The position numbers were made by a program, and so were the translations under genes. From an uncultured Gammaproteobacteria bacterium (GTDB taxonomy: Bacteria; Patescibacteriota; Microgenomatia; CAYQLK01), in assembly GCA_964349875.1 (NCBI GenBank), contig CAYGIG010000001.1, positions 52-64,051 on the forward strand: a stretch of DNA of 64,000 nucleotides, in the 5' to 3' direction. The notes under the pieces were generated by a model. That model ran no database searches, was not told the DNA's origin, and saw only the letters and a program-made list of their open reading frames with translations. This document shows, one piece after another, positions 1 to 64,000 of this stretch (position 1 is its first letter; each line of letters opens with the position of its first letter).

Positions 1-710
1 TATATTCCAAAAACCGCATAAGGTAACCCTAAAATTAATATTGCCAACGATATTCTTCTAAAATCCAGCTTCTTTTTTAAGCCGTAAATATACAGCCCCA
101 AAATTAAAGGATAAATAATCGCAAAGATATATATATATGTTAAAGAAACAGAAAAAGACAAAAATGAGAGCACTGAAACCAATACCAATTCTTTCAGCCT
201 CCATCCTTTTTTATGAAAGATTTTCAATAACACTAAACCATAAATAGGAATCAGAAGGTAGGAGATTAAAGTCTCAGACAAAAACATCTGCCCCCACCAA
301 TATGTCGAGCCCACAAGCATGATCGCGGCGTACAACAAATAAAATCGGCTCTTTACTTCACCAAAACTACTCCTAAAAAGCAGGTAAGTCATTAAAATTG
401 CCATCCAAATTTCCAAAGCAAAAAACAGTCTGAATAATACGAACGATTGCTGGGTAAAAAATGTGCTAATTGAAGCTATAAAATAAGCTCCAATATTATG
501 ATGAGTAAAAAATCCAACGTTAGGCAATATTCCTTTATTTATATAGTATCCCCCCAAAATATTATCGTACTCGTCAGGAAAAGTTTCGTGAACCGCACTT
601 ATTAGAGTCAGAAACAAAAATATTACGAACAAACAAACCAGCCATTTGTTTCTAGTTACAAAACGAACAGTTTTTTTTAACAATCCAATGCCGCCAAAAT
701 AATTAGGCAT
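1..710 (-). CDS. polytopic membrane protein, 5'-partial in window (start codon ATG at 710..708, continues past position 1); possibly GT-C type glycosyltransferase-like
   Basis: Hand translation of the minus strand from 710 gives MPNYFGGIGLLKKTVRFVTRNKWLVCLFVIFLFLTLISAVHETFPDEYDNILGGYYI... with no stops over several hundred nt. It is strongly hydrophobic. It is absent from the ORF track, probably because it runs off the window edge. Confidence 0.4.
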   Translation of the reverse strand, partial: MPNYFGGIGLLKKTVRFVTRNKWLVCLFVIFLFLTLISAVHETFPDEYDNILGGYYINKGILPNVGFFTHHNIGAYFIASISTFFTQQSFVLFRLFFALEIWMAILMTYLLFRSSFGEVKSRFYLLYAAIMLVGSTYWWGQMFLSETLISYLLIPIYGLVLLKIFHKKGWRLKELVLVSVLSFLSFSVSLTYIYIFAIIYPLILGLYIYGLKKKLDFRRISLAILILGLPYAVFGI

Positions 711-713
711 CTT

Positions 714-1388
714 TTATTTTTTTACTATTCTCTTCTTTGTTCCGTTAATTCCTTTTTTTATTATCTCTCTGCTGCCAGGATCCTTTAAAATATGCCAAGC
801 AGCTGGTGCAACTGAGACAAAGATAATTATTGCAATAATTAGCAGTAAATAATTATCTATACCGGGAATCTGACCTAGGAAAAAACCTAGTAGTGTCACA
901 CCGACTGCCCAAGCAAAACCTCCAACCAAGTTATATAGAAAAAACGTCTTATAATTCATGTCCCCTATTCCTGCTACAACCGGAGCAAAAGTCCGGACAA
1001 ATGGGATAAATCTGGCTAGGATTATGGTTTTCCCTCCATGCTTTTCATAAAACTCTTGTGCTTTAAGCAAGTGCCCCGGCTTAAAAAATTTAGACTCTTC
1101 CTTGGTAAATAATTTTTTTCCAAATCTCTTGCCGGTCGTATACCCAACATTATCTCCAATTACCGCTCCTAAAAACACAAAAATTAACAGAGAATATATA
1201 TCGATAAGTCCGGTTGAAGCTAAAATTCCCGCCGAAATCAACAGTGAATCACCTGGTAAAAAAAATCCGACCAATAGACCCGACTCAGCAAATACTATTA
1301 AAGAAACCAATCCCACCCCAACTATACTTCTCAGCGAGGGATCAACCGACTCAATAATGTGTTTTATATCAAATATTCCAATAGCCAT
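714..1388 (-). CDS. DedA/SNARE-associated family membrane protein
   Basis: Motifs VGFFLPGDSLLISAGILA, GKRFGKKLF, ILARFIPFVRTFAPVVAGIGDMNY are typical of DedA (TVP38/TMEM64) family proteins. Confidence 0.75.
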   Translation of the reverse strand: MAIGIFDIKHIIESVDPSLRSIVGVGLVSLIVFAESGLLVGFFLPGDSLLISAGILASTGLIDIYSLLIFVFLGAVIGDNVGYTTGKRFGKKLFTKEESKFFKPGHLLKAQEFYEKHGGKTIILARFIPFVRTFAPVVAGIGDMNYKTFFLYNLVGGFAWAVGVTLLGFFLGQIPGIDNYLLLIIAIIIFVSVAPAAWHILKDPGSREIIKKGINGTKKRIVKK

Positions 1389-1408
1389 AATACCCGAAGA
1401 ATTCTACA

Positions 1409-1717
1409 CTACCAAAACCAAAATTTACCACGACCAAAAAGCGGATAATACCGCAAAATCACCTTTCCTAAAACCATATTTTCTTCTATCCACCCAAATT
1501 CTCTCGAGTCAGTAGTAAAACTTTCATTCAAACCCATGACAAAAACCTTACCATTTTTTTTATTCACCACTCTTTTCAACAGCCTTCTATTTCCACCTCT
1601 TGGATCACAAAAAACCACATCGCTACCTACTTTAATTGACCCAAAACTAACTGAAATCAAAAAATCACCCTGAAAATAATCAGGCTCCATACTTCTCCCC
1701 TCAACCAAAAACCTCAT
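1409..1717 (-). CDS. sodX: S26/S24-type signal-peptidase-like protease, candidate NiSOD maturation peptidase (SodX-like)
   Basis: The GRSMEP motif carries a Ser nucleophile and LLKRVV a Lys general base, as in SPase I/LexA-type peptidases. It lies directly downstream of, and co-oriented with, the NiSOD gene, as in Streptomyces sodN-sodX. Confidence 0.6.
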   Translation of the reverse strand: MRFLVEGRSMEPDYFQGDFLISVSFGSIKVGSDVVFCDPRGGNRRLLKRVVNKKNGKVFVMGLNESFTTDSREFGWIEENMVLGKVILRYYPLFGRGKFWFW

Positions 1718-1740
1718 TTAATTTAAAATTTGATTCTCTC

Positions 1741-2154
1741 TTACACCGCAGCCTTAGCTTTTTCAAACATTTCAGCTATCTCATCCACTGCCTTAACTAA
1801 TCTTTGTGCTGCATCCAAATGGGCATGTTGCTTGTTTTCTGAAATTAACTTAGCCGTATTCCAAACTTTATTATGCAAATCCGGAAACTTCTCTAAATGT
1901 TCCGGTTTGAAAAAATCAGTCCACAAGGTCAATATTTCTTGTTTGCAGATTCTGGCATGTTCTTCCTTCGTAGTAACCATTCTCACAAAACTATTCATAT
2001 CAGACGGTGCCATTTCTTTTGGCAAGGCTAAGATTTTCTCAACCATCTTTAATACCGTTGCAGCTGCTATTTGAGCCGGTTTTGGATCATAAATACCGCA
2101 TGGCACATCGCAATGTGCGAACACTTTGTTGGAGGGTTTAAATATATTAATCAT
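1741..2154 (-). CDS. sodN: nickel-containing superoxide dismutase precursor (NiSOD)
   Basis: The mature N-terminus HCDVPCGIYDP follows a 13-aa leader MINIFKPSNKVFA. This is the canonical Ni-hook motif (His1, Cys2, Cys6). Length of 137 aa and the helical remainder fit NiSOD. Confidence 0.8.
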   Translation of the reverse strand: MINIFKPSNKVFAHCDVPCGIYDPKPAQIAAATVLKMVEKILALPKEMAPSDMNSFVRMVTTKEEHARICKQEILTLWTDFFKPEHLEKFPDLHNKVWNTAKLISENKQHAHLDAAQRLVKAVDEIAEMFEKAKAAV

Positions 2155-2216
2155 GTCAGTAATTATACCTCTGATAACAAAAGTACAATATAATCATTAA
2201 GAACTATTCCATAAGA

Positions 2217-3875
2217 GTGCACAAACACATAAAAAAAATATTTTCCTTATTAAAAGGCCACAAAACCCTAACAGCAATTCTCATCCTTGCTGCGCTGCTG
2301 AGATTCTATAATCTTGCAAATAATCCAGTTTCTCCATACTGGGACGAAGTTTCGATCGGTTATAACGCCTATTCAATTTCTCAGACCGGAAAGGACGAAT
2401 GGGGTGAACCTTTACCGCTTCTCTTTAAAGCATTTGGAGAATACAAACTACCAGGTCAAATTTATTTAACCGTTCCTTTTGTAAAAATCCTTGGACTCAA
2501 CGATTTTTCGATTAGATTGCCATCCGCCGTTATGGGAATACTGGCAGTATTTGCAATTTATTTACTGACATCACAGCTGGCCCAAAAAATTACTTCGTCA
2601 CGATACTCACACAAAATTGCTTTATTTTCTGCACTTCTTCTGGCCATTTCCCCTTGGCATTTGCAATTTTCAAGAGCCGCTTTTGAAGCCAATTCCGCTA
2701 TTAGTTTATATGCCTTTGGTTTGTATTTCTTATATTCCGGTCTCAAAAAACCCCGCAATTACATATATGCGGCTATTATTTTTGGCCTCTCATTCTACTT
2801 TTATTATCACGTTAGAATAATTATTCCCTTAATCGCTATTTATTTTTCGATCGCTTATTTCAAATTACTTTTCAAAAATCTACGCACCATTTCAGTTGCA
2901 GTTATCTTCTTTTTGATAATTACTCTACCTATTATTTACTCTGCTTTTACACCCCAAGCACTCAAACGTTCCGAAGAAGTTTCAATTATTGATATTACCA
3001 CTCCACAAACAAATCCGGATTTTGTCAAAGCCTACGCTAAATACCAAAATCTGTCAGTAATACCGAACAACTTTAAAGACAAACTTGCTTGGACAGACGT
3101 TCTTTTCGAGTATTACCTTCGCCACTTAGATTTTAACTTTTTGTTCACCACAGGCGACCCTCACCAGCCTCGCCACAGCACTACCAATCACGGCCTCCTG
3201 TATTATTTCCAAATTCCGCTCCTCCTTACCGGCCTTTTCCTGCTTATCCGCAAACATTCAAAGGAGTCAATCTTTGTTATTTTTCTTGGCGCAATATTTC
3301 CATTGTCGGCAATTTTTTCCGACCTCACTCCTCACGCACTCAGATCTTCCTTGGGTTCATTTAATTTATCTCTCTTGAGCGCATTTGGAATGTTACCGTT
3401 TTTAAAGCAAAGAATTATCAAGAGCATTTCAATAATAATTATTACTTTATCTGTTGGTTTTTATTTGTTTCAATACCACGCAGTCGCACCAAAAACGACT
3501 TCACAAGCTTGGGGATATGGCCACAAGGAGTTGTTTACATATCTCCAACCTCATACAGAACCAATAATTATCTCAGGCGCTTATTGGAATCCTTATATAT
3601 ATTTCCTCTACTACAACCACATTAATCCTTCAGATTATCAAAAACTCGATATTAAAAAAACTCACTTCACAAACTACTTTTTTGCAGGCGCCGACTGGGA
3701 CGGACGTGGTGCATTAAGTAATAACTTAATCAAAAGCCAACTTCAAGCCGGAAAAAACATTTTAGTTCTAACCCCCACGGACGATTTACGAATTACTATT
3801 TTCCGTACTTTATTGCATACAATTTACGACAAAAATAATTCGCCGATATTTTTAATTTACGAAACATACTACTAA
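2217..3875 (+). CDS. GT-C fold membrane glycosyltransferase (GT39/ArnT/PMT-like)
   Basis: 552 aa with about 10 TM helices. The N-terminal loop motif YWDEVSIGYNAYSISQTGKDEWGEP is characteristic of the ArnT/PMT-like glycosyltransferases abundant in small-genome bacteria. Confidence 0.65.
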   Translation: MHKHIKKIFSLLKGHKTLTAILILAALLRFYNLANNPVSPYWDEVSIGYNAYSISQTGKDEWGEPLPLLFKAFGEYKLPGQIYLTVPFVKILGLNDFSIRLPSAVMGILAVFAIYLLTSQLAQKITSSRYSHKIALFSALLLAISPWHLQFSRAAFEANSAISLYAFGLYFLYSGLKKPRNYIYAAIIFGLSFYFYYHVRIIIPLIAIYFSIAYFKLLFKNLRTISVAVIFFLIITLPIIYSAFTPQALKRSEEVSIIDITTPQTNPDFVKAYAKYQNLSVIPNNFKDKLAWTDVLFEYYLRHLDFNFLFTTGDPHQPRHSTTNHGLLYYFQIPLLLTGLFLLIRKHSKESIFVIFLGAIFPLSAIFSDLTPHALRSSLGSFNLSLLSAFGMLPFLKQRIIKSISIIIITLSVGFYLFQYHAVAPKTTSQAWGYGHKELFTYLQPHTEPIIISGAYWNPYIYFLYYNHINPSDYQKLDIKKTHFTNYFFAGADWDGRGALSNNLIKSQLQAGKNILVLTPTDDLRITIFRTLLHTIYDKNNSPIFLIYETYY

Positions 3876-3934
3876 AACCACTCACACCCACTCAATGGAA
3901 ATACGAAACATCACCAAACATAACCTCTTTTCTG

Positions 3935-4429
3935 TTAATTTACCCTAATTTTTTTCTTACCTCTTACTTCTAACGTTTTTTTGTTCTTAGTTTTTTTATT
4001 TTCCAACTTTGCAATCCAAACCATACAAACTCCAATCAACAGAAACGCCATCAAAGACAAAAAAGGAATATTTATAAATCCAAAAAACTCAAAATACTTA
4101 GTAGTACAAGATACCCCAAGCCGACACGGCGCCAAATTTTCCGCAATCACTCCAGCATTAAGCAGCACATGGTAAAAAGCCACCAATCCCCCGATTATCG
4201 TTAGCGGTAAGGCATATAAATACACTTTATAATCCCGTCTAAGCATCGCAATCAACAATATAACCGTTAATGGATATAAACAAATTCTCTGTATCCAACA
4301 TAGCTCACAAGGCGCAAACTTTAGCACCTCGCTAAAATACAAACTTGTAACCGTTCCCGCCAAAGCACAAAACCATGCAATATAAAGCAAATAACTTTTC
4401 ATCGACTGTAATAATAAACCATAAAACAA
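3935..4429 (-). CDS. bdbC: disulfide bond formation protein DsbB/BdbC family (likely true start at the internal Met near 4402)
   Basis: SLYFSEVLKFAPCELCWIQRICLYPL plus a second Cys pair (APCRLGVSCTT). Close resemblance to the Bacillus BdbC CxxC-WYQR motif. Confidence 0.75.
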   Translation of the reverse strand: MFYGLLLQSMKSYLLYIAWFCALAGTVTSLYFSEVLKFAPCELCWIQRICLYPLTVILLIAMLRRDYKVYLYALPLTIIGGLVAFYHVLLNAGVIAENLAPCRLGVSCTTKYFEFFGFINIPFLSLMAFLLIGVCMVWIAKLENKKTKNKKTLEVRGKKKIRVN

Positions 4430-4472
4430 ATTTTGTCTTTTTTAGTCTTCATAGAGCATAATAACCCGCATT

Positions 4473-5939
4473 ATGATTAAAGTCGAAAATCTTTCACTTG
4501 GACATCAGTTTGGAAACCTGTACGAAAATGCTAATTTTTTAGTTGGTACAAACATCAAAGCCGGCCTCGTCGGGCCCAATGGTAGCGGCAAATCCACTCT
4601 TCTCAAGGCCATTATTGGCCAAATCGAACCTTCAGAGGGCAAACTTACCGTAATCGGTACGGTTGGATACGTTCCTCAAGAGATCAAATCAGATGCCGAA
4701 TTAGAAAAAAGCAAAACAATCAGAAGCTACATCGATCCACACAACAACCACCCTGATCATGAACTATCAAAAATCCTTTTCGGCCTAGAACTGGAAAACT
4801 TAGAATTAGAAATGGCGCCGCAAAAGCTTTCTGGCGGCCAGAAAACCAAACTCTGTCTGGCAAAAGCTCTACTGGCTAAACCAGACGTACTCTTACTCGA
4901 CGAACCCACAAACTTTTTGGATGCCAAGGGCAAAACTTGGGTTATGAATTTTTTAGCACATTACCCAAAAACCCTCCTCATGATCTCTCACGACTTAGAA
5001 CTTTTAGACAAACACATCGACAAGATTATCTCGATTAATCCTCAATTCAGAACAGTTGATGAGTACAAAGGCAACTACTCGAAGTATTTAGTCGCCAAAC
5101 AACAAAACGATGATCTACTTAAAAGAAGCGTAGAACAGGAACAAAAACATATCAAAAAACTCAAAAAAAGCCTTACTCTCTACTCTCAGTTCTCACGCAA
5201 AAAAAGTGTCCTATCCAAACGTATCGACCGCCTAGAAGAAGAATTGCCTGAACTGCCAAAAGATGTTCAAAAACTCAAAATCAACCTTCCCACTCCTTCC
5301 AATGTTGGCGAAATTCCAATCAGCATCAAAGGAATCAATAAAACATATGGAGAAACCAAAATTCTCTCTGACTTTTCTCTTTCTATAATTCGCGGCGAAA
5401 GAATAGCCTTAATCGGCCCAAACGGTGCTGGTAAAAGCACAATTATTAAGATACTGACAGAAACATCTAAGCCAGATTCTGGTGAAATTACCAAAGACGA
5501 CAACCTAAAAATCGGCTACTACTCCCAAGAGTTTGAAACGTTCGATTTTGAAAAAACTCTTAGCGAAACCGCGACTGAAGTAAGCGGCATGTCTGAATTT
5601 TCAATTCGTCCTTTTTTGGCTAAATTTATGTTCACAGGCAATAAAATTTATCAAAGAATTTCTACTCTTTCTGGTGGAGAAAAAACCAGATTTTCAATTG
5701 CCCTAATAATGCTTAGCAACAACAATCTACTCATCCTCGACGAACCCACCACATATCTTGATGTCGTCTCACAAAAAGTAATCCTTGAAGCAATCAAGAG
5801 TTATATTGGGGCAATGTTAATTGTCAGCCACACCGAAGAATTTATTACCCAACTCGAACCAAACAGAGCAGTTATTATGCCTGAAGGAATAGTTCGCCAT
5901 TGGTCACCCGAACTGGTGGAAAAAATTTCCGACATCTAG
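4473..5939 (+). CDS. ABC-F family ATPase (two tandem ABC domains, no TM domain)
   Basis: Two Walker A sites (GPNGSGKST, GPNGAGKST), two ABC signatures (LSGGQKTKL, LSGGEKTRF) and a linker with a charged coiled-coil. Confidence 0.85.
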   Translation: MIKVENLSLGHQFGNLYENANFLVGTNIKAGLVGPNGSGKSTLLKAIIGQIEPSEGKLTVIGTVGYVPQEIKSDAELEKSKTIRSYIDPHNNHPDHELSKILFGLELENLELEMAPQKLSGGQKTKLCLAKALLAKPDVLLLDEPTNFLDAKGKTWVMNFLAHYPKTLLMISHDLELLDKHIDKIISINPQFRTVDEYKGNYSKYLVAKQQNDDLLKRSVEQEQKHIKKLKKSLTLYSQFSRKKSVLSKRIDRLEEELPELPKDVQKLKINLPTPSNVGEIPISIKGINKTYGETKILSDFSLSIIRGERIALIGPNGAGKSTIIKILTETSKPDSGEITKDDNLKIGYYSQEFETFDFEKTLSETATEVSGMSEFSIRPFLAKFMFTGNKIYQRISTLSGGEKTRFSIALIMLSNNNLLILDEPTTYLDVVSQKVILEAIKSYIGAMLIVSHTEEFITQLEPNRAVIMPEGIVRHWSPELVEKISDI

Positions 5940-5972
5940 GATAAAAATTGTATAATCGACCCACATTTCACT

Positions 5973-6974
5973 ATGAAGATCTCTTATCTCGCCACAGGAA
6001 TTTTTTTTCTAGTTATTGGACTATTTGCCGGAGCTAAATTCTTTTCATCGCAAACACCTATACCTTTAAACACAGACAAAGGTATTAATAATTTAGAACT
6101 AATCAATCCAATCTATGGATTTGACCTCGAAATCGACAAATCCGACCCAAAAGTAAGTCTCATCAAACAAGACATAGAAAACCTGTTAAACGAAAAAACT
6201 TCGCACAGTAATTACAACCCAATCGGGGTGTACTTCAGAGATCTTAGCTACGGCGGAGCTACTTTTGGTATACATTCTGACACATTTTTTACTCCGGCAA
6301 GCCTCTTCAAGCTTCCTCTTATGATGGCATATTTCAAAAAAGCTGAAACAAATCCTGATTTTCTTCAAAAAAAAATCGTTTATACAGCCGACAAAAACAC
6401 CAACAGCTCAGAGCATTTTAAGGACATCGAATATATTAAACCGGGACAGAACTACACCATCCAAGAACTAATTGAACATATGATTATTAATTCCGACAAT
6501 GAAGCAACACTATTGCTAATGGAAAATATTGACCAAAAAACCACCAACCAAACCTACTTTGACCTTGGTATTGTGATTCCGGAAAACGATCCCAACGCTG
6601 AGTTCGTTACAGTTAAAAACTATGCTTCATTTTTTAGAATTTTATACAATTCAACTTATTTAAATGAAGAGTTCAGTGCCAAAGCTTTAAGTATTCTTTT
6701 ACAAGCTAATTTTAGCCAGGGACTTACAAAACAACTTCCGCCGAACACCAAGGTTGCTCACAAATTCGGCGAAAGATCCGACATGGACAAACAGGTCAAA
6801 CAGCTTCACGACTGCGGAATTATCTATTACCCTCACCATCCTTATGTCCTCTGCGTAATGACTAAGGGCGACGATTTTGAACAAATGGCTCAGATGATTC
6901 AAAACATATCCAAAACCGTCTACGATGGAATGAAAAAATTCTACTCATTCAACAAATCCGGAGTAAGGCTTTAA
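5973..6974 (+). CDS. class A beta-lactamase-like serine hydrolase (secreted/membrane anchored)
   Basis: N-terminal TM/signal segment. SxxK (SLFK), SDN (INSDNEA), an E-x-x-x-N-like segment (ENDPN) and a KTG-like motif (HKFGE). Confidence 0.6.
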   Translation: MKISYLATGIFFLVIGLFAGAKFFSSQTPIPLNTDKGINNLELINPIYGFDLEIDKSDPKVSLIKQDIENLLNEKTSHSNYNPIGVYFRDLSYGGATFGIHSDTFFTPASLFKLPLMMAYFKKAETNPDFLQKKIVYTADKNTNSSEHFKDIEYIKPGQNYTIQELIEHMIINSDNEATLLLMENIDQKTTNQTYFDLGIVIPENDPNAEFVTVKNYASFFRILYNSTYLNEEFSAKALSILLQANFSQGLTKQLPPNTKVAHKFGERSDMDKQVKQLHDCGIIYYPHHPYVLCVMTKGDDFEQMAQMIQNISKTVYDGMKKFYSFNKSGVRL

Positions 6975-6981
6975 ACGTCAA

Positions 6982-7509
6982 ATGAATGTTGAAATAATTA
7001 CCTTTCTAATAATCTCACTCAAAATTTTAGTTCCTGCCTCAATGATTATTTTTCCACTTATTGGATTATGGGGTAATTATTTCCTCGATATTATCGATGG
7101 AGACTTGCTTCAAGGCCTCGGAATGTCCGATTATTTTTATCAAACCGTCGACAAATCAGCTGACTTTGTTTCATACATTTTTATGCTCCTGTTGGGTCTG
7201 AGATGGCATATTCGTAAAACGATTTTAATTCTTTTTATATATAGAATAATCGGTCAAATTCTCTTCTTTATCACCCGCAACGAATCAATCTTTTTCTACT
7301 TTCAAAACTTTTTAGAGCCTCTAATGCTTATCTATGTACTGTTAATTTGGAAGCAAAAATCCGAAAAAGCAGCTTATCTTACCTATAAAAAACATTGGAA
7401 AATTATTTGGACAATAGTTATCGCCTACAAGCTTTGGAATGAATGGTACCTGCATCTAGCCAACATCGATCTCTCCACCATATTCTTCGGTTTTAATGGC
7501 GGACACTAA
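6982..7509 (+). CDS. hypothetical integral membrane protein
   Basis: Hydrophobic ORF of 175 aa. No recognisable motif. Confidence 0.4.
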   Translation: MNVEIITFLIISLKILVPASMIIFPLIGLWGNYFLDIIDGDLLQGLGMSDYFYQTVDKSADFVSYIFMLLLGLRWHIRKTILILFIYRIIGQILFFITRNESIFFYFQNFLEPLMLIYVLLIWKQKSEKAAYLTYKKHWKIIWTIVIAYKLWNEWYLHLANIDLSTIFFGFNGGH

Positions 7510-7565
7510 ATAACAGTCATAATCTTCACTACAACAACGGCTGCCCTAAATCAAATTAGTTTCTG

Positions 7566-7787
7566 TTAAGCACAAGCTTTACAATCTTTCTTGTGTGTCA
7601 TTAGCAAATAAACTGCTGAGACACCAACAAGGATATAAACTACCTTCTCAGCCATTGGAACTGAACCTACTACTGCACTTACTAGATTAAAATCCAATAA
7701 ACCCACCAGTCCCCAATTAACTCCACCTACAACTGTAAGCAAAAACGCTACCATGTGTAACATTTTCATATACTCATTCACCCCCAA
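7566..7787 (-). CDS. DUF378 family small membrane protein
   Basis: GGVNWGLVGLL motif with two TM helices, 73 aa. Confidence 0.6.
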   Translation of the reverse strand: MGVNEYMKMLHMVAFLLTVVGGVNWGLVGLLDFNLVSAVVGSVPMAEKVVYILVGVSAVYLLMTHKKDCKACA

Positions 7788-7897
7788 TCTTCAATATCTA
7801 TCTACTAATTATTATATTACTCCCATTAATCACTAAAAACTTTATATTCTAGTTAATAAAAGACTCTACAATCCCTCGTCTCTGTTAGAGTTAAAAT

Positions 7898-8251
7898 ATG
7901 GATAATTTGATTAATATCTGCCCACACTGCAATTCCCCTGTTACAACCACCGACTACTTTTGCCCAAATTGTGGCAAACCCATTCGTCGCAAACCACAAA
8001 ACCTCTCCATCAATCGGCAAATTATTGTCTACCTAATCAGCTTCCTTTTACCTCCTCTTGGGCTCTGGCCGGCTTTCCGATATCTCAAGGACGATAATCC
8101 CAAAGCCCACACGATCGGATATATCGCAATTGTGTTAACAATCCTTTCCGTTATCATCAGCATCTGGAGTACTTATGCAATTATTGGAGGAATTAATCAG
8201 GCAATTAACTCACAGCTAAATTCCGGCTCTTACTCTGAACTTGGATTTTAA
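7898..8251 (+). CDS. zinc-ribbon domain membrane protein
   Basis: N-terminal CPHC-x15-CPNC zinc ribbon followed by two TM helices. Confidence 0.5.
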   Translation: MDNLINICPHCNSPVTTTDYFCPNCGKPIRRKPQNLSINRQIIVYLISFLLPPLGLWPAFRYLKDDNPKAHTIGYIAIVLTILSVIISIWSTYAIIGGINQAINSQLNSGSYSELGF

Positions 8252-8310
8252 TTTGTAAAAGATACACATAGATAAAAACCAGACCAATCAAAAACACAAA
8301 AAGGACAAGC

Positions 8311-9138
8311 TTAAAGACTAACAGTCACCCGCATGAAGGTAGCAGGTATTGAAGTGCCGCCGTCAGTGCTTTTGTTTTGGTTCTTCGCCAGCTCCAAGAG
8401 TTGGCTGTGTAGCTCCTCTATTCTTCCACTCTCCTTAGCCGCTGCAACAGCATTCATTGTTGGCCCATAAAATCGTTCCAATAATTCTACAAATTCTTCC
8501 GGATTTTTATCATTCGACACAAAAGAATATGTGTCTTTGACCATGGATATTTTCTCTTTGGGCACACCGGCCTGACTAAAACGCTCGATGATGTGATTTT
8601 CCACACCCCATGTCATTGGACTAATGAATCCTTCAGGTGGTGGAGGTGTAAATGCTGCGCTTATCGCTAACAGTTGTGATACGAACGAAGTCGGATCATT
8701 CGGGATCCAATTACCCATCACGATGCGACCACTTGATTTTGTAACCCGAACCATTTCACGGGCTACATCGAAAGGCTTGGGAGCAAACATGGCGCCGAAT
8801 ATAGAGATGGTTAAATCAAACGAATGATCACTGACTCCCTGCAAATTGCATGCATCTCCCTCTTGAAATGTTAGTCGGCTGAGACCTAAGTCTAGAGCTC
8901 GCTTGTTTCCGGCATCAACAAGATTCTTAGCAATATCAATCCCTACAACCTCAGCTCCCAAAAGAGCTAGGGGAATCGCGGTAGTGCCATCTCCGCAACC
9001 AAGGTCCAAGACCTTTATTGGCGGTGCTATCCCAAGTGACTTAACAAGTGCTTCCCCAGATTGGCGCATGAAAGCAGCAATTTCAGTAAAATCGCCTTTC
9101 TCCCACAACGCTTTGTTTGGATTTATTGTGTTGTCCAT
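8311..9138 (-). CDS. class I SAM-dependent methyltransferase
   Basis: Motif I VLDLGCGDGTTAIPLA. Post-I acidic residue (GIDIA). Confidence 0.75.
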   Translation of the reverse strand: MDNTINPNKALWEKGDFTEIAAFMRQSGEALVKSLGIAPPIKVLDLGCGDGTTAIPLALLGAEVVGIDIAKNLVDAGNKRALDLGLSRLTFQEGDACNLQGVSDHSFDLTISIFGAMFAPKPFDVAREMVRVTKSSGRIVMGNWIPNDPTSFVSQLLAISAAFTPPPPEGFISPMTWGVENHIIERFSQAGVPKEKISMVKDTYSFVSNDKNPEEFVELLERFYGPTMNAVAAAKESGRIEELHSQLLELAKNQNKSTDGGTSIPATFMRVTVSL

Positions 9139-9220
9139 AAAATAATTATTTCACAAAACGAAAAGATATAACACTTATAGCTATAGCGAGGAGTTTTATG
9201 AGTCACAATCTTGAACCTAG

Positions 9221-9236
9221 CTCCTCGACTAGGATG
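9221..9236 (-). repeat. ~16-nt copy of the 3' end of tRNA-Asn (T-stem 3' half plus acceptor 3' half), att-like direct repeat
   Basis: ctcctcgactaggat at 9221-9235 is identical to the 3' end of the tRNA-Asn gene at 11077-11091. Confidence 0.6.
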
Positions 9237-9288
9237 TTCGCTTCGCGAAGAATAGTTAACCGCATTATTGAAATAGGTACTCGAATTT

Positions 9289-9636
9289 TTAAGATTTTTG
9301 ATATTTTTTATCGTAAATCACCCATAAAACCCAGGCATTCGTAAACCAAGCCACAATAGCCAACAAATCAGCCAAAGTAATCGGTATTCTTCCCATACTC
9401 GTTAACCCGTTATCTAAGTCAAATAAACCAAAAATAATTATCGCAAGTATTACGCCAATGAAAAACTCAAGAAAAAGAAATAAACCAATTTTTCTATTCA
9501 ATAATTTCTTATTGCCCCACCGAAACGGAACCACAAAATCCCAATAAGACCAATAATTATTAGTTTTATCCATCACAATCAAATTATAGAGAAAATTTAC
9601 AAGGAAAATATAAAAAATACAAAGGCTTTGAAACAA
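9289..9636 (-). CDS. hypothetical membrane protein
   Basis: Hydrophobic ORF. Inside the segment bounded by tRNA-Asn and its 3'-end repeat. Confidence 0.4.
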   Translation of the reverse strand: MFQSLCIFYIFLVNFLYNLIVMDKTNNYWSYWDFVVPFRWGNKKLLNRKIGLFLFLEFFIGVILAIIIFGLFDLDNGLTSMGRIPITLADLLAIVAWFTNAWVLWVIYDKKYQKS

Positions 9637-9844
9637 ATCCTCTAGAAAATAGTCGGCAAAGCCATTCTGTAGCTTTAGCGAAAGATGGCTCGCTAAGTGG
9701 AATGATTTTAGAACTGCCGATTGGTTGGAAATAGTTGAATTCCCCGATTATGTACTGAAGGAAACTCAACAATTTCTCACAAAATAGGAACTTGATATAA
9801 TACTTTTTACGAGCAAAAACCAATGAGGTAAAGATGGAATCGAC

Positions 9845-10273
9845 TTATGCTCCTTGTTTAGGCCATTTCCAGGCATACCAAATAATCAAGAATAGCAGTA
9901 AACTTTCAATAATCGTTCCAAAGATATAATACCCCCATTCTCCGATACAAGCACCAAGCGTGGTCACAATATAAAATATGCTAATAATGATGTTAGTACT
10001 GCGATTTACTTTTGGCTTAAGCACCAAAGACAGGAAAATCATCACGCTGGGGATGGCTATATAGAGCGTGGTAAAGAATAAAAATGTTTGACTAATCTGA
10101 AAAACAAACATTTTCCCATCCATTATTCCTTCAATAATCCCAGGTTTCATCAATGAAAAAATATCCACATATGCATATAAAAACATTACAGCTATCCATA
10201 ATGCTGAAATCTTGAGCTTTACATTTACTTTCACATCTTCCAGATTTCTTGTGGTATCTCTGTTTGAATTCAT
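9845..10273 (-). CDS. hypothetical membrane protein
   Basis: 4 predicted TM helices. Overlaps the start of the next ORF by 4 nt (operon-like). Confidence 0.45.
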   Translation of the reverse strand: MNSNRDTTRNLEDVKVNVKLKISALWIAVMFLYAYVDIFSLMKPGIIEGIMDGKMFVFQISQTFLFFTTLYIAIPSVMIFLSLVLKPKVNRSTNIIISIFYIVTTLGACIGEWGYYIFGTIIESLLLFLIIWYAWKWPKQGA

Positions 10274-11010
10274 TTTTTACTTCCTTTCCCCGCGTCTGAT
10301 TTGTCAGACAGAGAAGCGATCGCAGATGGATTGAATCCTTTGACTATCAGCCACACTGCCAGAACCATTTCCTGAAGAGCAATAGAAGCGGCCAAAATCA
10401 TTGTCACTCCAGCTATAGCAAAGGCAGGTCCGTGATATAAGGCGCTAAATACAGCAGTTAAAAGTAGGAGACAGCTGACAATACCCCAAACTGACAACCA
10501 ACGTGGAACCAGTTTTGTTTGGTAAAAAATTAGGTAGTAAGCAACGGCACCTAGAGAAAAAGCGATGACGGCAAAAATAAAGCCAGATACATCACGAGCT
10601 GTAAGTATGAAATTTCCCAAGGTTTGAAAATATGAATTATTGGGGCTCCCCGCCTTTAGATATTCTTGTCCGAGAACAATAAGCGACAATGACCCAACAG
10701 CGGAGACAATATAAAAAACAGACTCAACGGTGCGAAAAACGACTGAAGTTAGAGCAAGGTATGGATTATATTTTTTTAGAATCGGATAAAGACAGATAGC
10801 AATACTCACCGAGGCGAGTGCAGAGAGAAAGACTAACAATGAGCCTGTCTTTATATCTACAGCATTTGAGGAGACTAGACTAAGCCAGTTTGGAGAATTA
10901 AGGACTGAACCAATAAAACTAGTGCCGATAATATTGACGACGGTAGCTATTATAAATAACACACCAACTGTCCTTGCGATTTTTATATTTGTATTCATTT
11001 TCCCTTCCAC
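10270..11010 (-). CDS. hypothetical polytopic membrane protein (DUF4386-like)
   Basis: GTG start. 6-7 TM helices. Confidence 0.45.
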   Translation of the reverse strand: MEGKMNTNIKIARTVGVLFIIATVVNIIGTSFIGSVLNSPNWLSLVSSNAVDIKTGSLLVFLSALASVSIAICLYPILKKYNPYLALTSVVFRTVESVFYIVSAVGSLSLIVLGQEYLKAGSPNNSYFQTLGNFILTARDVSGFIFAVIAFSLGAVAYYLIFYQTKLVPRWLSVWGIVSCLLLLTAVFSALYHGPAFAIAGVTMILAASIALQEMVLAVWLIVKGFNPSAIASLSDKSDAGKGSKK

Positions 11011-11076
11011 AAGTCAATTATATTATATGCAAAAAAAGTCAATCCTGAGGCCAAAAACTATATCAAAATATATCAG

Positions 11077-11148
11077 CTCCTCGACTAGGATTCGAACCTA
11101 GAACCTACCGCTTAACAGGCGGGCGCTCTACCGTTGAGCTATCGAGGA
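11077..11148 (-). tRNA. tRNA-Asn (anticodon GTT), CCA not encoded
   Basis: Minus-strand sequence TCCTCGATAGCTCAACGGTAGAGCGCCCGCCTGTTAAGCGGTAGGTTCTAGGTTCGAATCCTAGTCGAGGAG. 7-bp acceptor stem, anticodon loop CTGTTAA, T-loop TTCGAAT. Confidence 0.85.
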
Positions 11149-11244
11149 CTATGCGCTAACTTCGATAATTAGCTTCAAGATTCTACCACTCTGACACCCG
11201 TTTGCAAAACCTCATTTTTTCCCGATTTTCCAGTTTACTGTATA

Positions 11245-11844
11245 ATGCAAGACATGTTCAAAAATATAGCTATCACAGCAATCACTATTTCTACTTTATT
11301 AAGCCCTTCGATGGCAATAGCTAGCGATGAAAGTGAAAATCGCTCAACTGAAGTTCAGGAAAAACGAGCAGAAATAAGATCGAATATTGAAGAAAAACGC
11401 GAAGAAATTAAAAACAAAGTTGAGGCTAAAAAAGAAGAAATTAAATTAAAATTCGTCGAAAAAAGAACCGAAACAGCAAATAAAGTTATTGAACGCCAAG
11501 CCAAACACGCAGACAATCTTGACAACATTATCCAAAGAGTCCAAGCCAGAATAGAAATCCTAAAAACCGAAGGTAAAGACACCGCTGCAGCCCAAACTGA
11601 ATTAGACAAGGCCAAAAGTACTCTAGCTGAAGTCTTAATTAGCATCACCACTTCTACCGATATTCTCAACTCAATTACCACAGACAACATTGACACAGAA
11701 TTTCCAAAACTCAAAGACTCCATAAGACTGACTCACCAAAAACTCGTCGCAACCCAGAAAGCAATTCGTAATTCAATTAATGAAATGAAGAAAGTATCTG
11801 ACCCGACTACTAAAGACGATTCAGAAAGATCTAAAAAAGAATAA
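11245..11844 (+). CDS. secreted coiled-coil protein (Lys/Glu-rich), hypothetical
   Basis: Signal peptide ending SPSMAIASDE. Highly charged heptad-like sequence. Confidence 0.5.
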   Translation: MQDMFKNIAITAITISTLLSPSMAIASDESENRSTEVQEKRAEIRSNIEEKREEIKNKVEAKKEEIKLKFVEKRTETANKVIERQAKHADNLDNIIQRVQARIEILKTEGKDTAAAQTELDKAKSTLAEVLISITTSTDILNSITTDNIDTEFPKLKDSIRLTHQKLVATQKAIRNSINEMKKVSDPTTKDDSERSKKE

Positions 11845-12077
11845 TGACTACCAAAAAACTTCTTATCGGAATAGCTCTAGTGTCCACACTCGCCGCTTGC
11901 TCTAGTTCCAAAGTTTCTAATGATGACATAAAACAGCTTGATACCAACAATTCTTCTTCTGAAACTCAAACAGACACACAAATGTCTGAATCCACAGAAA
12001 CGACAGACATTGATAAAGATCTAAATTCTCTTCAAATCACCGACCCAACTCAAGAGCTCACGACCTCCGAAAAGTAG
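11844..12077 (+). CDS. small lipoprotein, hypothetical
   Basis: Lipobox LAAC. Ser/Thr/Asp-rich mature part. Confidence 0.4.
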   Translation: MTTKKLLIGIALVSTLAACSSSKVSNDDIKQLDTNNSSSETQTDTQMSESTETTDIDKDLNSLQITDPTQELTTSEK

Positions 12078-12290
12078 GTTCTCACTCAAATTCCTTCGTA
12101 ATTTCGGCTAGGCTCATTACTTCAGTCAGTTTGAGCTACAAGCCTGCGTTTCAGGAAACCTGATGCTAAGTTCCTCATTCAACAGGATTTTCGATTTCTT
12201 TTAAGGAAGGGAAGAATGATCGTTTTTGTTTTATCAAAACTAAGCTTTGCTTAGAGTGAATTGAAGGGAAACCTTGGTGTCCCTTCAGGT

Positions 12291-13508
12291 TTAGAACTCC
12301 GCATAATCCCGCAACTTCTTTGCCCGAGACGGATGTCTTAATTTCCTAATAGCCTTAGCTTCGATTTGTCTAATTCGCTCACGTGTAACCCCAAATTCTT
12401 TTCCAACTTCTTCCAAAGTCCTCTGTTTTCCGTCTTCCAAGCCGAAACGGTATTCCAATACCTTTGCCTCTCTTGGTGTCAGCGTAGAAAAAACTTCCGC
12501 AATATGTTCTTTAAGTAGAGCTGCTGATGCTTGCTGGTCCGGCGAAGCAGTTTCATCGGGAATAAAATCACCCAATCTTGAATCCTCTTCTTCTCCGACT
12601 GGTTTTTCAAGACTCGTTGGTACTTGGCTCACTTTAATGATTTCACGCACTTTTGTAACTTCGATTTCCATTTCCCTAGCAATTTCTTCCGCGGTTGCTT
12701 CTCTCCCCAAATCCTGCATCATTCTTCTGCTCACACGACCGTATTTATTAATTGTCTCTACCATATGAACAGGAATACGAATTGTTCTTGCCTGGTCAGC
12801 GATTGCACGCGTTATAGCCTGTCTTATCCACCAGGTAGCATAGGTAGAAAACTTAAAACCGCGATGATAATCAAACTTGTCTGTCGCTCTCATCAGTCCA
12901 ATGTTCCCTTCTTCAATCAAATCCAGTAGAGTCAGTCCGCGATTAACGTATTTCTTGGCAATCGACACAACCAGTCTTAAATTAGAAGAAATTAGTTTCT
13001 GTTTAGCTGCAGCTGAACCAGCCTCAATAGCTTTAGCCAGTGCAACTTCTTCTTCATATTTCAGCAAAGGTACTTTTCCTATTTCTCTTAAGTACATTCT
13101 TACGGGATCAGAAACACCCAAATCTTCAGAAACAACAACTTCGTCAGTCTTTTCCTCCGCACCTTCTACTTTTTCAATCGTGTCAAAAACATCAACCCCA
13201 AGGTCGATCAATTTTGCATACAGCTGATCCAAATCTTTAATATGATCTTCAGGCTTTTCAAAAACTTTAAATATCTCATCCTGAGTCACATAACCATTAT
13301 CTTTACCTTTTTTAACTAGTTTTCGGATTTGAAGTTTCAGTTTTTCCTCCAAAGCTGATCTAATCGGCTTGATAACTGCAACCTTAGGAACTTTTGGCGC
13401 CTTAGGCTCTTTTATTGAAGCGCTTATTTTGGCCACTTTTGCTTCTTTTGGCTCTTTTTTAATTTTTGCAATTTTGGGTTGTTTTTTTGGTGTGGAAATT
13501 TTAGCCAT
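12291..13508 (-). CDS. rpoD: RNA polymerase sigma-70 factor RpoD with Lys-rich N-terminal extension
   Basis: Region 2 [20 protein letters not shown]. Region 4 [33 protein letters not shown]. Classical rpoD-dnaG adjacency. Confidence 0.95.
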
Positions 13509-13512
13509 ATTT

Positions 13513-15348
13513 TTAGATCTTTTGTATTGACCTTAGTTTTTTAGATAATCTGGTGAACTTCCGGCTGTAGGTCGCAAGGTCGTGAACCTTACCCGAAGCA
13601 TCCAATTCTTTCAACTGATGTGTAATTGTATCCAAATTTGCTTTTAATGCAAGCGTGCAAAGCTGAACCGCTGACTTTTCCAAGGAGACATTATAACCAT
13701 GAGCCTCATCAATCACTTCAGAAAGATCCAATAAACACAGCTTATCAGCTCTTATGATGAGGTTTTCCGGCAAACTGTTTATAAACCTTGATTGGTCGAA
13801 ATACTCTTTTTTATCCTCGGACTTATGGAACTTGCCAGCACTTCTAAAAGGTTCATATTCAACCAAAAGTGTATAAATCTCTTTAATCTCCGAGTCCTCT
13901 ATATCTCCGATCTCCGGCCAAACGGTCAGTCCGCAAGAATAATCCCCAATCTGCAATAAGTGTGCCAAAAAGTATTCTTCCAGTCCGGATTTCTGCAAGT
14001 TCGAATTATCTAAGACTTTTTTAGCTTCGACTTCTTCGCCTCTGGAAAAGTCGCTCAGAGAATCAAGTGATCTGGATTTTGTTTTACTCATACTGCGCAT
14101 TATTACGTCCTCGCTGGTGTCCAATCGCTCAGCTAAGATCTTTACATAATGGTTTTTAACAATTTCATCACTAATTCCCGACAGCACTGGCAATAGCTCT
14201 TGTCCTATTTTTCTTTTTCCCTCGCTTGTTGTCCTATCAAAACTTCTAAATGCCCAGTCTATATAGTAGTCATATATTCCCTGCGCGTTTTTTATCGCCT
14301 CTTTCCACCCAGCCAAGTTAGTTTTTACCATCTCATCAGGATCTTTTACTCCTGACAAGGTAACCACTTTAACTACCAAACCGACGCTTTCTGCCAACTC
14401 TATCCCTCGTCTAGAAGCTGTATCTCCCGCTGTGTCCGAATCAAAACATATCAAAACATTCTCGGTAAGTCTTTTAATTACTCTTAATTGCCCATCGGTC
14501 AAAGCCGTTCCGCCGGTTGCAACCACATTCTTGGTTCCTGCTAAATACGCAGAGACCATATCAAACTGCCCCTCGACCAGTACCACACTATTTTCTTTGG
14601 CAATGTGCTTCCGTGAAAGGTGTATTCCATACAATAAGTTCCGCTTCGAAAACATCGGCGTCTCAGGAGTGTTCACATACTTTGCCTCTTTTGGATCACT
14701 CATTAAAGTCCTTCCCGAAAATCCAGCCAACCGTTCCGCAATATCACGAATGGGAAACATCACCCTTCCGCGAAACCGATCATAAAATCCTCCCCTGTCT
14801 TTACTGACAACCAGTCCCGACATTGCAATATCGGCCTGCGAAAATCCTTTTTTTATCAGCATGTTTATTAAAGAATCCCAAGAATTCGGTGCATATCCAA
14901 GCTCAAAAGTTTTTATATCCTCGACTTTTAACCCTCTTTCCTTTAGATATTTTCGAGCTTTCTCAGCCACTGGATGTGTTAGTAATATTTTGTGATAAAA
15001 ATCTTTGGCAGCCTCATTAATCGACAACAATGTTTCTTTTTGTGTGTCTTTTTGACCTCTGAATTTCTTTTCCAGTACAATCCCAGCTCTTTTGGCTAAT
15101 TTTTCCAAAGCTTCTGGAAAATCCAATCCTTCAATTTTTTCTAAAAAAGTAAATACATCTCCGCCCTCGCCGCAGCCGAAACACTTCCACGTTCCCCTTT
15201 CAGGATTAACCATAAATGACGGAGTTTTTTCCCCGTGAAACGGACACAATCCTTTCATATTTCTGCCCGAGCTTTTTAGCTGAACATATCCCTTGATAAC
15301 TTCAGCTATATCCGTCCTATCCTTTACCTGGCTTACCTGGTCTTGCAT
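13513..15348 (-). CDS. dnaG: DNA primase DnaG
   Basis: Zinc-binding [11 protein letters not shown]...[13 protein letters not shown]. Toprim region EGQFDMVS...DSDTAGDTA. Confidence 0.95.
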
Positions 15349-15584
15349 ACCTAAAGGAATATATCACAGCAGCCCATATAACCCAAAAATTTAACGGCTT
15401 TGCAAAAGCCTTTATCAGTTGTACACTAACCTCAAGCAGTGTTTCCTTAAATAAGAATCTCTGCTGCACATTTCAATCACTAAGGAGGAATTAGAAAAAA
15501 ATCTTAACCGAGCACGAATCAGGAAGGGATGGGAATTCTAGGCAAGGAAAAAAGGTCTAGGATAAACCATAACCGACGAAGGGG

Positions 15585-15815
15585 GCACCACTTGAGCAAA
15601 GAGATCGCCCAAACGGTCGGAGGCAAACGCTTTGCAGTGCTTCTCGCACTGATTGCTGTCTTCGCTGTTTTGGCAAAGTTCCTAGGGTAGGCCAAAAACC
15701 AACAAAGGGGCACCGTTTGAGTAATAAAGAGATCGCCCAAACGGTCGGAGGCAAACGCTTTGCATGGCTCGTCGCCATCATCGCCGCTTTCGCTGTTTTC
15801 GCAACCATCGGCAGC
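15585..15815 (+). repeat. tandem duplication (2 x ~115 bp, ~80% identical) covering the start of the GC-rich ORF
   Basis: The first copy encodes a truncated N-terminus (SKEIAQTVGGKRFAVLLALIAVFAVLAKFLG then a stop). The second copy is the start of ORF 15717..16709 (MSNKEIAQTVGGKRFAWLVAIIAAFAVFATIG). Confidence 0.7.
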
Positions 15816-16709
15816 CAGTGGCGTCACGCCTCGGCTTCCGAACTCAGCCCCGCCGACAACTCGCAGACAGTGCTTATGCCGTCTACGGCTAGCACCTCTG
15901 CCGATAGCGTGAACCTTCCCGACATCCGCGGCAGCACCGATGGTGCAATCGCCACAGTCGCTAACTTCACGGAAGTCGTCGGCTCCACTGTCTCGACCGT
16001 CAACGTCCCGCTCATAGCCGAACCTGGCTTCTGGGCATTCGTTGCCGCAACCGTCGCTTTCGTCGTACTCCTACGAGTCGTCACACTTGGCACTCTCGTG
16101 GAATGCGCCGACCCTCGTTACGTCCGTCGTCAAGACCTCGGCATGTACGGTCACCGCGCGCGGAAGGGCAACAGCCCGCCCAACTCGCTCGCAGCCCGCT
16201 CGACTTGGCTTCGTACTACTGACACTTCGGGGACAAGCAAACGATCCGGGCTTAAACGTGCATCGCACGTGACTATTACCCGCGACACGCTGCTGTCCGC
16301 GAACACCACGACGACCTCGCGCAAGACGCATGCTGTCACCAGCGCGATCTTCGGTCGACTACACGCCGCCTTCATCACATTCGTCGGCGCCGTCAGAACC
16401 TCGATTTCGTATTTCCGAAGGGCCATCGCCTCAGCCGGAACGGCCATGATTTCGTCGCTCAAGCGCTTTGGAGCAGGATCCGCGTATCCGCTCATCGCAC
16501 ACAAGTCATTCGTCCGCGTCGCCAGCGCCAGTCGCACATCCGCCTTCGCGACTCACAGGCAACTCAGTAAGTCCGAATTCCTCCACCATATCAGCTTCGA
16601 CAGCAACGCCGGCAAACGCGCCGACAGCCAAAACAGTGGCTGGCTCTCGAACCTGATGAACTCGCTGTACGGAAACGGCCCTTCGCCGGCTCTCGTGCTC
16701 CGACTCTAA
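15717..16709 (+). CDS. hypothetical membrane-anchored Ser/Thr/Ala/Arg-rich protein inside a high-GC segment (TTG start)
   Basis: Longest ORF in a ~1.3 kb segment of about 60% GC. All six frames are open there. One N-terminal TM helix, then low-complexity sequence. Coding status uncertain. Confidence 0.3.
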   Translation: MSNKEIAQTVGGKRFAWLVAIIAAFAVFATIGSQWRHASASELSPADNSQTVLMPSTASTSADSVNLPDIRGSTDGAIATVANFTEVVGSTVSTVNVPLIAEPGFWAFVAATVAFVVLLRVVTLGTLVECADPRYVRRQDLGMYGHRARKGNSPPNSLAARSTWLRTTDTSGTSKRSGLKRASHVTITRDTLLSANTTTTSRKTHAVTSAIFGRLHAAFITFVGAVRTSISYFRRAIASAGTAMISSLKRFGAGSAYPLIAHKSFVRVASASRTSAFATHRQLSKSEFLHHISFDSNAGKRADSQNSGWLSNLMNSLYGNGPSPALVLRL

Positions 16710-17155
16710 GACGTCCCACTCCGTCCCCAAGAGGGAGGGTTTGCGCCTAATAAACGCGCCCGCTTGCACCTCAACCTCCTAAAAAGAGGCGTCTTACTTA
16801 CCCCAATAGTGGGAACAAAGGCTTACCAAGCACCTTGCTCAATGCTAATGGACTTCTCCATTATGCTTGGATTTGCCAGCGTTACCCGTCCCTCGGGCCC
16901 GTTTCGGATTAACCTCCGACCGGGCCCCCTTTCTTGCCCAAATCTCTCAATATTTCCCTTAATCAGCTTTATTTTTTACTTTTTACTCAACCCATACTTT
17001 CCTTTAACGATTTTACTGTGAACGCCTTTTGACGAGCGACGGCGAGGCAAGGAGCTCGACGCTAGCAAGCCAAAGAGCTGAAGTGAACAGTGAAATCAAA
17101 AAACATTGTTTCTACGAAGTAGAAAACTCCTATTAATGGAAAACGAAAACTAATT

Positions 17156-17674
17156 TTATATTTGGATTTTTGAAAAATCCGTCCTGGAAACGGCAATCTT
17201 AAACCACGATGTATATTTGTTGGGACTTCTCTCAATCTCTTTCTTCAAATCACCCATACTAATCCAAAGATAATCATGAGCCTCGTTTTTATTAAGAATC
17301 GGATTTCCTTCATAAATGCCTATAAAAATATGATCAAATTCGTGTTCAAACAGTCCCTCAAATTCCGTTTTGTAAACAAAACTATCAACCTCTCTCAATT
17401 CACATTCAATCCCCATCTCCTCCTTCAGTCTTCTTTTTGCCCCAGCTATTGTTTCTTCCCCTACTCTCGGATGTGAGCAGCAGGTATTTGTCCAGAGTCC
17501 GGCAGAATGATATTTATCTAACGCTCTTCTCTGTAATAATGTTTCACCTTTGGAATTAAATACAAAAACCGAAAACGCACGATGCAGCCTCCCAGCGCGA
17601 TGGATATCCATCTTTTCGCCAGTACCTATTTGCTTATCGTCTTTATCAACGAGAATTATTATTTCTTCCCTCAT
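17156..17674 (-). CDS. idi: isopentenyl-diphosphate delta-isomerase type 1 (Nudix fold)
   Basis: HRAFSVFVFNSKGETLLQRRALDKYHSAGLWTNTCCSHP and EHEFDHIF match IDI-1 signature regions including the catalytic Cys and Glu. Confidence 0.8.
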   Translation of the reverse strand: MREEIIILVDKDDKQIGTGEKMDIHRAGRLHRAFSVFVFNSKGETLLQRRALDKYHSAGLWTNTCCSHPRVGEETIAGAKRRLKEEMGIECELREVDSFVYKTEFEGLFEHEFDHIFIGIYEGNPILNKNEAHDYLWISMGDLKKEIERSPNKYTSWFKIAVSRTDFSKIQI

Positions 17675-17686
17675 CCTGTGGCAAAA

Positions 17687-18079
17687 TTATTCCGTGGTCT
17701 TACCGTCAAAATGTTCTTCCTGCTCCTCGGCGTCTTTTTTGGTGTGTCTGACAATTCCATCTTGGTGCTCAGGAGGAGAATAAACTGTATAAAGCTTTAG
17801 TTCATTATCTCCAGAATTAATCACGTTGTGCACACATCCCGCAGGAATAACTACCGCATAATCTGCACCTGCCTCTTGTTCTACTCCGTCCAAAACTACT
17901 TTGGCTGTACCCTGCTCAAAACGAATGAACTGATCTAGTGTGTGAACTTCTTCCCCTATTTCTTCGCCAACAGCTATCGACATCAGTACCAACTGGCTAT
18001 TTTTGCCCGTATAAAGCACTCTGCGAAAATCAGTATTTTCCAGTGTCGCTTTCTCAATATTAGTCAAATATCCTTTCAT
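17687..18079 (-). CDS. cupin domain protein
   Basis: Cupin motifs G-x5-H-x-H-like (EEVHTLDQF) and PAGCVHNVINSGDNELKLY. Confidence 0.6.
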   Translation of the reverse strand: MKGYLTNIEKATLENTDFRRVLYTGKNSQLVLMSIAVGEEIGEEVHTLDQFIRFEQGTAKVVLDGVEQEAGADYAVVIPAGCVHNVINSGDNELKLYTVYSPPEHQDGIVRHTKKDAEEQEEHFDGKTTE

Positions 18080-18164
18080 AAATATTCCTTTCTTTGATTA
18101 TTCTGTCTTATATTTTATATTGTACCCACTACAAGAGAAACTGTTAGTGTCTCTTTAGAGTGTC

Positions 18165-18257
<93 letters not shown>

Positions 18258-18280
18258 TAATAATTCACCCTACTTAACAG

Positions 18281-18398
18281 GTCGAACAAGGTTCTCAAAC
18301 TTTAGTTTGAGGTTCTTATGCGACCTCTCCAAAATTTTTAGTCGAAAAGGCTGAACAAGAATCCAAAATAAAATTTTTGATTCTTCTGCGACCTCTCC
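18281..18398 (-). repeat. two tandem copies of a ~50-nt tRNA-Ser-5'-derived hairpin repeat (18281..18330 and 18341..18398)
   Basis: Each unit, read on the minus strand, starts GGAGAGGTCGCA(T/G)AAGAA(C/T)C, identical to the first 14 nt of tRNA-Ser. A short variable perfect palindrome follows (CTCAAACT/AGTTTGAG, or CAAAAT/ATTTTTG), then (G/A)GAA(C/T)CTTGTTCGAC. A third copy is at 26197..26248. Confidence 0.7.
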
Positions 18399-18503
18399 TT
18401 GTTGCCTATTCAGGCCGATATATTCTACCTGAGATTAACTTAAGTGTAAAAAACGAAAAAATAGTCTCGCAGAAAAAAACCTCAAGTACTACAATATTCC
18501 TAC

Positions 18504-18620
18504 GCTAAAAGCCATAATTGTTTCCCGCAAAGGCTTACCCGCAACATCAAACCTATACAAAAAAAATCAAATCAAAACTAGAAATAGTTGAGAGCAACCA
18601 AAAAGCCGATTTTATTCTTA
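18504..18620 (+). pseudogene. degenerate duplicate of the 5' end of nadK (~117 bp, ~85% identity to 25187..25305)
   Basis: gctaaaagccataattgtttcccgcaaaggcttacccgcaacatcaaacctatacaaaaaa... parallels the nadK start MLKAIIVSRKGLPTTSNLYKKIKSKLEIVESGQKADFIL. No complete ORF. Confidence 0.7.
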
Positions 18621-18630
18621 ATTTTGTCGC

Positions 18631-19203
18631 TCATATCTCAAATTCTTTTACTTCTAAGTGATTCCATGGAAACTTGCGTAACAGATCAATCACTATTCGC
18701 GGATTACTTCTCCATTCCAACATTCCCGTTAATGAGCATGCTAAATGTCTAAAAAAAGTTCCATGCGCTACCACAGCCACAGTCTTGCACCCCTTCTCTT
18801 TATCTTCGAGTAGCAGCTTGTGAAACAAAGCAGCCCTGTCTGCAATCTCTGCGTACGACTCTCCATCCTCAGGCTTCCAGTCCGGATCATATTTATCATT
18901 TTTATGATCTTCCCAAAACTGCACCAGCTCTGCCTTACTAGCGCCGATAAACCGCGATGGTCTGACGTACTCGTTTATTAGCGGTGTATAAACAACGTCT
19001 GCTCTATCTGGAAAAATTAATCCTGCCGTCTGTTTGGCCCTTATTAGCTCTGAACAATATATATTGTCAGGGTTGACTACCTCCAACTGCGCCCGCTTGA
19101 TACCCGCAATTGTTTCGTCGTCATTGACAATTGGATCCACAGTCCCTTGGACGACCTCCTCAGTCGTTTCTATCTTGGCGTGCCTTATTAAGTATATTTT
19201 CAT
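18631..19203 (-). CDS. histidine phosphatase (phosphoglycerate mutase-like) family protein
   Basis: N-terminal IYLIRHAK catalytic His motif. C-terminal AVVAHGTFFRHL second His. Confidence 0.65.
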   Translation of the reverse strand: MKIYLIRHAKIETTEEVVQGTVDPIVNDDETIAGIKRAQLEVVNPDNIYCSELIRAKQTAGLIFPDRADVVYTPLINEYVRPSRFIGASKAELVQFWEDHKNDKYDPDWKPEDGESYAEIADRAALFHKLLLEDKEKGCKTVAVVAHGTFFRHLACSLTGMLEWRSNPRIVIDLLRKFPWNHLEVKEFEI

Positions 19204-20183
19204 CCGAGTATTTGTTTGGCTTCATACATAGCTGTCAAAAGATGTTGCACACCATACTCTTCACACACAGTCGTAAAGGACTTGTCTCGCAAAAAAGCAA
19301 TACTCCGACCGATATTGTTCGCCACATATGCCGCAGTTCTGAGTTTTAAGGTCGGGTCATCTTCCTCATGTTCTTTGAGATAGTCCAAAACGCGCTGCTT
19401 GATTGCCTCAGTCGTTTCGGTCTGCCTAGGTAAAGCAGATGCAAATTCGGCCTTCTCATCCTCCACATTAGGTGAACCAATCACACCTGGAAAATCTGCG
19501 TTAAACAAATACGTCCTCGCAAAGATATTTCCCAGCACCCAAGCTAAATCATAATAACCGGCAAAACGAGCATCAATTACTTTGTAAGCGCCACTTTCCG
19601 GATCTTTGGGGACCAAAATATTGCCGAGATTTTCATCACCATGAGACAGCACCAATTGAGGAGGCTCGATTGCAAAACCTCTTTCCTGAATGTCAAAAAA
19701 CTCGTCAAGCGATCCGATATCGACCCCTCCCGTGACAATCGGTATAGCGCCAGAGACACCCAGTCTCTCTTCCGCCGCTTGCCTGAACTTTGGCATAACT
19801 CGCAAAGCGATTTCGGCATAATTTCTAATTAGTTTTTCACTCTCGAACGGTATGGCAGTCTTTTCCCACATCGAAACCAGGTCGCCAAAAAAAGCATCAA
19901 AACTCTCGACTGCTTTTTTGTCATTTTGGTTCGTCAGATCATTGACAGTCTCACTCGGACAGTACCGTACGATCAAACTCGGTCTACCGTCGATATCTAT
20001 CCGCTTGGTCGGCAACACCGACAGATAGTCTTTAATCTTTTGCCATCCGGCATACTCCTCATCGACAAACTGCGTTTTTATGACACTATTGACATGCTCT
20101 CTACCTGTATAGACGATCTCCCCCGTTGTCCCTGCTTGTTTAGATTCAAATGATCTCATCACCCTACCTATTTGCTCCGTCAT
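19200..20183 (-). CDS. phosphotransferase (APH/choline-kinase-like) family protein
   Basis: Brenner motif LSHGDENLGNILV. DARFAGYYD metal-binding segment. Confidence 0.65.
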   Translation of the reverse strand: MTEQIGRVMRSFESKQAGTTGEIVYTGREHVNSVIKTQFVDEEYAGWQKIKDYLSVLPTKRIDIDGRPSLIVRYCPSETVNDLTNQNDKKAVESFDAFFGDLVSMWEKTAIPFESEKLIRNYAEIALRVMPKFRQAAEERLGVSGAIPIVTGGVDIGSLDEFFDIQERGFAIEPPQLVLSHGDENLGNILVPKDPESGAYKVIDARFAGYYDLAWVLGNIFARTYLFNADFPGVIGSPNVEDEKAEFASALPRQTETTEAIKQRVLDYLKEHEEDDPTLKLRTAAYVANNIGRSIAFLRDKSFTTVCEEYGVQHLLTAMYEAKQILG

Positions 20184-20249
20184 ATTTACCTAATATTCTA
20201 CCACTTGTGCGAGTCTAATCTGGATCACAAGTTCTAGAACGTATTACCC

Positions 20250-20280
20250 CACCCCCCAACTAATAAAATATGGGGGGGTG
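20250..20280. promoter_or_regulatory. G/C-tract inverted repeat CACCCCCCA-N12-TGGGGGGGTG in the divergent promoter region
   Basis: 9-bp perfect arms. No flanking T-run on either strand, so unlikely to be a terminator. Resembles the G/C-tract CsoR-type operator of M. tuberculosis. Confidence 0.35.
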
Positions 20281-20335
20281 AAAACTCGATTAGAAATACC
20301 TCGACAGTATTGTCTCCTTCCAGCTCATCGCCTCG

Positions 20336-20364
20336 TTGACAATACCCCCTAGGGGGTATATATT
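20336..20364 (+). promoter_or_regulatory. sigma-70-like promoter (TTGACA-17-TATATT) with an embedded perfect 18-bp palindrome ATACCCCCTAGGGGGTAT, a CsoR-type operator
   Basis: -35 at 20336-20341, palindrome at 20342-20359 filling the spacer, -10 at 20359-20364, csoR ATG at 20373 (near-leaderless). The palindrome matches the B. subtilis copZA operator consensus TACCC-N-GGGGGTA. Confidence 0.7.
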
Positions 20365-20372
20365 ATTTTCTT

Positions 20373-20648
20373 ATGAAACACATGGAGGACAAAAACAAGC
20401 TCAAAATTATCCAGCGTCTTAAGATTCTCGAAGGCCAAGTCCGAGGACTTCAGGAAATGATCGACAAAGATACTTATTGTATTGATGTCATTACCCAAAC
20501 ATCGGCAGTCAAACAAGGTCTGTCAAATGTCGAAGACTTACTACTCAGCAATCACTTAGACAGCTGCATCATCGACCAACTCAAATCCGGACAAACAGAC
20601 AAAGCAAAAGAAGAAATCCTTAAAGTCTACAAGCTTAAGAGAAAATAA
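20373..20648 (+). CDS. csoR: CsoR/RcnR family copper-sensing transcriptional repressor
   Basis: 91 aa. Cys in [10 protein letters not shown] plus His/Cys in LSNHLDSCI give the C-H-C Cu(I) ligand set. Confidence 0.8.
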
Positions 20649-20649
20649 T

Positions 20650-22965
20650 ATGCACAGCGAAACTTATCAAGTAAAAGGAATGCACTGCGCTTCGTGCTCG
20701 TCGATGATTGAAAAGACTTTTAAAAAAGTTGAAGGGGTCGAGTCCGCCGAAGTTAATTACGGCACTGAAAAAGCCAAAGTCACTTTTGATCCAAAAAAAA
20801 CAAACCCTGAAGCTCTTTCCAAACACATCGAACCGCTTGGCTATTCACTAATTATGCCTACCGTCGACACACCAAATTCCCCTAGTGCCAGCGAAATGGG
20901 CATGTCCGCTAGCGATCACGCTGAACATTTAGGTCTCAATCAATCAAAAAAAGAAAAACTCATTGAAATTGCCGACATGCGATCAAAAGTAATTTCGGCC
21001 ATCCCTCTTGTGATTATCGGCATTTTTATCATGGGCTGGGATATTCTATCTGAGTTCAAAGTCGTTGCTCCCCCATCACAAAACCTTGAGGAATTTTTCC
21101 ATCATCTCCTGCCGATTATGGCTACATACATGTTATTTGTGGTCGGCAAACCATATCTTTTAGGTTTCTACCGTTTTCTCCGCTACGGCAAAGCCAATAT
21201 GGACACACTTATCGGCATCGGCACTTCGGTCGCATTTCTCTATAGTTTTATAATCACTGCTTTTGAAGAACCCCTTCGGCAGTATGTCAATGTTACTAAC
21301 ACCTATTACGACGTCACTATCGTAGTCATCACATTCATCGCACTCGGTAAATATCTTGAAGCCAGAGCAAAAGTTAAAACCGGAGATGCCATCGAAAAAC
21401 TACTTAACCTCCAGGCAAAAACCGCAATCGTTATTCGTAATAAAAAAGAGTTGGAAATTTCCATCAATCTAGTCATTCACGGCGACCGCATTGTGGTAAA
21501 ACCCGGAGCTCGGATTCCTGTCGATGGAACTGTAGCCGACGGGTCTTCTTTTGTCGACGAATCAATGGTTACCGGAGAGCCAATGCCAATCGAAAAAAAT
21601 GCCGGCGATACCGTCGTAGCGGGAACAATCAATACCACTGGCTCTTTTACCTTTACAGCAACCAAGGTCGGCTCAGAAACATTACTTGCTCAAATTATCA
21701 AGATGGTCGAAAACGCGCAAGGAAGCCGCGCGCCCATTCAAGCTTTGGCTGATAAAATTTCTGCCGTGTTCGTGCCAATCGTCTTAATACTAGCCTTTGT
21801 CACTCTCGGAGCTTGGCTTCTCATAGGCACGCCGCTACTCGGATTCTCCACCGCATTATCATTCGGACTTACATCATTTGTAGGCATCTTGGTTATTGCC
21901 TGCCCATGTGCTCTCGGCTTAGCAACACCTACAGCGATTATCGTCGGAGTGGGCAAGGGAGCCAAAGAGGGCATCTTAATAAAAGACGCCGCAACTCTGG
22001 AAAAACTTCACAAGGTTGATACCGTTGTCGTAGATAAAACCGGAACCATAACCCGCGGTAAACCGGAGCTGACAAGTATTCAAAACCTCTCAAAATTAAC
22101 CGACGAAAAAATTATCTCCATACTAGCTTCACTTGAAAACAAGTCAGAACATCCAATTGCTTACGCTATTACTCAGTACGCAAAAGCGAAAAATATTCGC
22201 TCCGTTACGATTTCGGGTTTTGAAATCATCAAAGGCAAAGGGCTTAAGGCTGTTATTGGAAAAATCGAATATTTTGCCGGCAACACCAAACTTGTTTCCG
22301 ATCTCAAACTTTCCTTTGACGTAAAGAATATTGAGGCAGAAACTTTACGAGGCAAAACCCCTGTCATTCTTGCCACAAAAAATGAAGTTCTAGGTATTGT
22401 TATGGTAGCTGATGCTATAAAACCCGAAGCCATTGAAGCAGTAAAAAATCTCCATAAGCTTGGAATCAAAACAGTTATGCTAACAGGTGATAACAAGAAC
22501 ACAGCTCTTGCCATTGCCAAAGAAGTCGGTATTGACGATGTAGTAGCCGAAGTACTTCCGGAAGACAAACTAAAGAAGATAAAAGAGCTGCAAAGTCAGG
22601 GTCATATCGTGGCAATGGCTGGCGACGGCATTAACGATGCCCCAGCTCTAGCTCAAGCCGATGTTGGTATCGCCATGGGAACCGGCACGGACGTGGCCAT
22701 CGAAACAGCCGGCATCACGCTCCTAAACGGAGATATTTCAAAACTTGTAAAAGCTATCCGACTATCTAAGTTCACTATGAACGGCATCAAACAAAACCTC
22801 TTTTGGGCGTTTATTTACAACATCGTAGGCATACCTCTTGCTGCAGGAATGTTTTATCCCATTTTTGGTTGGCTTTTAAATCCGGTTTTTGCTGGATTCG
22901 CAATGGCATCTTCCAGCGTCTCAGTCGTCGGTAATTCATTACGCCTCAAAACAAAGAAAATTTAA
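20650..22965 (+). CDS. copA: copper-translocating P1B-type ATPase
   Basis: N-terminal HMA domain [14 protein letters not shown] motif [18 protein letters not shown] phosphorylation site, GDGINDAP, eight TM helices. Confidence 0.95.
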
Positions 22966-22969
22966 ACCT

Positions 22970-23989
22970 ATGAAAACCCACACATTCCACGTTAATGGTA
23001 TGCACTGCAATGCTTGCGTAGTACTAACAGAAAGTGAGCTAAACGAAGTATCGGAAGTCTCCCATGTAAAAGCATCACTCAAACATCTTAATGTCGAAGT
23101 GACTGGAGACTTTGGCGACAAAAAACCAGAACACATCGCCCGCGACCTAAGCGTTGTTCTAGAATCACACGGCTATACTCTCTCCCTCGAAAAACAAAAA
23201 CATTCAGCCAAATGGTCTGACTTCCGCATTTCCCTTCCTGTTGCAGGAGCATTTATTGCACTATTTATCATCTTGCAAAAACTCGGCATCGTGAATTTAA
23301 TCACAGCATCGGATGTCAGCTATAGTACAGCGTTTATCATCGGCCTTATCGCCTCCGTTTCTACATGCATGGCAGTCGTCGGTGGCTTAGTGTTGTCCAT
23401 GTCTGCCAATTTTGCCTTAACAGGTGACAAGGTACGTCCGCAAATTTTATTTCATATCGGCCGGCTCATATCGTTTTTTATTCTTGGCGGTGCAATCGGC
23501 GCCCTTGGTTCGGCATTCCAACTTGGCACGACAGGCACAATTGTTCTTAGTTTTATTGTTGCGATAGTTCTTCTTATTCTTGGTATCAACCTTCTCGATG
23601 TATTTCCTTGGGCAAAAAAACTTCAGCCAACCATCCCAAGCTTAGTTGGCAAACATGTTTATGGGCTCAAAAATGTCAATCACATCCTTACCCCTCTCTT
23701 AATCGGCATTGCAACATTCTTTTTGCCCTGTGGATTTACTCAATCCATGCAGATTTATACCCTAACTACCGGGAGTTTTTTAACCGGAGCATTAATTATG
23801 TTTACTTTTGCACTCGGCACGCTTCCGGTACTTGCCCTCTTAAGTTTCAGCTCACTAAGTATTCACAAAAAAGCACAATCCGGGGTATTTTTTAAGACCG
23901 CCGGCCTTGTTGTAATATTTTTCGGAGTCTTTAATCTAATTAATGCACTAGTCGCTATCGGTATTATTCCGCCGCTTTTCAGTTTTTAG
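22970..23989 (+). CDS. HMA (CxxC) domain fused to a DsbD_2/CcdA-like 6-TM permease; putative metal/thiol transporter
   Basis: Start moved to the ATG at 22970, because the track ORF overlaps the copA end. VNGMHCNACVV HMA motif. Membrane domain with Cys in two half-repeats (VSTCMAVVGG, FFLPCGFTQSM). Confidence 0.5.
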   Translation: MKTHTFHVNGMHCNACVVLTESELNEVSEVSHVKASLKHLNVEVTGDFGDKKPEHIARDLSVVLESHGYTLSLEKQKHSAKWSDFRISLPVAGAFIALFIILQKLGIVNLITASDVSYSTAFIIGLIASVSTCMAVVGGLVLSMSANFALTGDKVRPQILFHIGRLISFFILGGAIGALGSAFQLGTTGTIVLSFIVAIVLLILGINLLDVFPWAKKLQPTIPSLVGKHVYGLKNVNHILTPLLIGIATFFLPCGFTQSMQIYTLTTGSFLTGALIMFTFALGTLPVLALLSFSSLSIHKKAQSGVFFKTAGLVVIFFGVFNLINALVAIGIIPPLFSF

Positions 23990-24017
23990 ACGAAGTTAAT
24001 AAAACATAAATGAATTT

Positions 24018-24398
24018 ATGAAAATACCAGGCAAAACAATTCTTATAGCCACAACAATTATTATTGGACTAGCGGCACTCTCTGGGTGTAGCAGCACTTC
24101 AGAAGCTGTAAACAATGTAAGCATGGCTGACGGTAAACAAATCATCAAAATCCAAGCTAAGGGTGGTTATTCCCCCAAAGTGACAACCGCCAAAGCTGAT
24201 ACGCCTACAACTATTGAGGTATCTACACAAAGTACTTTTGATTGTTCGTCAGCATTAGTAATTCCGAGCTTGAATTATCGTAAAAATCTTCCACCATCCG
24301 GAACTACAGATATCGAAGTTCCTGCACAAAAAGCCGGCACAAAATTGCAAGGGTTGTGCGCCATGGGAATGTACAGTTTTGTTGTGAATTTTAATTGA
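24018..24398 (+). CDS. lipoprotein with cupredoxin-like beta-sandwich; candidate Cu(I)-binding Cys/Met site
   Basis: Lipobox LSGCSS. C-terminal QGLCAMGMYSFVVNFN resembles the cupredoxin C-terminal ligand loop, with Met where His is usual. Sits in the cop operon. Confidence 0.4.
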   Translation: MKIPGKTILIATTIIIGLAALSGCSSTSEAVNNVSMADGKQIIKIQAKGGYSPKVTTAKADTPTTIEVSTQSTFDCSSALVIPSLNYRKNLPPSGTTDIEVPAQKAGTKLQGLCAMGMYSFVVNFN

Positions 24399-24431
24399 TT
24401 TTAACGTAACGAGTACGAGTAAAATATTAAT

Positions 24432-25175
24432 ATGATATTTCATTTTGATAAAAACTTTGACGAAAAAGATCGCGATCTGTTTAAAAAAGCGCAAGAAGAT
24501 GACTTAAAAAAGATTTGTTCATATTTACAAACAGACGAAAAGTTATTAGAAAAAGTTAGATTCGAGGTTTTTAGTACCCGAGAGGGCAAACAAAATGCCG
24601 ACCCCAACCACAGCATCAGCCGAGCAAGTGCTAGATTCGAAGAAATGGCTATTTATCGATTCTGGCTCCCCCCAGAAGACCCCCACTTCCCCCATGAAAC
24701 TACCCATCTTGTAGCCCACACTTGGACGGACCCTTATTTACTTAAAGACGAATTGGATACTTGGGACGGTAAAAAAATCACCAAAACAATTGAAATGGTT
24801 TCAACCTCTTTTTTTCAAGAAGGCTTGGCGATTGCAGTTGATGATATTGTGTTTGGTAGAAAACTCCCAGAAGAGGGCGAAACAAAATTTATTGATGACT
24901 GGTGCAGAGACCAAATTGATAAAATACCTCAACTCAGTCAATGCATCAACATGGAAGGCTTTGACTCTTTCGAAAACAAGCTTGTCGTTCCTTTTACAGC
25001 CTCGTTTTCAAAATATCTCCTAGAGTCTTTTGGGGTTGAAATTTATAAAAAAATGTATATATCAATCAGTGAAACAACCTCAATTAAAGAAAATATTAAC
25101 GAAATAGAAAAGATTTATAATATGTCTGAAAACTCCCTACTACAAAATTGGAAATCTAGCCTATTATCAAAATAA
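24432..25175 (+). CDS. hypothetical protein with HExxH motif (possible zinc metallopeptidase)
   Basis: PHETTHLVAH contains HETTH. Confidence 0.3.
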   Translation: MIFHFDKNFDEKDRDLFKKAQEDDLKKICSYLQTDEKLLEKVRFEVFSTREGKQNADPNHSISRASARFEEMAIYRFWLPPEDPHFPHETTHLVAHTWTDPYLLKDELDTWDGKKITKTIEMVSTSFFQEGLAIAVDDIVFGRKLPEEGETKFIDDWCRDQIDKIPQLSQCINMEGFDSFENKLVVPFTASFSKYLLESFGVEIYKKMYISISETTSIKENINEIEKIYNMSENSLLQNWKSSLLSK

Positions 25176-25185
25176 TTATTAAGCA

Positions 25186-25956
25186 ATGCTAAAAGCCATA
25201 ATTGTTTCCCGCAAAGGCTTGCCCACCACATCAAACCTATATAAAAAAATAAAATCCAAACTTGAAATAGTTGAGAGCGGTCAAAAAGCCGACTTTATTC
25301 TTGTCTTGGGTGGCGATGGCGCAATGCTTAACGCTATTAACAAATATTACAAATTAAAAATTCCTTTTGCAGGTTTCAACTTCGGACATTTAGGCTTTTT
25401 ATTAAACGAAGCCAAGACTGGTGTTTTAGAAGAAATTCTTGCGGGAAAATTCGACACTGTCGAATCCAATCTGCTGGAAGCCAAACTTTATTCATTCCAT
25501 CAAAAATTAAAAACGGTCCTGGCTTTTAACGACTTTTATTTCGAGCGCAAAACACCCCAAACCGCCAGAATAGAAATATCAGTAAACGGCACCGTAAGAT
25601 TCGAAACCTTAGTCTGCGACGGCGTGATTGTTTCCTCGCCTGCCGGCTCCACCGCCTACAACGCATCGGCAGGAGGAAAAATACTCCCTATCGACAGCAG
25701 GCACATGGTTTTAACAGGCATTTGTCCGGCACTATTCCACAACTGGCGCAGCGCCCAACTCTCTCACAATTCAACAATTTGTCTAAATATTATCGACACC
25801 GAACTCCGTCCAGTGGTTTTTATGGCCGATGGTAGGGAAATAGCAGGAGTAACCAAAGCAGAAATAAAATACTCCAAACAGAAGGTCAAAATCCTCTTTG
25901 CTCGCTCCCAAGACTTTCGCGAAAAATTCCTCCGCCTCCAATTCTCTACTCTGTAA
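25186..25956 (+). CDS. nadK: NAD+ kinase
   Basis: GGDGAML motif (LVLGGDGAMLNAI). DGVIVSSPAGSTAYNASAGG NAD-binding segment. Confidence 0.9.
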   Translation: MLKAIIVSRKGLPTTSNLYKKIKSKLEIVESGQKADFILVLGGDGAMLNAINKYYKLKIPFAGFNFGHLGFLLNEAKTGVLEEILAGKFDTVESNLLEAKLYSFHQKLKTVLAFNDFYFERKTPQTARIEISVNGTVRFETLVCDGVIVSSPAGSTAYNASAGGKILPIDSRHMVLTGICPALFHNWRSAQLSHNSTICLNIIDTELRPVVFMADGREIAGVTKAEIKYSKQKVKILFARSQDFREKFLRLQFSTL

Positions 25957-26084
25957 CTAACCTAACAAGTAGAAAACGGGGACCCCACAAAATCTTTGAT
26001 TTTGAAGGGGAGAAGGAGGAATGGCGGAAACCAATTTAACTTTACGTCAGAAAAGTCTCTTGGTTGTAGTCCATTCCAACGCGG

Positions 26085-26172
26085 CGGAGGGGGAGAGATT
26101 CGAACTCTCGGAAGGAAAAAATCCTTCAGCAGTTTTCGAAACTGCCGCACTAGTCCACTATGCGACCCCTCC
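26085..26172 (-). tRNA. tRNA-Ser (anticodon CGA), long variable arm, 3' CCG instead of CCA
   Basis: GGAGGGGTCGCATAGTGGACTAGTGCGGCAGTTTCGAAAACTGCTGAAGGATTTTTTCCTTCCGAGAGTTCGAATCTCTCCCCCTCCG. Anticodon loop TTCGAAA. Confidence 0.8.
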
Positions 26173-26196
26173 AAACTAAACTAGTTTACAGTATGG

Positions 26197-26248
26197 GTCG
26201 AACAAGGTTCTTCTAATGTATAACATTAGGTTCTTATGCGACCTCTCC
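26197..26248 (-). repeat. third copy of the tRNA-Ser-5'-derived hairpin repeat
   Basis: Minus strand GGAGAGGTCGCATAAGAACCT-AATGTTATACATT-AGAAGAACCTTGTTCGAC. Same flanks as the 18281 and 18341 copies, with a different internal palindrome (CTAATGT/ACATTAG). Confidence 0.7.
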
Positions 26249-26279
26249 TAAGCAGGCTTATTCTAACAAAAAAATTTTG

Positions 26280-26352
26280 TGCGCTCGGAGGGATTTGAAC
26301 CCCCGACTTTCAGATCCGGAATCTGACGCTCTATCCACTGAGCTACGAGCGC
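26280..26352 (-). tRNA. tRNA-Arg (anticodon CCG)
   Basis: GCGCTCGTAGCTCAGTGGATAGAGCGTCAGATTCCGGATCTGAAAGTCGGGGGTTCAAATCCCTCCGAGCGCA. Anticodon loop TTCCGGA. Confidence 0.85.
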
Positions 26353-26403
26353 AAAAAAGACAGGTCGATTGTATATCAAACCTGTCCTTTTAATAATCCA
26401 AAG

Positions 26404-26823
26404 TTAACTCCAGAGTGTCAAAATCGCTGCACTCACCAAAACAGACACTAAAGCATAACCGGCATTTATTGCAAAATACTTAATTGGCTTACTCTCGTAT
26501 AACCAACTGTTGATCATCCAAACAGCCACAAATCCCAACCAAACCCATCCGCCGATTTTTAACGCACCTACCAAATCATCACCAGCTCTAGTCCAAACCA
26601 AAAGTCTAGCCAGAACAAACGCGCCGATTAAATTACAGATAAGCCCAATCGCATACATTCGACCCATTTGGGATTGCGATGGTTTACCTTTTTTAGTATC
26701 CAGCCCTGCAGCTTTCATCCACTCTTTTACAAACATTACAGGCGAATACCAAGCTGCTCCAATTGCAAATGAAACCAAACCGGCAACTACCATTGCTAAA
26801 TAGTTTATTTCTGTTGCAAACAT
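26404..26823 (-). CDS. DUF1761 family membrane protein
   Basis: GAAWYSPVMFVKEWMKAAG motif typical of DUF1761. 4 TM helices. Confidence 0.55.
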   Translation of the reverse strand: MFATEINYLAMVVAGLVSFAIGAAWYSPVMFVKEWMKAAGLDTKKGKPSQSQMGRMYAIGLICNLIGAFVLARLLVWTRAGDDLVGALKIGGWVWLGFVAVWMINSWLYESKPIKYFAINAGYALVSVLVSAAILTLWS

Positions 26824-26842
26824 TTATTTATTCACCGCCTTC

Positions 26843-27214
26843 CTAATTGAAAAGCTTAATTAATTGAAAATAATTCCCGTCCGTGTCTTCAAAAGTCGCC
26901 ATTCTTGCATAGCCCTCAACATCATATGGCTCTTTTAGTACTTTCGCTTTTTTATCCTTTAACTCATTAAACTTTGTGTCTAAATCTTCCGTTTCAAAAT
27001 TCAAAAATAATCTTGAGGGATTTTCATTTCTGCCTTTTACTTCACTATGAGAAGATACAAACAAACTAACTCCATTTCCCAATTCAAGTTTCATTCCATA
27101 TTCCGCCTCCCCCCACTCTTCTTCTGAATTCATTTTCAACCCGACCACGTCACGATAAAATTTTCCAAGTTCTTTTGGGTGTTCACTGCTTAACATTACT
27201 GCACTTAATATCAT
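26843..27214 (-). CDS. VOC (glyoxalase/bleomycin-resistance) family protein
   Basis: 123 aa. Paired beta-alpha-beta-beta-beta module pattern. FYRDVVGLKM N-terminal motif. Confidence 0.55.
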   Translation of the reverse strand: MILSAVMLSSEHPKELGKFYRDVVGLKMNSEEEWGEAEYGMKLELGNGVSLFVSSHSEVKGRNENPSRLFLNFETEDLDTKFNELKDKKAKVLKEPYDVEGYARMATFEDTDGNYFQLIKLFN

Positions 27215-27262
27215 TATTTTAATTGTACCTCATGCTCCCTGTTTCACAATTCATCTGAATTT

Positions 27263-27280
27263 TGGCGGAGAGGAGGATTG
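27263..27280 (-). repeat. partial duplicate of the 3' end of tRNA-Ser(GGA) immediately downstream of the gene
   Basis: tggcggagaggagg at 27263 against tggcggagagagggg at the tRNA 3' end. Both tRNA-Ser(GCT) and tRNA-Ser(GGA) also share the downstream context ttagagtgtc. Confidence 0.45.
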
Positions 27281-27297
27281 GGTCTCCTTAGAGTGTC

Positions 27298-27387
27298 TGG
27301 CGGAGAGAGGGGGATTCGAACCCCCGATACGCTTGCGCGTAAACTTGCTTTCCAAGCAAGCGCCATAGGCCACTAGGCGACCTCTCC
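27298..27387 (-). tRNA. tRNA-Ser (anticodon GGA), CCA encoded
   Basis: GGAGAGGTCGCCTAGTGGCCTATGGCGCTTGCTTGGAAAGCAAG...GGGGGTTCGAATCCCCCTCTCTCCGCCA. Anticodon loop TTGGAAA. Confidence 0.85.
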
Positions 27388-27421
27388 AAGTGTGGTATTT
27401 TAGCAGAAGCCGTAAACCAAA

Positions 27422-28066
27422 TTGAAGCCGAATAAAAATTTCGCTGATATAATTGATTTTATGCCCACAAAATCAAAGTCAAAAAAAGGCCAAAGAGTCA
27501 TAGAAAAAGCCTTTAGCATCCCTGAATTCCCCAACCCAAACAGAAATCTGACAAAAGAAGAAATATTGGCACTCAAATCTGACGTTATCAGAAGCAAGAA
27601 CCTTTTATCATGGAAAGCTTACTCCCGTGTTTATAAAAAACGCACCAAGATGTACTACATCAATATCGCAATAATCGTTTTTTTGTTGGGACTGATCGCA
27701 ATTACCGTTAATGAGCCCATCGTTGCCCTGGTTATTTTGTCACTGGGGTTTGTTGCGTATGTGCTCGCTTATATTGAACCGGAAATTGTTGAAAACAAAA
27801 TAACTAGACTTGGAGTCGTTACAAATGGAAATGCCTTTTTATGGACAGAATTAGGAGATTTCTGGTTTTCTAGAAGAAACAACCAAACAATTCTTAACAT
27901 CACTCAAAATAGGCTTAGACCCGCGATAGTAATGATAATTGAAGACAGTAAGAAAGATAAAATAATTGACATACTTTCAGAACAGCTGAATTTTCGCCGC
28001 GACTACAAAGGCTTTGTCGTGGATAAGATGGCAGACAAGCTTGTTGAAAAAGTACCTTTAGAGTAA
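27422..28066 (+). CDS. hypothetical membrane protein
   Basis: Basic N-terminus and two TM helices. Followed by two hairpins (28090-28160). Confidence 0.4.
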   Translation: MKPNKNFADIIDFMPTKSKSKKGQRVIEKAFSIPEFPNPNRNLTKEEILALKSDVIRSKNLLSWKAYSRVYKKRTKMYYINIAIIVFLLGLIAITVNEPIVALVILSLGFVAYVLAYIEPEIVENKITRLGVVTNGNAFLWTELGDFWFSRRNNQTILNITQNRLRPAIVMIIEDSKKDKIIDILSEQLNFRRDYKGFVVDKMADKLVEKVPLE

Positions 28067-28274
28067 AATTCCCCTCGTTCTTTATCTTATTTATTAAAAA
28101 AGAAATTGCAAAGCAATTTCTCACAAAACACTAAAGTGTTTTGAAAGGACGAATGACAAAATTCATTTGCTCCCGTTACAAAGGGAATGAGAGTAGGACG
28201 GTCCGGCTTTAGTCGGATTTAGCTTTGCTAAAAGTTCGTCGAGAGAAAACCGTAGGTGTTCTCAGGAAAATCAA

Positions 28275-28347
28275 GCGCTCGTAGCTCAGTGGATAGAGTA
28301 TCAGATTGCGGATCTGAGGGTCGCAGGTTCGAATCCTGCCGGGCGCA
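28275..28347 (+). tRNA. tRNA-Arg (anticodon read as GCG; unusual for bacteria, verify)
   Basis: GCGCTCGTAGCTCAGTGGATAGAGTATCAGATTGCGGATCTGAGGGTCGCAGGTTCGAATCCTGCCGGGCGCA. Anticodon loop TTGCGGA. Confidence 0.7.
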
Positions 28348-28361
28348 CAATTATTACTTAA

Positions 28362-28451
28362 TGGCGGAGGGGGAGAGATTCGAACTCTCGAAGGGCGTAA
28401 ACCCTTAGTCGTTTTCAAGACGACCGCACTAGTCCACTATGCGACCCCTCC
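28362..28451 (-). tRNA. tRNA-Ser (anticodon TGA), CCA encoded
   Basis: GGAGGGGTCGCATAGTGGACTAGTGCGGTCGTCTTGAAAACGACTAAGGGTTTACGCCCTTCGAGAGTTCGAATCTCTCCCCCTCCGCCA. Anticodon loop CTTGAAA. Confidence 0.85.
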
Positions 28452-28518
28452 TTGACTAATCGTTTCTGAAAATCAAGCCTGCATATTCTATCAAAGTTGT
28501 TTTATTATTACCTAAAAC

Positions 28519-29484
28519 ATGGCCACAAAACAAAAAAATATTAAACATATTATCGAGGTCGAAAATCTCGTTAAAAAATACAAAAAAGCAAAAACAAACG
28601 CCGTTGACGATATCTCTTTTTATGTTGAAGAGGGCTCGTTTTTCTCTCTTCTTGGCCCAAACGGCGCCGGCAAAACCACAGCTATTACGATACTAACATC
28701 AATACTCAGCAAGACATCCGGCAATGTCACAATCGCGGGATTTGATGTTGAAAAAGATCCTGGAAAAGTTAGACAAAATATCGGTGTAATTTTTCAGAAT
28801 CCCTCGCTTGACCTCAACCTTACCGCCGAAGAAAACATCCGTTTCCACGCCAGTCTTTACAACCTCTACTCATTCATGCCCACCTACTCTCTAATGCCGA
28901 ATGCCTATAAAAAAAGAGTTACGGCGCTTGCCAAAGTTGTCGGATTGGAAAAAGATATGAACAAGCCGGTCAAAACACTTTCAGGTGGAATGAAGCGCAA
29001 ATTGGAAATAATTCGTTCTCTAATGCACCAGCCAAAAGTTCTCTTTTTGGACGAGCCTACTACAGGACTAGACCCAGTCAGCCGCCAAAACCTCTGGAAA
29101 TATCTACAAGACATTCGCAAAAAGGAAGACATTACTATTTTTCTAACCACCCACTATCTTGAAGAAGCCGAAGGATCCGATTACATCTGTATTATTGACC
29201 AAGGCAAAATTACTGCTAAAGGCACACCTTCTGAAATAAAAGAATCTTTAATAAAAAAATACATTATTCTCGACTCGAAAAACCGTAAAAAACTAACCGA
29301 AGAGCTTGCCAATCTCAAGATCAAACACGAAGGGAAAGGTCCTTTTACTGTTCATATCAAAAACCAATCAACCGGCCAGGAGTTTTTACAGAAAATAAAA
29401 ACACCTCTAACTTATCTAGATATTCACAATCCATCTCTGGAAGACGCTTATGTAGAAATAATCAACAAAAATGCACAATCTTAA
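28519..29484 (+). CDS. ABC transporter ATP-binding protein (ABC-2 type exporter partner)
   Basis: Walker A GPNGAGKTT, signature LSGGMKRKL, Walker B LFLDEPTTGLD. Confidence 0.85.
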   Translation: MATKQKNIKHIIEVENLVKKYKKAKTNAVDDISFYVEEGSFFSLLGPNGAGKTTAITILTSILSKTSGNVTIAGFDVEKDPGKVRQNIGVIFQNPSLDLNLTAEENIRFHASLYNLYSFMPTYSLMPNAYKKRVTALAKVVGLEKDMNKPVKTLSGGMKRKLEIIRSLMHQPKVLFLDEPTTGLDPVSRQNLWKYLQDIRKKEDITIFLTTHYLEEAEGSDYICIIDQGKITAKGTPSEIKESLIKKYIILDSKNRKKLTEELANLKIKHEGKGPFTVHIKNQSTGQEFLQKIKTPLTYLDIHNPSLEDAYVEIINKNAQS

Positions 29485-30250
29485 CGCGATTCTCACCATT
29501 GCATTCAGGGATGTTACTAAACTATTCCGCGACCGTCCGAGGATTCTCGCTAGCCTTATTTTCCCAGTTATCTTCATTGGTGTCCTTGGAACCAGTCTCC
29601 AGTCAAATCTTGGCAGTCATATTGGCTACAATTACCTGGTTTTTGTCTTTATTGGTGTACTAGCTCAAACCCTTTTTCAGTCAACTGCTTCTGGAATTAT
29701 TTCTCTCGTCGAAGACCGCCAAAATGACTTCTCGCAAGAAATGTTTATTGCTCCGATTTCCCGCTACTCAATTCTGCTAGGTAAAATTTTAGGCGAAACA
29801 TTAATTTCGCTTGTACAAATAGTCGGTGTTTTAGCATTCGGCTTCATCATTGGAATTCCATTAGACATCTTCGCACTCGTCAAACTTATTCCTTTTATAT
29901 TCCTAATCTCTTTCTTTGGCGGCGCCTTCGGTGTCATGGTCATGTCAAGCCTAAGTAACCAAAGATCGGCTAATCAGATCTTTCCTTTTATCCTTTTTCC
30001 GCAATTTTTCCTAGCTGGAGTTTTTAATCCGATCAATAACCTTCCTCTGCCTATTCTGATTGCTTCACGCCTGTCGCCAATGACTTATGCTGTTGATCTT
30101 ATGCGTAGTATTTATTACTTTGGCACTCCCGAGTATGCCAAAACAGTATTGTTTAATCCTCTGCTAAATGTAGCGGTCGTATTAGGAGCCGGGCTAGTTT
30201 TTTTGGTAGTGGGAACATTTTTATTTGTGCGCAACGAACGCAATCGCTAA
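29471..30250 (+). CDS. ABC-2 family transporter permease
   Basis: 6 TM helices. Overlaps the ATPase gene by 14 nt. Confidence 0.75.
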   Translation: MHNLNAILTIAFRDVTKLFRDRPRILASLIFPVIFIGVLGTSLQSNLGSHIGYNYLVFVFIGVLAQTLFQSTASGIISLVEDRQNDFSQEMFIAPISRYSILLGKILGETLISLVQIVGVLAFGFIIGIPLDIFALVKLIPFIFLISFFGGAFGVMVMSSLSNQRSANQIFPFILFPQFFLAGVFNPINNLPLPILIASRLSPMTYAVDLMRSIYYFGTPEYAKTVLFNPLLNVAVVLGAGLVFLVVGTFLFVRNERNR

Positions 30251-30386
30251 AACCATCTTACTAATCCACAAATTTACTTTGACATCAAAAGGGGTCAGTG
30301 TTAACATTTTGCCCCAAGCACACATCGCGCAAGAGGTGTTTTGGTAAAGCACTTTCAAACAACTCCAACTGGAAGGTGGTTCATCA

Positions 30387-31013
30387 ATGGTCTCGATAAT
30401 CCCCAAGGAAAAATTCAACGCCGAACTAATAAGCGGAGCCAAACGAGGAATCAATTGGTTCAAATCAACATCTCCTTATGGCTACAACATCGCCCAGTGT
30501 GTCTCTGCAGCTATCAAAGAGGTTCGCAGAGGCAACGAACATGACGCGATCTTCTGGGCACACCAGGTCGCCATCTCAGGCATTCAAGCCGAAACATTCC
30601 TCTGGGAACTAATCCGCGTCCACTCAATCGAGGAATGCGGCGTCACCAACCCGGCAGCAATCAGCATCGTCAGCGATGCAATGAGGCTGTACTTCGATCT
30701 CCCTGATCGGGATGATAGACGTTACGCCACACTCGCCTTCGCAGTCACCTATCTGGCCAGATCAGAAAAAACCAGATACAGTAACGAACTTTTTCAGCAG
30801 GTTGTCTACCAACTCAGAGAGGGCACTCTCAAGCTGAAAATGCCCGACTACGCCATCGACCTACATCTTCCGGAAGGCAGACAAATGGGCAGAGGAGTGC
30901 TTCATTACCTGACCGAAGCCTCAACGTTGGACAACGAAGATCTTAGCCTTCCGACCGAACCAAGAGAATGGCTAAATAATTGGGCCAGACTTAAGGAGCA
31001 GAAGCAGAGTTAA
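30387..31013 (+). CDS. hypothetical protein resembling the C-terminal helical domain of RarA/MgsA (no AAA+ domain)
   Basis: AIFWAHQVAISG ... ECGVTNPAAISIVSDAMRLYFDL ... RYATLAFAVTYLARSEKT parallels the MgsA_C arrangement. Gene GC (~50%) is clearly above the flanking ~38%. Confidence 0.35.
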   Translation: MVSIIPKEKFNAELISGAKRGINWFKSTSPYGYNIAQCVSAAIKEVRRGNEHDAIFWAHQVAISGIQAETFLWELIRVHSIEECGVTNPAAISIVSDAMRLYFDLPDRDDRRYATLAFAVTYLARSEKTRYSNELFQQVVYQLREGTLKLKMPDYAIDLHLPEGRQMGRGVLHYLTEASTLDNEDLSLPTEPREWLNNWARLKEQKQS

Positions 31014-31033
31014 AATCCTCCCGCACACCCCTA

Positions 31034-31075
31034 GCCGAACCGTTTGACAGTAAAATCAAACCGTTCGGCTTTTTC
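31034..31075 (+). terminator. Rho-independent terminator
   Basis: GCCGAACCGTTTGA-cagtaaaa-TCAAACCGTTCGGC followed by TTTTTC. Confidence 0.65.
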
Positions 31076-31344
31076 ATTAGCATCAGGTCTCCTGATGCGC
31101 AGGACGTAGCTAAAACTGACGACAAAAATGACTGGTTCAGTTTTTGGAGGAATTTTGGCGAGTAACTATAGACTCCAGCAAAAAGAGCTCGCAAAAAATG
31201 AAAGAGAAAAATCTCGCTGGGATTTTTATCGTGCCTGGAAAGGGAGTTGAAAAAAAATGTTTCTGCATCGCAGAAAACCCTTCTCCGTGGAAATGAGTAT
31301 TAAAAAATAATGTCCACTAGAAAAAATAAAGTAAAATAAACCTA

Positions 31345-31782
31345 ATGCGTATTGCTAATCGTCGCGCCTATCATGATTATTTCATTCTAGAAACCTTCGA
31401 AGCGGGTATTGCTCTTGCGGGCTCCGAGGTAAAATCTCTCCGCCTCGGAAGAGGTAATTTGCAGGAAAGTTTCGTTAAAGTATTATCTGACGGTCTTTAC
31501 CTCGTCAATTGCCATATACCCTCGTTCCAAGGTTCACAGCTCAACATTAGTCCCGATCGAGACCGCAAATTACTCATGCACAAAAAAGAAATCCTCCATC
31601 TGACCATGCATAACACTCAAAAAAGTATTTCCATTATTCCACTCGCAATTTATTTCAAAAATAATCTTGTTAAAATCCAAATTGCTCTTGCCAAACCCAA
31701 AAAACTCGCCGACAAAAGAGCAACTTTAAAAAAAGCCGCGATTGATCGCGACATTGCCAAGTCTTTAAGGTCTAAAATATAA
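31345..31782 (+). CDS. smpB: SsrA-binding protein SmpB
   Basis: IANRRAYHDYFILETFEAGIALAGSEVKSLR, KLLMHKKEI and the basic C-terminal tail match SmpB. Confidence 0.9.
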   Translation: MRIANRRAYHDYFILETFEAGIALAGSEVKSLRLGRGNLQESFVKVLSDGLYLVNCHIPSFQGSQLNISPDRDRKLLMHKKEILHLTMHNTQKSISIIPLAIYFKNNLVKIQIALAKPKKLADKRATLKKAAIDRDIAKSLRSKI

Positions 31783-31811
31783 ACACTCTATAAAACTTGC
31801 CCTGACATAAA

Positions 31812-33725
31812 GTGAAAAATATTTCTGTCATTTCTGAAACAGTAAAAATAACATCCGAGGACGAGCCAAACTTGGGCGAGGTAATTTTTCGTGAGGTAGA
31901 ACTTCACAATGGGCAACCGGTTTTCCTAATTTTTGCTTCATCCAATTCTAACTCTGAAAATATCAGCGAAAAATCAGCACAATCATTCGAAACGATCGTC
32001 AACACGCTCAAATCCAACATCTCTTTAGGTAATTTAGAATCACTTAAAACAGCGTTTTCCGAAGGACTTTCAATACTACAGCCAGAATCTGCAGCACTTG
32101 TTACTGTATTTGATCAAACAATCTACGCCCTAACCCAAAATCTCGGACAGGTATATCTCAAACGACACTCTACTTTTGCTCCAATAGTCCACAACCCACC
32201 GCTTCCAGAGCAAGAATCCGAAGCTCAAAAAAGAGTTATTCGTTCCGCCTCAGGCACTTGGGAGGAAAACGACATTATCGTACTCTCCAGTAATTATCAT
32301 CCGGTTCTTAAAAATGCTCTCAAATCCATAAATTACAAAGAACCCGGCAGCATTGAAAATACGTTAAGACAGGAAGTAGATTTAGAAATTTTATCCAAAA
32401 CAACAATTGGTATTTGCAGAATAATTACGCTCCCTGGCAGTAAAAAAACAGAAAGATTAACTTATGACAATCTTGAGTCTGTTGACCAAAATGTTTTAAA
32501 CCCCAAACCCCAAGAAGAATTAGAATCTGACTCAGAAGATCCGCTTCTTACTTCGGCTCAAAAATCCCAGCTTAGATCAAGGATCAAAGATCACAATCTG
32601 ATTGACAGATTCAAAGATCCTCGCAACACTAAAAAAATATATGGCCTACTCACTCTCACACTAATCATTGCCGTAATGATCAGGCTATTTTTAGCCTTCG
32701 CCGGAATTACTCAGGAATCAAAAAACCTCGAAAGCGAACGCCTACTTCTTCAGGCACAGGAAGAATTTACTCTTGCCCAACCACTCAAAACCTCAAACCC
32801 ACCGCTTGCCCGCAAAAACCTAGTTGCCGCTCAAAGCAAAATAAACAATATTCTTGCTTTAAGCCCCAACAATGAATCAGCCAAAATTTTGCTTACCAAA
32901 ATTCAACAAAGCATTGAAGAAACATTAAATGTAAAAGACACCCTCATTTCTGACTTTCTCAAACTGGACTTAATAAAAACTGGTGCCACTGGTCACAGTT
33001 TAGATCTCGACGGCAGGCTGCTTAACATCTTAGACAGCCAAAATGGAACCCTTTATCAGGTAAATATTGACAGAAAAAGCACTGAAATAGTTGGTGGCGG
33101 AGAAAATGTGAAAAATGCTCAATTCGTAGCCGGGTCTCTTGGGCGCACATTTGCCTATAAAGATGCTCTTGGAATTGTTAAGTCAACCGCTGGCGATACA
33201 AAAACAGAAACCGTCATTAAAGCCAGCGACCAGAGCTGGAACGGCATCGGCAGTATCGCATCCTTCGGGGGAAATGTTTACACTCTCGACAATGGCAATA
33301 ATCAGGTCTGGAAATATACCCCCACCGAAAATGCTTTTTCTCCAAAAACCAATTACATTAAAGATGCAGTTTCACGCGATATCAGTGATGGTATTGATAT
33401 GAGTATCGATGGCTCTGTCTGGATTCTCACAAAATCCGAAAACATCTACAACTTCCTTCCTGATTCCGGTACCAGCTTCCCCACTTCTGGATTAGACAAA
33501 AAAATCGGCGATAATGCCAAAATATATTCTGATGCAGAATCAACTGATCTAGTCTATGTTCTTGATGCGCAAAATTCTCGCGTCATTGCTTTTAGCAAAA
33601 CAGGCGGGTACAGACTCCAATACCAAGATCCTCAGATTGCATCCGCTATTGATATTGCCGTGTCCGAAAAAGACCAAACCATTTTCCTTCTCACGCCAAA
33701 CTCCATCCTGTCACTAAAACTTTAA
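31812..33725 (+). CDS. hypothetical membrane-anchored protein with C-terminal beta-propeller-like repeats
   Basis: GTG start. One central TM helix (IYGLLTLTLIIAVMIRLFLAFAGI). The C-terminal ~300 aa carry repeated beta-strand motifs (VYTLDNGNNQVWKY, VYVLDAQNSRVIAF). Confidence 0.4.
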   Translation: MKNISVISETVKITSEDEPNLGEVIFREVELHNGQPVFLIFASSNSNSENISEKSAQSFETIVNTLKSNISLGNLESLKTAFSEGLSILQPESAALVTVFDQTIYALTQNLGQVYLKRHSTFAPIVHNPPLPEQESEAQKRVIRSASGTWEENDIIVLSSNYHPVLKNALKSINYKEPGSIENTLRQEVDLEILSKTTIGICRIITLPGSKKTERLTYDNLESVDQNVLNPKPQEELESDSEDPLLTSAQKSQLRSRIKDHNLIDRFKDPRNTKKIYGLLTLTLIIAVMIRLFLAFAGITQESKNLESERLLLQAQEEFTLAQPLKTSNPPLARKNLVAAQSKINNILALSPNNESAKILLTKIQQSIEETLNVKDTLISDFLKLDLIKTGATGHSLDLDGRLLNILDSQNGTLYQVNIDRKSTEIVGGGENVKNAQFVAGSLGRTFAYKDALGIVKSTAGDTKTETVIKASDQSWNGIGSIASFGGNVYTLDNGNNQVWKYTPTENAFSPKTNYIKDAVSRDISDGIDMSIDGSVWILTKSENIYNFLPDSGTSFPTSGLDKKIGDNAKIYSDAESTDLVYVLDAQNSRVIAFSKTGGYRLQYQDPQIASAIDIAVSEKDQTIFLLTPNSILSLKL

Positions 33726-33727
33726 AG

Positions 33728-34405
33728 CTATCCTGCCAACACCAGTACCCACACTTTCCCAGCCCCTCTTCGTTTCAAAACTTTCACACACTCTCTTGCA
33801 GTCACTCCGGTAGTTATTACATCGTCTATTAACAGAAAATTTGACCCTTTTTTAAAATTATTCTTCACTTCAAAAGAATTAATGATATTTTTTAGTCTCT
33901 CTTTTTTGTTCAACTCAAATTGAGGCTTGGTATCCTTGTTTCTTTTTAAGCAATCCTCAGTTTCTAAGCCAAATTTAGCAGCCGCAGCCCGCCCCAAAAG
34001 CTCCGCCTGATTAAACCCTCTTTTGTTTAATTTCGTGTTTGATATCGGCACCCAGGTAACTACAAAATTATTCCTCTTCCAATAATCCACCAGCCGAGAA
34101 TCTGTTTTTGCATAAAGTTCAGAAAGCTCAACAACCAAACTTCTTACCCGACGAAATTTTATTTCTTTAATCAGTTTTTTGATTCCGCCTTTGTATCTAA
34201 AAATTACAAATATTCCTTCTACAGAAAGAACTGTTTTACATTTTGGATGAGTCAATCCGTCTAATCCAAGCCTACGGCACTTAATACAGCGCTGACTCAG
34301 GTAAAGCTCCTGTTTTTTAATACATTTTGCACAAAAATAAGTCGCACTTTTCCCGCACCCGATGCATTTTTTAGGAAACAGCCAACTACTAACAAAATTA
34401 AGCAT
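33728..34405 (-). CDS. comFC: ComF family protein (ComFC, phosphoribosyltransferase-type competence protein); start placed at the internal Met after the tmRNA terminator
   Basis: N-terminal zinc finger CIGCG...CAKC. C-terminal PRTase motif LLIDDVITTGVTAREC. The upstream part of the track ORF overlaps the tmRNA gene and is rejected. Confidence 0.75.
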   Translation of the reverse strand: MLNFVSSWLFPKKCIGCGKSATYFCAKCIKKQELYLSQRCIKCRRLGLDGLTHPKCKTVLSVEGIFVIFRYKGGIKKLIKEIKFRRVRSLVVELSELYAKTDSRLVDYWKRNNFVVTWVPISNTKLNKRGFNQAELLGRAAAAKFGLETEDCLKRNKDTKPQFELNKKERLKNIINSFEVKNNFKKGSNFLLIDDVITTGVTARECVKVLKRRGAGKVWVLVLAG

Positions 34406-34416
34406 AATTTTAAGCA

Positions 34417-34449
34417 ACAAAAAAGGCCGCCCATGTTGAGCAGCCTTTT
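34417..34449 (-). terminator. Rho-independent terminator downstream of tmRNA
   Basis: Minus strand AAGGCTGC-tcaacatg-GGCGGCCTT followed by a T-run. Confidence 0.45.
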
Positions 34450-34480
34450 TGTCTTTTCCTTTTTCAAGAAATTCCATTAG

Positions 34481-34934
34481 TGGAGATGGCGGGCTATGAA
34501 CCCGCGTCCGATAATAATCCGAAAAGAAACTTCTACAAGCGTAGTTAGTGTTTATAAAAATCATTCTGATCTCCAAACCCACTAACAGGCGCTGGAGGCA
34601 AAACTATCTAATTTAATTAAGAATACCCAAAATTAATTGAGTACTAATAATATCTTTTCCGCATTTCTCAAAATTAGCAAATGAGCGCTTAGACTCCAAC
34701 AAAGGTTATACCCTAAGCGGCTCCGTTGGAGAAAAACCACTTAAAGTCCTTATCGGCCTAACTTAGGCAAAAGCGTAAGCAGACGGACGAGGAGCAAACA
34801 ATCCCGCGAGGGAGTCGTTTACTTTGTCAGAAATTTTGCTGACATTTATTTTTTCTAAAAATATTTTGCGAGTTATTTAGAATCACTCGGCTTGCAGTTT
34901 TTAACGAGCTAAACCGTCGAGGCAATACATCCCC
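34481..34934 (-). ncRNA. ssrA: tmRNA (SsrA), ~454 nt, CCA not encoded
   Basis: 5' end GGGGATGTATTGCCTCGACGGTTTAG (conserved GGGG..TCGACGG). 3' tRNA-Ala-like end GGACGCGGGTTCATAGCCCGCCATCTCCA with a G3-U pair in the acceptor stem. In-frame tag candidate ...GCT CCT CGT CCG TCT GCT TAC GCT TTT GCC TAA (APRPSAYAFA, stop near 34763). smpB is 3 kb away. Confidence 0.8.
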
Positions 34935-34993
34935 ATAGCGCGCATTATAACATTTTTAGGCTCGAGGGTCAAATATTATGGGGCGAAAACAAA

Positions 34994-35233
34994 CTAAATA
35001 CCGCTTAAGATCACGCCTCCAACCAAAAGTAGCACCGACAAAGACGCACCAAGATTAAGAATCGAGATAAACTTGAATACCTTTCCTTCAGCAGTGATTA
35101 CCGTACGATTAGTCACATTCACCTGCTTAAGCACCAAAAAGGCAAAAACCAGATAAAACACCGATCCCAAAACCAGAAATGCTTTAAATACCGTTTCAAA
35201 ATTAAATAGTCCGCCTGAAAAAAATAGATCCAT
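34994..35233 (-). CDS. small membrane protein, hypothetical
   Basis: Two TM helices, 79 aa. Stop 3 nt before the next gene start. Confidence 0.4.
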   Translation of the reverse strand: MDLFFSGGLFNFETVFKAFLVLGSVFYLVFAFLVLKQVNVTNRTVITAEGKVFKFISILNLGASLSVLLLVGGVILSGI

Positions 35234-35235
35234 AA

Positions 35236-35802
35236 TTACTTTATTTCTCCCGCCGGCTCAGCTTTTTCAAGCCTGGCTTCTTTTTGAATAGCAAGTGACA
35301 CCTTAGCTGGATGGGGCACGGAATTAAAATCAAATTCCCGTTGTTCAGCGGCGGTCTGAATATGCACATGTCCGTAATCAAAAAACAGCCTCGCAATTCC
35401 CCCAACAGCCTGCGAAACATCTTCAATATTATCAAGCCCCGCGTAAGATACTTTTTTTGACAATAAGTTGTGAAAATCCACATCGATTATCCGCTCGTTA
35501 GTCAAAATATACGTATTATTAAACCAGCTAACCAATCTTTCCAATAACACTCCAAACGTTATCAAATACCACAAAATAGTTGCAATAATCCAATATTCAG
35601 CAGAAATTACACTGGTAATATCAATTTCATACATAGAAACTGCCCCAAAGAAAACAAATGGCACCAGAACCATTAAGCCCACAGTCACAAACCAGTTGAG
35701 CAAAACCACGAAATGCTGCCTTAGAAAAAGTATTACTTTTTCCCCCTCCTCTTGGCCTTCAAACGTTATATTTTCTGGGTTTTCAAAAAACGATTTCAAC
35801 AT
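35236..35802 (-). CDS. bacterial PH-domain (bPH_2/YdbS-like) membrane protein
   Basis: Two N-terminal TM helices, then ILTNERIIDVDFHNLLSKKVSYAGLDNIEDV, typical of DUF304/bPH_2. Confidence 0.55.
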   Translation of the reverse strand: MLKSFFENPENITFEGQEEGEKVILFLRQHFVVLLNWFVTVGLMVLVPFVFFGAVSMYEIDITSVISAEYWIIATILWYLITFGVLLERLVSWFNNTYILTNERIIDVDFHNLLSKKVSYAGLDNIEDVSQAVGGIARLFFDYGHVHIQTAAEQREFDFNSVPHPAKVSLAIQKEARLEKAEPAGEIK

Positions 35803-35842
35803 TGCAACAATTCTACCCTAATTACTAAATTATTTAACAAGC

Positions 35843-37639
35843 CTACTTCTTCTCTACATTAAACAAACCGCCAACAATCTGGATATTTGCTGGAGCTCTG
35901 AGATTAAATCTATCTTTAAATTCTCTACCCGAAAAGTTCTGACTACCTGCGTCTCCGTTTATAGTGATTGTATTGACTACCCCAATACTTTTGTCCCAAT
36001 CAATTGATACACTCGATACAGAACCATAAGGACTCCCGCCCTTACTTTTTAATTCATCTTTGACTTTATTTGCGTCCCAATTGTCAGTACCAGCCGGATT
36101 TGATTTATCGGTCTGGTAGAGGTGTTCAGCACTAGAAGAGTCACTCTTGACTAACAATAAAGTGTTTACAATATCGGCCACCTCTTCGGATTTAAGCCAG
36201 GCGGAGTTGCCATATTGTGATCGATAACCTTGTGCAGCATATAAACACTTTGAGTCCTTATCATAAGATTTACTTAATAACTCATCAAAGCTTCCTATGT
36301 CACCATTTGTATCTCTCAGCCTCTTTGTCCAAGCAGTGTTTCCTCCCCATACGTCAGCTGAAGTAAAGGTGTAACCGCCTGATGTAGATGCGAACCATGC
36401 TTTAATTGGACTGCCACCGTTTGTCATAATCTTTCCTTTAGTTGCCTCTACTGCGTTTATCCAATTCGAACTATTTACTTCTTTCTTGATTACCTGATCT
36501 GACTGACTTGGAAGAATATAACCTTTATCTTGCATAATTTTTAACGCATAAGACCTAGCAGCTATTGCTTGTGCCTTTAAAGCAGCCGAGTCGTTATCCG
36601 TCCAGCTTGTTGGCATTTCATGAACGTGTTTCATATACTCCTCGATACTCATAGTCTCGTTGTCAAAAGTTTGGCCAAACTCATTTTTTCCATTCACTTT
36701 TATCGTCTCGTTTTCTTTTCCAGTTTGAAATTCAAAATTCTGAAAATAGGCTTGAAGTATCTGTTCAGCAGATTGACCAGCCTTTGCCCTTCCCCACGCT
36801 CCGTACTGATTCATTCCAACCCTATGAGGTATGCCAAATGTAAAAAATGCAAAAGCATTACCAAACCCAGGGTCTAATTTTCTATCGTCAGTACAAGATA
36901 AAGGACCAGCTCCTAAACTAGAGGGTAAATTCAAACTTCCAAGTTTTTGTGCAAGAATTTCATTCTGTCTCGCTGTGAGGGAAACTATCTGGTTCGACAA
37001 GCTACTTTGATATTTCTTTGCCCCCGAAACCTCTTTCTTATAAAAATCCGCTTCCTTGTTTAGCGAAGCCTGCAGTCCCGCGGATTTTATTTTCTCTTTC
37101 GCTAAATCCTCTTTCTCTTTTTTTAATCCCGTAATGTCTCCTGTAATAGAAATAATTAGATTCTTGTCTCTGTCTGCAGTTTTTGCCCGAAAAGTCAGCT
37201 CCCGAGTGACATCAGTAGCGTTATCCGAAGACAACAAAGTCAAAAGAGGTGTATCTACAAAAGTTTTAATGTAATAACTTCTGACAGTTGCAGCCAAAAT
37301 TTTCTTCTGCTTGTCCAAATCAGCCTCTTTTTGTTTTATCTGTTTTTCAGCTAGCCCTATATTGCTTGTTAATTTGTTTATTTTGGTTTGTATCGAAGTT
37401 ATTTGTCCATTTAAACTCTTCAGTTTCTGTTCCAGAGGCACAGTTGCGTCTTGACTGGATTTTAAGTCTCTGCTTAATTTTTCGATTTCTTTGGCAATTT
37501 CATCACTGCTATTTAGATCCAGCGCCAAAGTATTTGGCATAAAACTGATATTTAGTATTTCGACCACAATAAGTACACTTATCAGCAATAGCTTCAGATA
37601 GCGGAAAAAAACTTGACGATAGGCAGGCAACTTTGTCAT
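35843..37639 (-). CDS. SpoIID/LytB domain protein with N-terminal TM anchor and long coiled-coil (start uncertain; track ORF extends to 37729)
   Basis: HRVGMNQYGAWGRAKAGQSAEQILQAYF resembles the SpoIID/LytB catalytic region. The preceding ~250 aa are heptad-rich. Confidence 0.55.
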   Translation of the reverse strand: MTKLPAYRQVFFRYLKLLLISVLIVVEILNISFMPNTLALDLNSSDEIAKEIEKLSRDLKSSQDATVPLEQKLKSLNGQITSIQTKINKLTSNIGLAEKQIKQKEADLDKQKKILAATVRSYYIKTFVDTPLLTLLSSDNATDVTRELTFRAKTADRDKNLIISITGDITGLKKEKEDLAKEKIKSAGLQASLNKEADFYKKEVSGAKKYQSSLSNQIVSLTARQNEILAQKLGSLNLPSSLGAGPLSCTDDRKLDPGFGNAFAFFTFGIPHRVGMNQYGAWGRAKAGQSAEQILQAYFQNFEFQTGKENETIKVNGKNEFGQTFDNETMSIEEYMKHVHEMPTSWTDNDSAALKAQAIAARSYALKIMQDKGYILPSQSDQVIKKEVNSSNWINAVEATKGKIMTNGGSPIKAWFASTSGGYTFTSADVWGGNTAWTKRLRDTNGDIGSFDELLSKSYDKDSKCLYAAQGYRSQYGNSAWLKSEEVADIVNTLLLVKSDSSSAEHLYQTDKSNPAGTDNWDANKVKDELKSKGGSPYGSVSSVSIDWDKSIGVVNTITINGDAGSQNFSGREFKDRFNLRAPANIQIVGGLFNVEKK

Positions 37640-37658
37640 TGTTAGATTATACCTAACC

Positions 37659-38237
37659 ATGCATATCTTTAACCTCGCCCAAAAAACCATACTGGTTATG
37701 GCATTTTTTGTTTTCGGCACTATTTTCACCTATTTAGCTAATCCTCAACCCGTCCACGCAGAAGCAGGATGGAAAATAGTCGGCGGTGACAGTGTCGACA
37801 ACCCGCAACGGTGTATGTATTCTGACAACAACGCAGATTTTGAAAACGTTTATTCTTCTCAAGCAGCCTGCCAAGCAGGTCTTACAAATTCAGAAAACAC
37901 CGACTTTACCCCATTTAGCGGTGAATCCAGCGTACCTTGTCATCCAACTTGCTCCATCGGAGGCCTCTTCACTTTTGACACTAGCGACAAGGGTGGAAAA
38001 ACCGTTTCCCGTATTCTATTTATTAGTATTTCTATCGCCGCCATTATCTCATTTATTATGGCGGGCTTTGGAGCCGTCAGAATCATCACCTCTGCCGGCA
38101 ACCCAAGCGGTATTAACGCTGGAAGAGAAATGATAATTGCCGCCATTTCCGGCCTCCTCTTCATAATTTTTTCCGTCACAATTCTGCAAATTATTGGCGT
38201 TTCCTCCTTACAAATTCCGGGTTTTGGAATTTACTAA
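37659..38237 (+). CDS. VirB2/TrbC-type T4SS pilin-like protein with an N-terminal Cys-containing extracellular domain
   Basis: Signal/TM segment, then a domain with Cys at QRCMY, AACQAG and VPCHPTCSIGG. C-terminal hydrophobic-loop-hydrophobic module IITSAGNPSGINAGREMIIAAISGLLFIIFSV, shared with the five downstream paralogs. Confidence 0.6.
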   Translation: MHIFNLAQKTILVMAFFVFGTIFTYLANPQPVHAEAGWKIVGGDSVDNPQRCMYSDNNADFENVYSSQAACQAGLTNSENTDFTPFSGESSVPCHPTCSIGGLFTFDTSDKGGKTVSRILFISISIAAIISFIMAGFGAVRIITSAGNPSGINAGREMIIAAISGLLFIIFSVTILQIIGVSSLQIPGFGIY

Positions 38238-38240
38238 AAC

Positions 38241-38576
38241 ATGACAGACCAACTTAAACAAATTGCTCTCACTCTCGGCGATGTCAACGTCGACAACCCA
38301 ATCGGCTATAACCAATCCGGTCAGGCGTATAACGTCGGCACCTTAATCACTGCGGCCATGCTTGTTGTGATTTTTCCGTTTGCATTTTTGGTTTCAATAA
38401 TCCTCATCGCAATCGGTGGATTAAGAATCATTATGAGCCAGGGCAACCCAGGCGCAGTCTCAGGCGGACGATCAATGATAATCAACTCAGTCATTGGGCT
38501 TGTAATCATCTCAATTGCCTGGGCTGTTACTTCATTCGTCTCCACCAACCTACTTAACGTCAACGTAATCGGATAA
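38241..38576 (+). CDS. VirB2/TrbC-type T4SS pilin-like protein (paralog 2)
   Basis: TM1 LITAAMLVVIFPFAFLVSIILIAIGG, loop IIMSQGNPGAVSGGRSM, TM2 IINSVIGLVIISIAWAV. Confidence 0.65.
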   Translation: MTDQLKQIALTLGDVNVDNPIGYNQSGQAYNVGTLITAAMLVVIFPFAFLVSIILIAIGGLRIIMSQGNPGAVSGGRSMIINSVIGLVIISIAWAVTSFVSTNLLNVNVIG

Positions 38577-38577
38577 C

Positions 38578-38898
38578 ATGCAGGATTCCGCTAAATATTT
38601 AGCTCAAAACATAAGTATAAAAGAGTTGTTTCAACCCGCCAAAAGCGGAAAATTCGATAACGTGGGAGATCTTGGTTCTTTTATTTTTCAAATATTGCTT
38701 TATTTTGGCGTAATTCTCGCTGTGATTTTTATTATTATCGGCGGATACAAATTTATAACCTCCGGAGGCGACCCCGCAAAAGCTGCTGGCGCCAAAAGTA
38801 CACTTATTTATGCAATTGTTGGCCTTATTCTAATGTTCTTCTCTATTGTGATAATGTATGTAGTACAAGCCACTTTTATTAACAACGCCAAATTGTAA
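38578..38898 (+). CDS. VirB2/TrbC-type T4SS pilin-like protein (paralog 3)
   Basis: ITSGGDPAKAAGAKSTLIYAIVGLILMFFS loop and TM2. Start 2 nt after the previous stop. Confidence 0.65.
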   Translation: MQDSAKYLAQNISIKELFQPAKSGKFDNVGDLGSFIFQILLYFGVILAVIFIIIGGYKFITSGGDPAKAAGAKSTLIYAIVGLILMFFSIVIMYVVQATFINNAKL

Positions 38899-38899
38899 T

Positions 38900-39355
38900 A
38901 TGTCCAAAGTCAAATCGGCCATTATCACGGCAATATTTACGATCATCAATCTTTCAGGTTTTTTCCCTTTACTTGGCGTATCAAAAGCTCTGGCAGGCCC
39001 AACCGATGGAACTGATGGGGGTGGTAGTGGTGGAATTTCAGGAGAAAATAATCCATTAGGAGCAATAAGAGGTCCAAGCGGAGTTCCTACCGAACCAGGC
39101 TCCCTTGTTTCTATCATTAATTTATTAATAAAAGGTTTGATGGGAATTGGTTTTTTATTAGCTTTTATTTACTTACTTCTTGCAGGAATTAGCTATATTA
39201 CTAGTAACGGAGAACCTGCCAAAACCGCCGCAGCTCAGAAAAAAATCATCTACGCCATTATTGGAATGGTTGTTATTGGACTATCTTTTGCGGTCCTTTC
39301 ACTAATCGAAACAATATTCGGAATACCGGTTACAAGTCCGGAGCTTCCATTCTAA
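38900..39355 (+). CDS. VirB2/TrbC-type T4SS pilin-like protein (paralog 4) with Gly-rich insert
   Basis: ITSNGEPAKTAAAQKKIIYAIIGMVVIGLS, plus a flexible GPTDGTDGGGSGGISGENNPLG segment. Confidence 0.6.
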   Translation: MSKVKSAIITAIFTIINLSGFFPLLGVSKALAGPTDGTDGGGSGGISGENNPLGAIRGPSGVPTEPGSLVSIINLLIKGLMGIGFLLAFIYLLLAGISYITSNGEPAKTAAAQKKIIYAIIGMVVIGLSFAVLSLIETIFGIPVTSPELPF

Positions 39356-39424
39356 AACCTTGAAAGGGGGTGAGTTGTTATAAAAAAATTAATCGCCTTA
39401 TCATCTTCGATTGCCGGAACTTTA

Positions 39425-39763
39425 TTGACCTCAACATTTGCACTTGCTGACGAAATTAACGTAAACCCTTACGGAGTTAACGTCGCTGAACCTGGCCAAA
39501 TCTTAAGTTTCGTAATCAAAGCAATTATTTTTGCTGCGTTCCTTATCGCTTTCATCTGGCTGTTAATCGGTGGTATCAAATGGATCCTTAGTAGCGGAGA
39601 TCCAGGAAAAGTTGCTGCTGCCAGAAGCCAAGTAATTCACTCACTCGTTGGTTTAGTAGTTGTAGTTCTAGCTTTAGCTTTAATTATGCTTGTCCAACAG
39701 ATACTTGGAGTCAGTATTATTACTGGAGATTCATTTACCATTCCAACAATTGGAGGTAACTAG
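39425..39763 (+). CDS. VirB2/TrbC-type T4SS pilin-like protein (paralog 5); the signal peptide appears to be encoded upstream from ~39374 without a canonical start codon
   Basis: ILSSGDPGKVAAARSQVIHSLVGLVVVVLA. The in-frame upstream sequence after the TGA at 39371 reads VVIKKLIALSSSIAGTLLTSTFALA/DE, a textbook signal peptide. Only GTT/ATA/TTG codons are available as starts. Confidence 0.55.
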   Translation: MTSTFALADEINVNPYGVNVAEPGQILSFVIKAIIFAAFLIAFIWLLIGGIKWILSSGDPGKVAAARSQVIHSLVGLVVVVLALALIMLVQQILGVSIITGDSFTIPTIGGN

Positions 39764-39961
39764 GTTTTGGGTATCGTTAAACGCATACCTTGTAGCTTTT
39801 GTTTGAAAAAAAGTGGAAGATCTGTCCTTTTTCGAAGAACAATTAAGCGAGAACTTAAATTTCTAGTTCTTGAATAATATCGATTGCCGGAGAATGTATC
39901 CAGCAATCGATATTTCAAGTTTTAAACAAATTACTGTTATTATTTAGTTAATAGTCAAGAT

Positions 39962-40345
39962 ATGCCCAAATACCTCAAAATAATCTCAGCCTTCATTGCC
40001 ATAAACATCGGTTCTTCCACTGCGGTTTTTGCTGACGGAGAACCGCCGCAGATTGTGCAGCTTACAGAATTGATCAGCAAAATTATTGGATTTATCGCAC
40101 CAATTGCCGGTATTGGTTTCTTTCTAATACTTGTCTACGCAGGCTATTTGTACATCTTTTCTTTTGGTGATCCAGGCAAAGCCGGCAAGGCTCGAAGTGC
40201 CATGCTAACAGCCGTTATCGGTCTTGTCGTCTTGGTACTAATCTATTTAGTTTATGTCGCAATTGGGCTAATGACCGGCTGTAATGTACTTGAACTAAAC
40301 TTCAACAACCCTGACTCGGTTTGTCCAAGTAATACCGGGTCATAA
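39962..40345 (+). CDS. VirB2/TrbC-type T4SS pilin-like protein (paralog 6)
   Basis: Signal peptide, then IFSFGDPGKAGKARSAMLTAVIGLVVLVL. C-terminal Cys pair (GCN...VCPSN). Confidence 0.6.
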   Translation: MPKYLKIISAFIAINIGSSTAVFADGEPPQIVQLTELISKIIGFIAPIAGIGFFLILVYAGYLYIFSFGDPGKAGKARSAMLTAVIGLVVLVLIYLVYVAIGLMTGCNVLELNFNNPDSVCPSNTGS

Positions 40346-40355
40346 TTCAAAAGCC

Positions 40356-41540
40356 GTGATACCACAAAAAAAGATTCTCAGTTTTTTTGTATCCGTCACA
40401 CTAATCTTGGCCTCAGCTCCTCCTGTTTTGGCCGCTGCACCCAAAGTCTGTACCTACCCCGCTCCGCCAGATAGCTCCAACCCAACTTATGTCCAACCAA
40501 CCTGGTTCGAATTAGAAAACAAAACCGAAAACGAATTTAAACCTCCAAGGGCAGTAGTCAATGCCTCAGGAAACTCCGCCGTTGTAAACAAACCTGTATT
40601 ACCCTACGCACGCTCGATGGCCAACTACCTTGAGGGGAAATTTCAAACAGATTCACACCGTAAAGCAGATATTTCAAAATTTACCAATAATGAACTCAGC
40701 AACTTTAATGGACCATTAATAAAAGTATTACCTAAAAACAACCTCGACAAGCTCCGTCAAACCTATGTCGAAACAGTCTATCAGCTCTCCAAATCAGGCA
40801 CCACCAAGCTCGAGGAAGCAACCGCAGAATATGCCGACTTCTGTGGTCAGCATTTCAGAACAATTAAGGACCTATATTCAGCTTGGGGCAAACCCAAACC
40901 TCCGGGGCTAGACCAAGGTGTTTCCAACTCCAAATGGGAGAGTACTTGGGGAAGATATTGGGCAAAAATTCCTCTAGTCACCAATTGGACCTCAAGAGGC
41001 TGTCTCTCCTCGACATCTGACTCAAAAGACGTTTCCGAATCCTGCACTCCCGGAAGAGATTTGCTTCTAGGTGTCCCTTCTGTTGCCAGACTGGCTGCGC
41101 TTTCTCAAATCTTGCAGCAAATCACTATTCCGCAGGACCTAATCAAAGAAGCCAAAGATTTTAATCCCGAACCCGCCAAGGCCGAAGGACGCGAAGGCCC
41201 AGGAGAAGAATATATTCTTCTCTACAATAGCTCAGGCGTAGTTGCTAATTCTGTTGCTTACACCAAGACCGGTAGTCTAATTTCTGCCCGCATACCTTAT
41301 GTTGACGTCGCCTGGAAATCCTTAGTTCGCAAAAAAACCGGCGGTTTTAGACTGTTTGGCCCAGGAGATTTTTGGAGTACCCACAACACAGGCGAATTTT
41401 CCGATACAGCCTCAACCAGACTTAAAGGCTTTGGTAGTTCCAATCAAGTCTGGGCGGGTTACCTAGGCAGCATTCAAACCGCTAAAGAAATCATCCTAAA
41501 AACCATTACCCCTAAAGATGTTGAAATCAAAAAAGAGTAA
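40356..41540 (+). CDS. secreted protein of the T4SS-like locus (signal peptide; possible pilus-associated or adhesin component)
   Basis: GTG start. MIPQKKILSFFVSVTLILASAPPVLAAAP signal peptide. Mature part has several Cys. No known motif. Confidence 0.45.
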   Translation: MIPQKKILSFFVSVTLILASAPPVLAAAPKVCTYPAPPDSSNPTYVQPTWFELENKTENEFKPPRAVVNASGNSAVVNKPVLPYARSMANYLEGKFQTDSHRKADISKFTNNELSNFNGPLIKVLPKNNLDKLRQTYVETVYQLSKSGTTKLEEATAEYADFCGQHFRTIKDLYSAWGKPKPPGLDQGVSNSKWESTWGRYWAKIPLVTNWTSRGCLSSTSDSKDVSESCTPGRDLLLGVPSVARLAALSQILQQITIPQDLIKEAKDFNPEPAKAEGREGPGEEYILLYNSSGVVANSVAYTKTGSLISARIPYVDVAWKSLVRKKTGGFRLFGPGDFWSTHNTGEFSDTASTRLKGFGSSNQVWAGYLGSIQTAKEIILKTITPKDVEIKKE

Positions 41541-41593
41541 TTTTGCAAAAACTCATCGGTTAAGCATAAAATAAGCTAATTACTGCCAAACAA

Positions 41594-43279
41594 ATGCGTC
41601 TCAAACTAGTCCTGCCAATTATCGTAATAGCTAGCCTTCTCCTAACATTTTTCAGCTTCAAACCAGTATTTGCCGAGGACCCTTTTAAATGTGACGAGCA
41701 AGCAGCAGCCGCTGGCGGTGCAGCTTCAGGCACTTCAGCAATTTCCAACCCCCAATTGGGAGTCGGCGAAACAGTTCAACCCTACCAGCAATCAATTTGT
41801 CAGTACAAAAATGCCCTCGACGAGGACGATGTTAATCTGCAAAAATTCAACCTCGGCCTTATGGACAATCTTGCATTTGGCATTAATCGCCAAATTACCG
41901 GCCTCCCCGCAACAGACGCAGAATTAGCCTGTCTGGAAGCAGGTACATGCAAAACCAGTGCCGCAATTCCTTTTCTGATGAAAAGCATTTCTATGCTTTA
42001 CACTGAAAAACCGGCTTCAGGAGTGCAATATTTGGCCGACCTTAAATCAAAAATCACAGGCGACACACTCGCCGCCCAAACTGGCTACGACGCACTTAAA
42101 CCTACCCAAGCTCTTTGGACAACCTTCCGCAACCTCACCCTTCTTTTGTATGTCATTTTCTTTATCGTTATTGGTTTTATGATTATCTTCCGCCAAAGAT
42201 TAAGCTCTAGCTCTGTCGCTTCTGTTCAAGCGGTATTGCCAAAAATAATTGTCAGTCTAATTCTAGTAACTTTCTCCTATGCCATTGTTGGCTTAATGAT
42301 CGACCTGATGAACTTTTTCATCGCCATTATGATTAATATTCTTTCCACTCAAGACGTGGCCAGAGCAAACTCGAACGATATTTACTACAACAAAAGTGTC
42401 TTTAGTTTTATGTTTAATGACCTTTTTCTGAAAAATATCACAGGTATATTTTCTGTGCCGAACGATATTATCTCAGGGGCTCTTGATGAGGTCGACGTAA
42501 TGCCTGACTTAATTAATAATTTTGCCTCAGGATTACTCGCCGGCCTCGCAGTTGCTGTCATTGCAATAATGCTACTAGTCGCAACATTTAGAGTATTCAT
42601 GATGTTGCTAATGGCTTATGTTAAGGTCTTTTTCTACACCATCTTTGGGCCACTGATGATTGGTATTGGTGTTATTCCAGGTATGCCGGGATTTGGGCCA
42701 TGGATAAGAAACATCGCCGCACAACTCTCAACATTTGTCATTACTATTCTAATGATTATTTTTGCTGCGTACTTTATGGGAGTCAGTAAAGGCGATAACG
42801 GAATAACCTCAGGCGAAGCGACAATAACCTCAGGCGAGGGTTGGAATGCGCCATTATTGGGCGGCTTCACAAACCCTGAAGGTGGCGGTAACGCACTAAA
42901 GGGAATGATTGGTATAGGAATACTTTTAGGTATTCCGTCGGCAGCCAAAATCGCTCAAGACGCCTTTAAGGTTAAAGGTGGTGGAATTGGCGGCATGATC
43001 GGCGGAGCAGCCGGCGCTAGTGCTGGTGCAGGCATGGCAATGGCTGGAAGTCCGTTTAGAGGCGCTGCCGGCAGAGCAAAAACAAATGTCAATAATTTTG
43101 CCGGAGAAAGATTGAACAACACTTTTAATCCATTGAGTGCTGACCGAAGATATGACAGGCTCTCAAGACAAGCAGGTGCCTCCACACCAATAAACCCAGG
43201 TACTTCAGGTCCTGCAGGTCCAACATCGGTACCGGGAGCTAGGAATAGAGTCGCAAACCCCTTCCGCCGGAGAACATAA
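41594..43279 (+). CDS. VirB6/TrbL-like polytopic membrane protein with N-terminal Cys-rich exported domain and Gly-rich C-terminal tail
   Basis: Signal peptide. ~150-aa domain with 5 Cys. Then 5-6 TM helices (LLLYVIFFIVIGFMIIF, IIVSLILVTFSYAIVGLMIDLMNFFIAIMI, LLAGLAVAVIAIMLLVATF ...). GGIGGMIGGAAGASAGAGMAMAGS tail. Placed between the pilin array and VirB4, as VirB6 is in Gram-positive systems. Confidence 0.55.
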   Translation: MRLKLVLPIIVIASLLLTFFSFKPVFAEDPFKCDEQAAAAGGAASGTSAISNPQLGVGETVQPYQQSICQYKNALDEDDVNLQKFNLGLMDNLAFGINRQITGLPATDAELACLEAGTCKTSAAIPFLMKSISMLYTEKPASGVQYLADLKSKITGDTLAAQTGYDALKPTQALWTTFRNLTLLLYVIFFIVIGFMIIFRQRLSSSSVASVQAVLPKIIVSLILVTFSYAIVGLMIDLMNFFIAIMINILSTQDVARANSNDIYYNKSVFSFMFNDLFLKNITGIFSVPNDIISGALDEVDVMPDLINNFASGLLAGLAVAVIAIMLLVATFRVFMMLLMAYVKVFFYTIFGPLMIGIGVIPGMPGFGPWIRNIAAQLSTFVITILMIIFAAYFMGVSKGDNGITSGEATITSGEGWNAPLLGGFTNPEGGGNALKGMIGIGILLGIPSAAKIAQDAFKVKGGGIGGMIGGAAGASAGAGMAMAGSPFRGAAGRAKTNVNNFAGERLNNTFNPLSADRRYDRLSRQAGASTPINPGTSGPAGPTSVPGARNRVANPFRRRT

Positions 43280-43305
43280 GTTAATCCAGGTTTTTAGAAA
43301 AAAAA

Positions 43306-46131
43306 CTACAAATCCTTCTTTATCTGATCTTTACTCTGATTAAACAAGGTTTTTATCCAAAATACTGGCACATTCAATAATAAATTCTTCGGAGAAAGCA
43401 CCTCCCTTGCAAAAGCCTTAGTAATCTCCGCCGGCCTACTAACAAAAGTACGCTTCACTTTACCGCCATAAAGTTCTTTAAGTAATTGGTCCATTTCACT
43501 CTTACCAAGATAAACCGGCACTTGCTTGAGCAAATAGTCCTCAACTCTTCTCGGCCCCCATCTGCCATACTGCGGCTTATTATCTCCTTTAACATTTATT
43601 ACTCCGTTTACACTCATCTTATGTACCATCAATGCCTGCAATACACGCCTATTAAATTCGCGCCGGTCATCAGGTGATTTTGCAAAATAGCTATCCATTA
43701 GTGCTTTGGCTCCCTCTTCTGTCGGGCTCATTTCAAACGCTTCTAACTTACCGTACATGTCGTTAGTTTCAGTTGCTGCCGCGTCTTTATAAACATCATC
43801 TTTAAGATTGGTCACAATATTTGTATTCCTTTTTATTTTCTCTCCGAAATCGTCAATATTTTTAAACTCTTCAAGACTGCTCGAACCAAACAAGGCCATT
43901 AACTTTTCGGATGGATCTGTATATTTGTAAAATCCGTCTCTTAAAAATATGTGTTCAAAAATCGCCTGGTTCTCAAAATTAACCTTATTTCCCCCAGCCT
44001 CGATCATCCACTGCGGAAAGCGATCCTTAATTAGCGCATTGTCCTTGTAATTACCCGCAAAAATGTAATTTCTGTCATTAAAATATTTACCAGCCTTTCC
44101 CTTTGTTCCTTCGTCTCCAGGTTTTGGCGCCACCTTGATTGGCTCGATGACAATTGGCGCAATTGTCGTTTCGTAAAAATCTCTAGCAACAGCCATTCTC
44201 TGCTCAAAGGCAATTTTATTTGCTGAATACTCATTCGAGCCTTTAATTTTATCCGTCAACGCCTCCTTTTTTGCAGAATCACTATCATCGATCTCAAAAC
44301 CGTTTATCTCCGCAAACTTTGCTCTATATACACCGTTTTCCAAAAATTTTGCGTTCAACTTACTCTTTACAAAAACCTCTTTCATTTGCTGTTTAAATTT
44401 AAAACCCACTGTCCAATTATCCTGATGAGCGTCCTCAAAACCACTTTGCTCATCTGAACTCAATGCTACATATTGTGCCTGCAAATCATCGTCAACAAAA
44501 ACCCTGCCCTCATTGCCTAAAACAGTTTCATTTTTTAACCTGCTTCTTACTTCTTCTTCCGATTTTAATTCTGGAGCATTATTAATAGCCTTAAATACCG
44601 CAGAGTCTGCTTGATATCTCGCCAAAACCATCTTTCTTACAGCTTCCCCTTCCGCACCACCCAATATATCAACCAAAGCTTCGTAATTAAGTGTGCTAGA
44701 TAACGCTTCAGAAACCTCCTTGGCACCCCTGCCTTTAGCGGCGACAGCGAAATTATGCATTCTCCTTAAAGCTTCATATTCTCGTTTAAATTGATCTATG
44801 TCTGGTGAGAACGTTTGTCTAGTATCTGGATCAAGCTCGTCAAATCGGCGGATTTTATCACTATTAGCCGGAATTTCGCTGGGCTTTTCCAAATCCTGCA
44901 ACGCTCGTAATTTAATAATCTCCAACGGATTAAATGCCTCAATTGCACTACTAACTTCCAATCTTGCTTTTTCCAAAACAATATCTAAAGCATCTGCTCT
45001 CAAATCAAGCTCCTGTCTTTCTTCAACCTTCTTAACTTCCTTCTCTCTTAATCCTTGAATTGCACCAGACAGATCGTTAAATCTATTTAAAAGTTCCTCT
45101 TTGTTTATTCTGATACTGTCCGTTGCACGAATAGTCTCAATAATTCTTTTCTCCTGGTCTTTAATCCTGGTATAAATCCTGTCTCTATCTGTTCTATAAG
45201 CATCTTTACTACTCTCAGTTTCAAGTGTTGTCGTAAGTGCTTCCGAAATTTCATCGAGTTCAGCCAATTCAGTAACTGAGGCGGCCCCACTACTCTTTCT
45301 CTCCTCAAGCTCTTTCTTTCTTCCCAACTTACTGACACTTTTTTCGGCCGTGGGTTTGGACTCCGATTCTGCTGTAGGAGGCTTTGCTCCAAAAGCAGCA
45401 AAGGCGCCTTCTCGGTCACGAGTATTTAGTAATTGTTCAAAAAAATTAGCCGTCACCTCCATATCTCCACCAAGCTCTTCAGCTTTGGCTCTAATAGCTT
45501 CACTTGTAATACCTTCCGCCTGAAATCTCGCAAACAACCTCGCCGCTCGCTCTTCCGGACTATCGGTACCGTCAGAACCACCAGCATCAGTACCACCTGA
45601 ATCGCCCGAGTCCGCCGAATCATCAAAATTGTCGAAGTCGCTTGCAAAATAAGCTTGACTTATATCGTTTATTGCCTCATCCCTACTTCTTAACAGATCA
45701 AACCTATAGCTACCCCCGTCGATAAAAGAGGCATATTTAACTCCGTCATTTCCGACTACTATTGACTGTATTCTTTTTGGTTTGGCCCATATAAAAACTC
45801 CGCTGGTTCCGTTCTTATCCACCGCAACAACCAAATCCCCCACTTTAAAAGGGGAAGGATCATCATCCTCATTTTCATTCTTGGAAGTTTTTTCATCATC
45901 GCCCGTATCTTTCAAAATACTCGGATCTTGTCGCTCTCCAGGATTACTTGCGTCACGTCCGTCAAGCTCCTTCTCAAAAAAGTTTGCCGCGGCCTCTATG
46001 TCTCCATGAAACTCATCAGCTTTTGCTCTAATTTCGTCCGAAGTTATACCTGCCGCGCGGATTCTCGCAAACAACTCATTTGCTCTCTTTTGTGGATCTT
46101 CTAAAATAGAATCTTCTCTCTGTTCTGCCAT
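43306..46131 (-). CDS. large acidic hypothetical protein (941 aa) with two ~40-aa UBA-like internal repeats, embedded antisense in the T4SS-like locus
   Basis: Repeat 1 ELFARIRAAGITSDEIRAKADEFHGDIEAAANFFEKEL. Repeat 2 ARLFARFQAEGITSEAIRAKAEELGGDMEVTANFFEQLL. Asp/Glu-rich linkers (DSADSGDSGGTDAGGSDGTD). No Walker, HUH or TM motifs seen. Confidence 0.5.
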   Translation of the reverse strand: MAEQREDSILEDPQKRANELFARIRAAGITSDEIRAKADEFHGDIEAAANFFEKELDGRDASNPGERQDPSILKDTGDDEKTSKNENEDDDPSPFKVGDLVVAVDKNGTSGVFIWAKPKRIQSIVVGNDGVKYASFIDGGSYRFDLLRSRDEAINDISQAYFASDFDNFDDSADSGDSGGTDAGGSDGTDSPEERAARLFARFQAEGITSEAIRAKAEELGGDMEVTANFFEQLLNTRDREGAFAAFGAKPPTAESESKPTAEKSVSKLGRKKELEERKSSGAASVTELAELDEISEALTTTLETESSKDAYRTDRDRIYTRIKDQEKRIIETIRATDSIRINKEELLNRFNDLSGAIQGLREKEVKKVEERQELDLRADALDIVLEKARLEVSSAIEAFNPLEIIKLRALQDLEKPSEIPANSDKIRRFDELDPDTRQTFSPDIDQFKREYEALRRMHNFAVAAKGRGAKEVSEALSSTLNYEALVDILGGAEGEAVRKMVLARYQADSAVFKAINNAPELKSEEEVRSRLKNETVLGNEGRVFVDDDLQAQYVALSSDEQSGFEDAHQDNWTVGFKFKQQMKEVFVKSKLNAKFLENGVYRAKFAEINGFEIDDSDSAKKEALTDKIKGSNEYSANKIAFEQRMAVARDFYETTIAPIVIEPIKVAPKPGDEGTKGKAGKYFNDRNYIFAGNYKDNALIKDRFPQWMIEAGGNKVNFENQAIFEHIFLRDGFYKYTDPSEKLMALFGSSSLEEFKNIDDFGEKIKRNTNIVTNLKDDVYKDAAATETNDMYGKLEAFEMSPTEEGAKALMDSYFAKSPDDRREFNRRVLQALMVHKMSVNGVINVKGDNKPQYGRWGPRRVEDYLLKQVPVYLGKSEMDQLLKELYGGKVKRTFVSRPAEITKAFAREVLSPKNLLLNVPVFWIKTLFNQSKDQIKKDL

Positions 46132-46384
46132 AATTTAAATATACCTCATTATACCACTTTTAGCCTTATTGGATAGTCCCATAGTTTTTATATTAAGCTC
46201 ATATATTAAATAATAAAAATAGACAAATATCTCTCATTTGCCACTCCTAAATCAGCTTCAAAAATTTCACGCTTTCTTTTCACTGCAACCTATATTTTTT
46301 TCTGCTAAAATCGCTATGCAAATAACATCCTGCCTTTACTCTAATTAATTATTGCACCATAAAAAAGCGGGATAAACCTTTGAT

Positions 46385-48409
46385 ATGGAAGAGCATGCTG
46401 TACCGCAGAACATAACTAATTTTGAGTTCAAACTTTTTGGCCCTTTTACCATCCATCAATTCATTTATGTTGCCATAGGCGGCATTATCGGAGCTGTTTT
46501 TTATTTTTCACCGCTTCCAAAAGGCATTGCTTATATTCTTGGTGGAATTGCTGTTTTTGGAGGTATCGGGTTTGCTGCCATCCCTTTGCAGGGCAGGTCT
46601 CTAGATAAATGGATTATCGCTTTCTTTCGCTCAATTACTCACCCAACCCAGCGAATTTGGATTAAAGATAATCACATTCCATATTTTCTCGAAACCAGCT
46701 TTCTGCAAACCACCCCTCAACCTACAACTACCCAGCCTCTTGCCTCGCCGCGCCTTAATCATGCTGATTTACAAACACTTTTAGCCAAGCAACGCCGCAC
46801 CACAAACGATAATCCCTTCGATCAAAAAGAAAGTCAGTTTTTGAGTCAAATTTTAAGTCTTAACTCGACCGTTAAAGCTACAGCCGCACCACCACCCCAA
46901 AATCAACAAGCCAATCAATCCCCATTCTCTCCATTCCAAAAACCTTATCGAACTTCGCGTCCAATTATTCAAGCCACTCCTAAGCCGGCCCAGCTTTTAG
47001 TGCGGGAACAGGAGATAAAAGCACAAGAACTAGCTTTGGCTGAAAAACAGAAGGAATTAGAAGCAACCAAGCTCAAACTCGAAGCTGAAAAGCAAAAAAA
47101 ACTTGAACTTCTAACTCAAAAACCTACCATTCAGGCGCACGCAATCGGCAACTTAGAGATTCAAAAACGTCCTGAACCATCTCCAGCTTCTACTCCGATC
47201 ATAAAATTCTCCGACTATCCGGAAAGCCTTAATCCTGATCGCGAGATCAAAGTTCTGCCTTACAACCCAATCACTGCCCCTGCTGGATCCACAGCTCCTC
47301 AAAATCCTCACACGGACCACACCGCAACCGACCAGGCCTCTAAACAAAGGCTGGCCGAGCTTGATAAAGTTCTTCTGGCCCAGCAAAAGATCGAGGCTGA
47401 GATAAAAGCCAAAGAAGAAGAAATTAAGCATCAGCAAACAAAAATTCAGCAGGAAGAAGAAAAGTTCACTCAAGCATGGAAAGATTTCGAAAAAACCAAA
47501 AGCCTGATCGAAGGAGGGGTTGATACCTCCACACCTGACGCGCTGTCTAGACACATGCTTACAAATATTGGCAAAAAAACCACTGTTGCACCAATGCCGT
47601 CATCAAACTTCTCATCTCTTTACAGCACCCAGCCAATCGCCGCTCAAATAGCTTCAGACATAAATTTCGGCGGTAATGTAATTGCCATCCCCGGCATTAA
47701 AGTACAATTTCTTCAAGGCATTGGAGACACTAGAATCAGAAAACTTCGTTCCAGACCGCCTGATTTTTCAAAAGCAACCCTGCCAATTCTCGGAGAAAGA
47801 CAGTTTGATATCAGCAAAGAACTGAAAAAACGCTACGAACAACCCTCAGAATCCACAGCCGTCAAAACCGCACCAGCAACGGGAATTTCTATTGAACAAA
47901 TAAAAAAAGTCGGCGACTTTCAACCAGTCAGGGCAGGAGAAATAAAAGAGCACGAGAGTAAAAACTTTACCCCGCCTCCAAGCCCTAATATTCACCCCAA
48001 ACCAGAAAAACAATCTAAAACACAGGAGAATGTTGAACACACCCCCGCCCAGCGACCTAAACACGGCCAAATAGTCCAACCCTTTAACTACCAAAAAGAG
48101 ACTTCAAATACCGCCCCAAAAGCCGAAGTCAAAATCAACCTTTCCGAACATTCCAACACTCCCAACGGTATTGTTTACAATAGCCAGGGCGGGCTGATCC
48201 AGGGAGCACTAATCTCTGTATTTGATCGTGACGGGGTTCCTGTTAGGGCTTTCAAAACTAACGGTCTTGGTCAGTTCGTCTCCGTCACACCACTGCCTGA
48301 TGGACACTATACGATTCAGACAGAATTTAACGGTTTAAACTTTGATACAATTGCCTTCGATGCAGAAGGAAAGCTTCTTGATCCATTTGCTATAACTGCT
48401 AAAAACTAA
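46385..48409 (+). CDS. PrgI/VirB3-like membrane hairpin fused to coiled-coil, Pro/Gln-rich linker and C-terminal carboxypeptidase-regulatory-like beta-sandwich domain
   Basis: N-terminus FEFKLFGPFTIHQFIYVAIGGIIGAVFYFSPLPKGIAYILGGIAVFGGIGFAAIPLQGRSLDKWIIAFF is a two-TM hairpin like PrgI/TcpE/VirB3 analogues upstream of VirB4. Then a heptad region (KELEATKLKLEAEKQKKLE). C-terminus GIVYNSQGGLIQGALISVFDRDGVPVRAFKTNGLGQFVSVTPLPDGHYTIQTEFNG is CarboxypepD_reg-like. Confidence 0.55.
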   Translation: MEEHAVPQNITNFEFKLFGPFTIHQFIYVAIGGIIGAVFYFSPLPKGIAYILGGIAVFGGIGFAAIPLQGRSLDKWIIAFFRSITHPTQRIWIKDNHIPYFLETSFLQTTPQPTTTQPLASPRLNHADLQTLLAKQRRTTNDNPFDQKESQFLSQILSLNSTVKATAAPPPQNQQANQSPFSPFQKPYRTSRPIIQATPKPAQLLVREQEIKAQELALAEKQKELEATKLKLEAEKQKKLELLTQKPTIQAHAIGNLEIQKRPEPSPASTPIIKFSDYPESLNPDREIKVLPYNPITAPAGSTAPQNPHTDHTATDQASKQRLAELDKVLLAQQKIEAEIKAKEEEIKHQQTKIQQEEEKFTQAWKDFEKTKSLIEGGVDTSTPDALSRHMLTNIGKKTTVAPMPSSNFSSLYSTQPIAAQIASDINFGGNVIAIPGIKVQFLQGIGDTRIRKLRSRPPDFSKATLPILGERQFDISKELKKRYEQPSESTAVKTAPATGISIEQIKKVGDFQPVRAGEIKEHESKNFTPPPSPNIHPKPEKQSKTQENVEHTPAQRPKHGQIVQPFNYQKETSNTAPKAEVKINLSEHSNTPNGIVYNSQGGLIQGALISVFDRDGVPVRAFKTNGLGQFVSVTPLPDGHYTIQTEFNGLNFDTIAFDAEGKLLDPFAITAKN

Positions 48410-48411
48410 AG

Positions 48412-49443
48412 ATGAAATCTGCCCCGATCAAATCATCAACTCAAGACCATCTAGATATCGCAGACATTCGCGATGATGTTGTTATACTTAAAGATAATTC
48501 CGCCGCAATCGTTATTCAAACAGCGGCCATAAATTTTGAACTGCTCTCCGAGTCTGAACAGGATTCAATTATTTATTCATACGCCGGACTATTAAACTCA
48601 CTTAACTTCACCACACAAATCGTTGTACGCAGTAAAAAAATCGATCTTAGTAATTATTTACAGCTGATCTCAGACGCAGAATCCCATCAGGCTAACCCTG
48701 ATATCAAGCGCCAGATCTATCAGTACCGGCAGTTTATTCAGACGATTGTTCAGCAAAATAACGTCTTAGAGAAAAAATTCTACGTGGTTGTTCCTTTTAA
48801 TCCACTCGAGTTAGGCGTCAAGGGCGCAGCTTTAGGCAAAGTTCAAAAAGACACAACACACCTTCAGGGTTTTATTGATTTGGTCAAAACCAGTCTTTAT
48901 CCAAAACGAGACCATTTGATCAAACAGTTTGCTCGTCTAGGAGTTAAATCCAAACAATTAACCACTCAGGAGTTAATAGAGCTGTATTTTGATATTTACA
49001 ATCCAAGCGAGGTCGGATTGCAAAAAATCACCGAAGCTGCAGGATCATACACCTCCCCAATGGTCTCACCGGCCGTAGCTGCTCCAAATCTCGCAGATCC
49101 AAGCACAAACGACTTAGCTCCGATCGTACCGACTACATCAAACCTTGCCCAATCGGGTCCAAACCTTGAATTACAACCTGCCCCTTTTGCACCTGCAGCA
49201 CCGCAAAACAACCCCACAATCTCAGCTCCGCCACCAAGTATTCAGCCGGCTACTCCCGTTGTCACCACTGAAACTCCGATCCAAAATACCAACATTCCGC
49301 CAATTCCAGATCAAACTCCGGTAAACTCATTTTCTCCCGCTGCACAAAACTCTCAAGCCCCAGAACAGCCCGAGGTAACTCCCAGCAGCAACACTCTCGA
49401 TCCTGACATTCTAAAGGCTCTCGATGCACTAAAATCGCCTTAA
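48412..49443 (+). CDS. VirB4 N-terminal-domain-like protein lacking the ATPase domain, with Pro-rich C-terminal tail
   Basis: DIADIRDDVVILKDNSAAIVIQTAAINFELLSESEQDSIIYSYAGLLNSLNFTTQIVVRS follows the N-terminal pattern of VirB4/TrbE family proteins. No Walker motifs. C-terminal ~120 aa are Pro/Ala/Thr-rich. Confidence 0.45.
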   Translation: MKSAPIKSSTQDHLDIADIRDDVVILKDNSAAIVIQTAAINFELLSESEQDSIIYSYAGLLNSLNFTTQIVVRSKKIDLSNYLQLISDAESHQANPDIKRQIYQYRQFIQTIVQQNNVLEKKFYVVVPFNPLELGVKGAALGKVQKDTTHLQGFIDLVKTSLYPKRDHLIKQFARLGVKSKQLTTQELIELYFDIYNPSEVGLQKITEAAGSYTSPMVSPAVAAPNLADPSTNDLAPIVPTTSNLAQSGPNLELQPAPFAPAAPQNNPTISAPPPSIQPATPVVTTETPIQNTNIPPIPDQTPVNSFSPAAQNSQAPEQPEVTPSSNTLDPDILKALDALKSP

Positions 49444-49465
49444 CGGCACAAAAAATAATAAACAT

Positions 49466-51334
49466 ATGAGTATATTCGGCAAGAAAAACAACCAAGACTC
49501 AGGCCAGACAGCACCACAGTTGGCATCTGCTCAGGCAAAAGCCGTTGCACAAGGTACGGTTTCAGTACGCGACATTATCGCCCCGCCTGCAATTGAGGTT
49601 GACTTTGACTCAATAAAAATCGGAGAAACGTACTTTAAAACACTCTTTGTTATTGGCTACCCTCGATATGTGGGTGCCAACTGGCTATCTCCGCTTATTA
49701 ACTTCAACCACACACTGGAAATATCTATGTTTCACTATCCTGTCGAAGCCCAGGCTGTTTTAGATGACATTAAGCGAAAGATCGGCGAAATGGAAGCCAC
49801 GATCTCTACCGACATCCAAAGAGGAAAAGTCGTTGACCCAAGTGTTGAGGTCGCACTCGACGACGCACGTGAATTTCAGCAGAATCTTGTCAAAGGAGCC
49901 GAAAAATTCTTCCAGTTTGGTCTTTATGTCACAGTTCCCGCCGACACCAAAGAGGAGCTTGTAAATATCACCAAACAAGTCGAGAGCCTGCTTGGCTCTA
50001 TTATGGTCATCTCCAAACACGCAACACTACAGCAAGAAGACGGATTCCGTACCACACTGCCTTACGGTCACGACAAAATGCTTGTGACCAGAAACATGGA
50101 CACAACCTCGCTGGCCACAACTTTTCCGTTTACTTCCAGCTCGCTTACCAGCAATGAAGGAATTATGTATGGTATCAACGAGCACAACGGCTCGCTTATT
50201 ATCTTTGACCGTTTTAGTCTGGAAAATGCCAATACGGTAATTTTTGCAAAATCCGGTGGAGGAAAGTCGTATTTAACCAAACTTGAGGCTCTCCGCTCTC
50301 TAATGTTCGGAACAGAAATCATCATTATTGATCCTGAGGAAGAATATAAAAATCTCTGTACAGCAATAGGCGGCGAATATATTAGTTTTGACTTCAACTC
50401 CGACACCAAAATTAACCCATTTGATCTCTCCGGAGTTTACGAAGAAGGCGAAAACGAGCTGGGCCTCAAAATCCTTTCACTCCACGGGTTGTTCAGAGTC
50501 ATCATGGGACAGCTTTCTGCCACTGAAGATGCTATTCTCGACCGAGCCTTGGTACTCGCTTACAAGAACAAAGGCATAACCGCTGATCCTCAAACACAAA
50601 CCCTTCAACCGCCATTGATGGAAGATTTGTACAAAGCCCTAATCGGCATGGAGGAACCACAAGCACAAACTCTGGCCGAAAGGATTGAAAAATTTGTCAA
50701 AGGCTCATTGGTTGGAATTTTTGATCAATATTCCAATCTGGATATCCGAAACACATTCACTGTTTTTAGTATTAAAAATCTCGAAGCAGAACTTCGTCCT
50801 ATCGCAATGTACATCATCCTCGATTTTATTTGGACCAGAGTTAAAAGGGATCTTAAAAAGAGAATACTAATAGTCGATGAGGCTTGGTACATGATGCAAT
50901 ATCCGGACTCGGCCACTTTTATGTATTCAATTGCCAAGCGCGCCCGAAAATATTATCTCGGCCTGACCACTATCACACAGGATGTTGAAGATTTTCTCGG
51001 TACTGAGTACGGCAAAGCCATCGTTACAAACTCCAGTTTGCAGATTTTACTCAAACAATCTCCCGCAGCAATCGACAAACTCGCCGAAGTCTTTTATCTC
51101 TCAGAAGGAGAAAAACATCTGCTTTTGGCCGCAGATGTTGGAGAAGGGTTGTTTTTTGCAGGCAGCTCCCATGTCGCTATGCGTGTAATTGGCTCTCCAG
51201 AGGAACACCAACTTGTTACCAGCAACCCCAAAGAAGTACTTGAAATGCAAAACCAGGCTGAAGCCGAACAGGCAAACATTGATAGAGACAGCTCTCAAGC
51301 ACAAGCCTCTGATCAAACTCAGGAAATCATCTAA
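49466..51334 (+). CDS. virB4: VirB4/TraC/CagE-family T4SS ATPase (Gram-positive-type, PrgJ/TcpF/ConE-like)
   Basis: N-terminal KTLFVIGYPRYVGANWLSPLINF. Walker A FAKSGGGKSY. Walker B ILIVDEAWYMM. LGLTTITQDVEDF C-terminal motif. 622 aa. Confidence 0.85.
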   Translation: MSIFGKKNNQDSGQTAPQLASAQAKAVAQGTVSVRDIIAPPAIEVDFDSIKIGETYFKTLFVIGYPRYVGANWLSPLINFNHTLEISMFHYPVEAQAVLDDIKRKIGEMEATISTDIQRGKVVDPSVEVALDDAREFQQNLVKGAEKFFQFGLYVTVPADTKEELVNITKQVESLLGSIMVISKHATLQQEDGFRTTLPYGHDKMLVTRNMDTTSLATTFPFTSSSLTSNEGIMYGINEHNGSLIIFDRFSLENANTVIFAKSGGGKSYLTKLEALRSLMFGTEIIIIDPEEEYKNLCTAIGGEYISFDFNSDTKINPFDLSGVYEEGENELGLKILSLHGLFRVIMGQLSATEDAILDRALVLAYKNKGITADPQTQTLQPPLMEDLYKALIGMEEPQAQTLAERIEKFVKGSLVGIFDQYSNLDIRNTFTVFSIKNLEAELRPIAMYIILDFIWTRVKRDLKKRILIVDEAWYMMQYPDSATFMYSIAKRARKYYLGLTTITQDVEDFLGTEYGKAIVTNSSLQILLKQSPAAIDKLAEVFYLSEGEKHLLLAADVGEGLFFAGSSHVAMRVIGSPEEHQLVTSNPKEVLEMQNQAEAEQANIDRDSSQAQASDQTQEII

Positions 51335-51389
51335 AATCAGCCTGAAATGGCCTGCTACACCATAAAAGATTTATGATTAAGTAAGTAGT

Positions 51390-54300
51390 ATGCCTCAACA
51401 GACAGCCGAACAAACCAAACCCAAAAACGCCCTTGATCAACTTCTTCAATTCCGGCTGGCCGATTGGGCTTTGGAATTTTTTGAAACATCAAGCTCAGAA
51501 CAAAACCCGCCGCGCTTCCCAACCCCTGAAGAATTTAATCAAAAATTTCACGATTTATTTCCGGATGCCGACTATCAGCAAACACTTATTGTTATCCAAA
51601 ATATCGCTGATAAATATCACGTTAACGATATTGGTCAGAACATTATTCTGTTAAGGCAAATTTTTGCAGGTCTAATAAAAAACGACCTTGAAGAATTAGA
51701 AATCTCAACCGAAACTTCAACTCCTATCATTCAAAAAACAAAGGGAGAACAAAAAACCCTTCCAAAAAGCGGGCTGGCAGTGCTTGAAGAGGTCGATTCA
51801 ATCATTGAAAAACTTCGACAGACTCGCACTGAAGAGACTTTGCCTCCGGCAGTGGAGCTGCCTGAAACATTAAAGATCCCCACTCCGCAAGCCCAGCCGG
51901 CTTCTTTCCAAACTGCTGATTTGCCCGCGTCACCACGGCCCATCCAGTCAGACTCAAACATCAACAAACCACAACTTACGCTCCCAAACGACTTTAAAAC
52001 ACAAACCACACCGGCTTCAATTGCCGAGTCCGATATCGCACCCACGACTAAAAGACTCGAAGGCACGGTCAACCTTACTCATACCGAACTTCAAACTGCA
52101 GTTAAAAACCTTATTCTCTCTCCGGTCGTCGCCGCAAATATCTTTTCCCGTCAAATTGATAAACCAAACCAAGAAAGAATAGCTGCCAACATTGCCAAGG
52201 CCGTGGCAACACGAATTGTCTACACCACCCACACCGCAGACTTTCAAGAACTTTCACCAGTTTTAGCTTCAGAAATCTACGAATCTGCCACACAAGACCC
52301 CTTAACAGCTCCGAGTTCCGGAAAACTACTAAAATCTGAAGATTTCCTGCAAGCTGTCGATACTATTTCCGAAAACAACTTTCCGGCAATTTCTCAAGCC
52401 AACGTTGCTTCCCAAATTCTCCTAATCAGCACACTTACAGACTCTAAAAATGCACCAGCTGTACACAGCGAAATCATTAATAAAGCAGTCACAACCAGCT
52501 TAAAAATTAATCCCGCCAAAAATACCGCCAAAAACAAGCTCACTATAACCACAGCAGTTCAGCAAGTGTATCTTCCGGCAATCGCAGTAAGGGTTTTATC
52601 AAAAACCAAAGAAGATCTTGATAAAAATATCCCTCTCGAACCAAAACGCTTCCTCCAAAATCTCGACACGGCTCAAGAACAAAGTTTTCAGTCTTTCTTA
52701 AAACATTTAGACAATAAGCTCGAAGACAAAACCATCATTGCCGAAGCAATACCCAGGTTTGTAATCGATACGGTCTCACAAGAAATCCTTAAACCTGTAA
52801 ATGTTTACGCCCAAGGACAGAGATCAATTAATACGCCAGAAGCCGAGGCTGCCGAAAACCACGCCTTTGCATCACTCATGTCCAACCCCAAAAGACAACA
52901 GGAAAGCTATCAGGATTTTTTGGTTGAGTCTCTGCACCCAAACCCGCAGAGATATTCTGTGCTTCACGAAAGCGTTCGAGAGTTCGGCAACAGGGAATCA
53001 AAAAGTCTTGGTCAGACAATATTGCTCGCGAATTACACAAGCGAAATGGATCTATATGAACAAATTCCTCAATTTAAAAACCCTGCTCGCAGGTCGATTT
53101 GGAGAATGGGCGGGTTTTCGCGCAGTTATTATTCTCAAAGCCCCGCGGGCCAAGCAGTTACAAGATCGGTCAATTTTGTGCCTAAAAAATCGTATTTCAA
53201 GTTTTCTCAAAAATTCTCATCCGGCAGAGCAAAGGGTGCTCTAAAAGCATTTGCTAAAAAAGGGGCTGGTAAGGTCGCCGCAAAAGTGGGTATTTCAGTC
53301 GCAGTCGGAGCAGCAACCGGCGGCACGTCATTGCTCTTACAGGCAGCAATTATGCTCGCTCTAAAATTCAAAAAACAAATTGCCAAAATTCTTGGAGTCC
53401 TAATTGCTTTACAAATATTGTTTTTGCTTTGGCTTTTAACGCAAGCCGCTGCTTTTGTTATGGGGGCACTCGTTGGAGCCACAATAGGCTTTGCTCTTGG
53501 CGGACCAATTGGAGCAATGGTAGGCGGATTTTTGGGCGGCACAGCTTCAGTTTGGTTGTACAGCCATTTCCCTCCTTATGCAGCGTTTGTTGACAATGTC
53601 TTACTTAATCTACCTAAACTTTGGAGTGCTGTTACAGCGCCAATAGGATGGGCAGCCTCAGCATTTGGAGCAATAAGCGCGACAGCCTCATTTGTTGGTG
53701 GCGCAGCGGGAGCAACTGCTTCTTTTATTGGTGGCGGGGCCTCGTTTGTTGGTGGATTATTAACAGGAGGAGGTGGCGGCAGCGCAATTGTCTCAACACT
53801 CGCAAGCCCAGGCGTACTCATTCCCACAGCCACCGTCGGAGGGCTCGCCGCTTTTTCTGTCCTTAGTTACAACCTGTTAGCTTCAGCTTTATACACTAAC
53901 CCCAGTCTTCCGGAGCAAATTGTCCTTCCGGGCGATGCCACTGAAGGAGAAACAACAAACACATATATTTCGATTCAAAAATTGGCCTCTGTAAATGCAA
54001 AATCTCTCGGACCAGCCAAAACTATCAACCTTGAAAACTTCGACCTGCCCCAAACCGTGACTTACTCAGTCAGCATCACTGCAGGCGCGCAACCCGTTTA
54101 CAACATAACTTGTACAGATGCTATTACTCACACCACTAAATCAGGCTCGGTCAGAAATCTTACAAGCCCGGCAATTAACTGCCCAACCTCTTTAGCTCCG
54201 AATCAATCAGAGCTGATAACATACAACTTAAATCTAGCCTCTGATCCCATCTTTTATGACTCCAGTATAAATAATAAGTTTTCGATTAATTTCAAATCTT

Positions 54301-54872
54301 TTGACCCTGATGTCACTCCTATTCCTGATGTCAGCGGTGGTTTTATCAACTCCGTTTCAAGCCAAGCTAATGACTTAGCGGCAGTATTTATTGGCACTCC
54401 AGCCAGTGAGTGTCCGTCCGGATGGCCGGTAGCAGGCACTGGGCGCGTAACCCAGGGTCCTGGTGGTAATATTTCCCACCAATCACTTGAGGCTGTTGAT
54501 ATTGCCACTTTTTACACCGACAGCCTTTTGGCCAGCTTTAACGGTGTAGTTCAATACAAATACACCGACCCCGACGGAAATCATCCGATCACCGGAAGGA
54601 CTGGATACACTGTGATCTTAAACGGAACCTGCAATGGTGTACCATTTCAGGTAATTTACGGCCACATGGATTCTTTTGGAGCCGGTATCGAAGTCGGGTC
54701 TGTTGTGACAAAAGGGCAGGTAATTGGCTACGAAGGATATACTGGATATATCCTTCCTCCAGACATTAGAGGAACACATCTGCATTACGAATTCCGCGGT
54801 TTGAGAATGGAACCGCCTTTTATACCTGAAGATGTGCGTGATTGCTCAGGAAATTGTGCAACCGTAAACTAA
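51390..54872 (+). CDS. giant (1160 aa) membrane protein with central Gly/Ala-rich TM cluster and C-terminal M23 (LytM) peptidoglycan endopeptidase domain; candidate T4SS cell-wall hydrolase (VirB1/PrgK/CwlT analogue)
   Basis: C-terminus GNISHQSLEAVDIAT ... GHMDSFGAGIEVGSVVTKGQVIGYEGYTGYILPPDIRGTHLHYEF carries the M23 HxxxD and HxH motifs. Residues ~620-800 hold 5-6 TM helices with GGAAGATASFIGGGASFVGGLLTGGGGG. Confidence 0.6.
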   Translation: MPQQTAEQTKPKNALDQLLQFRLADWALEFFETSSSEQNPPRFPTPEEFNQKFHDLFPDADYQQTLIVIQNIADKYHVNDIGQNIILLRQIFAGLIKNDLEELEISTETSTPIIQKTKGEQKTLPKSGLAVLEEVDSIIEKLRQTRTEETLPPAVELPETLKIPTPQAQPASFQTADLPASPRPIQSDSNINKPQLTLPNDFKTQTTPASIAESDIAPTTKRLEGTVNLTHTELQTAVKNLILSPVVAANIFSRQIDKPNQERIAANIAKAVATRIVYTTHTADFQELSPVLASEIYESATQDPLTAPSSGKLLKSEDFLQAVDTISENNFPAISQANVASQILLISTLTDSKNAPAVHSEIINKAVTTSLKINPAKNTAKNKLTITTAVQQVYLPAIAVRVLSKTKEDLDKNIPLEPKRFLQNLDTAQEQSFQSFLKHLDNKLEDKTIIAEAIPRFVIDTVSQEILKPVNVYAQGQRSINTPEAEAAENHAFASLMSNPKRQQESYQDFLVESLHPNPQRYSVLHESVREFGNRESKSLGQTILLANYTSEMDLYEQIPQFKNPARRSIWRMGGFSRSYYSQSPAGQAVTRSVNFVPKKSYFKFSQKFSSGRAKGALKAFAKKGAGKVAAKVGISVAVGAATGGTSLLLQAAIMLALKFKKQIAKILGVLIALQILFLLWLLTQAAAFVMGALVGATIGFALGGPIGAMVGGFLGGTASVWLYSHFPPYAAFVDNVLLNLPKLWSAVTAPIGWAASAFGAISATASFVGGAAGATASFIGGGASFVGGLLTGGGGGSAIVSTLASPGVLIPTATVGGLAAFSVLSYNLLASALYTNPSLPEQIVLPGDATEGETTNTYISIQKLASVNAKSLGPAKTINLENFDLPQTVTYSVSITAGAQPVYNITCTDAITHTTKSGSVRNLTSPAINCPTSLAPNQSELITYNLNLASDPIFYDSSINNKFSINFKSFDPDVTPIPDVSGGFINSVSSQANDLAAVFIGTPASECPSGWPVAGTGRVTQGPGGNISHQSLEAVDIATFYTDSLLASFNGVVQYKYTDPDGNHPITGRTGYTVILNGTCNGVPFQVIYGHMDSFGAGIEVGSVVTKGQVIGYEGYTGYILPPDIRGTHLHYEFRGLRMEPPFIPEDVRDCSGNCATVN

Positions 54873-54874
54873 AA

Positions 54875-55897
54875 ATGACACTAACGGACCTAAAATCAAA
54901 ATTATCAAAATATTGGATCTTTATTTTCTTCGGCGGCTTTTTTCTTGTGTTCATTCTTCTCTACCTAGCTCTCAACCCATCCAAAACACCTACTACTCCA
55001 ACAGGCTCCAAAACCGTCATTCCTGCTGAATCTAGGCCTGGCGCCGATCCGTTCGTTTCCAAACCTAAAAAATATCAAATTGCAACCAGCATTGGTTCGT
55101 TCTCTATACCCACACAAGCCTCCAATCTGTCCGTTAATAATACTCCTATTGATTCAACCAAAATTGCACAAGTGTTTAACTTTGACCCAACCAACTTTAA
55201 AGAACTGCCGACTGATCTGGGGGTTAGAAAGGTTTTTATTGACCAAAACAGGACGCTAACCATCGACAGTCTCACTATCACCTATCGCAACCCCCAAACC
55301 CAAACGGGTTCGGTTCAATTGGACGTAATCAAATCTCAAGCGGAAAATACTCTCCGATCCGTATCTATAAATAATGAATTATCTCTTTCTGGGCCGGAAT
55401 TTCATCTATCGACAAACCAAACCGACAAAGCCGTTGCACAATTTGAAGATGGTGACACTATCACTTACAAAATTCTTATTTCAGTAAATAGTTTACCTGT
55501 TGGCACTGACCGCACACCAGACACCTCAGTTGGCGTTATCACCCTCGATCATTCAGGAGAAGTTATCAGTTTTAGCCTTATCACTTCAAACTATTCTGTA
55601 AAGGACCCTATAAATATTATTTCTACTCAAACAGCTATCACTAAACTCACCAACAACCAATCGGTCGTTCTTCAGGTTAAAAAACTCTCAGGCACAAAGA
55701 CCGAAGAAGAATCCTATTATGTTACTAATTACAAAGACATTAATATTGATTCAGTCAAAGTCGCTTATTTCTTTCCGACGACCAAAAACTCGCAAACTAT
55801 TTTCCCTTTTTATATTTTTTCGGGCACTGCAACTTCAAATGAAAACCAGCAATACAGAATATCTCTAGCTGTTGAGGCGGTTGCGTCTTCCAATTAG
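54875..55897 (+). CDS. membrane-anchored exported protein, last gene of the T4SS-like locus (VirB8-like candidate; topology only)
   Basis: Start moved to the ATG at 54875. N-terminal TM IFIFFGGFFLVFILLYLAL, then a ~300-aa Thr/Ser-rich beta-rich domain. Confidence 0.4.
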   Translation: MTLTDLKSKLSKYWIFIFFGGFFLVFILLYLALNPSKTPTTPTGSKTVIPAESRPGADPFVSKPKKYQIATSIGSFSIPTQASNLSVNNTPIDSTKIAQVFNFDPTNFKELPTDLGVRKVFIDQNRTLTIDSLTITYRNPQTQTGSVQLDVIKSQAENTLRSVSINNELSLSGPEFHLSTNQTDKAVAQFEDGDTITYKILISVNSLPVGTDRTPDTSVGVITLDHSGEVISFSLITSNYSVKDPINIISTQTAITKLTNNQSVVLQVKKLSGTKTEEESYYVTNYKDINIDSVKVAYFFPTTKNSQTIFPFYIFSGTATSNENQQYRISLAVEAVASSN

Positions 55898-56208
55898 GCC
55901 GTTTTTACCTTTACGTTTATTTTTTTTACTAAACCCCGTCCCAAAGATTTGTTTAATTGCAACATTAATCCTTTTGAGTTTCTTCTTATTTCCACCACCT
56001 CAAGCCCATTTCTAGCCTCTAAACTTAGTAACCCTTGACTAAATGCCACCACACAAACAACCAAACTACTTCCAAACTTGTTTTTAACCCATTTATCAAT
56101 AATTGGCTGACTCACAGAAATGACCTGTAAGGCCCCTAGGGCCCCTTTTTCCCTACTGGTAAAGCTGAGCTGACGAATTAGCCCTCCGGCCTTTTCAAAT
56201 CCCGCCAT
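55894..56208 (-). CDS. DUF721/DciA-like small protein downstream of dnaN
   Basis: 104 aa. LVVCVVAFSQGLLSLEARNGLEVVEIRRNSKGLMLQLN resembles the DUF721 core (V..s.W.qEL......l..rLN). The position after dnaN is typical for DciA. Confidence 0.45.
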   Translation of the reverse strand: MAGFEKAGGLIRQLSFTSREKGALGALQVISVSQPIIDKWVKNKFGSSLVVCVVAFSQGLLSLEARNGLEVVEIRRNSKGLMLQLNKSLGRGLVKKINVKVKTA

Positions 56209-56232
56209 AAGCCATTTAAAGTCTTTTAACCC

Positions 56233-57363
56233 TTACTCTTGAAGCCGAACAGGCATAATAATATGCATAAATTCAACCCCTGTCTCGTTTTTCTCTAGAG
56301 TGAACTTTCCTGGTTTTAGGCTCTCTAATATCTCCAGAGTAAACTTTTCAGACTCACATATTCCCAAGAAATCATTTAAGTACCGCCAATTAAAAGCGAT
56401 TTCGCCGGACGGGCCGGATAATTCACCCTCAATTTCATTCTTTTCCTCTCCAATTTCCCTCGAAACCGAAGAGACCAGCAAACCAAGACCGTCACCCAGT
56501 CCAAGCCTGACCACATTTCCGGACTCTTTTGCAAAAACCGCTGCCTGGGTTAATGCCCGCGCGAACTCATCTTTAGCTACGGAAATACTTGTACTAAAAC
56601 TGTCAGGAACTATTTTTCTCCAGTTTGGATATTCTCCTTCAATTATTCTTGAAACTATTTTAACTTCTCCAGCTTTAAACACAGCTTGTTTGTCATTTTC
56701 TGATAACCACACCCCTATTTCATCATTCTGGCCGGCCAGTTTTGACACCTCTTGTAGGGTCCGTGCCGGAATTACAGTTCTTATTGGTTTTGTTGCAAAT
56801 TCGCCGCTAAACATTGCATGCGAAAGTCGATAACCATCGGTTGCAACTAATTCAAGTCCTTTTTCGCTCAAATCAAACAAGACTCCTGCCAAAATCGGCC
56901 TGGATTCATCCACCGCAGCCGCAAATTCAACTTTATCTATTGCGTATGAAAAGGTCTTCGCTGGTATTTTTACACGTGCTTCACCCACCTCTGTCGGTAT
57001 TACCGGGAAATCCTCTGTTGGGGCGGTATTTAATTTTGCTGCAAACTTACCCGAAACCAAACTTCCGATTCCATCAATGATCTCCAAGCTTAATGTTCCG
57101 GGATTTAATGTAGATACTAGGTCACTCAGTATTTTCCCTGGAACCGCTATTTTTCCTATATATGTTTCTGTAGCTGTAAGTGTGACTGAAATTGCAATAT
57201 CGAGATTTGTCGATGAAACAGTAATTTTTCCTTCATATACCTCTATAAGAAAATTACTAAGGATCGGCAAGGTGATTCTTGTACTTATTGCCCTAATTAC
57301 CAACTGAAGGGCCTTGCTGAATTCTTCTTGTTTTACTGAAAAACCGATTTTTTTGTCAGACAT
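56233..57363 (-). CDS. dnaN: DNA polymerase III beta subunit (sliding clamp)
   Basis: 376 aa. Three-domain beta-clamp pattern. Immediately downstream of dnaA. Confidence 0.9.
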   Translation of the reverse strand: MSDKKIGFSVKQEEFSKALQLVIRAISTRITLPILSNFLIEVYEGKITVSSTNLDIAISVTLTATETYIGKIAVPGKILSDLVSTLNPGTLSLEIIDGIGSLVSGKFAAKLNTAPTEDFPVIPTEVGEARVKIPAKTFSYAIDKVEFAAAVDESRPILAGVLFDLSEKGLELVATDGYRLSHAMFSGEFATKPIRTVIPARTLQEVSKLAGQNDEIGVWLSENDKQAVFKAGEVKIVSRIIEGEYPNWRKIVPDSFSTSISVAKDEFARALTQAAVFAKESGNVVRLGLGDGLGLLVSSVSREIGEEKNEIEGELSGPSGEIAFNWRYLNDFLGICESEKFTLEILESLKPGKFTLEKNETGVEFMHIIMPVRLQE

Positions 57364-57606
57364 ATCTTTATTATTTTTTTATTTATAACAAGTAGTCGTT
57401 AGTAATATACTCTGTAGATATGTGTATTGCTAAGCATCTCCCAGGCGTAAATTTTCTGTCTAGAACTAACAACATCCTATCAGAATAAGCTATTTTTGTA
57501 TTATACCCCATAATTTTAGGTTCTTTTTGGGTTTACTTTGTCTGTAAAAACCATTTGGTATTGTGGATAAGATTGTGGACAAAACCTTATCTTCTGTGTA
57601 CAACTT
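57364..57606. other. oriC candidate (dnaA-dnaN intergenic) with DnaA boxes and an AT-rich unwinding element
   Basis: TGTGGATAA (perfect, 57562-57570) and TGTGGACAA (57574-57582). AT-rich tract tattatttttttatttataa at 57364-57385. Confidence 0.65.
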
Positions 57607-58971
57607 TTAAACAGCATTATTAATTTCTAATATCAATTCTCTCAGAATAATGTTCGTCTTAAGGCTCGACTTTATCTTTCCAACCCCATGCATAATTGTA
57701 GTGTGATCGCGCCCACCCAGAGCATCACCGATTGAAACCAGAGAAAACTTAAACTCTTCCCTCAACAAGTACATTACTATTTGTCTGGCTAAGACTAGCT
57801 CTTTTTGCCGGTTCTTACTTAAAATATCGCCTGTAGAAATTTTTGTTTTCTGGCCGACAACAGAAATCACCCTCCTTGGTGTAATCGGTTTTGCTCGCTT
57901 GTTTTCGCTTTGGATCCCAAAGAATTTTTTAACGATATCCACGTCAATTTCCTGGCCTCTGAGTGAGGCTAAAGAAATGATACCTGTCAACACTCCTTCT
58001 AACTCTCTGGTGTTTTTATCCACTTTTGAAGCAATGATATCCACAATTTCAGGCAGCAAATTAATATTTTTGGCTTTAATTTTTTGGTTTATTATGGCCA
58101 CCCTCATTTCGAAGTCCGGATTGCCAATATCGACCGTTAATCCTCCTAAAAATCTAGAGACCAGCCTGTCTTCAATTTTCCCCAAAGAAGACGGGTGTCT
58201 ATCAGAGGTCATGATGATTTGTTTTCCGCTTCCCTGTAATTCGTTAAATGTATGAAAGAACTCTTCTTGTGTAGACTCTTTACCGCTCAAGAACTGTATG
58301 TCGTCTATTAGTAAAATGTCGGTCCTGCGAAATTTTTCCCGAAAACCCCTTGAATTTTTAGAAGAGATTGACTCAATGAATTCGTTAGTAAACTTTTCAC
58401 ATGTTGTATAAATAACCCTGATTGAAGAGTCTTTCTCTAACACCCCATTAGCTACAGCTTCCATTAAATGCGTCTTTCCTACCCCAACACCGCCATAGAT
58501 AAAAAACGGGTTATATACACTGCCGGGGCTTTGAGACACTGCCTGAGCCGCGGCAAACGCCAAATTATTTGAGTTGCCGACTACAAATTTTTCAAACGTG
58601 AAATTAGGATTTAAATTATTAGAGCTTCCCCATCCGATTTTTATTTCACTAATAGTTTTCTGTTCGTTAAAAACATTTTCTTTCGTCATTAATTCTTGTT
58701 TTGGCCTATCTACCTCTCCAACCTCGACAATAAGCCTAAATTCAGCCAGATCAGCTTTTTGCTCAAGATGCTGTCTGATACTGTCCAAATATCTTGCCTG
58801 TACCTGCTCTTTTACGAAATTATTTAAAACAACTACTTTAAACTGGGGATTCTTTTCTTCGCTGTTAATTTCAAGCTTGGTGGCACTAAACCATGTACGA
58901 AAATTTGCCGGCGACAAGTCAGACTTAATGTCTTTTAATATTTCACTCCAAAGTTTTTTTGAATCAACCAT
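57607..58971 (-). CDS. dnaA: chromosomal replication initiator DnaA
   Basis: Walker A GGVGVGKTHL. Box VII and sensor motifs. C-terminal DNA-binding HTH ...ALGGRDHTTIMHGVGKI. Confidence 0.95.
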   Translation of the reverse strand: MVDSKKLWSEILKDIKSDLSPANFRTWFSATKLEINSEEKNPQFKVVVLNNFVKEQVQARYLDSIRQHLEQKADLAEFRLIVEVGEVDRPKQELMTKENVFNEQKTISEIKIGWGSSNNLNPNFTFEKFVVGNSNNLAFAAAQAVSQSPGSVYNPFFIYGGVGVGKTHLMEAVANGVLEKDSSIRVIYTTCEKFTNEFIESISSKNSRGFREKFRRTDILLIDDIQFLSGKESTQEEFFHTFNELQGSGKQIIMTSDRHPSSLGKIEDRLVSRFLGGLTVDIGNPDFEMRVAIINQKIKAKNINLLPEIVDIIASKVDKNTRELEGVLTGIISLASLRGQEIDVDIVKKFFGIQSENKRAKPITPRRVISVVGQKTKISTGDILSKNRQKELVLARQIVMYLLREEFKFSLVSIGDALGGRDHTTIMHGVGKIKSSLKTNIILRELILEINNAV

Positions 58972-59211
58972 AATGTTTTGTATATCAGACTTTAATACCC
59001 TTTCTTGCTGGGTATTTACGCAAATATATTTTTGTTTGGAGGTGTTTTGCTTACGGAGGAAAGGCTGGGCAAACAGTCTGTAATATCCAACTTAAGTTGT
59101 AAAACTATATTCCTTTTATCCACAATCAGTCAAGCAGAACTAAAATGTGGAAAAGATTTTTTTCCGCTTGCAATTGTAGCTATTTAGAGAATATAATCGC
59201 CCACGCAATTT
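58972..59211. other. dnaA upstream region with a perfect DnaA box (TTATCCACA at ~59116-59124) and the rpmH promoter
   Basis: Perfect consensus box. rpmH putative -35 ttgcaa and -10 tataat near 59168-59199. Confidence 0.55.
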
Positions 59212-59376
59212 ATGGCAACCAAACGAACCTACCAACCAAAAAAGAAAAAAAGAGCCCGCAAACACGGATTCCTCAAACGAGCCCTGACTAGAGCAGGTCA
59301 AGCAGTGCTCTCGAGAAGGAGAAGGAAGGGTCGTAAATCTTTAACAGTCAACGTACGCAATCACAACCGCAAATAA
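59212..59376 (+). CDS. rpmH: 50S ribosomal protein L34
   Basis: [46 protein letters not shown] plus a short C-terminal extension. 54 aa, below the ORF-track cutoff. The TAA stop abuts the rnpA ATG. Confidence 0.85.
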
Positions 59377-59676
59377 ATGCTCGCTCGCGAAAATAGTCTT
59401 AAAAAATTTTCTCGCAACTTTACCCACTCCACCAGCTCAGCACTTTTTATTGTTAACACGCGTCCTTCATCCGGTTTTAAACTTATTGTTACCGTCCCTA
59501 AAAAAACTTGCCCGTTGGCCGTAGATCGTAATCGTTCTCGTAGATTAGTCACGGCGGCTTTTTTAAAATTAAACTCTCAAACAAGCACCAATCACGAAGT
59601 CGCCGTATTAGTAAGGCGCAACCTCAAAGAAACCCCGCTTGAAACAGTTAAAGCAGAACTGAAAAAACTTTTGTAA
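59377..59676 (+). CDS. rnpA: ribonuclease P protein component
   Basis: 99 aa, basic. AVDRNRSRRL (RNR motif). Classical rpmH-rnpA order. Confidence 0.85.
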   Translation: MLARENSLKKFSRNFTHSTSSALFIVNTRPSSGFKLIVTVPKKTCPLAVDRNRSRRLVTAAFLKLNSQTSTNHEVAVLVRRNLKETPLETVKAELKKLL

Positions 59677-59691
59677 TTAAAATCAAGAAAT

Positions 59692-59958
59692 ATGTTTAAA
59701 GCTATGACAAGTACGATCATTCTGTTAATTAAATTCTATCAGCGAACTCTTTCTCCGGATCATGGTTTAGTAAAGATTTTTTTTAATCACCCCGTCTGTC
59801 GCTACATGCCGACCTGTTCAGAATATGCAATTGAATCTCTAGAAAAAAATGGTCTTAAGTCCCTCTCTGCAATTAGTAAACGAATACTAACTTGTAACCC
59901 CTTTTTTGCTGGAGGATTTCATCCGGTCACGTCAAGCAAGCAAAAAAACCGATCATAA
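59692..59958 (+). CDS. yidD: membrane protein insertion efficiency factor YidD
   Basis: FYQRTLSP...CRYMPTCSEYAIESLEKNG signature. Confidence 0.85.
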   Translation: MFKAMTSTIILLIKFYQRTLSPDHGLVKIFFNHPVCRYMPTCSEYAIESLEKNGLKSLSAISKRILTCNPFFAGGFHPVTSSKQKNRS

Positions 59959-59997
59959 GTTATTATATTTGCCAGTATATCTATAGAAATTAAAAAA

Positions 59998-60834
59998 ATG
60001 GAAATCTTAAATCAAATTTTTATTGACCCGACCCTTAATGTTGCGATATTTTTTTACAAAATATTTGAAGCGGCAAATTTCCCTTTTCCTCTGGCCTTTG
60101 CAATTTTAGGCCTAACCATTCTAATTAGGCTAATTGTTTGGCCTCTTACCTCCAAGCAGCTTCATCAAACCAGAAAAATGGCCGAGTTAAAGCCTCATCT
60201 TGATGATCTTAAAAAAAAGCACGGCAAGGATAAAACTATTCACGCACAAAAGCAGTCTGAACTATATAAAGCACACGGAGTAAACCCGGCAACGGGCTGT
60301 ATTACTATACTTATTCAGCTTCCAATATTCTTTTCGCTTTACCAGGTACTAAGCACCATTGTTTCCGCAGGGGGCAATTCACTAGATGTTATTAATAAAG
60401 TTAATCAGAGCCTGTACTTTTCGTTTCTTCATTTAAACAAACCTCTTGACGCTTCATTTTTGGGTACCCAGCTTAGTACAAAACCAGCAGACTGGCAGTC
60501 GGCCGGTGTTTTACTTCTTCTCGTTCCGGTAATCACAGCAATATTTCAACTAGTTCAATCAAAGATGGCTATTCCAAAATCTCAAGGACTAGCAAAAATC
60601 AAAAAAGACCCCAAAGAGAAAGAAAGTCTTGCAGATTCCTTAATGCAGGCTCAAGGTCAGATGACTTTTATCCTTCCTTTGCTTATCGGCTACTTCTCTT
60701 ACACACTCCCAATAGGCTTGTCGCTGTATTGGAATATCTTTTCGGTGTTTGGCATAATTCAGCAGTATCTTGTCATGGGCTGGGGGTCTTTGGTAGACTG
60801 GCTACCCGCTCTGAATAAAAAGAAAAATGGATAA
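59998..60834 (+). CDS. yidC: membrane protein insertase YidC (short form)
   Basis: ILIRLIVWPLTSKQ and GCITILIQLPIFFSLYQ conserved TM segments. 278 aa, 5 TMs. Confidence 0.9.
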   Translation: MEILNQIFIDPTLNVAIFFYKIFEAANFPFPLAFAILGLTILIRLIVWPLTSKQLHQTRKMAELKPHLDDLKKKHGKDKTIHAQKQSELYKAHGVNPATGCITILIQLPIFFSLYQVLSTIVSAGGNSLDVINKVNQSLYFSFLHLNKPLDASFLGTQLSTKPADWQSAGVLLLLVPVITAIFQLVQSKMAIPKSQGLAKIKKDPKEKESLADSLMQAQGQMTFILPLLIGYFSYTLPIGLSLYWNIFSVFGIIQQYLVMGWGSLVDWLPALNKKKNG

Positions 60835-61297
60835 GAATACAAACCTAGAAGAAAAAGTCCTCGACCAGCTCGAGAAAATTATCACCCGTCTCAATTTGAG
60901 TGCGGAGATCTCTTCTACGACCGAGCCTGACGGCACTATCAAAATAATGGTCACAAGCTCAGATTCAAGTCTTTTAATTGGTCGACACGGAGAAAACCTA
61001 GACTCTCTTCAGACCATTCTGCACACCATGATTTTTAAGTCGATGCCAAATGAAGAGCTTCCAGATATTATTGTTGACGTCGATAACTGGAAAGCAAATC
61101 GAGAAGTAGAACTTAAAGACTTGGCAGCAAAGATCGTTCAGAAAGTAAAGTTTTCCAAACAACCACAAAGTTTATCCAACCTTAAACCGTTTGAGCGAAG
61201 AATCATACATTTAAATCTCGAAGACAATCCAGATGTCGAAACAAGATCAGAGGGCGAAGGCCGTTTCCGTAAGCTTATCGTTTCTCTCAAGTCTTAA
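60827..61297 (+). CDS. jag: Jag/KhpB RNA-binding protein (KH and R3H domains)
   Basis: C-terminal R3H LKPFERRIIHLNLEDNPDVETRSEGEGRFRKLIV. Follows yidC. Confidence 0.8.
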   Translation: MDKNTNLEEKVLDQLEKIITRLNLSAEISSTTEPDGTIKIMVTSSDSSLLIGRHGENLDSLQTILHTMIFKSMPNEELPDIIVDVDNWKANREVELKDLAAKIVQKVKFSKQPQSLSNLKPFERRIIHLNLEDNPDVETRSEGEGRFRKLIVSLKS

Positions 61298-62573
61298 AGA
61301 CTTTAAAAACATTTTTGCCCTCCTAACATTTTTATTTGCCGCAAGTCTAAGTTTTCAAACAGGTTTTAAAGTTGATACTTCCCAAGCATATGTTTTTGGT
61401 TTTTTAACTGATTATTTTATTTTTTCCATCCATTTTTCCGACATCATAATATTAATTTTCTCTGCTCTAATAATATATCGTTATCAGCCTTATCAAGGAG
61501 CGCAAATCAGTGTCATCCAGAAGATCTCGCTACTATTATTCTTAGTTCTGGTCCTGCAGTGGTTATTTTTCTCACAAAACCCCAAACTGATATATTTTGG
61601 ATTGTTTAATATCCTTATATTTTTTCTAACCATTTTATGTATTTATCTTCAGTGCCTATCAAAAAAATCCTTACTAAAAACAATTCATTTCTTTGCTCTT
61701 GGTCTTGTTTCTGGGCTTATTGTCGCCGTTTCTATTGGATTAATTCAGTTTAGTGCTGGCAACTCGCCGGATATTCCAATATTTGGATCATATAAATTTT
61801 CATCACAAACCCCAAACATCGCGCTCGGGTCAGTTTTTGGCCACGATTTTTTACGAGCATACGGGACCACTCCTCATCCTAATATTTTTGGCGCACTTTT
61901 AGTTTTTGGTATCGGATTTATTCTGTTTCTTATCAGAAAAACAAAAATACACTCGGTTAAAATCATCTACTCCATTTGCCTTTTAATTCTCTTATTGGGA
62001 CTAGGAATGTCATTTTCCAGAACTGCGAGTGCAATGTTAATCGTCCTGATTTTTTTTCAAACGAAACAATTTCTTCAGGGCCGTAATTGGGGATTTTTGC
62101 TTTTTATATTCGCGCTTGCACTTCTGGCTATCTTATTTATTTCAGGGCTAACAATATATTCTAAATCTGTCGTCGAGCGATTCGAGTTAAATTTAATAGG
62201 CCTAAAAATATTCTTTGATAATCCCATTTTTGGAGTTGGCATTAACAATTATTTAATTTCGGCGCAAAGCTATTTTTTCCAAAGTTTTAATCTTAGGCTT
62301 TTTCAGCCCCCGCACAACCTAGTCATTCTCTTCTTGTCTCAATTTGGAATTATAGGACTAGTATCAATCAGTATAATTATCCACCGGCCGCTAAATATAA
62401 TGTTTCGCGTCAAAAACGAAATCTTTCAATTATTACTAATTCCGCTATTTTTAGCCTTTGTCACAGGTTCGATGTTCGACCACTATTTTATGACGCAATT
62501 TCAGCCCTTTTTATTGGTTGCAGCTCTGACGGGGTTTATTCTCGGAAGCACCAAAATGCTAGACTTTAAATAA
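61233..62573 (+). CDS. O-antigen ligase/Wzy-like polytopic membrane protein (start uncertain; track ORF overlaps the jag 3' end by 65 nt)
   Basis: About 12 TM helices. Periplasmic loop with YGTTPHPNIFGALLVFGIGF, typical of Wzy_C/O-antigen ligase. Confidence 0.55.
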   Translation: MSKQDQRAKAVSVSLSFLSSLKDFKNIFALLTFLFAASLSFQTGFKVDTSQAYVFGFLTDYFIFSIHFSDIIILIFSALIIYRYQPYQGAQISVIQKISLLLFLVLVLQWLFFSQNPKLIYFGLFNILIFFLTILCIYLQCLSKKSLLKTIHFFALGLVSGLIVAVSIGLIQFSAGNSPDIPIFGSYKFSSQTPNIALGSVFGHDFLRAYGTTPHPNIFGALLVFGIGFILFLIRKTKIHSVKIIYSICLLILLLGLGMSFSRTASAMLIVLIFFQTKQFLQGRNWGFLLFIFALALLAILFISGLTIYSKSVVERFELNLIGLKIFFDNPIFGVGINNYLISAQSYFFQSFNLRLFQPPHNLVILFLSQFGIIGLVSISIIIHRPLNIMFRVKNEIFQLLLIPLFLAFVTGSMFDHYFMTQFQPFLLVAALTGFILGSTKMLDFK

Positions 62574-63820
62574 TGTCGAATCTTAAAGCAGTCTCTAAAA
62601 ACACGATCTTCCAAATAATTGCCAAAGCTTCTACGGTCTCAGTTTCCCTAGTCATTACCGCCTTGATCACGAGAAAGCTGTCTGCGTTTGATTATGGAGA
62701 ATTCGTAAAAATTATGTCCTTTGTCTCAATCTTTTATCTTTTGGCCGACTTTGGGTTCAACGCCACCTTTTTAAAAACGACTTTAAATAAAAAAATAGAA
62801 ACCGATTTTAATAAATTTTTTGCCCTTAGGATTCTAACCTCTGGATTTTTAACGATATTTTGTATTTTGTTGGTTTTGCCTCTGCCACACAATCAAATAG
62901 ACGGAACAGGATATAGTCAGGCTGTAAAATTTGGAATTTTTCTTGCCTCTTTCACAATTTTTTTCCAAGGACTTTTTAATACCGCCAATGCTATTTTTCA
63001 AAAAAAACTGCGATACGATCTATCTTCTGTTGCCAGCGTTATTTCAAGCTTAGCAACGTTAGGATTGGTAATAGCAGTTATTCCAACGAGGAATCTTTAC
63101 CTTCTTGTACTTAGCTACACTTTTTCAAACGCCGTATTGTTTCTTGTTGCATACCGATTATTAAGGAAATTTTCACTAAAACCAAAACCGGATTTCAACA
63201 AAATTTATTCAAAGAAAATGTTCTTTGGGTCAATTTCCTTGGGCATCACTTTGGTGATTAATTTAATTTATTTCAGACTCGATACAATAATTTTAGGTTT
63301 TTATAGGTCTCCTGTTGAAGTAGGGTTTTATGGTCTGGCTTACAGGATTTTTGAAACCGTATTGGTTATTCCCATATTCTTTTCCAACTCATTATTTCCC
63401 GTCTTTCTGACGAATCTGCACAACATTGAAAATATTAAACGGATTTTTAAAAAGTCGTTTTTGTTGTTATCCGTCCTTTCCTTAAGTCTCTCATTATTCT
63501 TTTATCTAACAGCAGATTTAATTGTTTATGTCATTTCCGGTCCCGAGTTTGCAACCTCAGCAGACCTACTTAGAATTCTTTCAGCCGGGTATCCATTCTT
63601 TTTCCTTTCTGCCATTGTCATGTGGCTCCTGATCAGCTTAAACACTCAAAAATATTTAAGTATTCTCTATTTAATTGTTGGTACCCTAAATTGTTTGGCA
63701 AATCTTTATTTCATTCCAACATATGGCGCTTTTGCCTCAGCATATATTACTGTAATTAGTGAGATAATTATTTTATTCGGGGGAGCATATATTTTGATAA
63801 ACAAATTAAAAAATGTCTGA
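62573..63820 (+). CDS. polysaccharide biosynthesis protein / oligosaccharide flippase (Wzx-like, MOP superfamily)
   Basis: 415 aa, ~12 TM helices. N-terminal TIFQIIAKASTVSVSLVITALITRKLS is typical of Wzx-family flippases. Confidence 0.6.
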   Translation: MSNLKAVSKNTIFQIIAKASTVSVSLVITALITRKLSAFDYGEFVKIMSFVSIFYLLADFGFNATFLKTTLNKKIETDFNKFFALRILTSGFLTIFCILLVLPLPHNQIDGTGYSQAVKFGIFLASFTIFFQGLFNTANAIFQKKLRYDLSSVASVISSLATLGLVIAVIPTRNLYLLVLSYTFSNAVLFLVAYRLLRKFSLKPKPDFNKIYSKKMFFGSISLGITLVINLIYFRLDTIILGFYRSPVEVGFYGLAYRIFETVLVIPIFFSNSLFPVFLTNLHNIENIKRIFKKSFLLLSVLSLSLSLFFYLTADLIVYVISGPEFATSADLLRILSAGYPFFFLSAIVMWLLISLNTQKYLSILYLIVGTLNCLANLYFIPTYGAFASAYITVISEIIILFGGAYILINKLKNV

Positions 63821-64000
63821 GCTAATTATTTTTACTGATGGAGCAAGCCGTGGTAATCCGGGCCTTGCCTCTACTGGTTTTGTCATAAAATCTAGTACTA
63901 AAACCCTACATGAAGGTGGAAGTTTTTTGGGTATTGCAACAAACAATGTTGCAGAATACTCTGCGATCGTCGAAGCATTGTCAAAAGCAAAAGATTTTAC
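63813..64000 (+). CDS. rnhA: ribonuclease HI, 3'-partial (continues beyond window)
   Basis: MSELIIFTDGASRGNPGLASTGFVI... with the DGASRGNPG catalytic Asp motif. The ATG overlaps the preceding stop. Confidence 0.8.
   Translation, partial: MSELIIFTDGASRGNPGLASTGFVIKSSTKTLHEGGSFLGIATNNVAEYSAIVEALSKAKDF

Follow-up and report, generated by a model that had tools for sequence, protein, structure and literature searches.

In Southlakia epibionticum, a T4SS with its pilin array is essential for epibiotic growth, and neither a coupling protein nor a relaxase was recognised in this system (Wang 2023, PMC10633639). The UBA+ARM protein SEML1_0011 is also essential in this species (Wang 2023 supplement, PMC10633639). 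A Patescibacteria-wide survey described TrsD, PrgI, proximity to dnaA and rare relaxases (Quinonero-Coronel 2025, PMC12102498). VirB2 arrays of 2-11 genes are found in Patescibacteria and are abundant in Microgenomatia, and relaxases occur in only 103 Patescibacteria genomes, seldom near virB4 (PMC12102498). In the first cultured Microgenomatia strain, tubular structures toward the host and uptake of host RNA were reported, and the tubes may be T4SS pili (bioRxiv 10.64898/2026.06.21.733656). A 2025 FEMS review offered an uptake conduit as speculation.

The locus described here lies in a 64-kb stretch of DNA, referred to as the window. It is a genuine and complete example of the known relaxase-free T4SS with a putative pilus that ultra-small Patescibacteria maintain beside the replication origin. 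It is biologically important and no new discovery, since the system was already described in the 2023-2025 papers. An earlier note on this DNA had considered the arrangement not to be a textbook one. Pilin arrays, the lack of relaxases, proximity to dnaA and M23-bearing hydrolases have, however, all been published (Wang 2023; Quinonero-Coronel 2025; 2025 FEMS review). Its description of a non-mobile, monoderm-type T4SS-like apparatus in a small-genome, epibiont-type host accords with the published work on Patescibacteria.

Genes of the locus and their chromosomal setting

An ORF check of the window recovered every ORF of the earlier note at the same coordinates. The genes are given below in their order, with the flanking SpoIID and dnaN/dnaA genes.

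35843..37729, minus: SpoIID-domain membrane-anchored cell-wall protein (Pfam SpoIID E=2.7e-11)
37659..38237, plus: pilin paralogue 1, 192 aa (T4SS_pilin E=0.43, 11.1 bits; paralogue HMM E=4e-15)
38241..38576, plus: pilin paralogue 2, 111 aa (T4SS_pilin 21.5 bits; NF045849 E=3.4e-5; paralogue HMM E=1.7e-26)
38578..38898, plus: pilin paralogue 3, 106 aa (T4SS_pilin 41.1 bits; TrbC/VirB2 E=3.5e-4; NF045849 E=1.8e-8)
38900..39355, plus: pilin paralogue 4, 151 aa (T4SS_pilin 37.8 bits; NF045849 E=4.2e-7)
39425..39763, plus: pilin paralogue 5, 112 aa, TTG start (T4SS_pilin 34.1 bits)
39962..40345, plus: pilin paralogue 6, 127 aa (T4SS_pilin 39.7 bits; NF045849 E=7.1e-6)
40356..41540, plus: secreted or anchored 394-aa protein (single N-terminal hydrophobic segment)
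41594..43279, plus: VirB6-like polytopic channel subunit, 561 aa (from the predicted fold)
43306..46131, minus: 941-aa cytoplasmic protein (two N-terminal UBA-like 41-aa repeats)
46385..48409, plus: PrgI/VirB3-like fusion (PrgI PF12666 33.9 bits; CarboxypepD_reg E=7.3e-5)
48412..49443, plus: TrsD-like protein, 343 aa, Pro-rich tail (NF041427 TrsD E=5e-6)
49466..51334, plus: VirB4-family ATPase, 622 aa, monoderm CD1110/MPF_FATA type (NF045971 404 bits; P-loop_TraG E=1.5e-27)
51390..54872, plus: 1160-aa membrane protein with M23 (Peptidase_M23 39 bits; TM segments)
54875..55897, plus: membrane-anchored exported protein, 340 aa (tandem PepSY/YycI/YpeB-like domains)
56233..58971, minus: dnaN (56233-57363) and dnaA (57607-58971), directly downstream of the locus (Pfam)

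The sole minus-strand member of the locus is the 941-aa gene, the one exception that had already been pointed out. Pfam matches and neighbours agree with the proposed site in the core chromosome between the SpoIID gene and dnaN/dnaA. The latter two anchor the locus in the chromosome and stand outside the machine itself. DnaA boxes occur in the spacers flanking them, and the window's only perfect TTATCCACA boxes (n=2) are at 57562 and 59116. The GTG start of the SpoIID gene is probably over-extended, with the true start near 37639. This gene adjoins the pilin array on the left as a conserved neighbour, and its product is a possible accessory wall-remodelling factor. It diverges from the array in the related loci L086 and L087; in L088 it does not.

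The locus had been described as free of a relaxase, coupling protein, integrase and att sites, and the searches of the 64 kb agree. Domain searches of the window ORFs of at least 180 aa gave no relaxase, T4CP or integrase, the T4CP of a relative gave zero tblastn matches across the window, and no att-like repeats flanking the locus were detected in a repeat search of the window. No tRNA lies at the locus borders, and the nearby tmRNA is oriented away from the locus.

Components of the putative machine

Four of the six pilins score above the gathering score of Pfam T4SS_pilin (PF18895, 26.6 bits), with 34-41 bits; pilins 1 and 2 fall below it. A paralogue HMM made from pilins 2-6 and homologues from related loci recovered the left-out pilin 1 (E=4e-15) and detected no seventh pilin among the 234 window ORFs. 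In the alignment, an invariant I-x-S-x-G-x-P loop joins two hydrophobic helices in all six. The proposed tandem array of six VirB2/TrbC-type pilins is thus supported by the Pfam model for four members and by the paralogue HMM for pilin 1. In pilin 1, the two-helix core is preceded by a signal-peptide-like N-terminus and an extension of about 80 aa that contains Cys; pilin 4 combines a signal-peptide-like N-terminus with a Gly-rich linker. Copies of pilin 5 in L001, L003 and L004 are 86-91% identical. The closest NCBIfam family is NF045849 (Mycoplasma ICE pilin-like), which matches five of the six with E from 1e-4 to 2e-8, all below its cut-off.

The PrgI match exceeds the cut-off of PF12666 (27 bits), as expected for the PrgI/VirB3-like hairpin protein that had been proposed. 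Behind the two-helix hairpin (residues 6-91) comes a long tail rich in Pro, Gln and coiled coils, and the C-terminus is a CarboxypepD_reg-like beta-sandwich. Relatives show both Pfam matches as well, and both ends are kept in 72 of 80 loci.

The 622-aa ATPase is a bona fide VirB4, as had been claimed: it scores well above the cut-off of the CD1110-type VirB4 model (NCBIfam NF045971, 325 bits), Walker A (AKSGGGKS) and Walker B (ILIVDE) are readable in its sequence, and it matches VirB4 of PDB 4ag5 at E=3.7e-50. Its identity to VirB4 of 80 Microgenomatia-type loci is 62-91%. The 343-aa protein, in contrast, had been taken for a paralogue of the VirB4 N-domain only. This reading was rejected, as its model positions are collinear with those of the ATPase and a profile-profile comparison of the same region gave no match between the two. 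It covers positions 14-199 of 201 of NF041427 TrsD, 103-233 of 894 of VirB4_plasma (E=1.2e-7) and 13-139 of 752 of CD1110 VirB4 (E=1e-4); the ATPase covers positions 292-876 of VirB4_plasma and 176-733 of NF045971. Both proteins occupy collinear, non-overlapping stretches of the same VirB4 models and are complementary pieces of a split VirB4, TrsD plus ATPase. Both also match the Mbov_0397 VirB4 model collinearly, below curated cut-offs. Of the 80 loci, 73 have the TrsD-like gene. Among 70 gene pairs, its distance to virB4 is at most 139 nt in all but one; roughly one third of the pairs share 4 nt, and none is fused.

The predicted fold of the 561-aa protein (medium confidence, pLDDT 74) matches VirB6-family subunits exclusively, namely DotA and TrwI (Foldseek E=0.022, TM 0.44), which suggests a VirB6-like channel subunit, as the earlier note had assumed. 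A faint match to MMCAP2_0566 was also seen (E=0.028). The secreted protein expected after the pilins corresponds to the 394-aa ORF. It has zero matches in Pfam, NCBIfam and PDB, and a search of 5.8 billion proteins gave only seven homologues, which are 74-100% identical where they align; for two, the alignment spans just 25-41% of the query. The protein is lineage-restricted; relatives have positional analogues of 394-870 aa. No TM segments are predicted in the 941-aa protein, whose gene contains an internal nucleotide repeat, D1. The protein is fast-evolving and has only four relatives in 1.84 billion representatives. In 33 of 68 loci, its place is taken by a large minus-strand ORF, though these ORFs belong to unrelated sequence clusters. 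The 941-aa protein is the positional counterpart of Southlakia SEML1_0011.

The 1160-aa protein, described beforehand as a membrane protein ending in M23, exceeds the Peptidase_M23 cut-off (28.7 bits) at its C-terminus. A cytoplasmic N-region of about 660 aa, a membrane region rich in Gly and Ala, and an exported M23 metallopeptidase are predicted. The YxH and HLH motifs are conserved, and the first motif is H-x6-D. It may fill a VirB1-equivalent, wall-opening role. In relatives, the protein at this position ends in M23, M23+YkuD or CHAP; M23 is one among several interchangeable wall-enzyme modules. The M23 module, which the earlier note had listed among the features outside textbook arrangements, is replaced by CHAP in a relative. 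For the last gene, ATG 54875 is the most likely start, in agreement with public gene calls. The earlier note had counted its product towards a VirB8-containing set. The anchoring stands, given one N-terminal hydrophobic segment in the 351-aa ORF form; the protein is, however, PepSY/YycI-like and not clearly VirB8, and no VirB8-like protein was identified in the locus. It is a probable hydrolase partner or regulator.

Conservation and function

Across 80 related loci, PrgI, TrsD and VirB4 are present in 72-80; dnaN and dnaA are found no more than 10 kb from VirB4 in 58 and 57 loci, respectively, and the remaining components in 3-31. The PrgI, TrsD, VirB4 and dnaN/dnaA portion of the gene order is retained in 57-73 of the 80, and the whole locus, SpoIID and 5-8 pilins included, is syntenic in L086-L088. 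Vertical inheritance is concluded from these counts and from the full synteny. In the VirB4 comparison of the 80 loci, the nearest relatives with a name belong to Candidatus Curtissbacteria / Microgenomates. The host is a Curtissbacteria-like member of the class Microgenomatia, and the previous framing around Saccharibacteria was not retained.

The locus is likely a chromosomal, vertically inherited Patescibacteria T4SS, the gene-order orthologue of the essential Southlakia T4SS, serving host-contact, non-conjugative transport. PrgI, TrsD and VirB4 would form the energising platform at the cytoplasmic membrane, around the VirB6 channel. The cell wall could be opened locally by the M23 module, possibly helped by the adjacent SpoIID protein, and the predicted pilins would build a tube or fibre reaching the host cell. 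Since no relaxase, coupling protein or integrase is at hand, the proposed machine would not conjugate; it may deliver proteins to the host bacterium, or take up macromolecules from it, during epibiotic or parasitic growth. We infer host-contact secretion or uptake as its function.

A dedicated nucleic-acid import system, i.e., a T4SS working in reverse like Helicobacter ComB or archaeal Ced and providing DNA or RNA for competence or nucleotide supply, is unlikely, though the best placed of the alternatives. Uptake systems require neither relaxase nor coupling protein, which fits the gene content here, and the RNA uptake and tubes of the cultured Microgenomatia strain and the speculation in the FEMS review point the same way. 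VirB4 also matches the DNA-import ATPase CedB, but weakly (E=3e-11, far below the CedB cut-off), and its best matches are conjugative monoderm ATPases. A comF-family gene lies 3.1 kb upstream, in line with the comFC noted earlier; the tmRNA, two small ORFs and SpoIID, however, separate it from the locus, and it was not seen beside the locus in L087 and L088. Moreover, competence in Southlakia needs type IV pili and ComEC, and a comEC deletion is viable, whereas the T4SS is still essential.

Conjugation, with DNA exported through the channel and a coupling protein, relaxase and oriT elsewhere in the genome, is very improbable. Such genes could lie elsewhere, given the partial view of a 64-kb window, and 4 of 88 related loci do have T4CP-like genes within the cluster. 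In L088, L054 and L060, a T4CP-like gene is found directly upstream of PrgI. T4CP genes are also often distant from virB4, and Patescibacteria genomes contain thousands of VirD4 homologues. Against this, neither a T4CP nor a relaxase was found in the window, relaxases are rare in Patescibacteria and seldom close to virB4, the Southlakia T4CP homologue is non-essential while its T4SS is essential, and the class-wide core-chromosome site by dnaA speaks against a transfer module. An integrated or decaying ICE remnant near the origin by chance is the least credible reading: this VirB4 type does occur on Firmicutes ICEs (CD1110/CTn2 family) and the GC content of the locus (0.41-0.46) is slightly above that of its immediate flanks, but integrase, att repeats and border tRNA are lacking, the tmRNA faces away, all ORFs are intact, and dozens of genomes share the order and chromosomal neighbours with VirB4 just 62-76% identical.

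Comparison with known systems

The closest known systems are the T4SS of Southlakia epibionticum ML1 (SEML1_0004-0019) and the Patescibacteria T4SS clade (Quinonero-Coronel 2025, PMC12102498). The Southlakia T4SS and the present locus have the same order: a VirB6-like protein, a UBA-type protein (about 1000 aa), PrgI, a TrsD-like protein (about 300 aa; 294 aa in Southlakia) and a VirB4 of about 615 aa, followed by a C-terminal-peptidase giant, a small exported protein and dnaN/dnaA. Six divergent T4SS_pilin genes and a cluster without relaxase or coupling protein are also shared. The classes differ, Saccharimonadia there and Microgenomatia here. In the present locus, the pilin genes share the orientation of the other genes and it is the 941-aa gene that is inverted, the VirB6-like protein has 561 aa instead of 1089 aa, and PrgI carries a 580-aa tail with the CarboxypepD_reg-like domain. 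M23 stands in place of a DD-peptidase and a separate lysozyme/CHAP protein, a PepSY/YycI-like exported partner is found where Southlakia has PEGA, and an NTF2-like protein of the SEML1_0012 type was not identified in the locus.

Monoderm MPF_FATA conjugative T4SSs (pGO1/pIP501 TrsD-TrsE, pCF10 PrgI/PrgJ/PrgK, CTn2 CD1110) share with the locus a VirB4 above the CD1110-family cut-off, a PrgI-family VirB3, a large multidomain membrane-bound wall hydrolase and the lack of outer-membrane core genes; in pGO1, a TrsD-like gene is likewise immediately upstream of VirB4. Unlike these systems, the locus is chromosomal and vertically inherited, without relaxase, T4CP, oriT or a clear VirB8-like protein, and it has a VirB2-class pilin array, which the plasmid systems lack according to reviews. 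Pilins, TrsD, VirB4 and the VirB6-like protein also match models of the Mycoplasma ICE transfer module (Mbov_0395 pilin-like, MMCAP2_0566, Mbov_0397 VirB4), all below curated cut-offs. Those ICEs are, however, mobile and have a T4CP (CDS5), and in their literature the small proteins CDS13 and CDS15 are given VirB3-like, not VirB2-like, features. Helicobacter ComB, archaeal Ced, Bordetella Ptl and Brucella VirB differ in being diderm or archaeal, with other accessory sets and no orthology to the locus identified beyond VirB4. They are functional without a relaxase, some even without a coupling protein, and therefore such a gene set can be functional.

Gene order and the pilin array

The type IV secretion (T4SS) cluster lies between a SpoIID-domain gene and dnaN/dnaA. 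The genes claimed for it in an earlier note on this DNA were confirmed by ORF listing and translation. Only one is on the minus strand, and the start of the last gene was revised.

37659-40345, plus strand, six small proteins (106-192 aa; pil1 to pil6)
40356-41540, plus strand, 394-aa protein with a single hydrophobic segment at its N-terminus
41594-43279, plus strand, 561-aa polytopic protein
43306-46131, minus strand, 941-aa protein that has no membrane segment
46385-48409, plus strand, 674-aa protein (PrgI)
48412-49443, plus strand, 343-aa protein (TrsD-like)
49466-51334, plus strand, 622-aa protein (VirB4)
51390-54872, plus strand, 1160-aa protein (the giant)
54875-55897, plus strand, 340-aa anchored protein

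Upstream lie the SpoIID-domain gene, two small ORFs, a tmRNA gene, and a comF-family gene. Downstream, the minus strand carries a 104-aa ORF, dnaN, and dnaA; dnaN begins 336 bp past the last gene of the cluster. Promoter and terminator scans gave results at chance level.

Some features of the surroundings deserve mention. The 104-aa ORF between the T4SS and dnaN (55894-56208, minus strand) shows a weak match to the helicase loader DciA (E=0.093) and was recovered in 14 related loci by iterative search. In the region 33728-34934, the comF-family ORF as called (GTG start at 34582) runs about 100 bp into the 3' part of the tmRNA gene (34478-34934). As the comF model match begins only at residue 73, translation probably begins further downstream. 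A stretch of about 1.7 kb (15350-17150) between dnaG and the gene after it is GC-rich (0.49-0.52 vs 0.35-0.45 elsewhere). Its sole long ORF (15717-16709, TTG start) is rich in Ser, Thr, Ala, and Arg and has no Pfam or NCBIfam match, and no Rfam family matches the stretch.

The six small proteins form a divergent VirB2-class pilin array near virB4. Four of the six pass the gathering score of Pfam T4SS_pilin (PF18895). When pil1 was left out, an HMM of pil2-6 and their relatives still found it (E=4e-15) and matched no other among the 234 window ORFs. Hence, the number of paralogues is exactly six, as had been claimed. Pairwise identity is 22-30%, and the proteins share an I-x-S-x-G-x-P loop between two helices. 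Arrays in relatives comprise 5-8 genes. The classical diderm TrbC/VirB2 profile (PF04956) is matched by pil3 alone, below its cut-off (E=3.5e-4, 21.2 vs 27.9 bits). The term pilin is used here as the label of a sequence class.

Five of the six pilins (38241-40345) also have significant matches, though below its cut-off, to NF045849 (E=1e-4 to 2e-8), a small Mycoplasma ICE family to which NCBI gives the name Mbov_0395 pilin-like conjugal transfer protein. In the Mycoplasma ICE papers, VirB3-like features were given to two small ICE proteins, CDS13 and CDS15. The phylum survey of Patescibacteria counts VirB2-like pilins among the components that monoderm MPF_FATA systems lack (Quinonero-Coronel 2025, PMC12102498). 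Set against that survey, the matches hint at a shared small two-helix component.

PrgI, the split VirB4, and the wall enzymes

The 674-aa protein begins with a PrgI/VirB3 hairpin (PF12666, 33.9 bits vs a cut-off of 27) made of two transmembrane segments within residues 21-69, and ends in a CarboxypepD_reg-like beta-sandwich. The proposed hairpin fusion is thus borne out. The fused tail of about 580 aa should be cytoplasmic by the positive-inside rule, and both ends of the fusion are conserved across the Microgenomatia loci. The PrgI of Southlakia epibionticum ML1 has no such sandwich.

The 622-aa protein is the bona fide VirB4 ATPase that had been proposed. It scores 404 bits against NF045971 (CD1110 family; curated cut-off 325), it matches the solved VirB4 C-domain (PDB 4ag5) with E=3.7e-50, and its Walker A and Walker B motifs are readable. 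By its sequence, it appears related to the monoderm MPF_FATA class. Directly upstream lies the gene of the 343-aa protein, which aligns with positions 14-199 of the 201 in the TrsD model NF041427 (E=5e-6, below the curated cut-off of 200 bits). In two VirB4 models, the same protein aligns within the N-terminal part, at positions 13-139 of 752 and 103-233 of 894, and the ATPase covers these two models from positions 176 and 292 on. On these alignments, TrsD and VirB4 read as collinear, complementary pieces of one VirB4. BLASTP and hhalign found no similarity between the 343-aa protein and VirB4 residues 1-260, because complementary pieces do not overlap. The earlier view of the 343-aa protein as an N-domain-only paralogue of VirB4 was therefore rejected; it matches a different, consecutive part of the VirB4 models. 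In the 70 TrsD-VirB4 gene pairs tabulated, the spacing is at most 139 nt in all but one. The genes overlap by 4 nt in about a third of the pairs and are fused in none.

The giant does end in a Peptidase M23 domain, as had been read from the sequence (39 bits vs a cut-off of 28.7). In an alignment guided by a lysostaphin sequence, the zinc-ligand motifs YxH (YGH) and HxH (HLH) are conserved; the first motif of the family, H-x6-D, is atypical compared with HxxxD. Positional counterparts of the giant in relatives end in M23, M23+YkuD, or CHAP. The wall-enzyme module is thus interchangeable, and M23 is no defining oddity of this locus.

The family of the 340-aa protein is present in 24 loci. In the inspected maps, its gene lies directly 3' of the giant, either downstream of VirB4 (L017, L033) or upstream of PrgI (L066). 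Its family profile has no match among PDB sequences. On the analogy of YpeB-SleB and of PepSY propeptides, a role as partner or regulator of the adjoining hydrolase is more likely for this PepSY/YycI-like protein. The earlier note had counted a VirB8 in the channel set. No NTF2-like fold was found in the membrane-anchored exported protein, which is not clearly a VirB8.

The SpoIID protein (35843-37729, minus strand) is a coiled-coil, membrane-anchored protein encoded divergently beside the pilin array. A divergent SpoIID gene beside the pilins also occurs in L086 (4321-6051) and L087 (1-1520), one of them distant, and not in L088. The protein may be a functional part of the apparatus, remodelling the wall as a second enzyme.

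Divergent components and related loci

The 561-aa protein shows no sequence match to TrbL/VirB6 (PF04610) or PrgH-type profiles and no Pfam match of any kind at E<=1, and a 76-sequence profile of its family found nothing among PDB sequences. A faint match to MMCAP2_0566 was obtained (E=0.028). Its modelled polytopic helical fold resembles TrwI/VirB6, by which this conserved Microgenomatia protein would be VirB6-like. The proposed VirB6 thus stands on the fold, and not on a sequence match to PF04610.

Homologue searches with the 394-aa protein returned near-identical proteins only, and PDB sequences gave nothing usable. It is possibly VirB8-like, judging from a position shared with SEML1_0012 of Southlakia.

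The 941-aa gene is almost an orphan. Iterative searches found relatives in 3 loci of the fetched set and 4 proteins in 1.84 billion representatives, and nothing usable was found among PDB sequences. A large minus-strand ORF occupies this position in 33 of 68 loci; in an all-vs-all comparison, these positional analogues fall into many unrelated sequence clusters. Two UBA-like repeats were read by eye at the N-terminus, with nucleotide repeat D1 in support, and position and rough architecture agree with Southlakia SEML1_0011. Three loci carry, immediately upstream of PrgI, a large minus-strand ORF for a VirD4/T4CP-like (coupling protein) ATPase (L054:5291-7576, L060:3071-5254, and L088:18861-21041). 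L054 and L060 have this ATPase as the ORF counted among the analogues, and L088 has it as an additional gene, with several genes between it and the large ORF adjoining VirB6.

For comparison, 80 loci whose VirB4 is 62-91% identical to that of the window were taken from a genome collection.

Matches to window proteins in the 80 related loci
Protein, loci matched
VirB4, 80
TrsD, 73
PrgI, 72
dnaN, 58
dnaA, 57
yidC, 50
VirB6-like, 29-30
Giant hydrolase, 16-31

The reliably labelled loci among the 80 belong to Curtissbacteria, Microgenomates, or other Patescibacteria. As the closest named loci are from Candidatus Curtissbacteria and other Microgenomates, the class is Microgenomatia and not Saccharibacteria, the taxon guessed before. 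Three loci extending further upstream (L086-L088) carry, in this order, SpoIID (not beside the pilins in L088), 5-8 pilins, a secreted protein, the VirB6-like protein, and the large minus-strand ORF. PrgI with CarboxypepD_reg, a TraC-like/TrsD protein, VirB4, the giant, a small protein, dnaN, and dnaA follow. In L088, a BrnT/CopG-type toxin-antitoxin pair (9371-9917) separates the pilin array from the VirB6-like gene, and an unrelated block (NAD synthase, Fic, and others) parts its VirB6 and PrgI. The cluster thus tolerates insertions.

Mobility, function, and known systems

The position near dnaA/dnaN places the cluster in the core chromosome, a setting that it shares with 57-58 of the 80 related loci. 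Only two perfect DnaA boxes (TTATCCACA) occur in the window. They flank dnaA (57562 and 59116), and each has a one-mismatch neighbour (spacers 57364-57606 and 58972-59376). GC skew does not change sign at dnaA and is negative throughout the 64 kb. The location next to oriC is therefore supported by dnaA and the boxes and not by a skew switch.

We consider it likely that the locus is a chromosomal T4SS of the Patescibacteria type, acting at host contact rather than in conjugation. On this reading, effectors may be exported or host material imported. A machine dedicated to nucleic-acid import would be an improbable alternative.

Conjugation assisted by distant T4CP and relaxase genes is very unlikely. 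A Pfam scan of all ORFs of at least 180 aa in the 64 kb found no relaxase, coupling protein, or integrase/recombinase. The other ORFs of this size have housekeeping or transport functions only, including rpoD, dnaG, smpB, ABC transporters, a P-type ATPase, yidC, and jag. The T4CP of a relative gave no tblastn match in the window (E>3). A direct-repeat scan of the flanks for att sites returned short chance matches and a repeat internal to the 941-aa gene. The marks of a conjugative element (relaxase, T4CP, integrase/recombinase, att/oriT) are thus missing from the window, as the earlier note had observed for relaxase, coupling protein, integrase, and att sites. Integration of an ICE at the nearby tmRNA gene was rejected, and an ICE remnant is hardly credible, since the 3' end of the tmRNA faces away from the locus and the window holds no integrase.

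Within the host-contact reading, a feeding tube is conceivable but doubtful; the idea comes from the literature and not from the window. A multi-pilin T4SS filament would pierce the host envelope, and the split VirB4 would drive the import of macromolecules, for example RNA, from the host cytoplasm. Host specificity would lie with three fast-evolving parts of the cluster, namely the secreted 394-aa protein, the inverted 941-aa gene, and the pilin paralogues. If true, nutrient uptake would be the normal function of this T4SS. For the first Microgenomatia strain to be cultured, a 2026 preprint reports host-directed tubes, possibly T4SS pili, and uptake of host RNA (bioRxiv 10.64898/2026.06.21.733656).

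Among T4SSs, that of the Patescibacteria alone is known to be essential for the survival of the cell that carries it, and it is a leading candidate for how these ultra-small bacteria exploit hosts. Tn-seq showed that the T4SS of Southlakia, its pilin series included, is essential for epibiotic growth, a requirement known for Southlakia only (Wang 2023, PMC10633639). Recognisable coupling or relaxase proteins were not found there either (PMC10633639). The Southlakia order runs dnaA, dnaN, recF, two small proteins, a lysozyme/CHAP protein, and a protein of 1114 aa that ends in a DD-peptidase. Next come VirB4, a protein of 294 aa, PrgI, a UBA+ARM protein of 999 aa, an NTF2-like protein, VirB6, and six pilins (PMC10633639 supplement). 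The T4SS genes of the window have the same order.

In the phylum survey, VirB4 forms a monophyletic clade related to MPF_FATA, TrsD is the most frequent partner, and VirB3 is of the PrgI type (Quinonero-Coronel 2025, PMC12102498). VirB2 arrays comprise 2-11 genes, especially in Microgenomatia and Saccharimonadia, relaxases are very few, and hydrolases carry M23 or LysM domains. Proximity to dnaA/dnaN was described in Microgenomatia and Paceibacteria (PMC12102498). The same points are made in a FEMS review of 2025, which also speculates that the system is a conduit for uptake. With these papers, Wang 2023, and the preprint, all the headline features of the earlier note were already published. 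Its verdict that the arrangement is not a textbook one fails on this account and on the replacement of M23 by CHAP in a relative. Overall, the note found a real feature and interpreted it largely correctly, with three corrections at component level and a wrong taxon.

The window is a well-resolved Microgenomatia example of this system. In published HMM surveys, VirB6 and VirB3 were hard to detect in Microgenomatia, VirB6 homologues being scarce presumably by divergence (PMC12102498). To the published picture, which stays unchanged, the window adds a fold resembling VirB6 in the conserved 561-aa protein and the likeness of the pilins to a small Mycoplasma ICE protein family. Furthermore, it adds TrsD and VirB4 as apparent complementary halves on the VirB4 models, and a swappable wall-enzyme module (M23, CHAP, or YkuD) followed by a PepSY/YycI-like partner.

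Follow-up and report, generated by a model that had tools for sequence, protein, structure and literature searches.

A tandem array of six VirB2-like pilin paralogs at the head of a monoderm-type T4SS cluster in a Microgenomatia-like bacterium

Tandem arrays of VirB2-like pilin genes are an established feature of Patescibacteria. A survey of the group recorded 441 arrays of 2-11 pilins each, especially common in Microgenomatia (Quinonero-Coronel et al. 2025, PMC12102498), an array being defined there as at least two pilin genes, in tandem or with one non-pilin gene between them; identity among the published array pilins averages about 25% and reaches 54% at most (PMC12102498). In Southlakia epibionticum ML1, the locus SEML1_0006-0019 contains six tandem pilin genes (Wang et al. 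2023, PMC10633639), and both the pilin array and the T4SS are essential in this organism (PMC10633639). Nanosynbacter lyticus TM7x has a further counterpart, the 'Sec secreted array'. For the Patescibacterial T4SS, one proposal is a pilus or conduit (PMC12857230); the literature reports no pilus or filament of any such system. With pilin arrays in Patescibacteria already published in 2023-2025 (PMC10633639, PMC12102498, PMC12857230), the array described here is a new example and not a discovery.

In the window, the whole 64-kb stretch of DNA that was analysed, six ORFs on the same (+) strand form a pilin array, P1 to P6, spanning 37659-40345. A first-pass annotation of this DNA had described six paralogs with a common loop motif; all six ORFs are present at that span and the six motif strings quoted there occur verbatim in the translations. 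The shared module comprises two hydrophobic helices with an I-x-S-x-G-[DNE]-P loop between them, and I143, S145, G147, P149 and G165 (P1 numbering) are invariant across the six paralogs. As the annotation had it, this hairpin lies towards the C-terminus in every paralog, but short exposed tails trail it and the module is not the extreme end. The intergenic gaps are 3 (P1/P2), 1 (P2/P3), 1 (P3/P4), 24 and 198 nt, the 24 nt being counted to the ATA start of P5; the tight packing noted earlier therefore holds for P1-P4, whereas the 2-nt gaps do not. Spacing of only 1-3 nt implies that P1-P4 are co-expressed. P2-P6 are 22-30% identical to P1, with a mean column identity of 34%. Neither a seventh copy nor silent cassettes were detected in the 64 kb, where the array family is confined to six copies, and no DNA repeats or conversion tracts were found between the six genes.

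Such likeness might conceivably arise by chance among unrelated small two-TM proteins, or the genes might encode type IV or Flp pilins; we consider this highly improbable. P1 and P2 do fall below the Pfam cut-off, and fold searches return generic hairpins only. However, when profiles built from five paralogs were used to find the sixth among 423 six-frame segments of the 64-kb window, E-values ranged from 4.5e-10 (P1) to 6.5e-21 (P5), with 3.7e-16 for P2, while the best segment outside the array stood at E >= 0.07 despite the many other membrane proteins encoded there. Against PF18895 (T4SS_pilin; gathering cut-off 26.6 bits on the whole-protein score), P3 (41.1 bits), P6 (39.7), P4 (37.8) and P5 (34.1) score above the cut-off, and P2 (21.5 bits, E 2.6e-4) and P1 (11.1 bits, E 0.43) below it. 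For the latter two, the link to the family comes from profile and phmmer searches instead: P1 matches PF18895-annotated proteins by phmmer at 1e-12 to 1e-8, and the P1 orthogroup aligns with a family profile built without P1 at 96.6% and E 4.9e-10 (hhalign). In the wider family, 61 of 61 members match PF18895, and the pilins have at least 967 database relatives, almost all carrying this annotation. As to type IV and Flp prepilins, no such family was matched at E <= 1 in the Pfam search of the paralogs, the prepilin-peptidase motifs (G|F/M-x-x-x-E; Flp G-x-x-x-x-E-Y) are absent on inspection of the sequences, and the C-terminal two-helix hairpin is unlike the single N-terminal helix of those pilins. 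Synteny with T4SS genes, described below, is moreover kept in relatives. Chance or generic similarity is therefore rejected on HMM, hhalign, Pfam and synteny evidence; the significant HMM match to T4SS pilins that the annotation had proposed as a test was obtained for four of the six paralogs, and its assignment of the array as VirB2-like is upheld at the level of family membership.

The array heads a monoderm-type T4SS cluster close to dnaN (56233-57363) and dnaA (57607-58971). Directly after it lies a gene for a 394-aa secreted protein (40356..41540, +), without a match in Pfam or NCBIfam, which has syntenic counterparts of 391-403 aa in relatives (loci L005-L007) and is recovered by tblastn in 11 of 43 loci. 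This is followed by a 561-aa polytopic membrane protein (41594..43279, +), a candidate divergent VirB6/PrgH-like translocon subunit by its position and topology rather than by statistical support: it has no Pfam or PDB sequence match, only a weak one to NF045848 MMCAP2_0566 (E 0.028), and its 596 relatives in species genomes are always encoded downstream of pilin arrays. VirB6 is scarce in Microgenomatia according to the survey (PMC12102498), and this gene may represent it. On the opposite strand within the cluster, a 941-aa protein (43306..46131, -) has no significant family match; syntenic genes of 753-787 aa occur in relatives, with poorly conserved sequence (2 of 43 loci). Next come a 674-aa PrgI (VirB3-like) fusion (46385..48409, +; PF12666 PrgI at the N-terminus, 33.9 bits; a CarboxypepD_reg-like domain at the C-terminus), conserved in relatives, and a 343-aa TraC-like/TrsD-like protein (48412..49443, +) resembling the N-terminal domain of VirB4. 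The TraC-like call derives from a precomputed PF26593 assignment on an identical protein, the direct Pfam search giving no match, and the equivalence to TrsD is taken from PMC12102498. The signature T4SS motor, a VirB4-family ATPase (49466..51334, +; NF045971, PF19044, PF12846), scores 404 bits against NF045971, the CD1110-family VirB4-like model (cut-off 325), and 254 bits against NF045975, the Mycoplasma ICE VirB4; its monoderm/MPF_FATA-like class rests on these best NCBIfam matches being to monoderm families. Finally, a 1160-aa protein (51390..54872, +) carries a C-terminal M23 peptidase domain (PF01551, 39 bits) and is likely a cell-wall hydrolase in the VirB1/PrgK role. The conserved synteny with VirB4 anticipated in the annotation is borne out, VirB4 lying in the same cluster and the same layout recurring in relatives. 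Neither a VirB5-like tip protein nor VirB8 was recognised, and no relaxase or coupling protein (T4CP) family was matched among the 39 window ORF translations scanned.

The closest named relatives of the VirB6-like gene belong to Curtissbacteria, Collierbacteria, Woesebacteria and others, and those of the lineage as a whole are Curtissbacteria and other Microgenomatia, which from sequence identifies the host as an ultrasmall, Microgenomatia-like member of the Patescibacteria. The locus resembles the published arrays of this group in having tandem PF18895/VirB2-like genes of low mutual identity, a chromosomal MPF_FATA-like T4SS with PrgI/VirB3, TrsD/TraC-like and VirB4 proteins, and a position near dnaA/dnaN with no relaxase nearby. 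Similarities to the VirB2/TrbC/TraA pilins of diderms (T-pilus, RP4, F pilus) include small size, two hydrophobic helices, a short polar or basic loop, association with VirB4 and a signal peptide, the last in four of the six paralogs. The sequence link is weak but real: P3 reaches 21.2 bits (E 3.5e-4) against PF04956 (TrbC/VirB2; cut-off 27.9), the other five paralogs give no match, and 17 of 61 members of the wider family match at E <= 0.01 (best 1e-7). With all six paralogs below the cut-off, they are, as judged by the curated model, remote relatives of PF04956 and not members. In contrast to the diderm systems, which have one major pilin, the window has six specialised paralogs in a monoderm host without VirB5, VirB7, VirB9 or VirB10. 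There is no sign of the cyclisation seen in some VirB2/TrbC pilins.

The closest curated relative of the window pilins is instead the Mycoplasma ICE pilin-like family Mbov_0395 / MMCAP2_0565 (NF045849), which 48 of 61 members of the wider family match (best E 4.2e-17). In the window, P3 scores 34.0 bits (E 1.8e-8), P4 29.6, P6 25.6, P2 23.5 and P5 21.7, and P1 gives no match; since none reaches the equivalog cut-off of 40 bits, the paralogs classify by sequence as homologues, not equivalogs, of this family. In the mycoplasmas the pilin-like gene adjoins a VirB4 of the 'VirB4_plasma' type, the type that the window VirB4 matches at 254 bits. Mycoplasma ICEs are mobile elements with a relaxase-type function that typically have one pilin-like gene each, whereas the window has six copies at a fixed chromosomal locus.

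Outside the shared hairpin the paralogs differ considerably, and the additions that had been ascribed earlier to three of them, namely an exported 4-Cys N-terminal domain in P1, a Gly-rich insert in P4 and a C-terminal Cys pair in P6, were all confirmed. P1 (37659..38237, +; 192 aa), the first gene of the array, encodes a signal peptide, a small exported 4-Cys domain, a low-confidence linker and the C-terminal pilin hairpin, whose helices span residues ~113-144 and 149-179 in an AF2 model of pLDDT 70. Fourteen orthologues all retain the four cysteines (52, 71, 94 and 98) and W38; in these orthologues, some of which carry 100-aa inserts, the hairpin module is nearly identical and the N-domain divergent. 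P1-like genes with long N-domains also stand first in many Microgenomatia arrays. Because of its disulfide-stabilised exported domain and first position, we propose P1 as a candidate tip or adhesin subunit.

P2 (38241..38576, +; 111 aa) has a hydrophilic N-tail of ~30 aa ahead of the hairpin, and its orthologue modules are 66-70% identical. P3 (38578..38898, +; 106 aa) is the paralog that Pfam matches best. By eye and hydropathy, signal-peptide-like N-termini are present in P1, P4, P5 and P6 only; P2 and P3 have none by the same means, although relatives of P3 do show a weak one. P4 (38900..39355, +; 151 aa) combines a signal peptide with an exposed Gly-rich N-tail and the hairpin, the insert following the signal peptide; its orthologues have two cysteines in this tail, whereas the window P4 lacks them and its Gly-rich insert is longer. 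P6 (39962..40345, +; 127 aa) consists of a signal peptide, the hairpin and a C-terminal tail with the Cys pair, C107 and C121, while in its orthologues the pair is made up of one cysteine close to the N-terminus of the mature protein and one C-terminal cysteine, an arrangement near both ends that could be a disulfide analogue of cyclisation. The cysteine patterns are lineage-specific.

P5 (39380..39763, +) probably starts at an ATA codon at 39380, giving 127 aa; the listed TTG start at 39425 gives 112 aa and is disfavoured because the signal peptide would be lost. Ahead of the ATA lies a Shine-Dalgarno sequence, AAAGGGGGTGA, at 39363-39373, which at -12.0 kcal/mol is the strongest among 47 window genes (next -8.5), and strong Shine-Dalgarno sequences also precede distant P5-like genes. 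An in-frame signal peptide without any ATG, GTG or TTG is kept in seven assemblies, making the ATA start conserved within the clade; this start and the exceptional Shine-Dalgarno sequence set P5 apart from the published Patescibacterial arrays. Its module is the most conserved of the six (92-94% identity in orthologues), and AF2 predicts a two-helix hairpin here as in P1 (H38-70/H75-109, pLDDT 89-97). The spacer between P5 and P6 holds a hairpin-forming inverted repeat at 39876..39914 (+) with 16-nt arms and a 7-nt loop; a T-containing tail comes after it. Relatives have a hairpin at the same site, in which the outer AATATC/GATATT is kept and the inner stem has changed yet is still complementary, and the spacer folds with z = -4.2. 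A simple terminator scan did not call this hairpin, which is probably a terminator, an attenuator or an mRNA-stabilising stem closing the P1-P5 unit. Three sequence features single out P5 as the candidate major pilin: its module is conserved best, it alone has a strong ribosome-binding site, and a conserved stem-loop lies downstream. A point against this role is the non-canonical ATA start, which would usually lower translation.

In seven close assemblies the same six pilin genes recur in unchanged order, each with its own 1:1 best match. At the distance of Curtissbacteria, six-gene arrays have P1-, P3-, P5- and P6-like genes in matching positions, and positional conservation persists in part out to ~35% VirB6-like identity. 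Arrays, mostly of 6-9 genes, are present at each of the 43 Microgenomatia loci with complete flanks, and proteins in which 3-17 pilin modules are fused in one chain occur in nature. Sequence comparison shows each of the six positions to be an old orthogroup with 1:1 correspondence, while the survey found arrays to be highly variable and likened them to amplified, varying pilin genes (PMC12102498). Together with the lack of DNA repeats between the genes, the old orthogroups favour specialised, co-assembling subunits and argue against recent amplification.

An opposing view, offered for Patescibacterial arrays in PMC12102498, would make the six genes a repertoire of alternative major pilins, deployed singly or in shifting mixtures to vary the surface for different host strains or for evasion of host or phage. 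It has a parallel in the divergent VirB2 paralogs of Bartonella, Anaplasma and Rickettsia, where VirB2 is duplicated in T4SSs that serve host interaction and not conjugation (cited in PMC12102498), although those are diderm VirB/D4 systems with copies thought to serve antigenic variation, in contrast to the stable order and orthology and the monoderm-type machinery of the window. The low identity of the paralogs to P1, the exposed tails and P1 N-domain, which diverge much faster than the hairpin, the lineage-specific Cys patterns and the large inserts in some P1 orthologues are all in line with variation. We nevertheless hold this reading to be distinctly unlikely: the strict orthology and order, the absence of repeats, conversion tracts and silent cassettes, and the spacing of P1-P4 speak against it, as do the pilin subunits of S. 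epibionticum, reported to be essential and not redundant (PMC10633639, PMC12857230), and the fused poly-pilins, which imply that pilins assemble side by side. Of the two interpretations in the first-pass annotation, major/minor pilin specialisation accordingly fits the position-specific orthogroups and the unique Shine-Dalgarno sequence of P5, and the data do not support antigenic variation arising from recent duplication or recombination.

The data show homology, gene order, the hairpin fold and how conservation is distributed; filament formation, subunit roles and cargo are what we infer. We consider it reasonably probable that the six paralogs are pilin-type subunits of an origin-proximal, chromosomal monoderm-type T4SS, of a kind characteristic of Patescibacteria, and co-assemble in one heteromeric pilus or conduit. 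Each pilin would be inserted into the cytoplasmic membrane as a hairpin of alpha-helices. A cleavable Sec signal peptide would serve this step in four of the six; for P2 and P3, with a hydrophilic N-tail only, the YidC route is probable. Both ends of the hairpin would face outward, with the S-x-G-[DNE]-P turn and the K/R residues that follow it directed towards the cytoplasm. Acting together with the PrgI/VirB3 and VirB6-like proteins, the VirB4 ATPase would then pull the hairpins from the membrane to be stacked into a single heteromeric pilus or cell-wall-spanning conduit touching a host bacterium, the M23 hydrolase opening the cell wall. P5 would be the bulk subunit, P1 the distal or adhesive one, and P2, P3, P4 and P6 minor or adaptor subunits. 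As the scanned window ORFs include no relaxase or coupling protein, the system would probably serve transport of proteins or small molecules, or attachment, and not DNA conjugation. Several points weigh against this mechanism: no solved pilin matches the proteins in sequence, P1 and P2 are sub-threshold, P2 and P3 lack a signal peptide, VirB5-like and VirB8 proteins were not recognised, and monoderm MPF_FATA systems are normally without a pilus (PMC12102498).

This last point also bears on a different possibility, that the hairpins stay in the membrane as part of a translocation channel or as a lipid-facing collar and form no extracellular pilus. By analogy it may draw on the pilus-independent channel role of VirB2 and on the small TM proteins of the wall-less Mycoplasma ICE systems, to which both the pilins and the VirB4 of the window are close; poly-pilins with up to 17 tethered modules also seem ill-suited to a regular helical filament, and according to the literature no pilus has been observed in any Patescibacterium. 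We regard it as rather unlikely, since a channel collar would hardly seem to call for six to nine specialised paralogs, among them one whose exported domain is disulfide-bonded, the Shine-Dalgarno sequence and stem-loop of P5 suggest a bulk structural product, and the family also matches TrbC/VirB2, whose members polymerise, together with phospholipid, to give extracellular pili.

Within the favoured reading of a co-assembled pilus or conduit, we tentatively put forward a more specific version, which is possible though well short of probable. All six pilins would be required, each in its own position, in one heteromeric pilus or conduit built by a monoderm, P5 forming the shaft, P1 a disulfide-knotted tip and the others adaptors, with the stoichiometry set by the uniquely strong Shine-Dalgarno sequence, the conserved ATA start and the stem-loop after P5. 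Given that the nearest curated relative is the Mycoplasma ICE pilin-like family, the pilins would have come in together with the monoderm MPF_FATA machinery, not by borrowing from diderm T4SSs. If this were true, the natural poly-pilin fusions of 3-17 modules would record neighbour relations within the assembly.

Six consecutive plus-strand open reading frames occupy positions 37659-40345 of the window, and the ORF list confirms the array at the coordinates given in the first-pass annotation: P1 (37659-38237, 192 aa), P2 (38241-38576, 111 aa), P3 (38578-38898, 106 aa), P4 (38900-39355, 151 aa), P5 (listed at 39425-39763, 112 aa) and P6 (39962-40345, 127 aa). The six motif strings reported for the shared C-terminal module, a hairpin of two hydrophobic helices with an I-x-S-x-G-[DNE]-P loop, were found in these ORFs, as were the individual additions, namely four cysteines in P1 (C52, C71, C94 and C98), a Gly-rich segment in P4, which forms an N-terminal tail, and a C-terminal cysteine pair in P6 (C107 and C121). 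The intergenic gaps, put at 2 nt for paralogs 2-4, are instead 3, 1 and 1 nt between P1 and P4, and neither P2 nor P3 carries a signal peptide. When the six proteins are aligned, the loop residues I, S, G and P and one glycine of helix 2 are invariant, and P2-P6 are only 22-30% identical to P1. That the module is more than a generic two-TM pattern was supported by a leave-one-out search, in which an HMM built from five modules was run against the stop-to-stop segments of ≥50 aa in all six frames of the window (423 in total); the omitted paralog was recovered every time, with E-values from 4.5e-10 (P1) to 6.5e-21 (P5), while the best segment outside the array had E ≥ 0.07. An iterated HMM run on the 64 kb gave exactly six matches, all inside the array.

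Against the T4SS_pilin family (PF18895; cut-off 26.6 bits), P3 (41.1 bits), P6 (39.7 bits), P4 (37.8 bits) and P5 (34.1 bits) score above the cut-off, P2 falls just under it (21.5 bits, E = 2.6e-4) and P1 matches weakly (11.1 bits). Despite this score P1 belongs to the family: dozens of proteins annotated as PF18895 in a 5.8-billion-sequence database match its C-terminal 39% (E-values 1e-12 to 1e-8), and a profile of its orthologues aligns over 79 columns with a family profile from which P1 had been left out (96.6% probability, E = 4.9e-10). The AlphaFold2 model of P5 is a two-helix hairpin (helices 38-70 and 75-109, turn SGDP, pLDDT 89-97), and the C-terminus of P1 is likewise modelled as a two-helix hairpin. 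A search with the six-paralog profile retrieved no fewer than 967 proteins, almost every one annotated as PF18895, and among 1.84 billion cluster representatives the family numbers 103,760 at E ≤ 1e-3 and 44,616 at E ≤ 1e-10. In searches against the sequences of solved structures, neither the six-paralog profile nor one of 61 members of the wider family gave anything beyond TM matches to Smoothened attributable to chance (E ≥ 0.12). The reading that the paralogs resemble pilins by chance, or that they are type IV or Flp pilins, is refuted by the leave-one-out, Pfam and profile-profile results.

The link to TrbC/VirB2 (PF04956) is present though weak, with E = 3.5e-4 for P3 and matches in 17 of the 61 family members (best 1e-7). 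By comparison, 48 of the 61 match the Mycoplasma ICE pilin-like family NF045849 (best E = 4.2e-17), which by these profile matches is the closest curated relative of the pilins, ahead of TrbC/VirB2; the match to pLS20_p028, made by two of the 61, was too weak to use. The VirB4 ATPase of the window (49466-51334; NF045971, 404 bits) has, after NF045971, its next-best match in the Mycoplasma ICE VirB4 family. In a recent survey, virB2 homologues were stated to be absent from MPF_FATA, the monoderm-type T4SS class, and co-option from diderms was left open (Quinonero-Coronel et al., 2025, PMC12102498). The sequence link to Mycoplasma ICE pilin-like proteins bears on this question of origin: since NF045849 is the closest curated family, the pilins may have been inherited together with the monoderm machinery rather than co-opted from diderms. 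This link, and the VirB6 candidate proposed below, may extend the literature modestly; none of our additions alters the classification.

The array stands at the head of a type IV secretion cluster. A secreted 394-aa protein of no known family (40356-41540) comes next, then a polytopic membrane protein of 561 aa (41594-43279) and, encoded on the opposite strand, a 941-aa gene; after these come, in order, genes for a PrgI/VirB3-domain protein (46385-48409), a TraC-like/TrsD-like protein (48412-49443), VirB4, of which an identical copy is present on ENA metagenome contigs, and a 1160-aa M23 peptidase. Downstream of the cluster lie dnaN and dnaA (56233-58971) and a YidC gene (59998-60834), and the remainder of the window is housekeeping in nature (rpoD, dnaG, smpB, tmRNA, tRNAs and transporters). 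Named relatives nearest to the 561-aa protein come from Curtissbacteria, Collierbacteria, Woesebacteria, Shapirobacteria and other Microgenomatia, and we therefore take the host to be a Patescibacterium, probably of the class Microgenomatia, a placement based on named Microgenomatia relatives only. Many of the related MAG records (loci L008-L087) bear the title 'uncultured Gammaproteobacteria' or 'Pseudomonadales bacterium'. The genes they contain and their closest named kin are nevertheless patescibacterial, and we have set these titles aside as evident mislabels.

Patescibacteria, which live attached to other bacterial cells, account for a large share of the diversity of uncultured bacteria. 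VirB2-like pilins have been recorded in 1,948 Patescibacterial assemblies, with 441 arrays of 2-11 genes each at an average identity of 25%, particularly frequent in Microgenomatia and Saccharimonadia and lying close to dnaA with MPF_FATA-like machinery and without a relaxase (PMC12102498). The window shares every defining feature of these published arrays; the array type is already in the literature, and no new kind of system is added here. In Southlakia epibionticum, the one species tested, both the T4SS and the array of pilins are reported to be essential to the attached lifestyle (Wang et al., 2023, PMC10633639), and a 2025 review singled out its six divergent VirB2-like pilins as remarkable and speculated on a pilus conduit (PMC12857230). 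What the present locus offers is a clean and complete Microgenomatia example with testable handles, namely a likely bulk subunit (P5), a putatively exposed, specialised one (P1), an array that appears to be old and fixed rather than a variable repertoire, and a candidate for the 'missing' Microgenomatia VirB6.

Seven close assemblies share a common layout of an opposite-strand SpoIID gene, six pilins, a gene of ~400 aa, one of ~565 aa, another opposite-strand gene, PrgI and the TraC-like gene. Every paralog of the window has a single clear best match at the equal array position in these assemblies, with module identities of 92-94% for P5, 69-74% for P1, 66-70% for P2, 56-75% for P4, 54-63% for P6 and 51-54% for P3. 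Even at the distance of Curtissbacteria, where the 561-aa protein is ~35% identical, the arrays again comprise six genes, with a long P1-like gene first and P3-, P5- and P6-like genes third, fifth and sixth. More widely, same-strand pilins, mostly six to nine, precede the homologue of the 561-aa protein in each of the 43 Microgenomatia loci whose upstream flank is complete, and it is followed by PrgI in at least 24, the TraC-like gene in at least 20 and VirB4 in at least 16 of the 43, counts that are lower bounds set by flank limits. At the DNA level, the paralogs share no repeats beyond matches of ≤25 nt. The conserved positions and the lack of DNA repeats therefore point to an old, fixed set of specialised genes, and against both recent amplification and a system of recombining cassettes. 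That array positions correspond to position-specific orthogroups may be a modest step past the literature. A repertoire for antigenic or host-range variation, which the fast-evolving tails would suit, appears distinctly improbable in view of the stable orthology, the absent repeats, the tight co-transcription and the essentiality reported in S. epibionticum. The interpretation in the first-pass annotation is supported apart from the antigenic-variation option, and the surface filament stays putative.

Individual members of this apparently fixed set carry hints to their roles. P1 is always first in the array, and among its orthologues the hairpin is almost invariant, whereas the exported N-domain keeps four cysteines and a tryptophan and otherwise diverges, gaining a 100-aa insert in some relatives; this pattern fits an exposed, specialised subunit, which might be the tip or adhesin proposed earlier. 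In the related loci L005-L011, the two cysteines of P6 lie apart, one at the C-terminus and the other close to the N-terminus of the mature protein, and because both ends should be extramembrane an end-to-end disulfide is possible, a potential non-covalent-backbone analogue of the cyclic T-pilin. In the window, P6 instead has both cysteines in the C-tail, and P4 has lost the cysteine pair of its relatives.

P5 is distinguished by its expression signals. Upstream of the listed TTG start its frame, open back to a TGA, encodes a textbook signal peptide, IKKLIALSSSIAGTLLTSTFALA|DE, yet contains neither ATG nor GTG nor TTG; within 39363-39425 an ATA codon lies 6 nt past the Shine-Dalgarno sequence AAAGGGGGTGA. 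All seven close assemblies preserve this arrangement, with changes that are silent or conservative (L005 11723-11870, L006 11933-12080 and L007 6174-6321; also L008, L009 and L011), and gene callers there shorten P5 to 77-79 aa; farther P5-like genes have an ATG start and retain the strong Shine-Dalgarno sequence. P4 and P5 share a frame, but TAA and TGA stops between them speak against an alternative genetic code or read-through, and GTG and TTG codons near the Shine-Dalgarno sequence are out of frame and absent or unconserved in relatives; for these reasons we prefer initiation at ATA. At -12.0 kcal/mol the site is the strongest of 47 window genes (next, -8.5 kcal/mol), and it stands out because the genome is poor in such sites, most window genes having no recognisable one and only ~5 of 47 falling below -6.5 kcal/mol. 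In the P5-P6 spacer a hairpin with 16-nt arms (39876-39914) recurs at the equal site in relatives, with a conserved outer stem, a different yet complementary inner stem and T-rich sequence thereafter. It is likely a terminator, attenuator or stabiliser; a simple terminator scan did not call it. The highest conservation, the unique Shine-Dalgarno sequence and the downstream stem-loop together suggest that P5 is likely the bulk structural subunit, a role against which the ATA start counts. The distinctive expression signature and conserved ATA start may likewise go modestly beyond the literature.

The 561-aa protein has 596 relatives in species genomes, always directly downstream of pilin arrays. 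Neither it nor its 28 homologues have a Pfam or PDB sequence match, which leaves VirB6 a putative label, and the protein itself has no significant NCBIfam match. VirB6 has been found scarce in Microgenomatia (PMC12102498), and we propose this family as a candidate for the divergent VirB6 of the class.

The results above show homology, fold, synteny and conservation; assembly, subunit roles and cargo we infer as follows. The hairpins of P1-P6 would enter the membrane, four by Sec signal peptides and two probably by YidC, with their termini outward and the turn, bearing K/R residues, in the cytoplasm. VirB4, aided by the PrgI and VirB6-like proteins, would then extract and stack them, building a heteromeric pilus or a conduit across the wall in which P5 forms the shaft and P1 lies distally, the M23 enzyme opening the cell wall. 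Co-assembly is supported by natural fusions: many database proteins, the best-scoring matches to the family profile among them, join 2-17 pilin modules in one chain (for instance at locus L088, 3870-4751), and the five poly-pilins inspected carry 3-6 modules with continuous linkers behind one signal peptide. These features and the lack of start-like junctions led us to reject gene-calling artefacts for all five; the existence of such fusions may be a further modest addition to the literature. A membrane collar without a filament, with which the monoderm context and the Mycoplasma relatives would agree, seems less likely. Among the window ORFs scanned, no relaxase or coupling-protein family was matched, and because none was found nearby, a cargo of protein or small molecules, or a role in attachment, is more likely for the proposed pilus or conduit.

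Judged from its 578-598-aa orthologues, the minus-strand SpoIID-domain gene probably starts near 37639, so that it and P1 (37659, plus strand) diverge ~19 nt apart (18 nt in the close relative L005); both promoters should therefore lie inside the neighbour's coding sequence. Promoter-like matches numbered 14 against 8.0 ± 2.6 in shuffles, and owing to this modest excess no promoter was assigned. An Rfam scan gave the tmRNA and tRNAs only, with no match within the array. The tmRNA (34478-34934, minus strand, 95.5 bits) lies 2.7 kb from smpB (31345-31782, plus strand) and overlaps the 5' part of an ORF for a ComF-like phosphoribosyltransferase (33728-34582), whose start is probably further in.

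Follow-up and report, generated by a model that had tools for sequence, protein, structure and literature searches.

A clade-restricted antisense protein of a Microgenomatia T4SS locus, tentatively read as cargo of the machine or as a scaffold docked on it

The part of the account by Quinonero-Coronel et al. 2025 (PMC12102498) on which we draw describes a chromosomal, MPF-FATA-like T4SS in Patescibacteria. The Patescibacteria T4SS is essential for epibiotic growth in Southlakia epibionticum, the one species tested (Wang et al. 2023, PMC10633639); it comes without a relaxase, and what it carries is unknown (PMC10633639, PMC11665869). Because the relaxase is missing, protein export is suspected, with no substrate named so far. 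The locus analyzed here lies in a 64,000-nt stretch of DNA (the window: contig CAYGIG010000001.1 of assembly GCA_964349875.1, positions 52 to 64,051 of the forward strand). It matches the Patescibacteria chromosomal T4SS, as far as that part of PMC12102498 goes, in its monoderm-type VirB4, PrgI/VirB3, TrsD-like protein, VirB2-like pilin array, peptidoglycan hydrolases, lack of a relaxase and adjacency to dnaA and dnaN. The latter two genes are 0.3-1.7 kb away, and an M23 hydrolase is also present. The subject of this report is a large protein encoded antisense to this machinery. The relevant features of the region are as follows.

35236-35802, reverse strand: 188-aa gene in the conserved left flank
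35843-37729, reverse strand: SpoIID-like gene in the conserved left flank
38241-40345, forward strand: VirB2-like pilin array upstream of the locus, with five genes, of which four exceed the curated cutoff for PF18895 (T4SS_pilin)
41594-43279, forward strand: 561-aa polytopic membrane protein, convergent with the target, with an N-terminal hydrophobic leader and at least four TM segments
43306-46131, reverse strand: target coding sequence, an ATG-to-stop ORF of 941 aa (ORF listing and translation)
46132-46384, no strand: AT-rich spacer of 253 bp between the target and the divergently oriented PrgI-like gene (from the sequence)
46385-48409, forward strand: PrgI (VirB3-like), 674 aa including a long extension at the C-terminus, divergent from the target (PF12666, above the curated cutoff)
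48412-49443, forward strand: TrsD/TraC-like protein, 343 aa (weak TrsD and VirB4 N-terminal matches; PF26593, TraC-like)
49466-51334, forward strand: VirB4 ATPase, 622 aa (NF045971, conju_CD1110, E 9e-121)

A sequence-only reading of this DNA had described the target as the only antisense gene of the locus, convergent with VirB6 and divergent from a VirB3-like gene. The divergent neighbor is indeed a PrgI-family protein (PF12666, E 4.6e-8) with two N-terminal TM segments. On the convergent side the neighbor is polytopic, and the 561-aa gene product matches no Pfam or NCBIfam profile; we call it VirB6-like on topology and position only. The target is the sole large minus-strand ORF across 38241-55897, from the pilin array to a 351-aa gene, but the conserved left flank holds two more genes on that strand. 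The convergent junction of 26 nt was considered as a possible bidirectional terminator, an idea dropped when no stable hairpin was found (z = 0.4). An HMM made from the T4CPs (coupling proteins) of 22 Microgenomatia sequences detected none in the window, nor did we detect any in the loci of the same clade that we examined, and no immunity-like or chaperone-like gene adjoins the target.

Divergence from the PrgI-VirB4 operon across a 253-bp AT-rich region is a common layout for a regulator, and regulation of the apparatus had been among the roles proposed. A transcriptional or post-translational regulator working from the divergent promoter region common to the PrgI operon is nevertheless very unlikely: matches to sigma-70-like promoters in this region are weak and score no better than in shuffled sequence, 941 aa is far above the typical size of a locus regulator, and searches for signalling domains (HTH, receiver, kinase, anti-sigma and others) detected none. 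Since the domain searches returned neither a DNA-binding nor a signalling domain, this role is without support.

The ORF at 43306-46131 on the reverse strand is a genuine gene under purifying selection (omega 0.055 between the homologues of loci L010 and L012). Its product is acidic (pI 4.99, net charge -34), as the sequence-only reading had it, and free of TM segments, with a highest Kyte-Doolittle mean over 19-aa windows of 0.97, below TM level. By hydropathy we found neither a signal peptide nor a TM segment in the target, whereas the leaders of exported neighbors stand out clearly when analyzed in this way. The protein thus has the cytoplasmic character, free of Sec/Tat signals and TM segments, looked for in a T4SS substrate. 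We also considered the protein as a T4CP (VirD4/TcpA) and as a relaxase (MOB). The first was rejected for want of any T4SS-DNA_transf, TrwB_AAD_bind or AAA match, of any hit by the T4CP HMM and of a TM anchor; the second because no relaxase/HUH or Rep_trans domain was found in Pfam or NCBIfam for seven family members and because the structural model is all-alpha.

The protein is made up of two related modules, a small domain between them, several linkers and a conserved core with a tail motif.

45952-46095, reverse strand: helical module copy 1, aa 13-60 (BLASTP against copy 2, DNA repeat, AF2)
45850-45951, reverse strand: acidic, probably disordered linker, aa 61-94 (Asp+Glu 30%, net charge -7, pLDDT 25-34)
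45637-45849, reverse strand: predicted small beta-rich domain plus helix, aa 95-165 (AF2, low confidence)
45559-45636, reverse strand: Asp/Ser/Gly-rich linker ahead of copy 2, aa 166-191 (D 23%, G 17%, S 14%)
45412-45558, reverse strand: helical module copy 2, aa 192-240 (BLASTP against copy 1, DNA repeat)
45232-45411, reverse strand: variable linker into the core, aa 241-300 (family column identity 0.21-0.43, many gaps)
43309-45231, reverse strand: conserved family core, aa 301-941, predicted to be alpha-helical almost throughout, its first half forming long bundles of antiparallel helices
43309-43356, reverse strand: invariant C-terminal tail motif, aa 926-941, with which each of the seven family members ends

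The two repeats of about 40 aa noticed by eye are real: aa 13-60 and 192-239 align without gaps at 29 of 48 identical residues (BLASTP E = 2e-18), and the underlying direct repeat in the DNA (45437-45559 versus 45974-46096) is 72% identical at a spacing of 537 nt. Because the copies differ by a dN of 0.30 and a dS of ~1.2, the duplication is old and both copies are under constraint. AF2 placed three helices in each copy (13-26, 31-40 and 45-61; 192-205, 210-219 and 224-236) with pLDDT values of about 50-65 for copy 1 and ~50-70 over both repeats, in an overall model that is poor. Between the copies it predicted five strands (100-104, 111-115, 121-127, 130-136, 141-143) and a helix (150-161), all with low confidence. 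This beta-domain had been missed by the sequence-only reading, which let the linkers lead straight to the helical region. The reading had also put an Asp/Gly/Ser-rich linker after each repeat: an acidic linker does follow copy 1, but the Asp/Ser/Gly-rich stretch precedes copy 2, after which comes an Ala/Pro/Lys/Glu-rich linker. A simple-sequence origin of the acidic linkers was discarded, as the DNA shows no tandem repeat.

The modules had been called UBA-like, and by eye they do resemble UBA, CUE and EF-Ts N-terminal modules in their helix-loop-helix-loop-helix layout, with Gly-Ile/hydrophobic residues in the first loop and Gly-Asp before helix 3. The label did not survive profile searches. 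No UBA, CUE or TS-N family was matched in Pfam by the whole protein or by either repeat alone, even at E <= 10, so the module differs from UBA (PF00627 and relatives) in matching no profile of that clan, and no UBA protein appeared in a profile search of the PDB. The only Pfam match was a hit to DUF6074 that, at 19.9 bits, stays below the cutoff of 27.2. Patescibacteria live on bacteria or archaea, hosts that are not expected to have a ubiquitin system. We found the 48-aa module in no further protein of the window, the 89 loci or an index of 5.8 billion proteins. Two copies occur only in the window protein, the relatives having one or none, and the start of copy 2 coincides with the point (45554) at which identity between the window and locus L001 breaks. 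This breakpoint makes P0002 a mosaic, which may be a real recombinant or a MEGAHIT chimera in assembly ERZ27247837. The beta-domain is shared only with P0002 and is missing from P0003, P0004 and the homologues of L010, L012 and L013; used alone as a query, it found no match in Pfam or the PDB. Given the copy number of two, one or zero among relatives and the lack of UBA profile support, the duplicated module is a lineage-specific add-on and unlikely to be the functional core.

The sequence-only reading had further described a helical region of ~650 aa with no enzymatic motifs, which agrees with what we found for the conserved C-terminal core, a region modeled as helical in which no enzymatic fold was detected. 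With five sequences AF2 gave a usable, all-alpha model of the core, compared with a pLDDT of 42.7 for the poor full-length model from two sequences, and Foldseek returned no significant match for the predicted structure. The C-terminus of seven out of seven family members carries the motif W-x-K-T-[LI]-[FY]-x-[QE]-S-x-x-Q-I-[KR]-x-D-L, which has no further occurrence in the window or the 89 loci. The tail has low pLDDT in the core model and is probably flexible. A C-terminal secretion signal was one of the checks suggested earlier. The last 30 aa carry a net charge of +1 to +4, which is unexceptional within the protein, and a positively charged export signal was dropped on this ground. What can be offered as a candidate translocation signal is the family-specific invariant motif itself, in a tail of low model confidence and unexceptional charge, in a window that contains no T4CP.

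Sequence searches place the protein in a very small family. An exhaustive HMMER search of 1.84 billion representatives returned four real clusters (P0002-P0005); a further match, P0006, is a spurious low-complexity hit and not a relative. Word-indexed searching of 5.8 billion proteins recovered nothing beyond the target and P0002, repeating it with a four-sequence profile brought no addition, and the repeat profile gave no candidates. Neither viral contigs nor plasmids nor JGI metagenome contigs contained a relative. Pfam, NCBIfam, PHROGs and PADLOC held no informative match for the whole protein, the isolated repeats, the beta-domain or the seven members, and searches of PDB sequences with the whole protein, core, repeat and beta-domain returned nothing meaningful. 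A confident match to a housekeeping family, which would have spoken against any role in secretion, was thus not among the results. Every member belongs to one clade of uncultured, ultra-small Microgenomatia close to Curtissbacteria, the nearest named genomes being Candidatus Curtissbacteria and other Microgenomatia. By these searches, the family is a narrow, clade-restricted orphan.

The protein is tied to the T4SS by its position. Co-conservation with the locus had been set beforehand as a test, and it holds wherever a homologue exists: in the window and in loci L001-L010, L012 and L013, with identities to the target down to ~37%, the gene has the same place and orientation, antisense between the polytopic VirB6-like gene and the PrgI/VirB3 gene, beside dnaN/dnaA. 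This arrangement is kept while the flanking proteins diverge to 60-80% identity, which argues against a lineage-specific passenger held by local synteny with no functional link to the T4SS. That the family is an orphan with no functional annotation, and that the occupants of the slot vary between clades, would suit a passenger; analogous large TM-less antisense genes recur, however, at the same slot in many Microgenomatia T4SS loci, which would not be expected of unrelated passengers, and we consider this explanation unlikely.

Between the window and its relatives the core is 40-45% identical, against 63-71% for PrgI, 72-78% for TrsD, 72-82% for the VirB6-like protein and 88-93% for VirB4; no other large protein encoded in the locus is so poorly conserved in this comparison. 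The dN values are 0.57-0.62 for the target and 0.05-0.07 for VirB4, and core divergence is accelerated in the window lineage. Among closer relatives the core diverges only slightly faster than PrgI (54-71% versus 61-70% identity), with omega values of 0.055 for the target, 0.045 for PrgI and 0.06 for TrsD. Detectable homology is lost outside the clade whose VirB4 proteins are at least 86% identical. Absence from otherwise syntenic loci had been named as an observation that would count against a link to secretion, and it was found in part: loci of Curtissbacteria and other Microgenomatia whose VirB4 is 63-78% identical contain no detectable homologue, but they hold other large TM-less antisense genes in the slot.

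These occupants resemble the target in kind. In neighboring Microgenomatia clades, where the machine genes are still recognizable, the slot contains large, acidic, TM-less antisense proteins; those of Curtissbacteria (924-1385 aa) and of the Gottesmanbacteria type (~1200 aa) adjoin the VirB6-like gene like the target, have a pI of 5.4-6.1, lack TM segments and Pfam domains, and end in a hydrophobic or amphipathic helix. Saccharimonadia loci L081 and L085 differ in that their antisense protein of ~1100 aa has TM segments and stands ahead of VirB6. Homology between the target and the Curtissbacteria and Gottesmanbacteria proteins was dropped at hhalign probabilities of at most 7%; the best E value among slot proteins was 0.005, on C-terminal parts only. 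It is conceivable, if doubtful, that Microgenomatia T4SS loci have a "cargo slot" from the VirB6-like gene to PrgI which lineages fill with different large, acidic, signal-less proteins, that these are the protein substrates sent to host cells, and that the tail is an export or docking signal.

In Gottesmanbacteria-like loci the slot comprises a T4CP, a 184-aa gene and the ~1200-aa acidic protein, all co-oriented. A true T4CP beside a large protein of this kind lends some interest to the idea that the target is a remnant, or a very divergent form, of the DNA-processing module (relaxase-like or a T4CP partner) that the ancestral conjugative element carried, kept on the strand opposite the mating-pair-formation genes in a new role. 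The portion of PMC12102498 used here derives the T4SS from monoderm conjugation systems and allows that very different relaxases might remain undiscovered. Nevertheless, we regard this origin as quite unlikely: Pfam and NCBIfam show no relaxase, primase, HUH, Walker or T4CP signature in seven members, the Microgenomatia T4CP HMM is blank in the window, the predicted model offers no nuclease-like fold, and the Gottesmanbacteria-type proteins show no detectable homology to the target.

We conclude, with low confidence, that the target is dedicated to the T4SS, as a substrate that the machine exports or as a scaffold for docking. The reading we prefer, at a probability of roughly 0.35, is that of a cytoplasmic protein, restricted to one clade, that belongs to the chromosomal T4SS (conjugation-derived, MPF-FATA-like) of this Microgenomatia lineage and is docked and then exported. 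Its core (aa ~300-925) and invariant tail would dock on the cytoplasmic face of the VirB4/TrsD-like/PrgI/VirB6-like complex, and the protein would then leave for the host cell as a substrate or effector; the N-terminal region with its three-helix modules, beta-domain and acidic linkers may be a changeable, lineage-specific addition. The lack of a signal or TM segment, the fixed co-location, the narrow family, the weak conservation of the core between the window and its relatives, the variable N-terminus, the invariant tail and the different slot occupants elsewhere are in favor of this reading. On the other side, an omega like that of PrgI and TrsD fits a machine component as well as cargo, the positive charge of the tail is ordinary, the gene is single-copy at a fixed position with no immunity- or chaperone-like neighbor, and long spectrin-like bundles, as predicted here, are typical of scaffolds. 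T4CPs normally recruit T4SS substrates, and their absence from the window and the clade's examined loci also weighs against export.

Several of these points would suit a non-secreted cytoplasmic scaffold or adaptor, an elongated helical platform that sits on VirB4/TrsD-like/PrgI through core and tail, recruits or positions factors with its variable N-terminus, and could replace the missing coupling protein. Purifying selection as strong as on PrgI and TrsD, one copy per genome, predicted antiparallel bundles resembling spectrin and plectin repeats, and the absent T4CP agree with such a platform, and the composition of the Gottesmanbacteria-like slot hints at a T4CP-associated partner. A partner of VirB4, which is 88-93% identical, should however be recognizable across Microgenomatia, yet homology is no longer detected where VirB4 falls below 86%, and the accelerated core divergence in the window lineage is also unfavorable; we hold the scaffold to be possible but somewhat doubtful. 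A chaperone-like role, likewise proposed earlier, fits a 941-aa protein poorly. As a cytoplasmic protein fixed in the locus, with a conserved tail and a changeable N-terminus, the target is a concrete candidate for a T4SS substrate or an unrecognized cytoplasmic subunit, and so are the recurring slot proteins of sister clades. The practical value is limited, as only a few uncultured Microgenomatia have the family and the support is genomic inference.

Set against known systems, the target is missing from the components listed in the part of PMC12102498 considered here, and it has no profile match. Its likeness to spectrin and plectin-plakin triple-helical repeats covers less than 30% of the core at 5-15% identity and, judged from the predicted model, would be generic for long antiparallel helices. 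A further analogy is offered by CagA of Helicobacter pylori, a large, mostly helical cytoplasmic protein that has no Sec signal, is encoded with T4SS genes, varies between lineages and needs its C-terminal region for recognition. The target differs from CagA in having no sequence or fold similarity to it, no cagF-like chaperone gene nearby and no T4CP in its locus. By analogy the two are alike: the target, too, is large, predicted to be mostly helical, Sec-signal-free and encoded in a T4SS locus, with an N-terminus that varies between lineages.

The gene at 43306–46131 (minus strand) is an uninterrupted reading frame of 941 codons from ATG to stop, as judged from the ORF listing and its translation. 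The encoded protein is acidic (pI 4.99, net charge −34) and contains no transmembrane (TM) segments (highest 19-residue Kyte–Doolittle mean of 0.97), as the sequence-only reading had stated; that reading proved largely correct overall. By the same hydropathy analysis, leaders and TM segments are evident in neighboring exported and membrane proteins. No match above threshold came from Pfam, NCBIfam, PHROGs, or PADLOC for this protein, its isolated modules, or any family member, and PDB sequence searches returned no meaningful match. The gene is genuinely unannotatable. The genes around it encode a monoderm-type T4SS:

38241–40345: five VirB2-like pilins (PF18895)
40356–41540, strand opposite to the target: secreted 394-aa protein, after the pilin array
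convergent with the target: polytopic 561-aa protein, VirB6-like by topology and position only
43306–46131, minus strand: target gene, antisense, between the 561-aa protein and PrgI/VirB3
46385–48409: PrgI/VirB3 (PF12666)
after PrgI/VirB3: TrsD/TraC-like 343-aa protein
after the 343-aa protein: VirB4 (NF045971, E = 9e-121)
after VirB4: M23 peptidase, 1160 aa
after the peptidase: 351-aa single-TM protein

The earlier identification of the convergent neighbor as VirB6 agrees with its topology and position and lacks a Pfam or NCBIfam match. The target had also been called the sole antisense gene inside the T4SS-like locus, which needs qualifying: a SpoIID-like gene and a 188-aa gene on the conserved left flank also lie on the minus strand. 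Since dnaN and dnaA lie 0.3–1.7 kb past the T4SS locus and tmRNA and several tRNA genes upstream, the locus is chromosomal. By a scan of species-representative genomes with a VirB4 alignment, the organism belongs to the Patescibacteria (class Microgenomatia), with Candidatus Curtissbacteria as the nearest named relatives (VirB4 about 74–76% identical).

Several features of this region were recorded in passing. VirB4 is split (48412–51334) into the 343-aa protein, which resembles the VirB4 N-terminal domain, and a 622-aa ATPase, an arrangement that all related loci share. At 674 aa, the PrgI/VirB3-like protein is longer than usual: a ~600-aa extension follows the two-TM VirB3 part and contains a coiled-coil-like stretch near aa 320–375 and, at aa 595–651, a weak match to a CarboxypepD_reg-like beta-sandwich. 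The five pilin genes are divergent; their identity between related genomes spans about 52–91%, which means that conservation differs widely among the paralogues. The VirB6-like gene and the target converge with 26 nt between their stops (43280–43305), and folding prediction gave no stable hairpin in this gap (z = 0.4). Because the tmRNA gene (34478–34934, minus strand) covers ~100 nt at the 5′ end of a 284-aa ComF-like ORF (33728–34582, GTG start), the true start of this ORF is probably further downstream than listed. All 2-kb bins of window 1–64000 have negative GC skew, and the cumulative curve falls steadily through dnaN/dnaA (56233–58971) without a turning point, so that no skew switch marks an origin beside dnaA within the window.

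We then asked how widely the target occurs. A word-indexed search of 5.8 billion proteins retrieved only the target itself and a 56% identical protein (P0002). Exhaustive HMMER of 1.84 billion representatives returned four real clusters, P0002, P0003 (844 aa, E = 2e-161), P0004 (787 aa, E = 8e-111), and the fragment P0005, plus one spurious low-complexity match. A family HMM applied to 80 VirB4-anchored loci added three members (L010, L012, and L013), precisely the loci where VirB4 is at least 87% identical to that of the window and the upstream region is present; VirB4 of L011 is also at or above 87%, and its sequence ends too near VirB4 to reach the position concerned. Viral contigs, plasmids, and JGI metagenome contigs contained no relatives. 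In all homologue-bearing loci the gene lies in the same place and orientation, tail to tail with the polytopic membrane gene and head to head with PrgI, which bears out the proposed co-conservation with the locus. The target is established as a real, cytoplasmic, clade-restricted protein whose gene is in close linkage with the T4SS locus; that it is an unrelated passenger gene appears unlikely.

Two observations concern the records themselves. In P0005 (390 aa), ~230 N-terminal residues of the target family (L010-like) are followed by C-terminal sequence from a homologue of the window's 394-aa protein, whose gene lies two genes away from the target on the opposite strand; this fusion probably stems from misassembly or inversion. 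Many records that contain Patescibacteria-type T4SS loci, among them L010–L013, L019, and L024, bear the title "uncultured Gammaproteobacteria bacterium", and two more are titled Bathyarchaeia (L033) and Nanoarchaeia (L088); such titles probably do not name the true hosts but are placeholders or wrong taxonomic assignments.

A seven-member alignment indicates column identities of 0.6–0.8 from about aa 300 to the end (the core), and low conservation with many gaps in the N-terminal region. AlphaFold2 (AF2) gave a poor full-length model from two sequences (pLDDT 42.7) and a better core model from five (pLDDT 71.6, pTM 0.65; 80–90 over aa ~313–670). The latter is almost wholly helical. All members end in W-x-K-T-[LI]-[FY]-x-[QE]-S-x-x-Q-I-[KR]-x-D-L, a motif found nowhere else in the window or 89 loci and probably flexible, since it sits in a low-confidence part of the model. 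The last 30 residues have a net charge of +1 to +4, which is not unusual for the target protein. This establishes a conserved helical core and C-terminal tail with a changeable N-terminus.

The two reported N-terminal repeats are real: aa 13–60 and 192–239 align without gaps (29/48 identical, BLASTP E = 2e-18), and the duplication is also seen in the DNA (45437–45559 vs 45974–46096, 72% identical). Values of dN 0.30 and dS about 1.2 between the copies indicate that the duplication is old and that both copies are constrained. The earlier layout missed a predicted five-strand beta-domain plus helix between them (aa ~95–165, AF2), and misplaced an acidic linker: the Asp/Ser/Gly-rich stretch (aa 166–191) lies ahead of copy 2, not behind it. 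The label "UBA-like" reflects mere resemblance in helix pattern, since no UBA profile matched; the sole weak match was DUF6074, below cutoff. The window protein alone has two copies of this three-helix module; P0002 and P0003 have one each, and none is recognizable in P0004, L010, L012, or L013; among the seven members, the beta-domain is restricted to the window protein and P0002. A module HMM found no further copies in the window or 89 loci, and the 5.8-billion-protein index yielded no candidates. The duplicated module is a lineage-specific decoration.

That P0002 has a single module copy should be read with caution. Its contig (L001, ena:ERZ27247837:k141_1976999) is 100% identical to the window from PrgI to the 351-aa gene (46385–56130), about 89% identical over 45554–46385 (the intergenic region and first 192 target codons), and about 70% identical at lower coordinates. 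These steps are sharp, and the breakpoint at 45554 is the exact start of copy 2. L003, from the same sample, carries a window-type target gene, and its PrgI fragment at the contig end is only 97.5% identical. This mosaic may be a genuine intragenic recombinant, or an assembly chimera that joins different strains.

Selection clearly acts on the gene. For the pair L010 and L012, omega values are 0.055 for the target, 0.045 for PrgI, 0.06 for TrsD, and 0.01 for VirB4. Among other lineages the core diverges slightly faster than PrgI (54–71% vs 61–70% identity). The window lineage stands apart, sharing with these 40–45% identity in the core vs 63–71% in PrgI, with a target dN of 0.57–0.62 vs 0.05–0.07 for VirB4, indicating faster divergence in the lineage that gained the N-terminal additions.

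In loci with VirB4 63–78% identical, no target homologue was detectable. Even so, in these otherwise syntenic loci the antisense slot between the polytopic VirB6-like gene and PrgI holds large minus-strand genes that lack TM segments and Pfam domains:

Curtissbacteria-type loci: one family of 924–1385 aa (nine loci)
Gottesmanbacteria-/Woesebacteria-type loci: T4CP of about 725 aa (PF10412, PF02534), 184-aa gene, 1147–1392-aa acidic protein
elsewhere: several smaller families and singletons

In L053, L059, L061, L066, L076, L086, and similar loci, this antisense three-gene block, a VirD4-like coupling protein (~727 aa), the 184-aa gene, and the ~1200-aa acidic protein, lies upstream of PrgI at about 1.3–7.9 kb (locus coordinates). 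The acidic protein of the Gottesmanbacteria-/Woesebacteria-type loci has no Pfam domain and a hydrophobic tail (RKYWWV...). Profile–profile comparison found no significant link between slot families (hhalign probability ≤ 7%); the best result, target vs Curtissbacteria families, was co-linear over the C-terminal ~150 residues (E 0.005). Either the slot proteins are versions of a single, fast-diverging orthologue, or different genes can occupy the slot. That the target is the degenerate remnant of a DNA-processing module is an unlikely reading too, marginally less probable than the passenger gene.

As to function, our preferred reading is a protein dedicated to the T4SS that would dock to the machine from the cytoplasmic side. 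After docking, it would be exported as a substrate, a tentative reading that we place at roughly 0.35. The machine lacks a relaxase and known cargo, the target lacks a Sec signal, conservation across clades is much lower for the family than for machine parts, and a modular N-terminus accompanies an invariant extreme C-terminus, all of which argue for export. Ranked slightly behind, and nearly as likely, is a non-secreted scaffold or adaptor: purifying selection on the target is as strong as on PrgI and TrsD, the gene is single copy in a fixed position, the model suggests spectrin-like bundles, and T4CP is absent here, with a T4CP-linked analogue in Gottesmanbacteria-type loci. A regulator seems the least probable of all. 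The strict T4SS linkage, invariant tail, and recurring antisense slot are of more interest than the duplicated module. On genomic grounds only, in an uncultured organism, the gene may reasonably be put forward as a candidate for a partner or cargo of the Patescibacteria T4SS.

The window locus is of the T4SS type known from Patescibacteria, which PMC12102498 describes as having a monoderm conjugation origin, pilin arrays, usually no relaxase, and often dnaA adjoining. No substrate of the Patescibacteria T4SS is known (PMC10633639; PMC11665869), and in Southlakia epibionticum the system is essential (PMC10633639).
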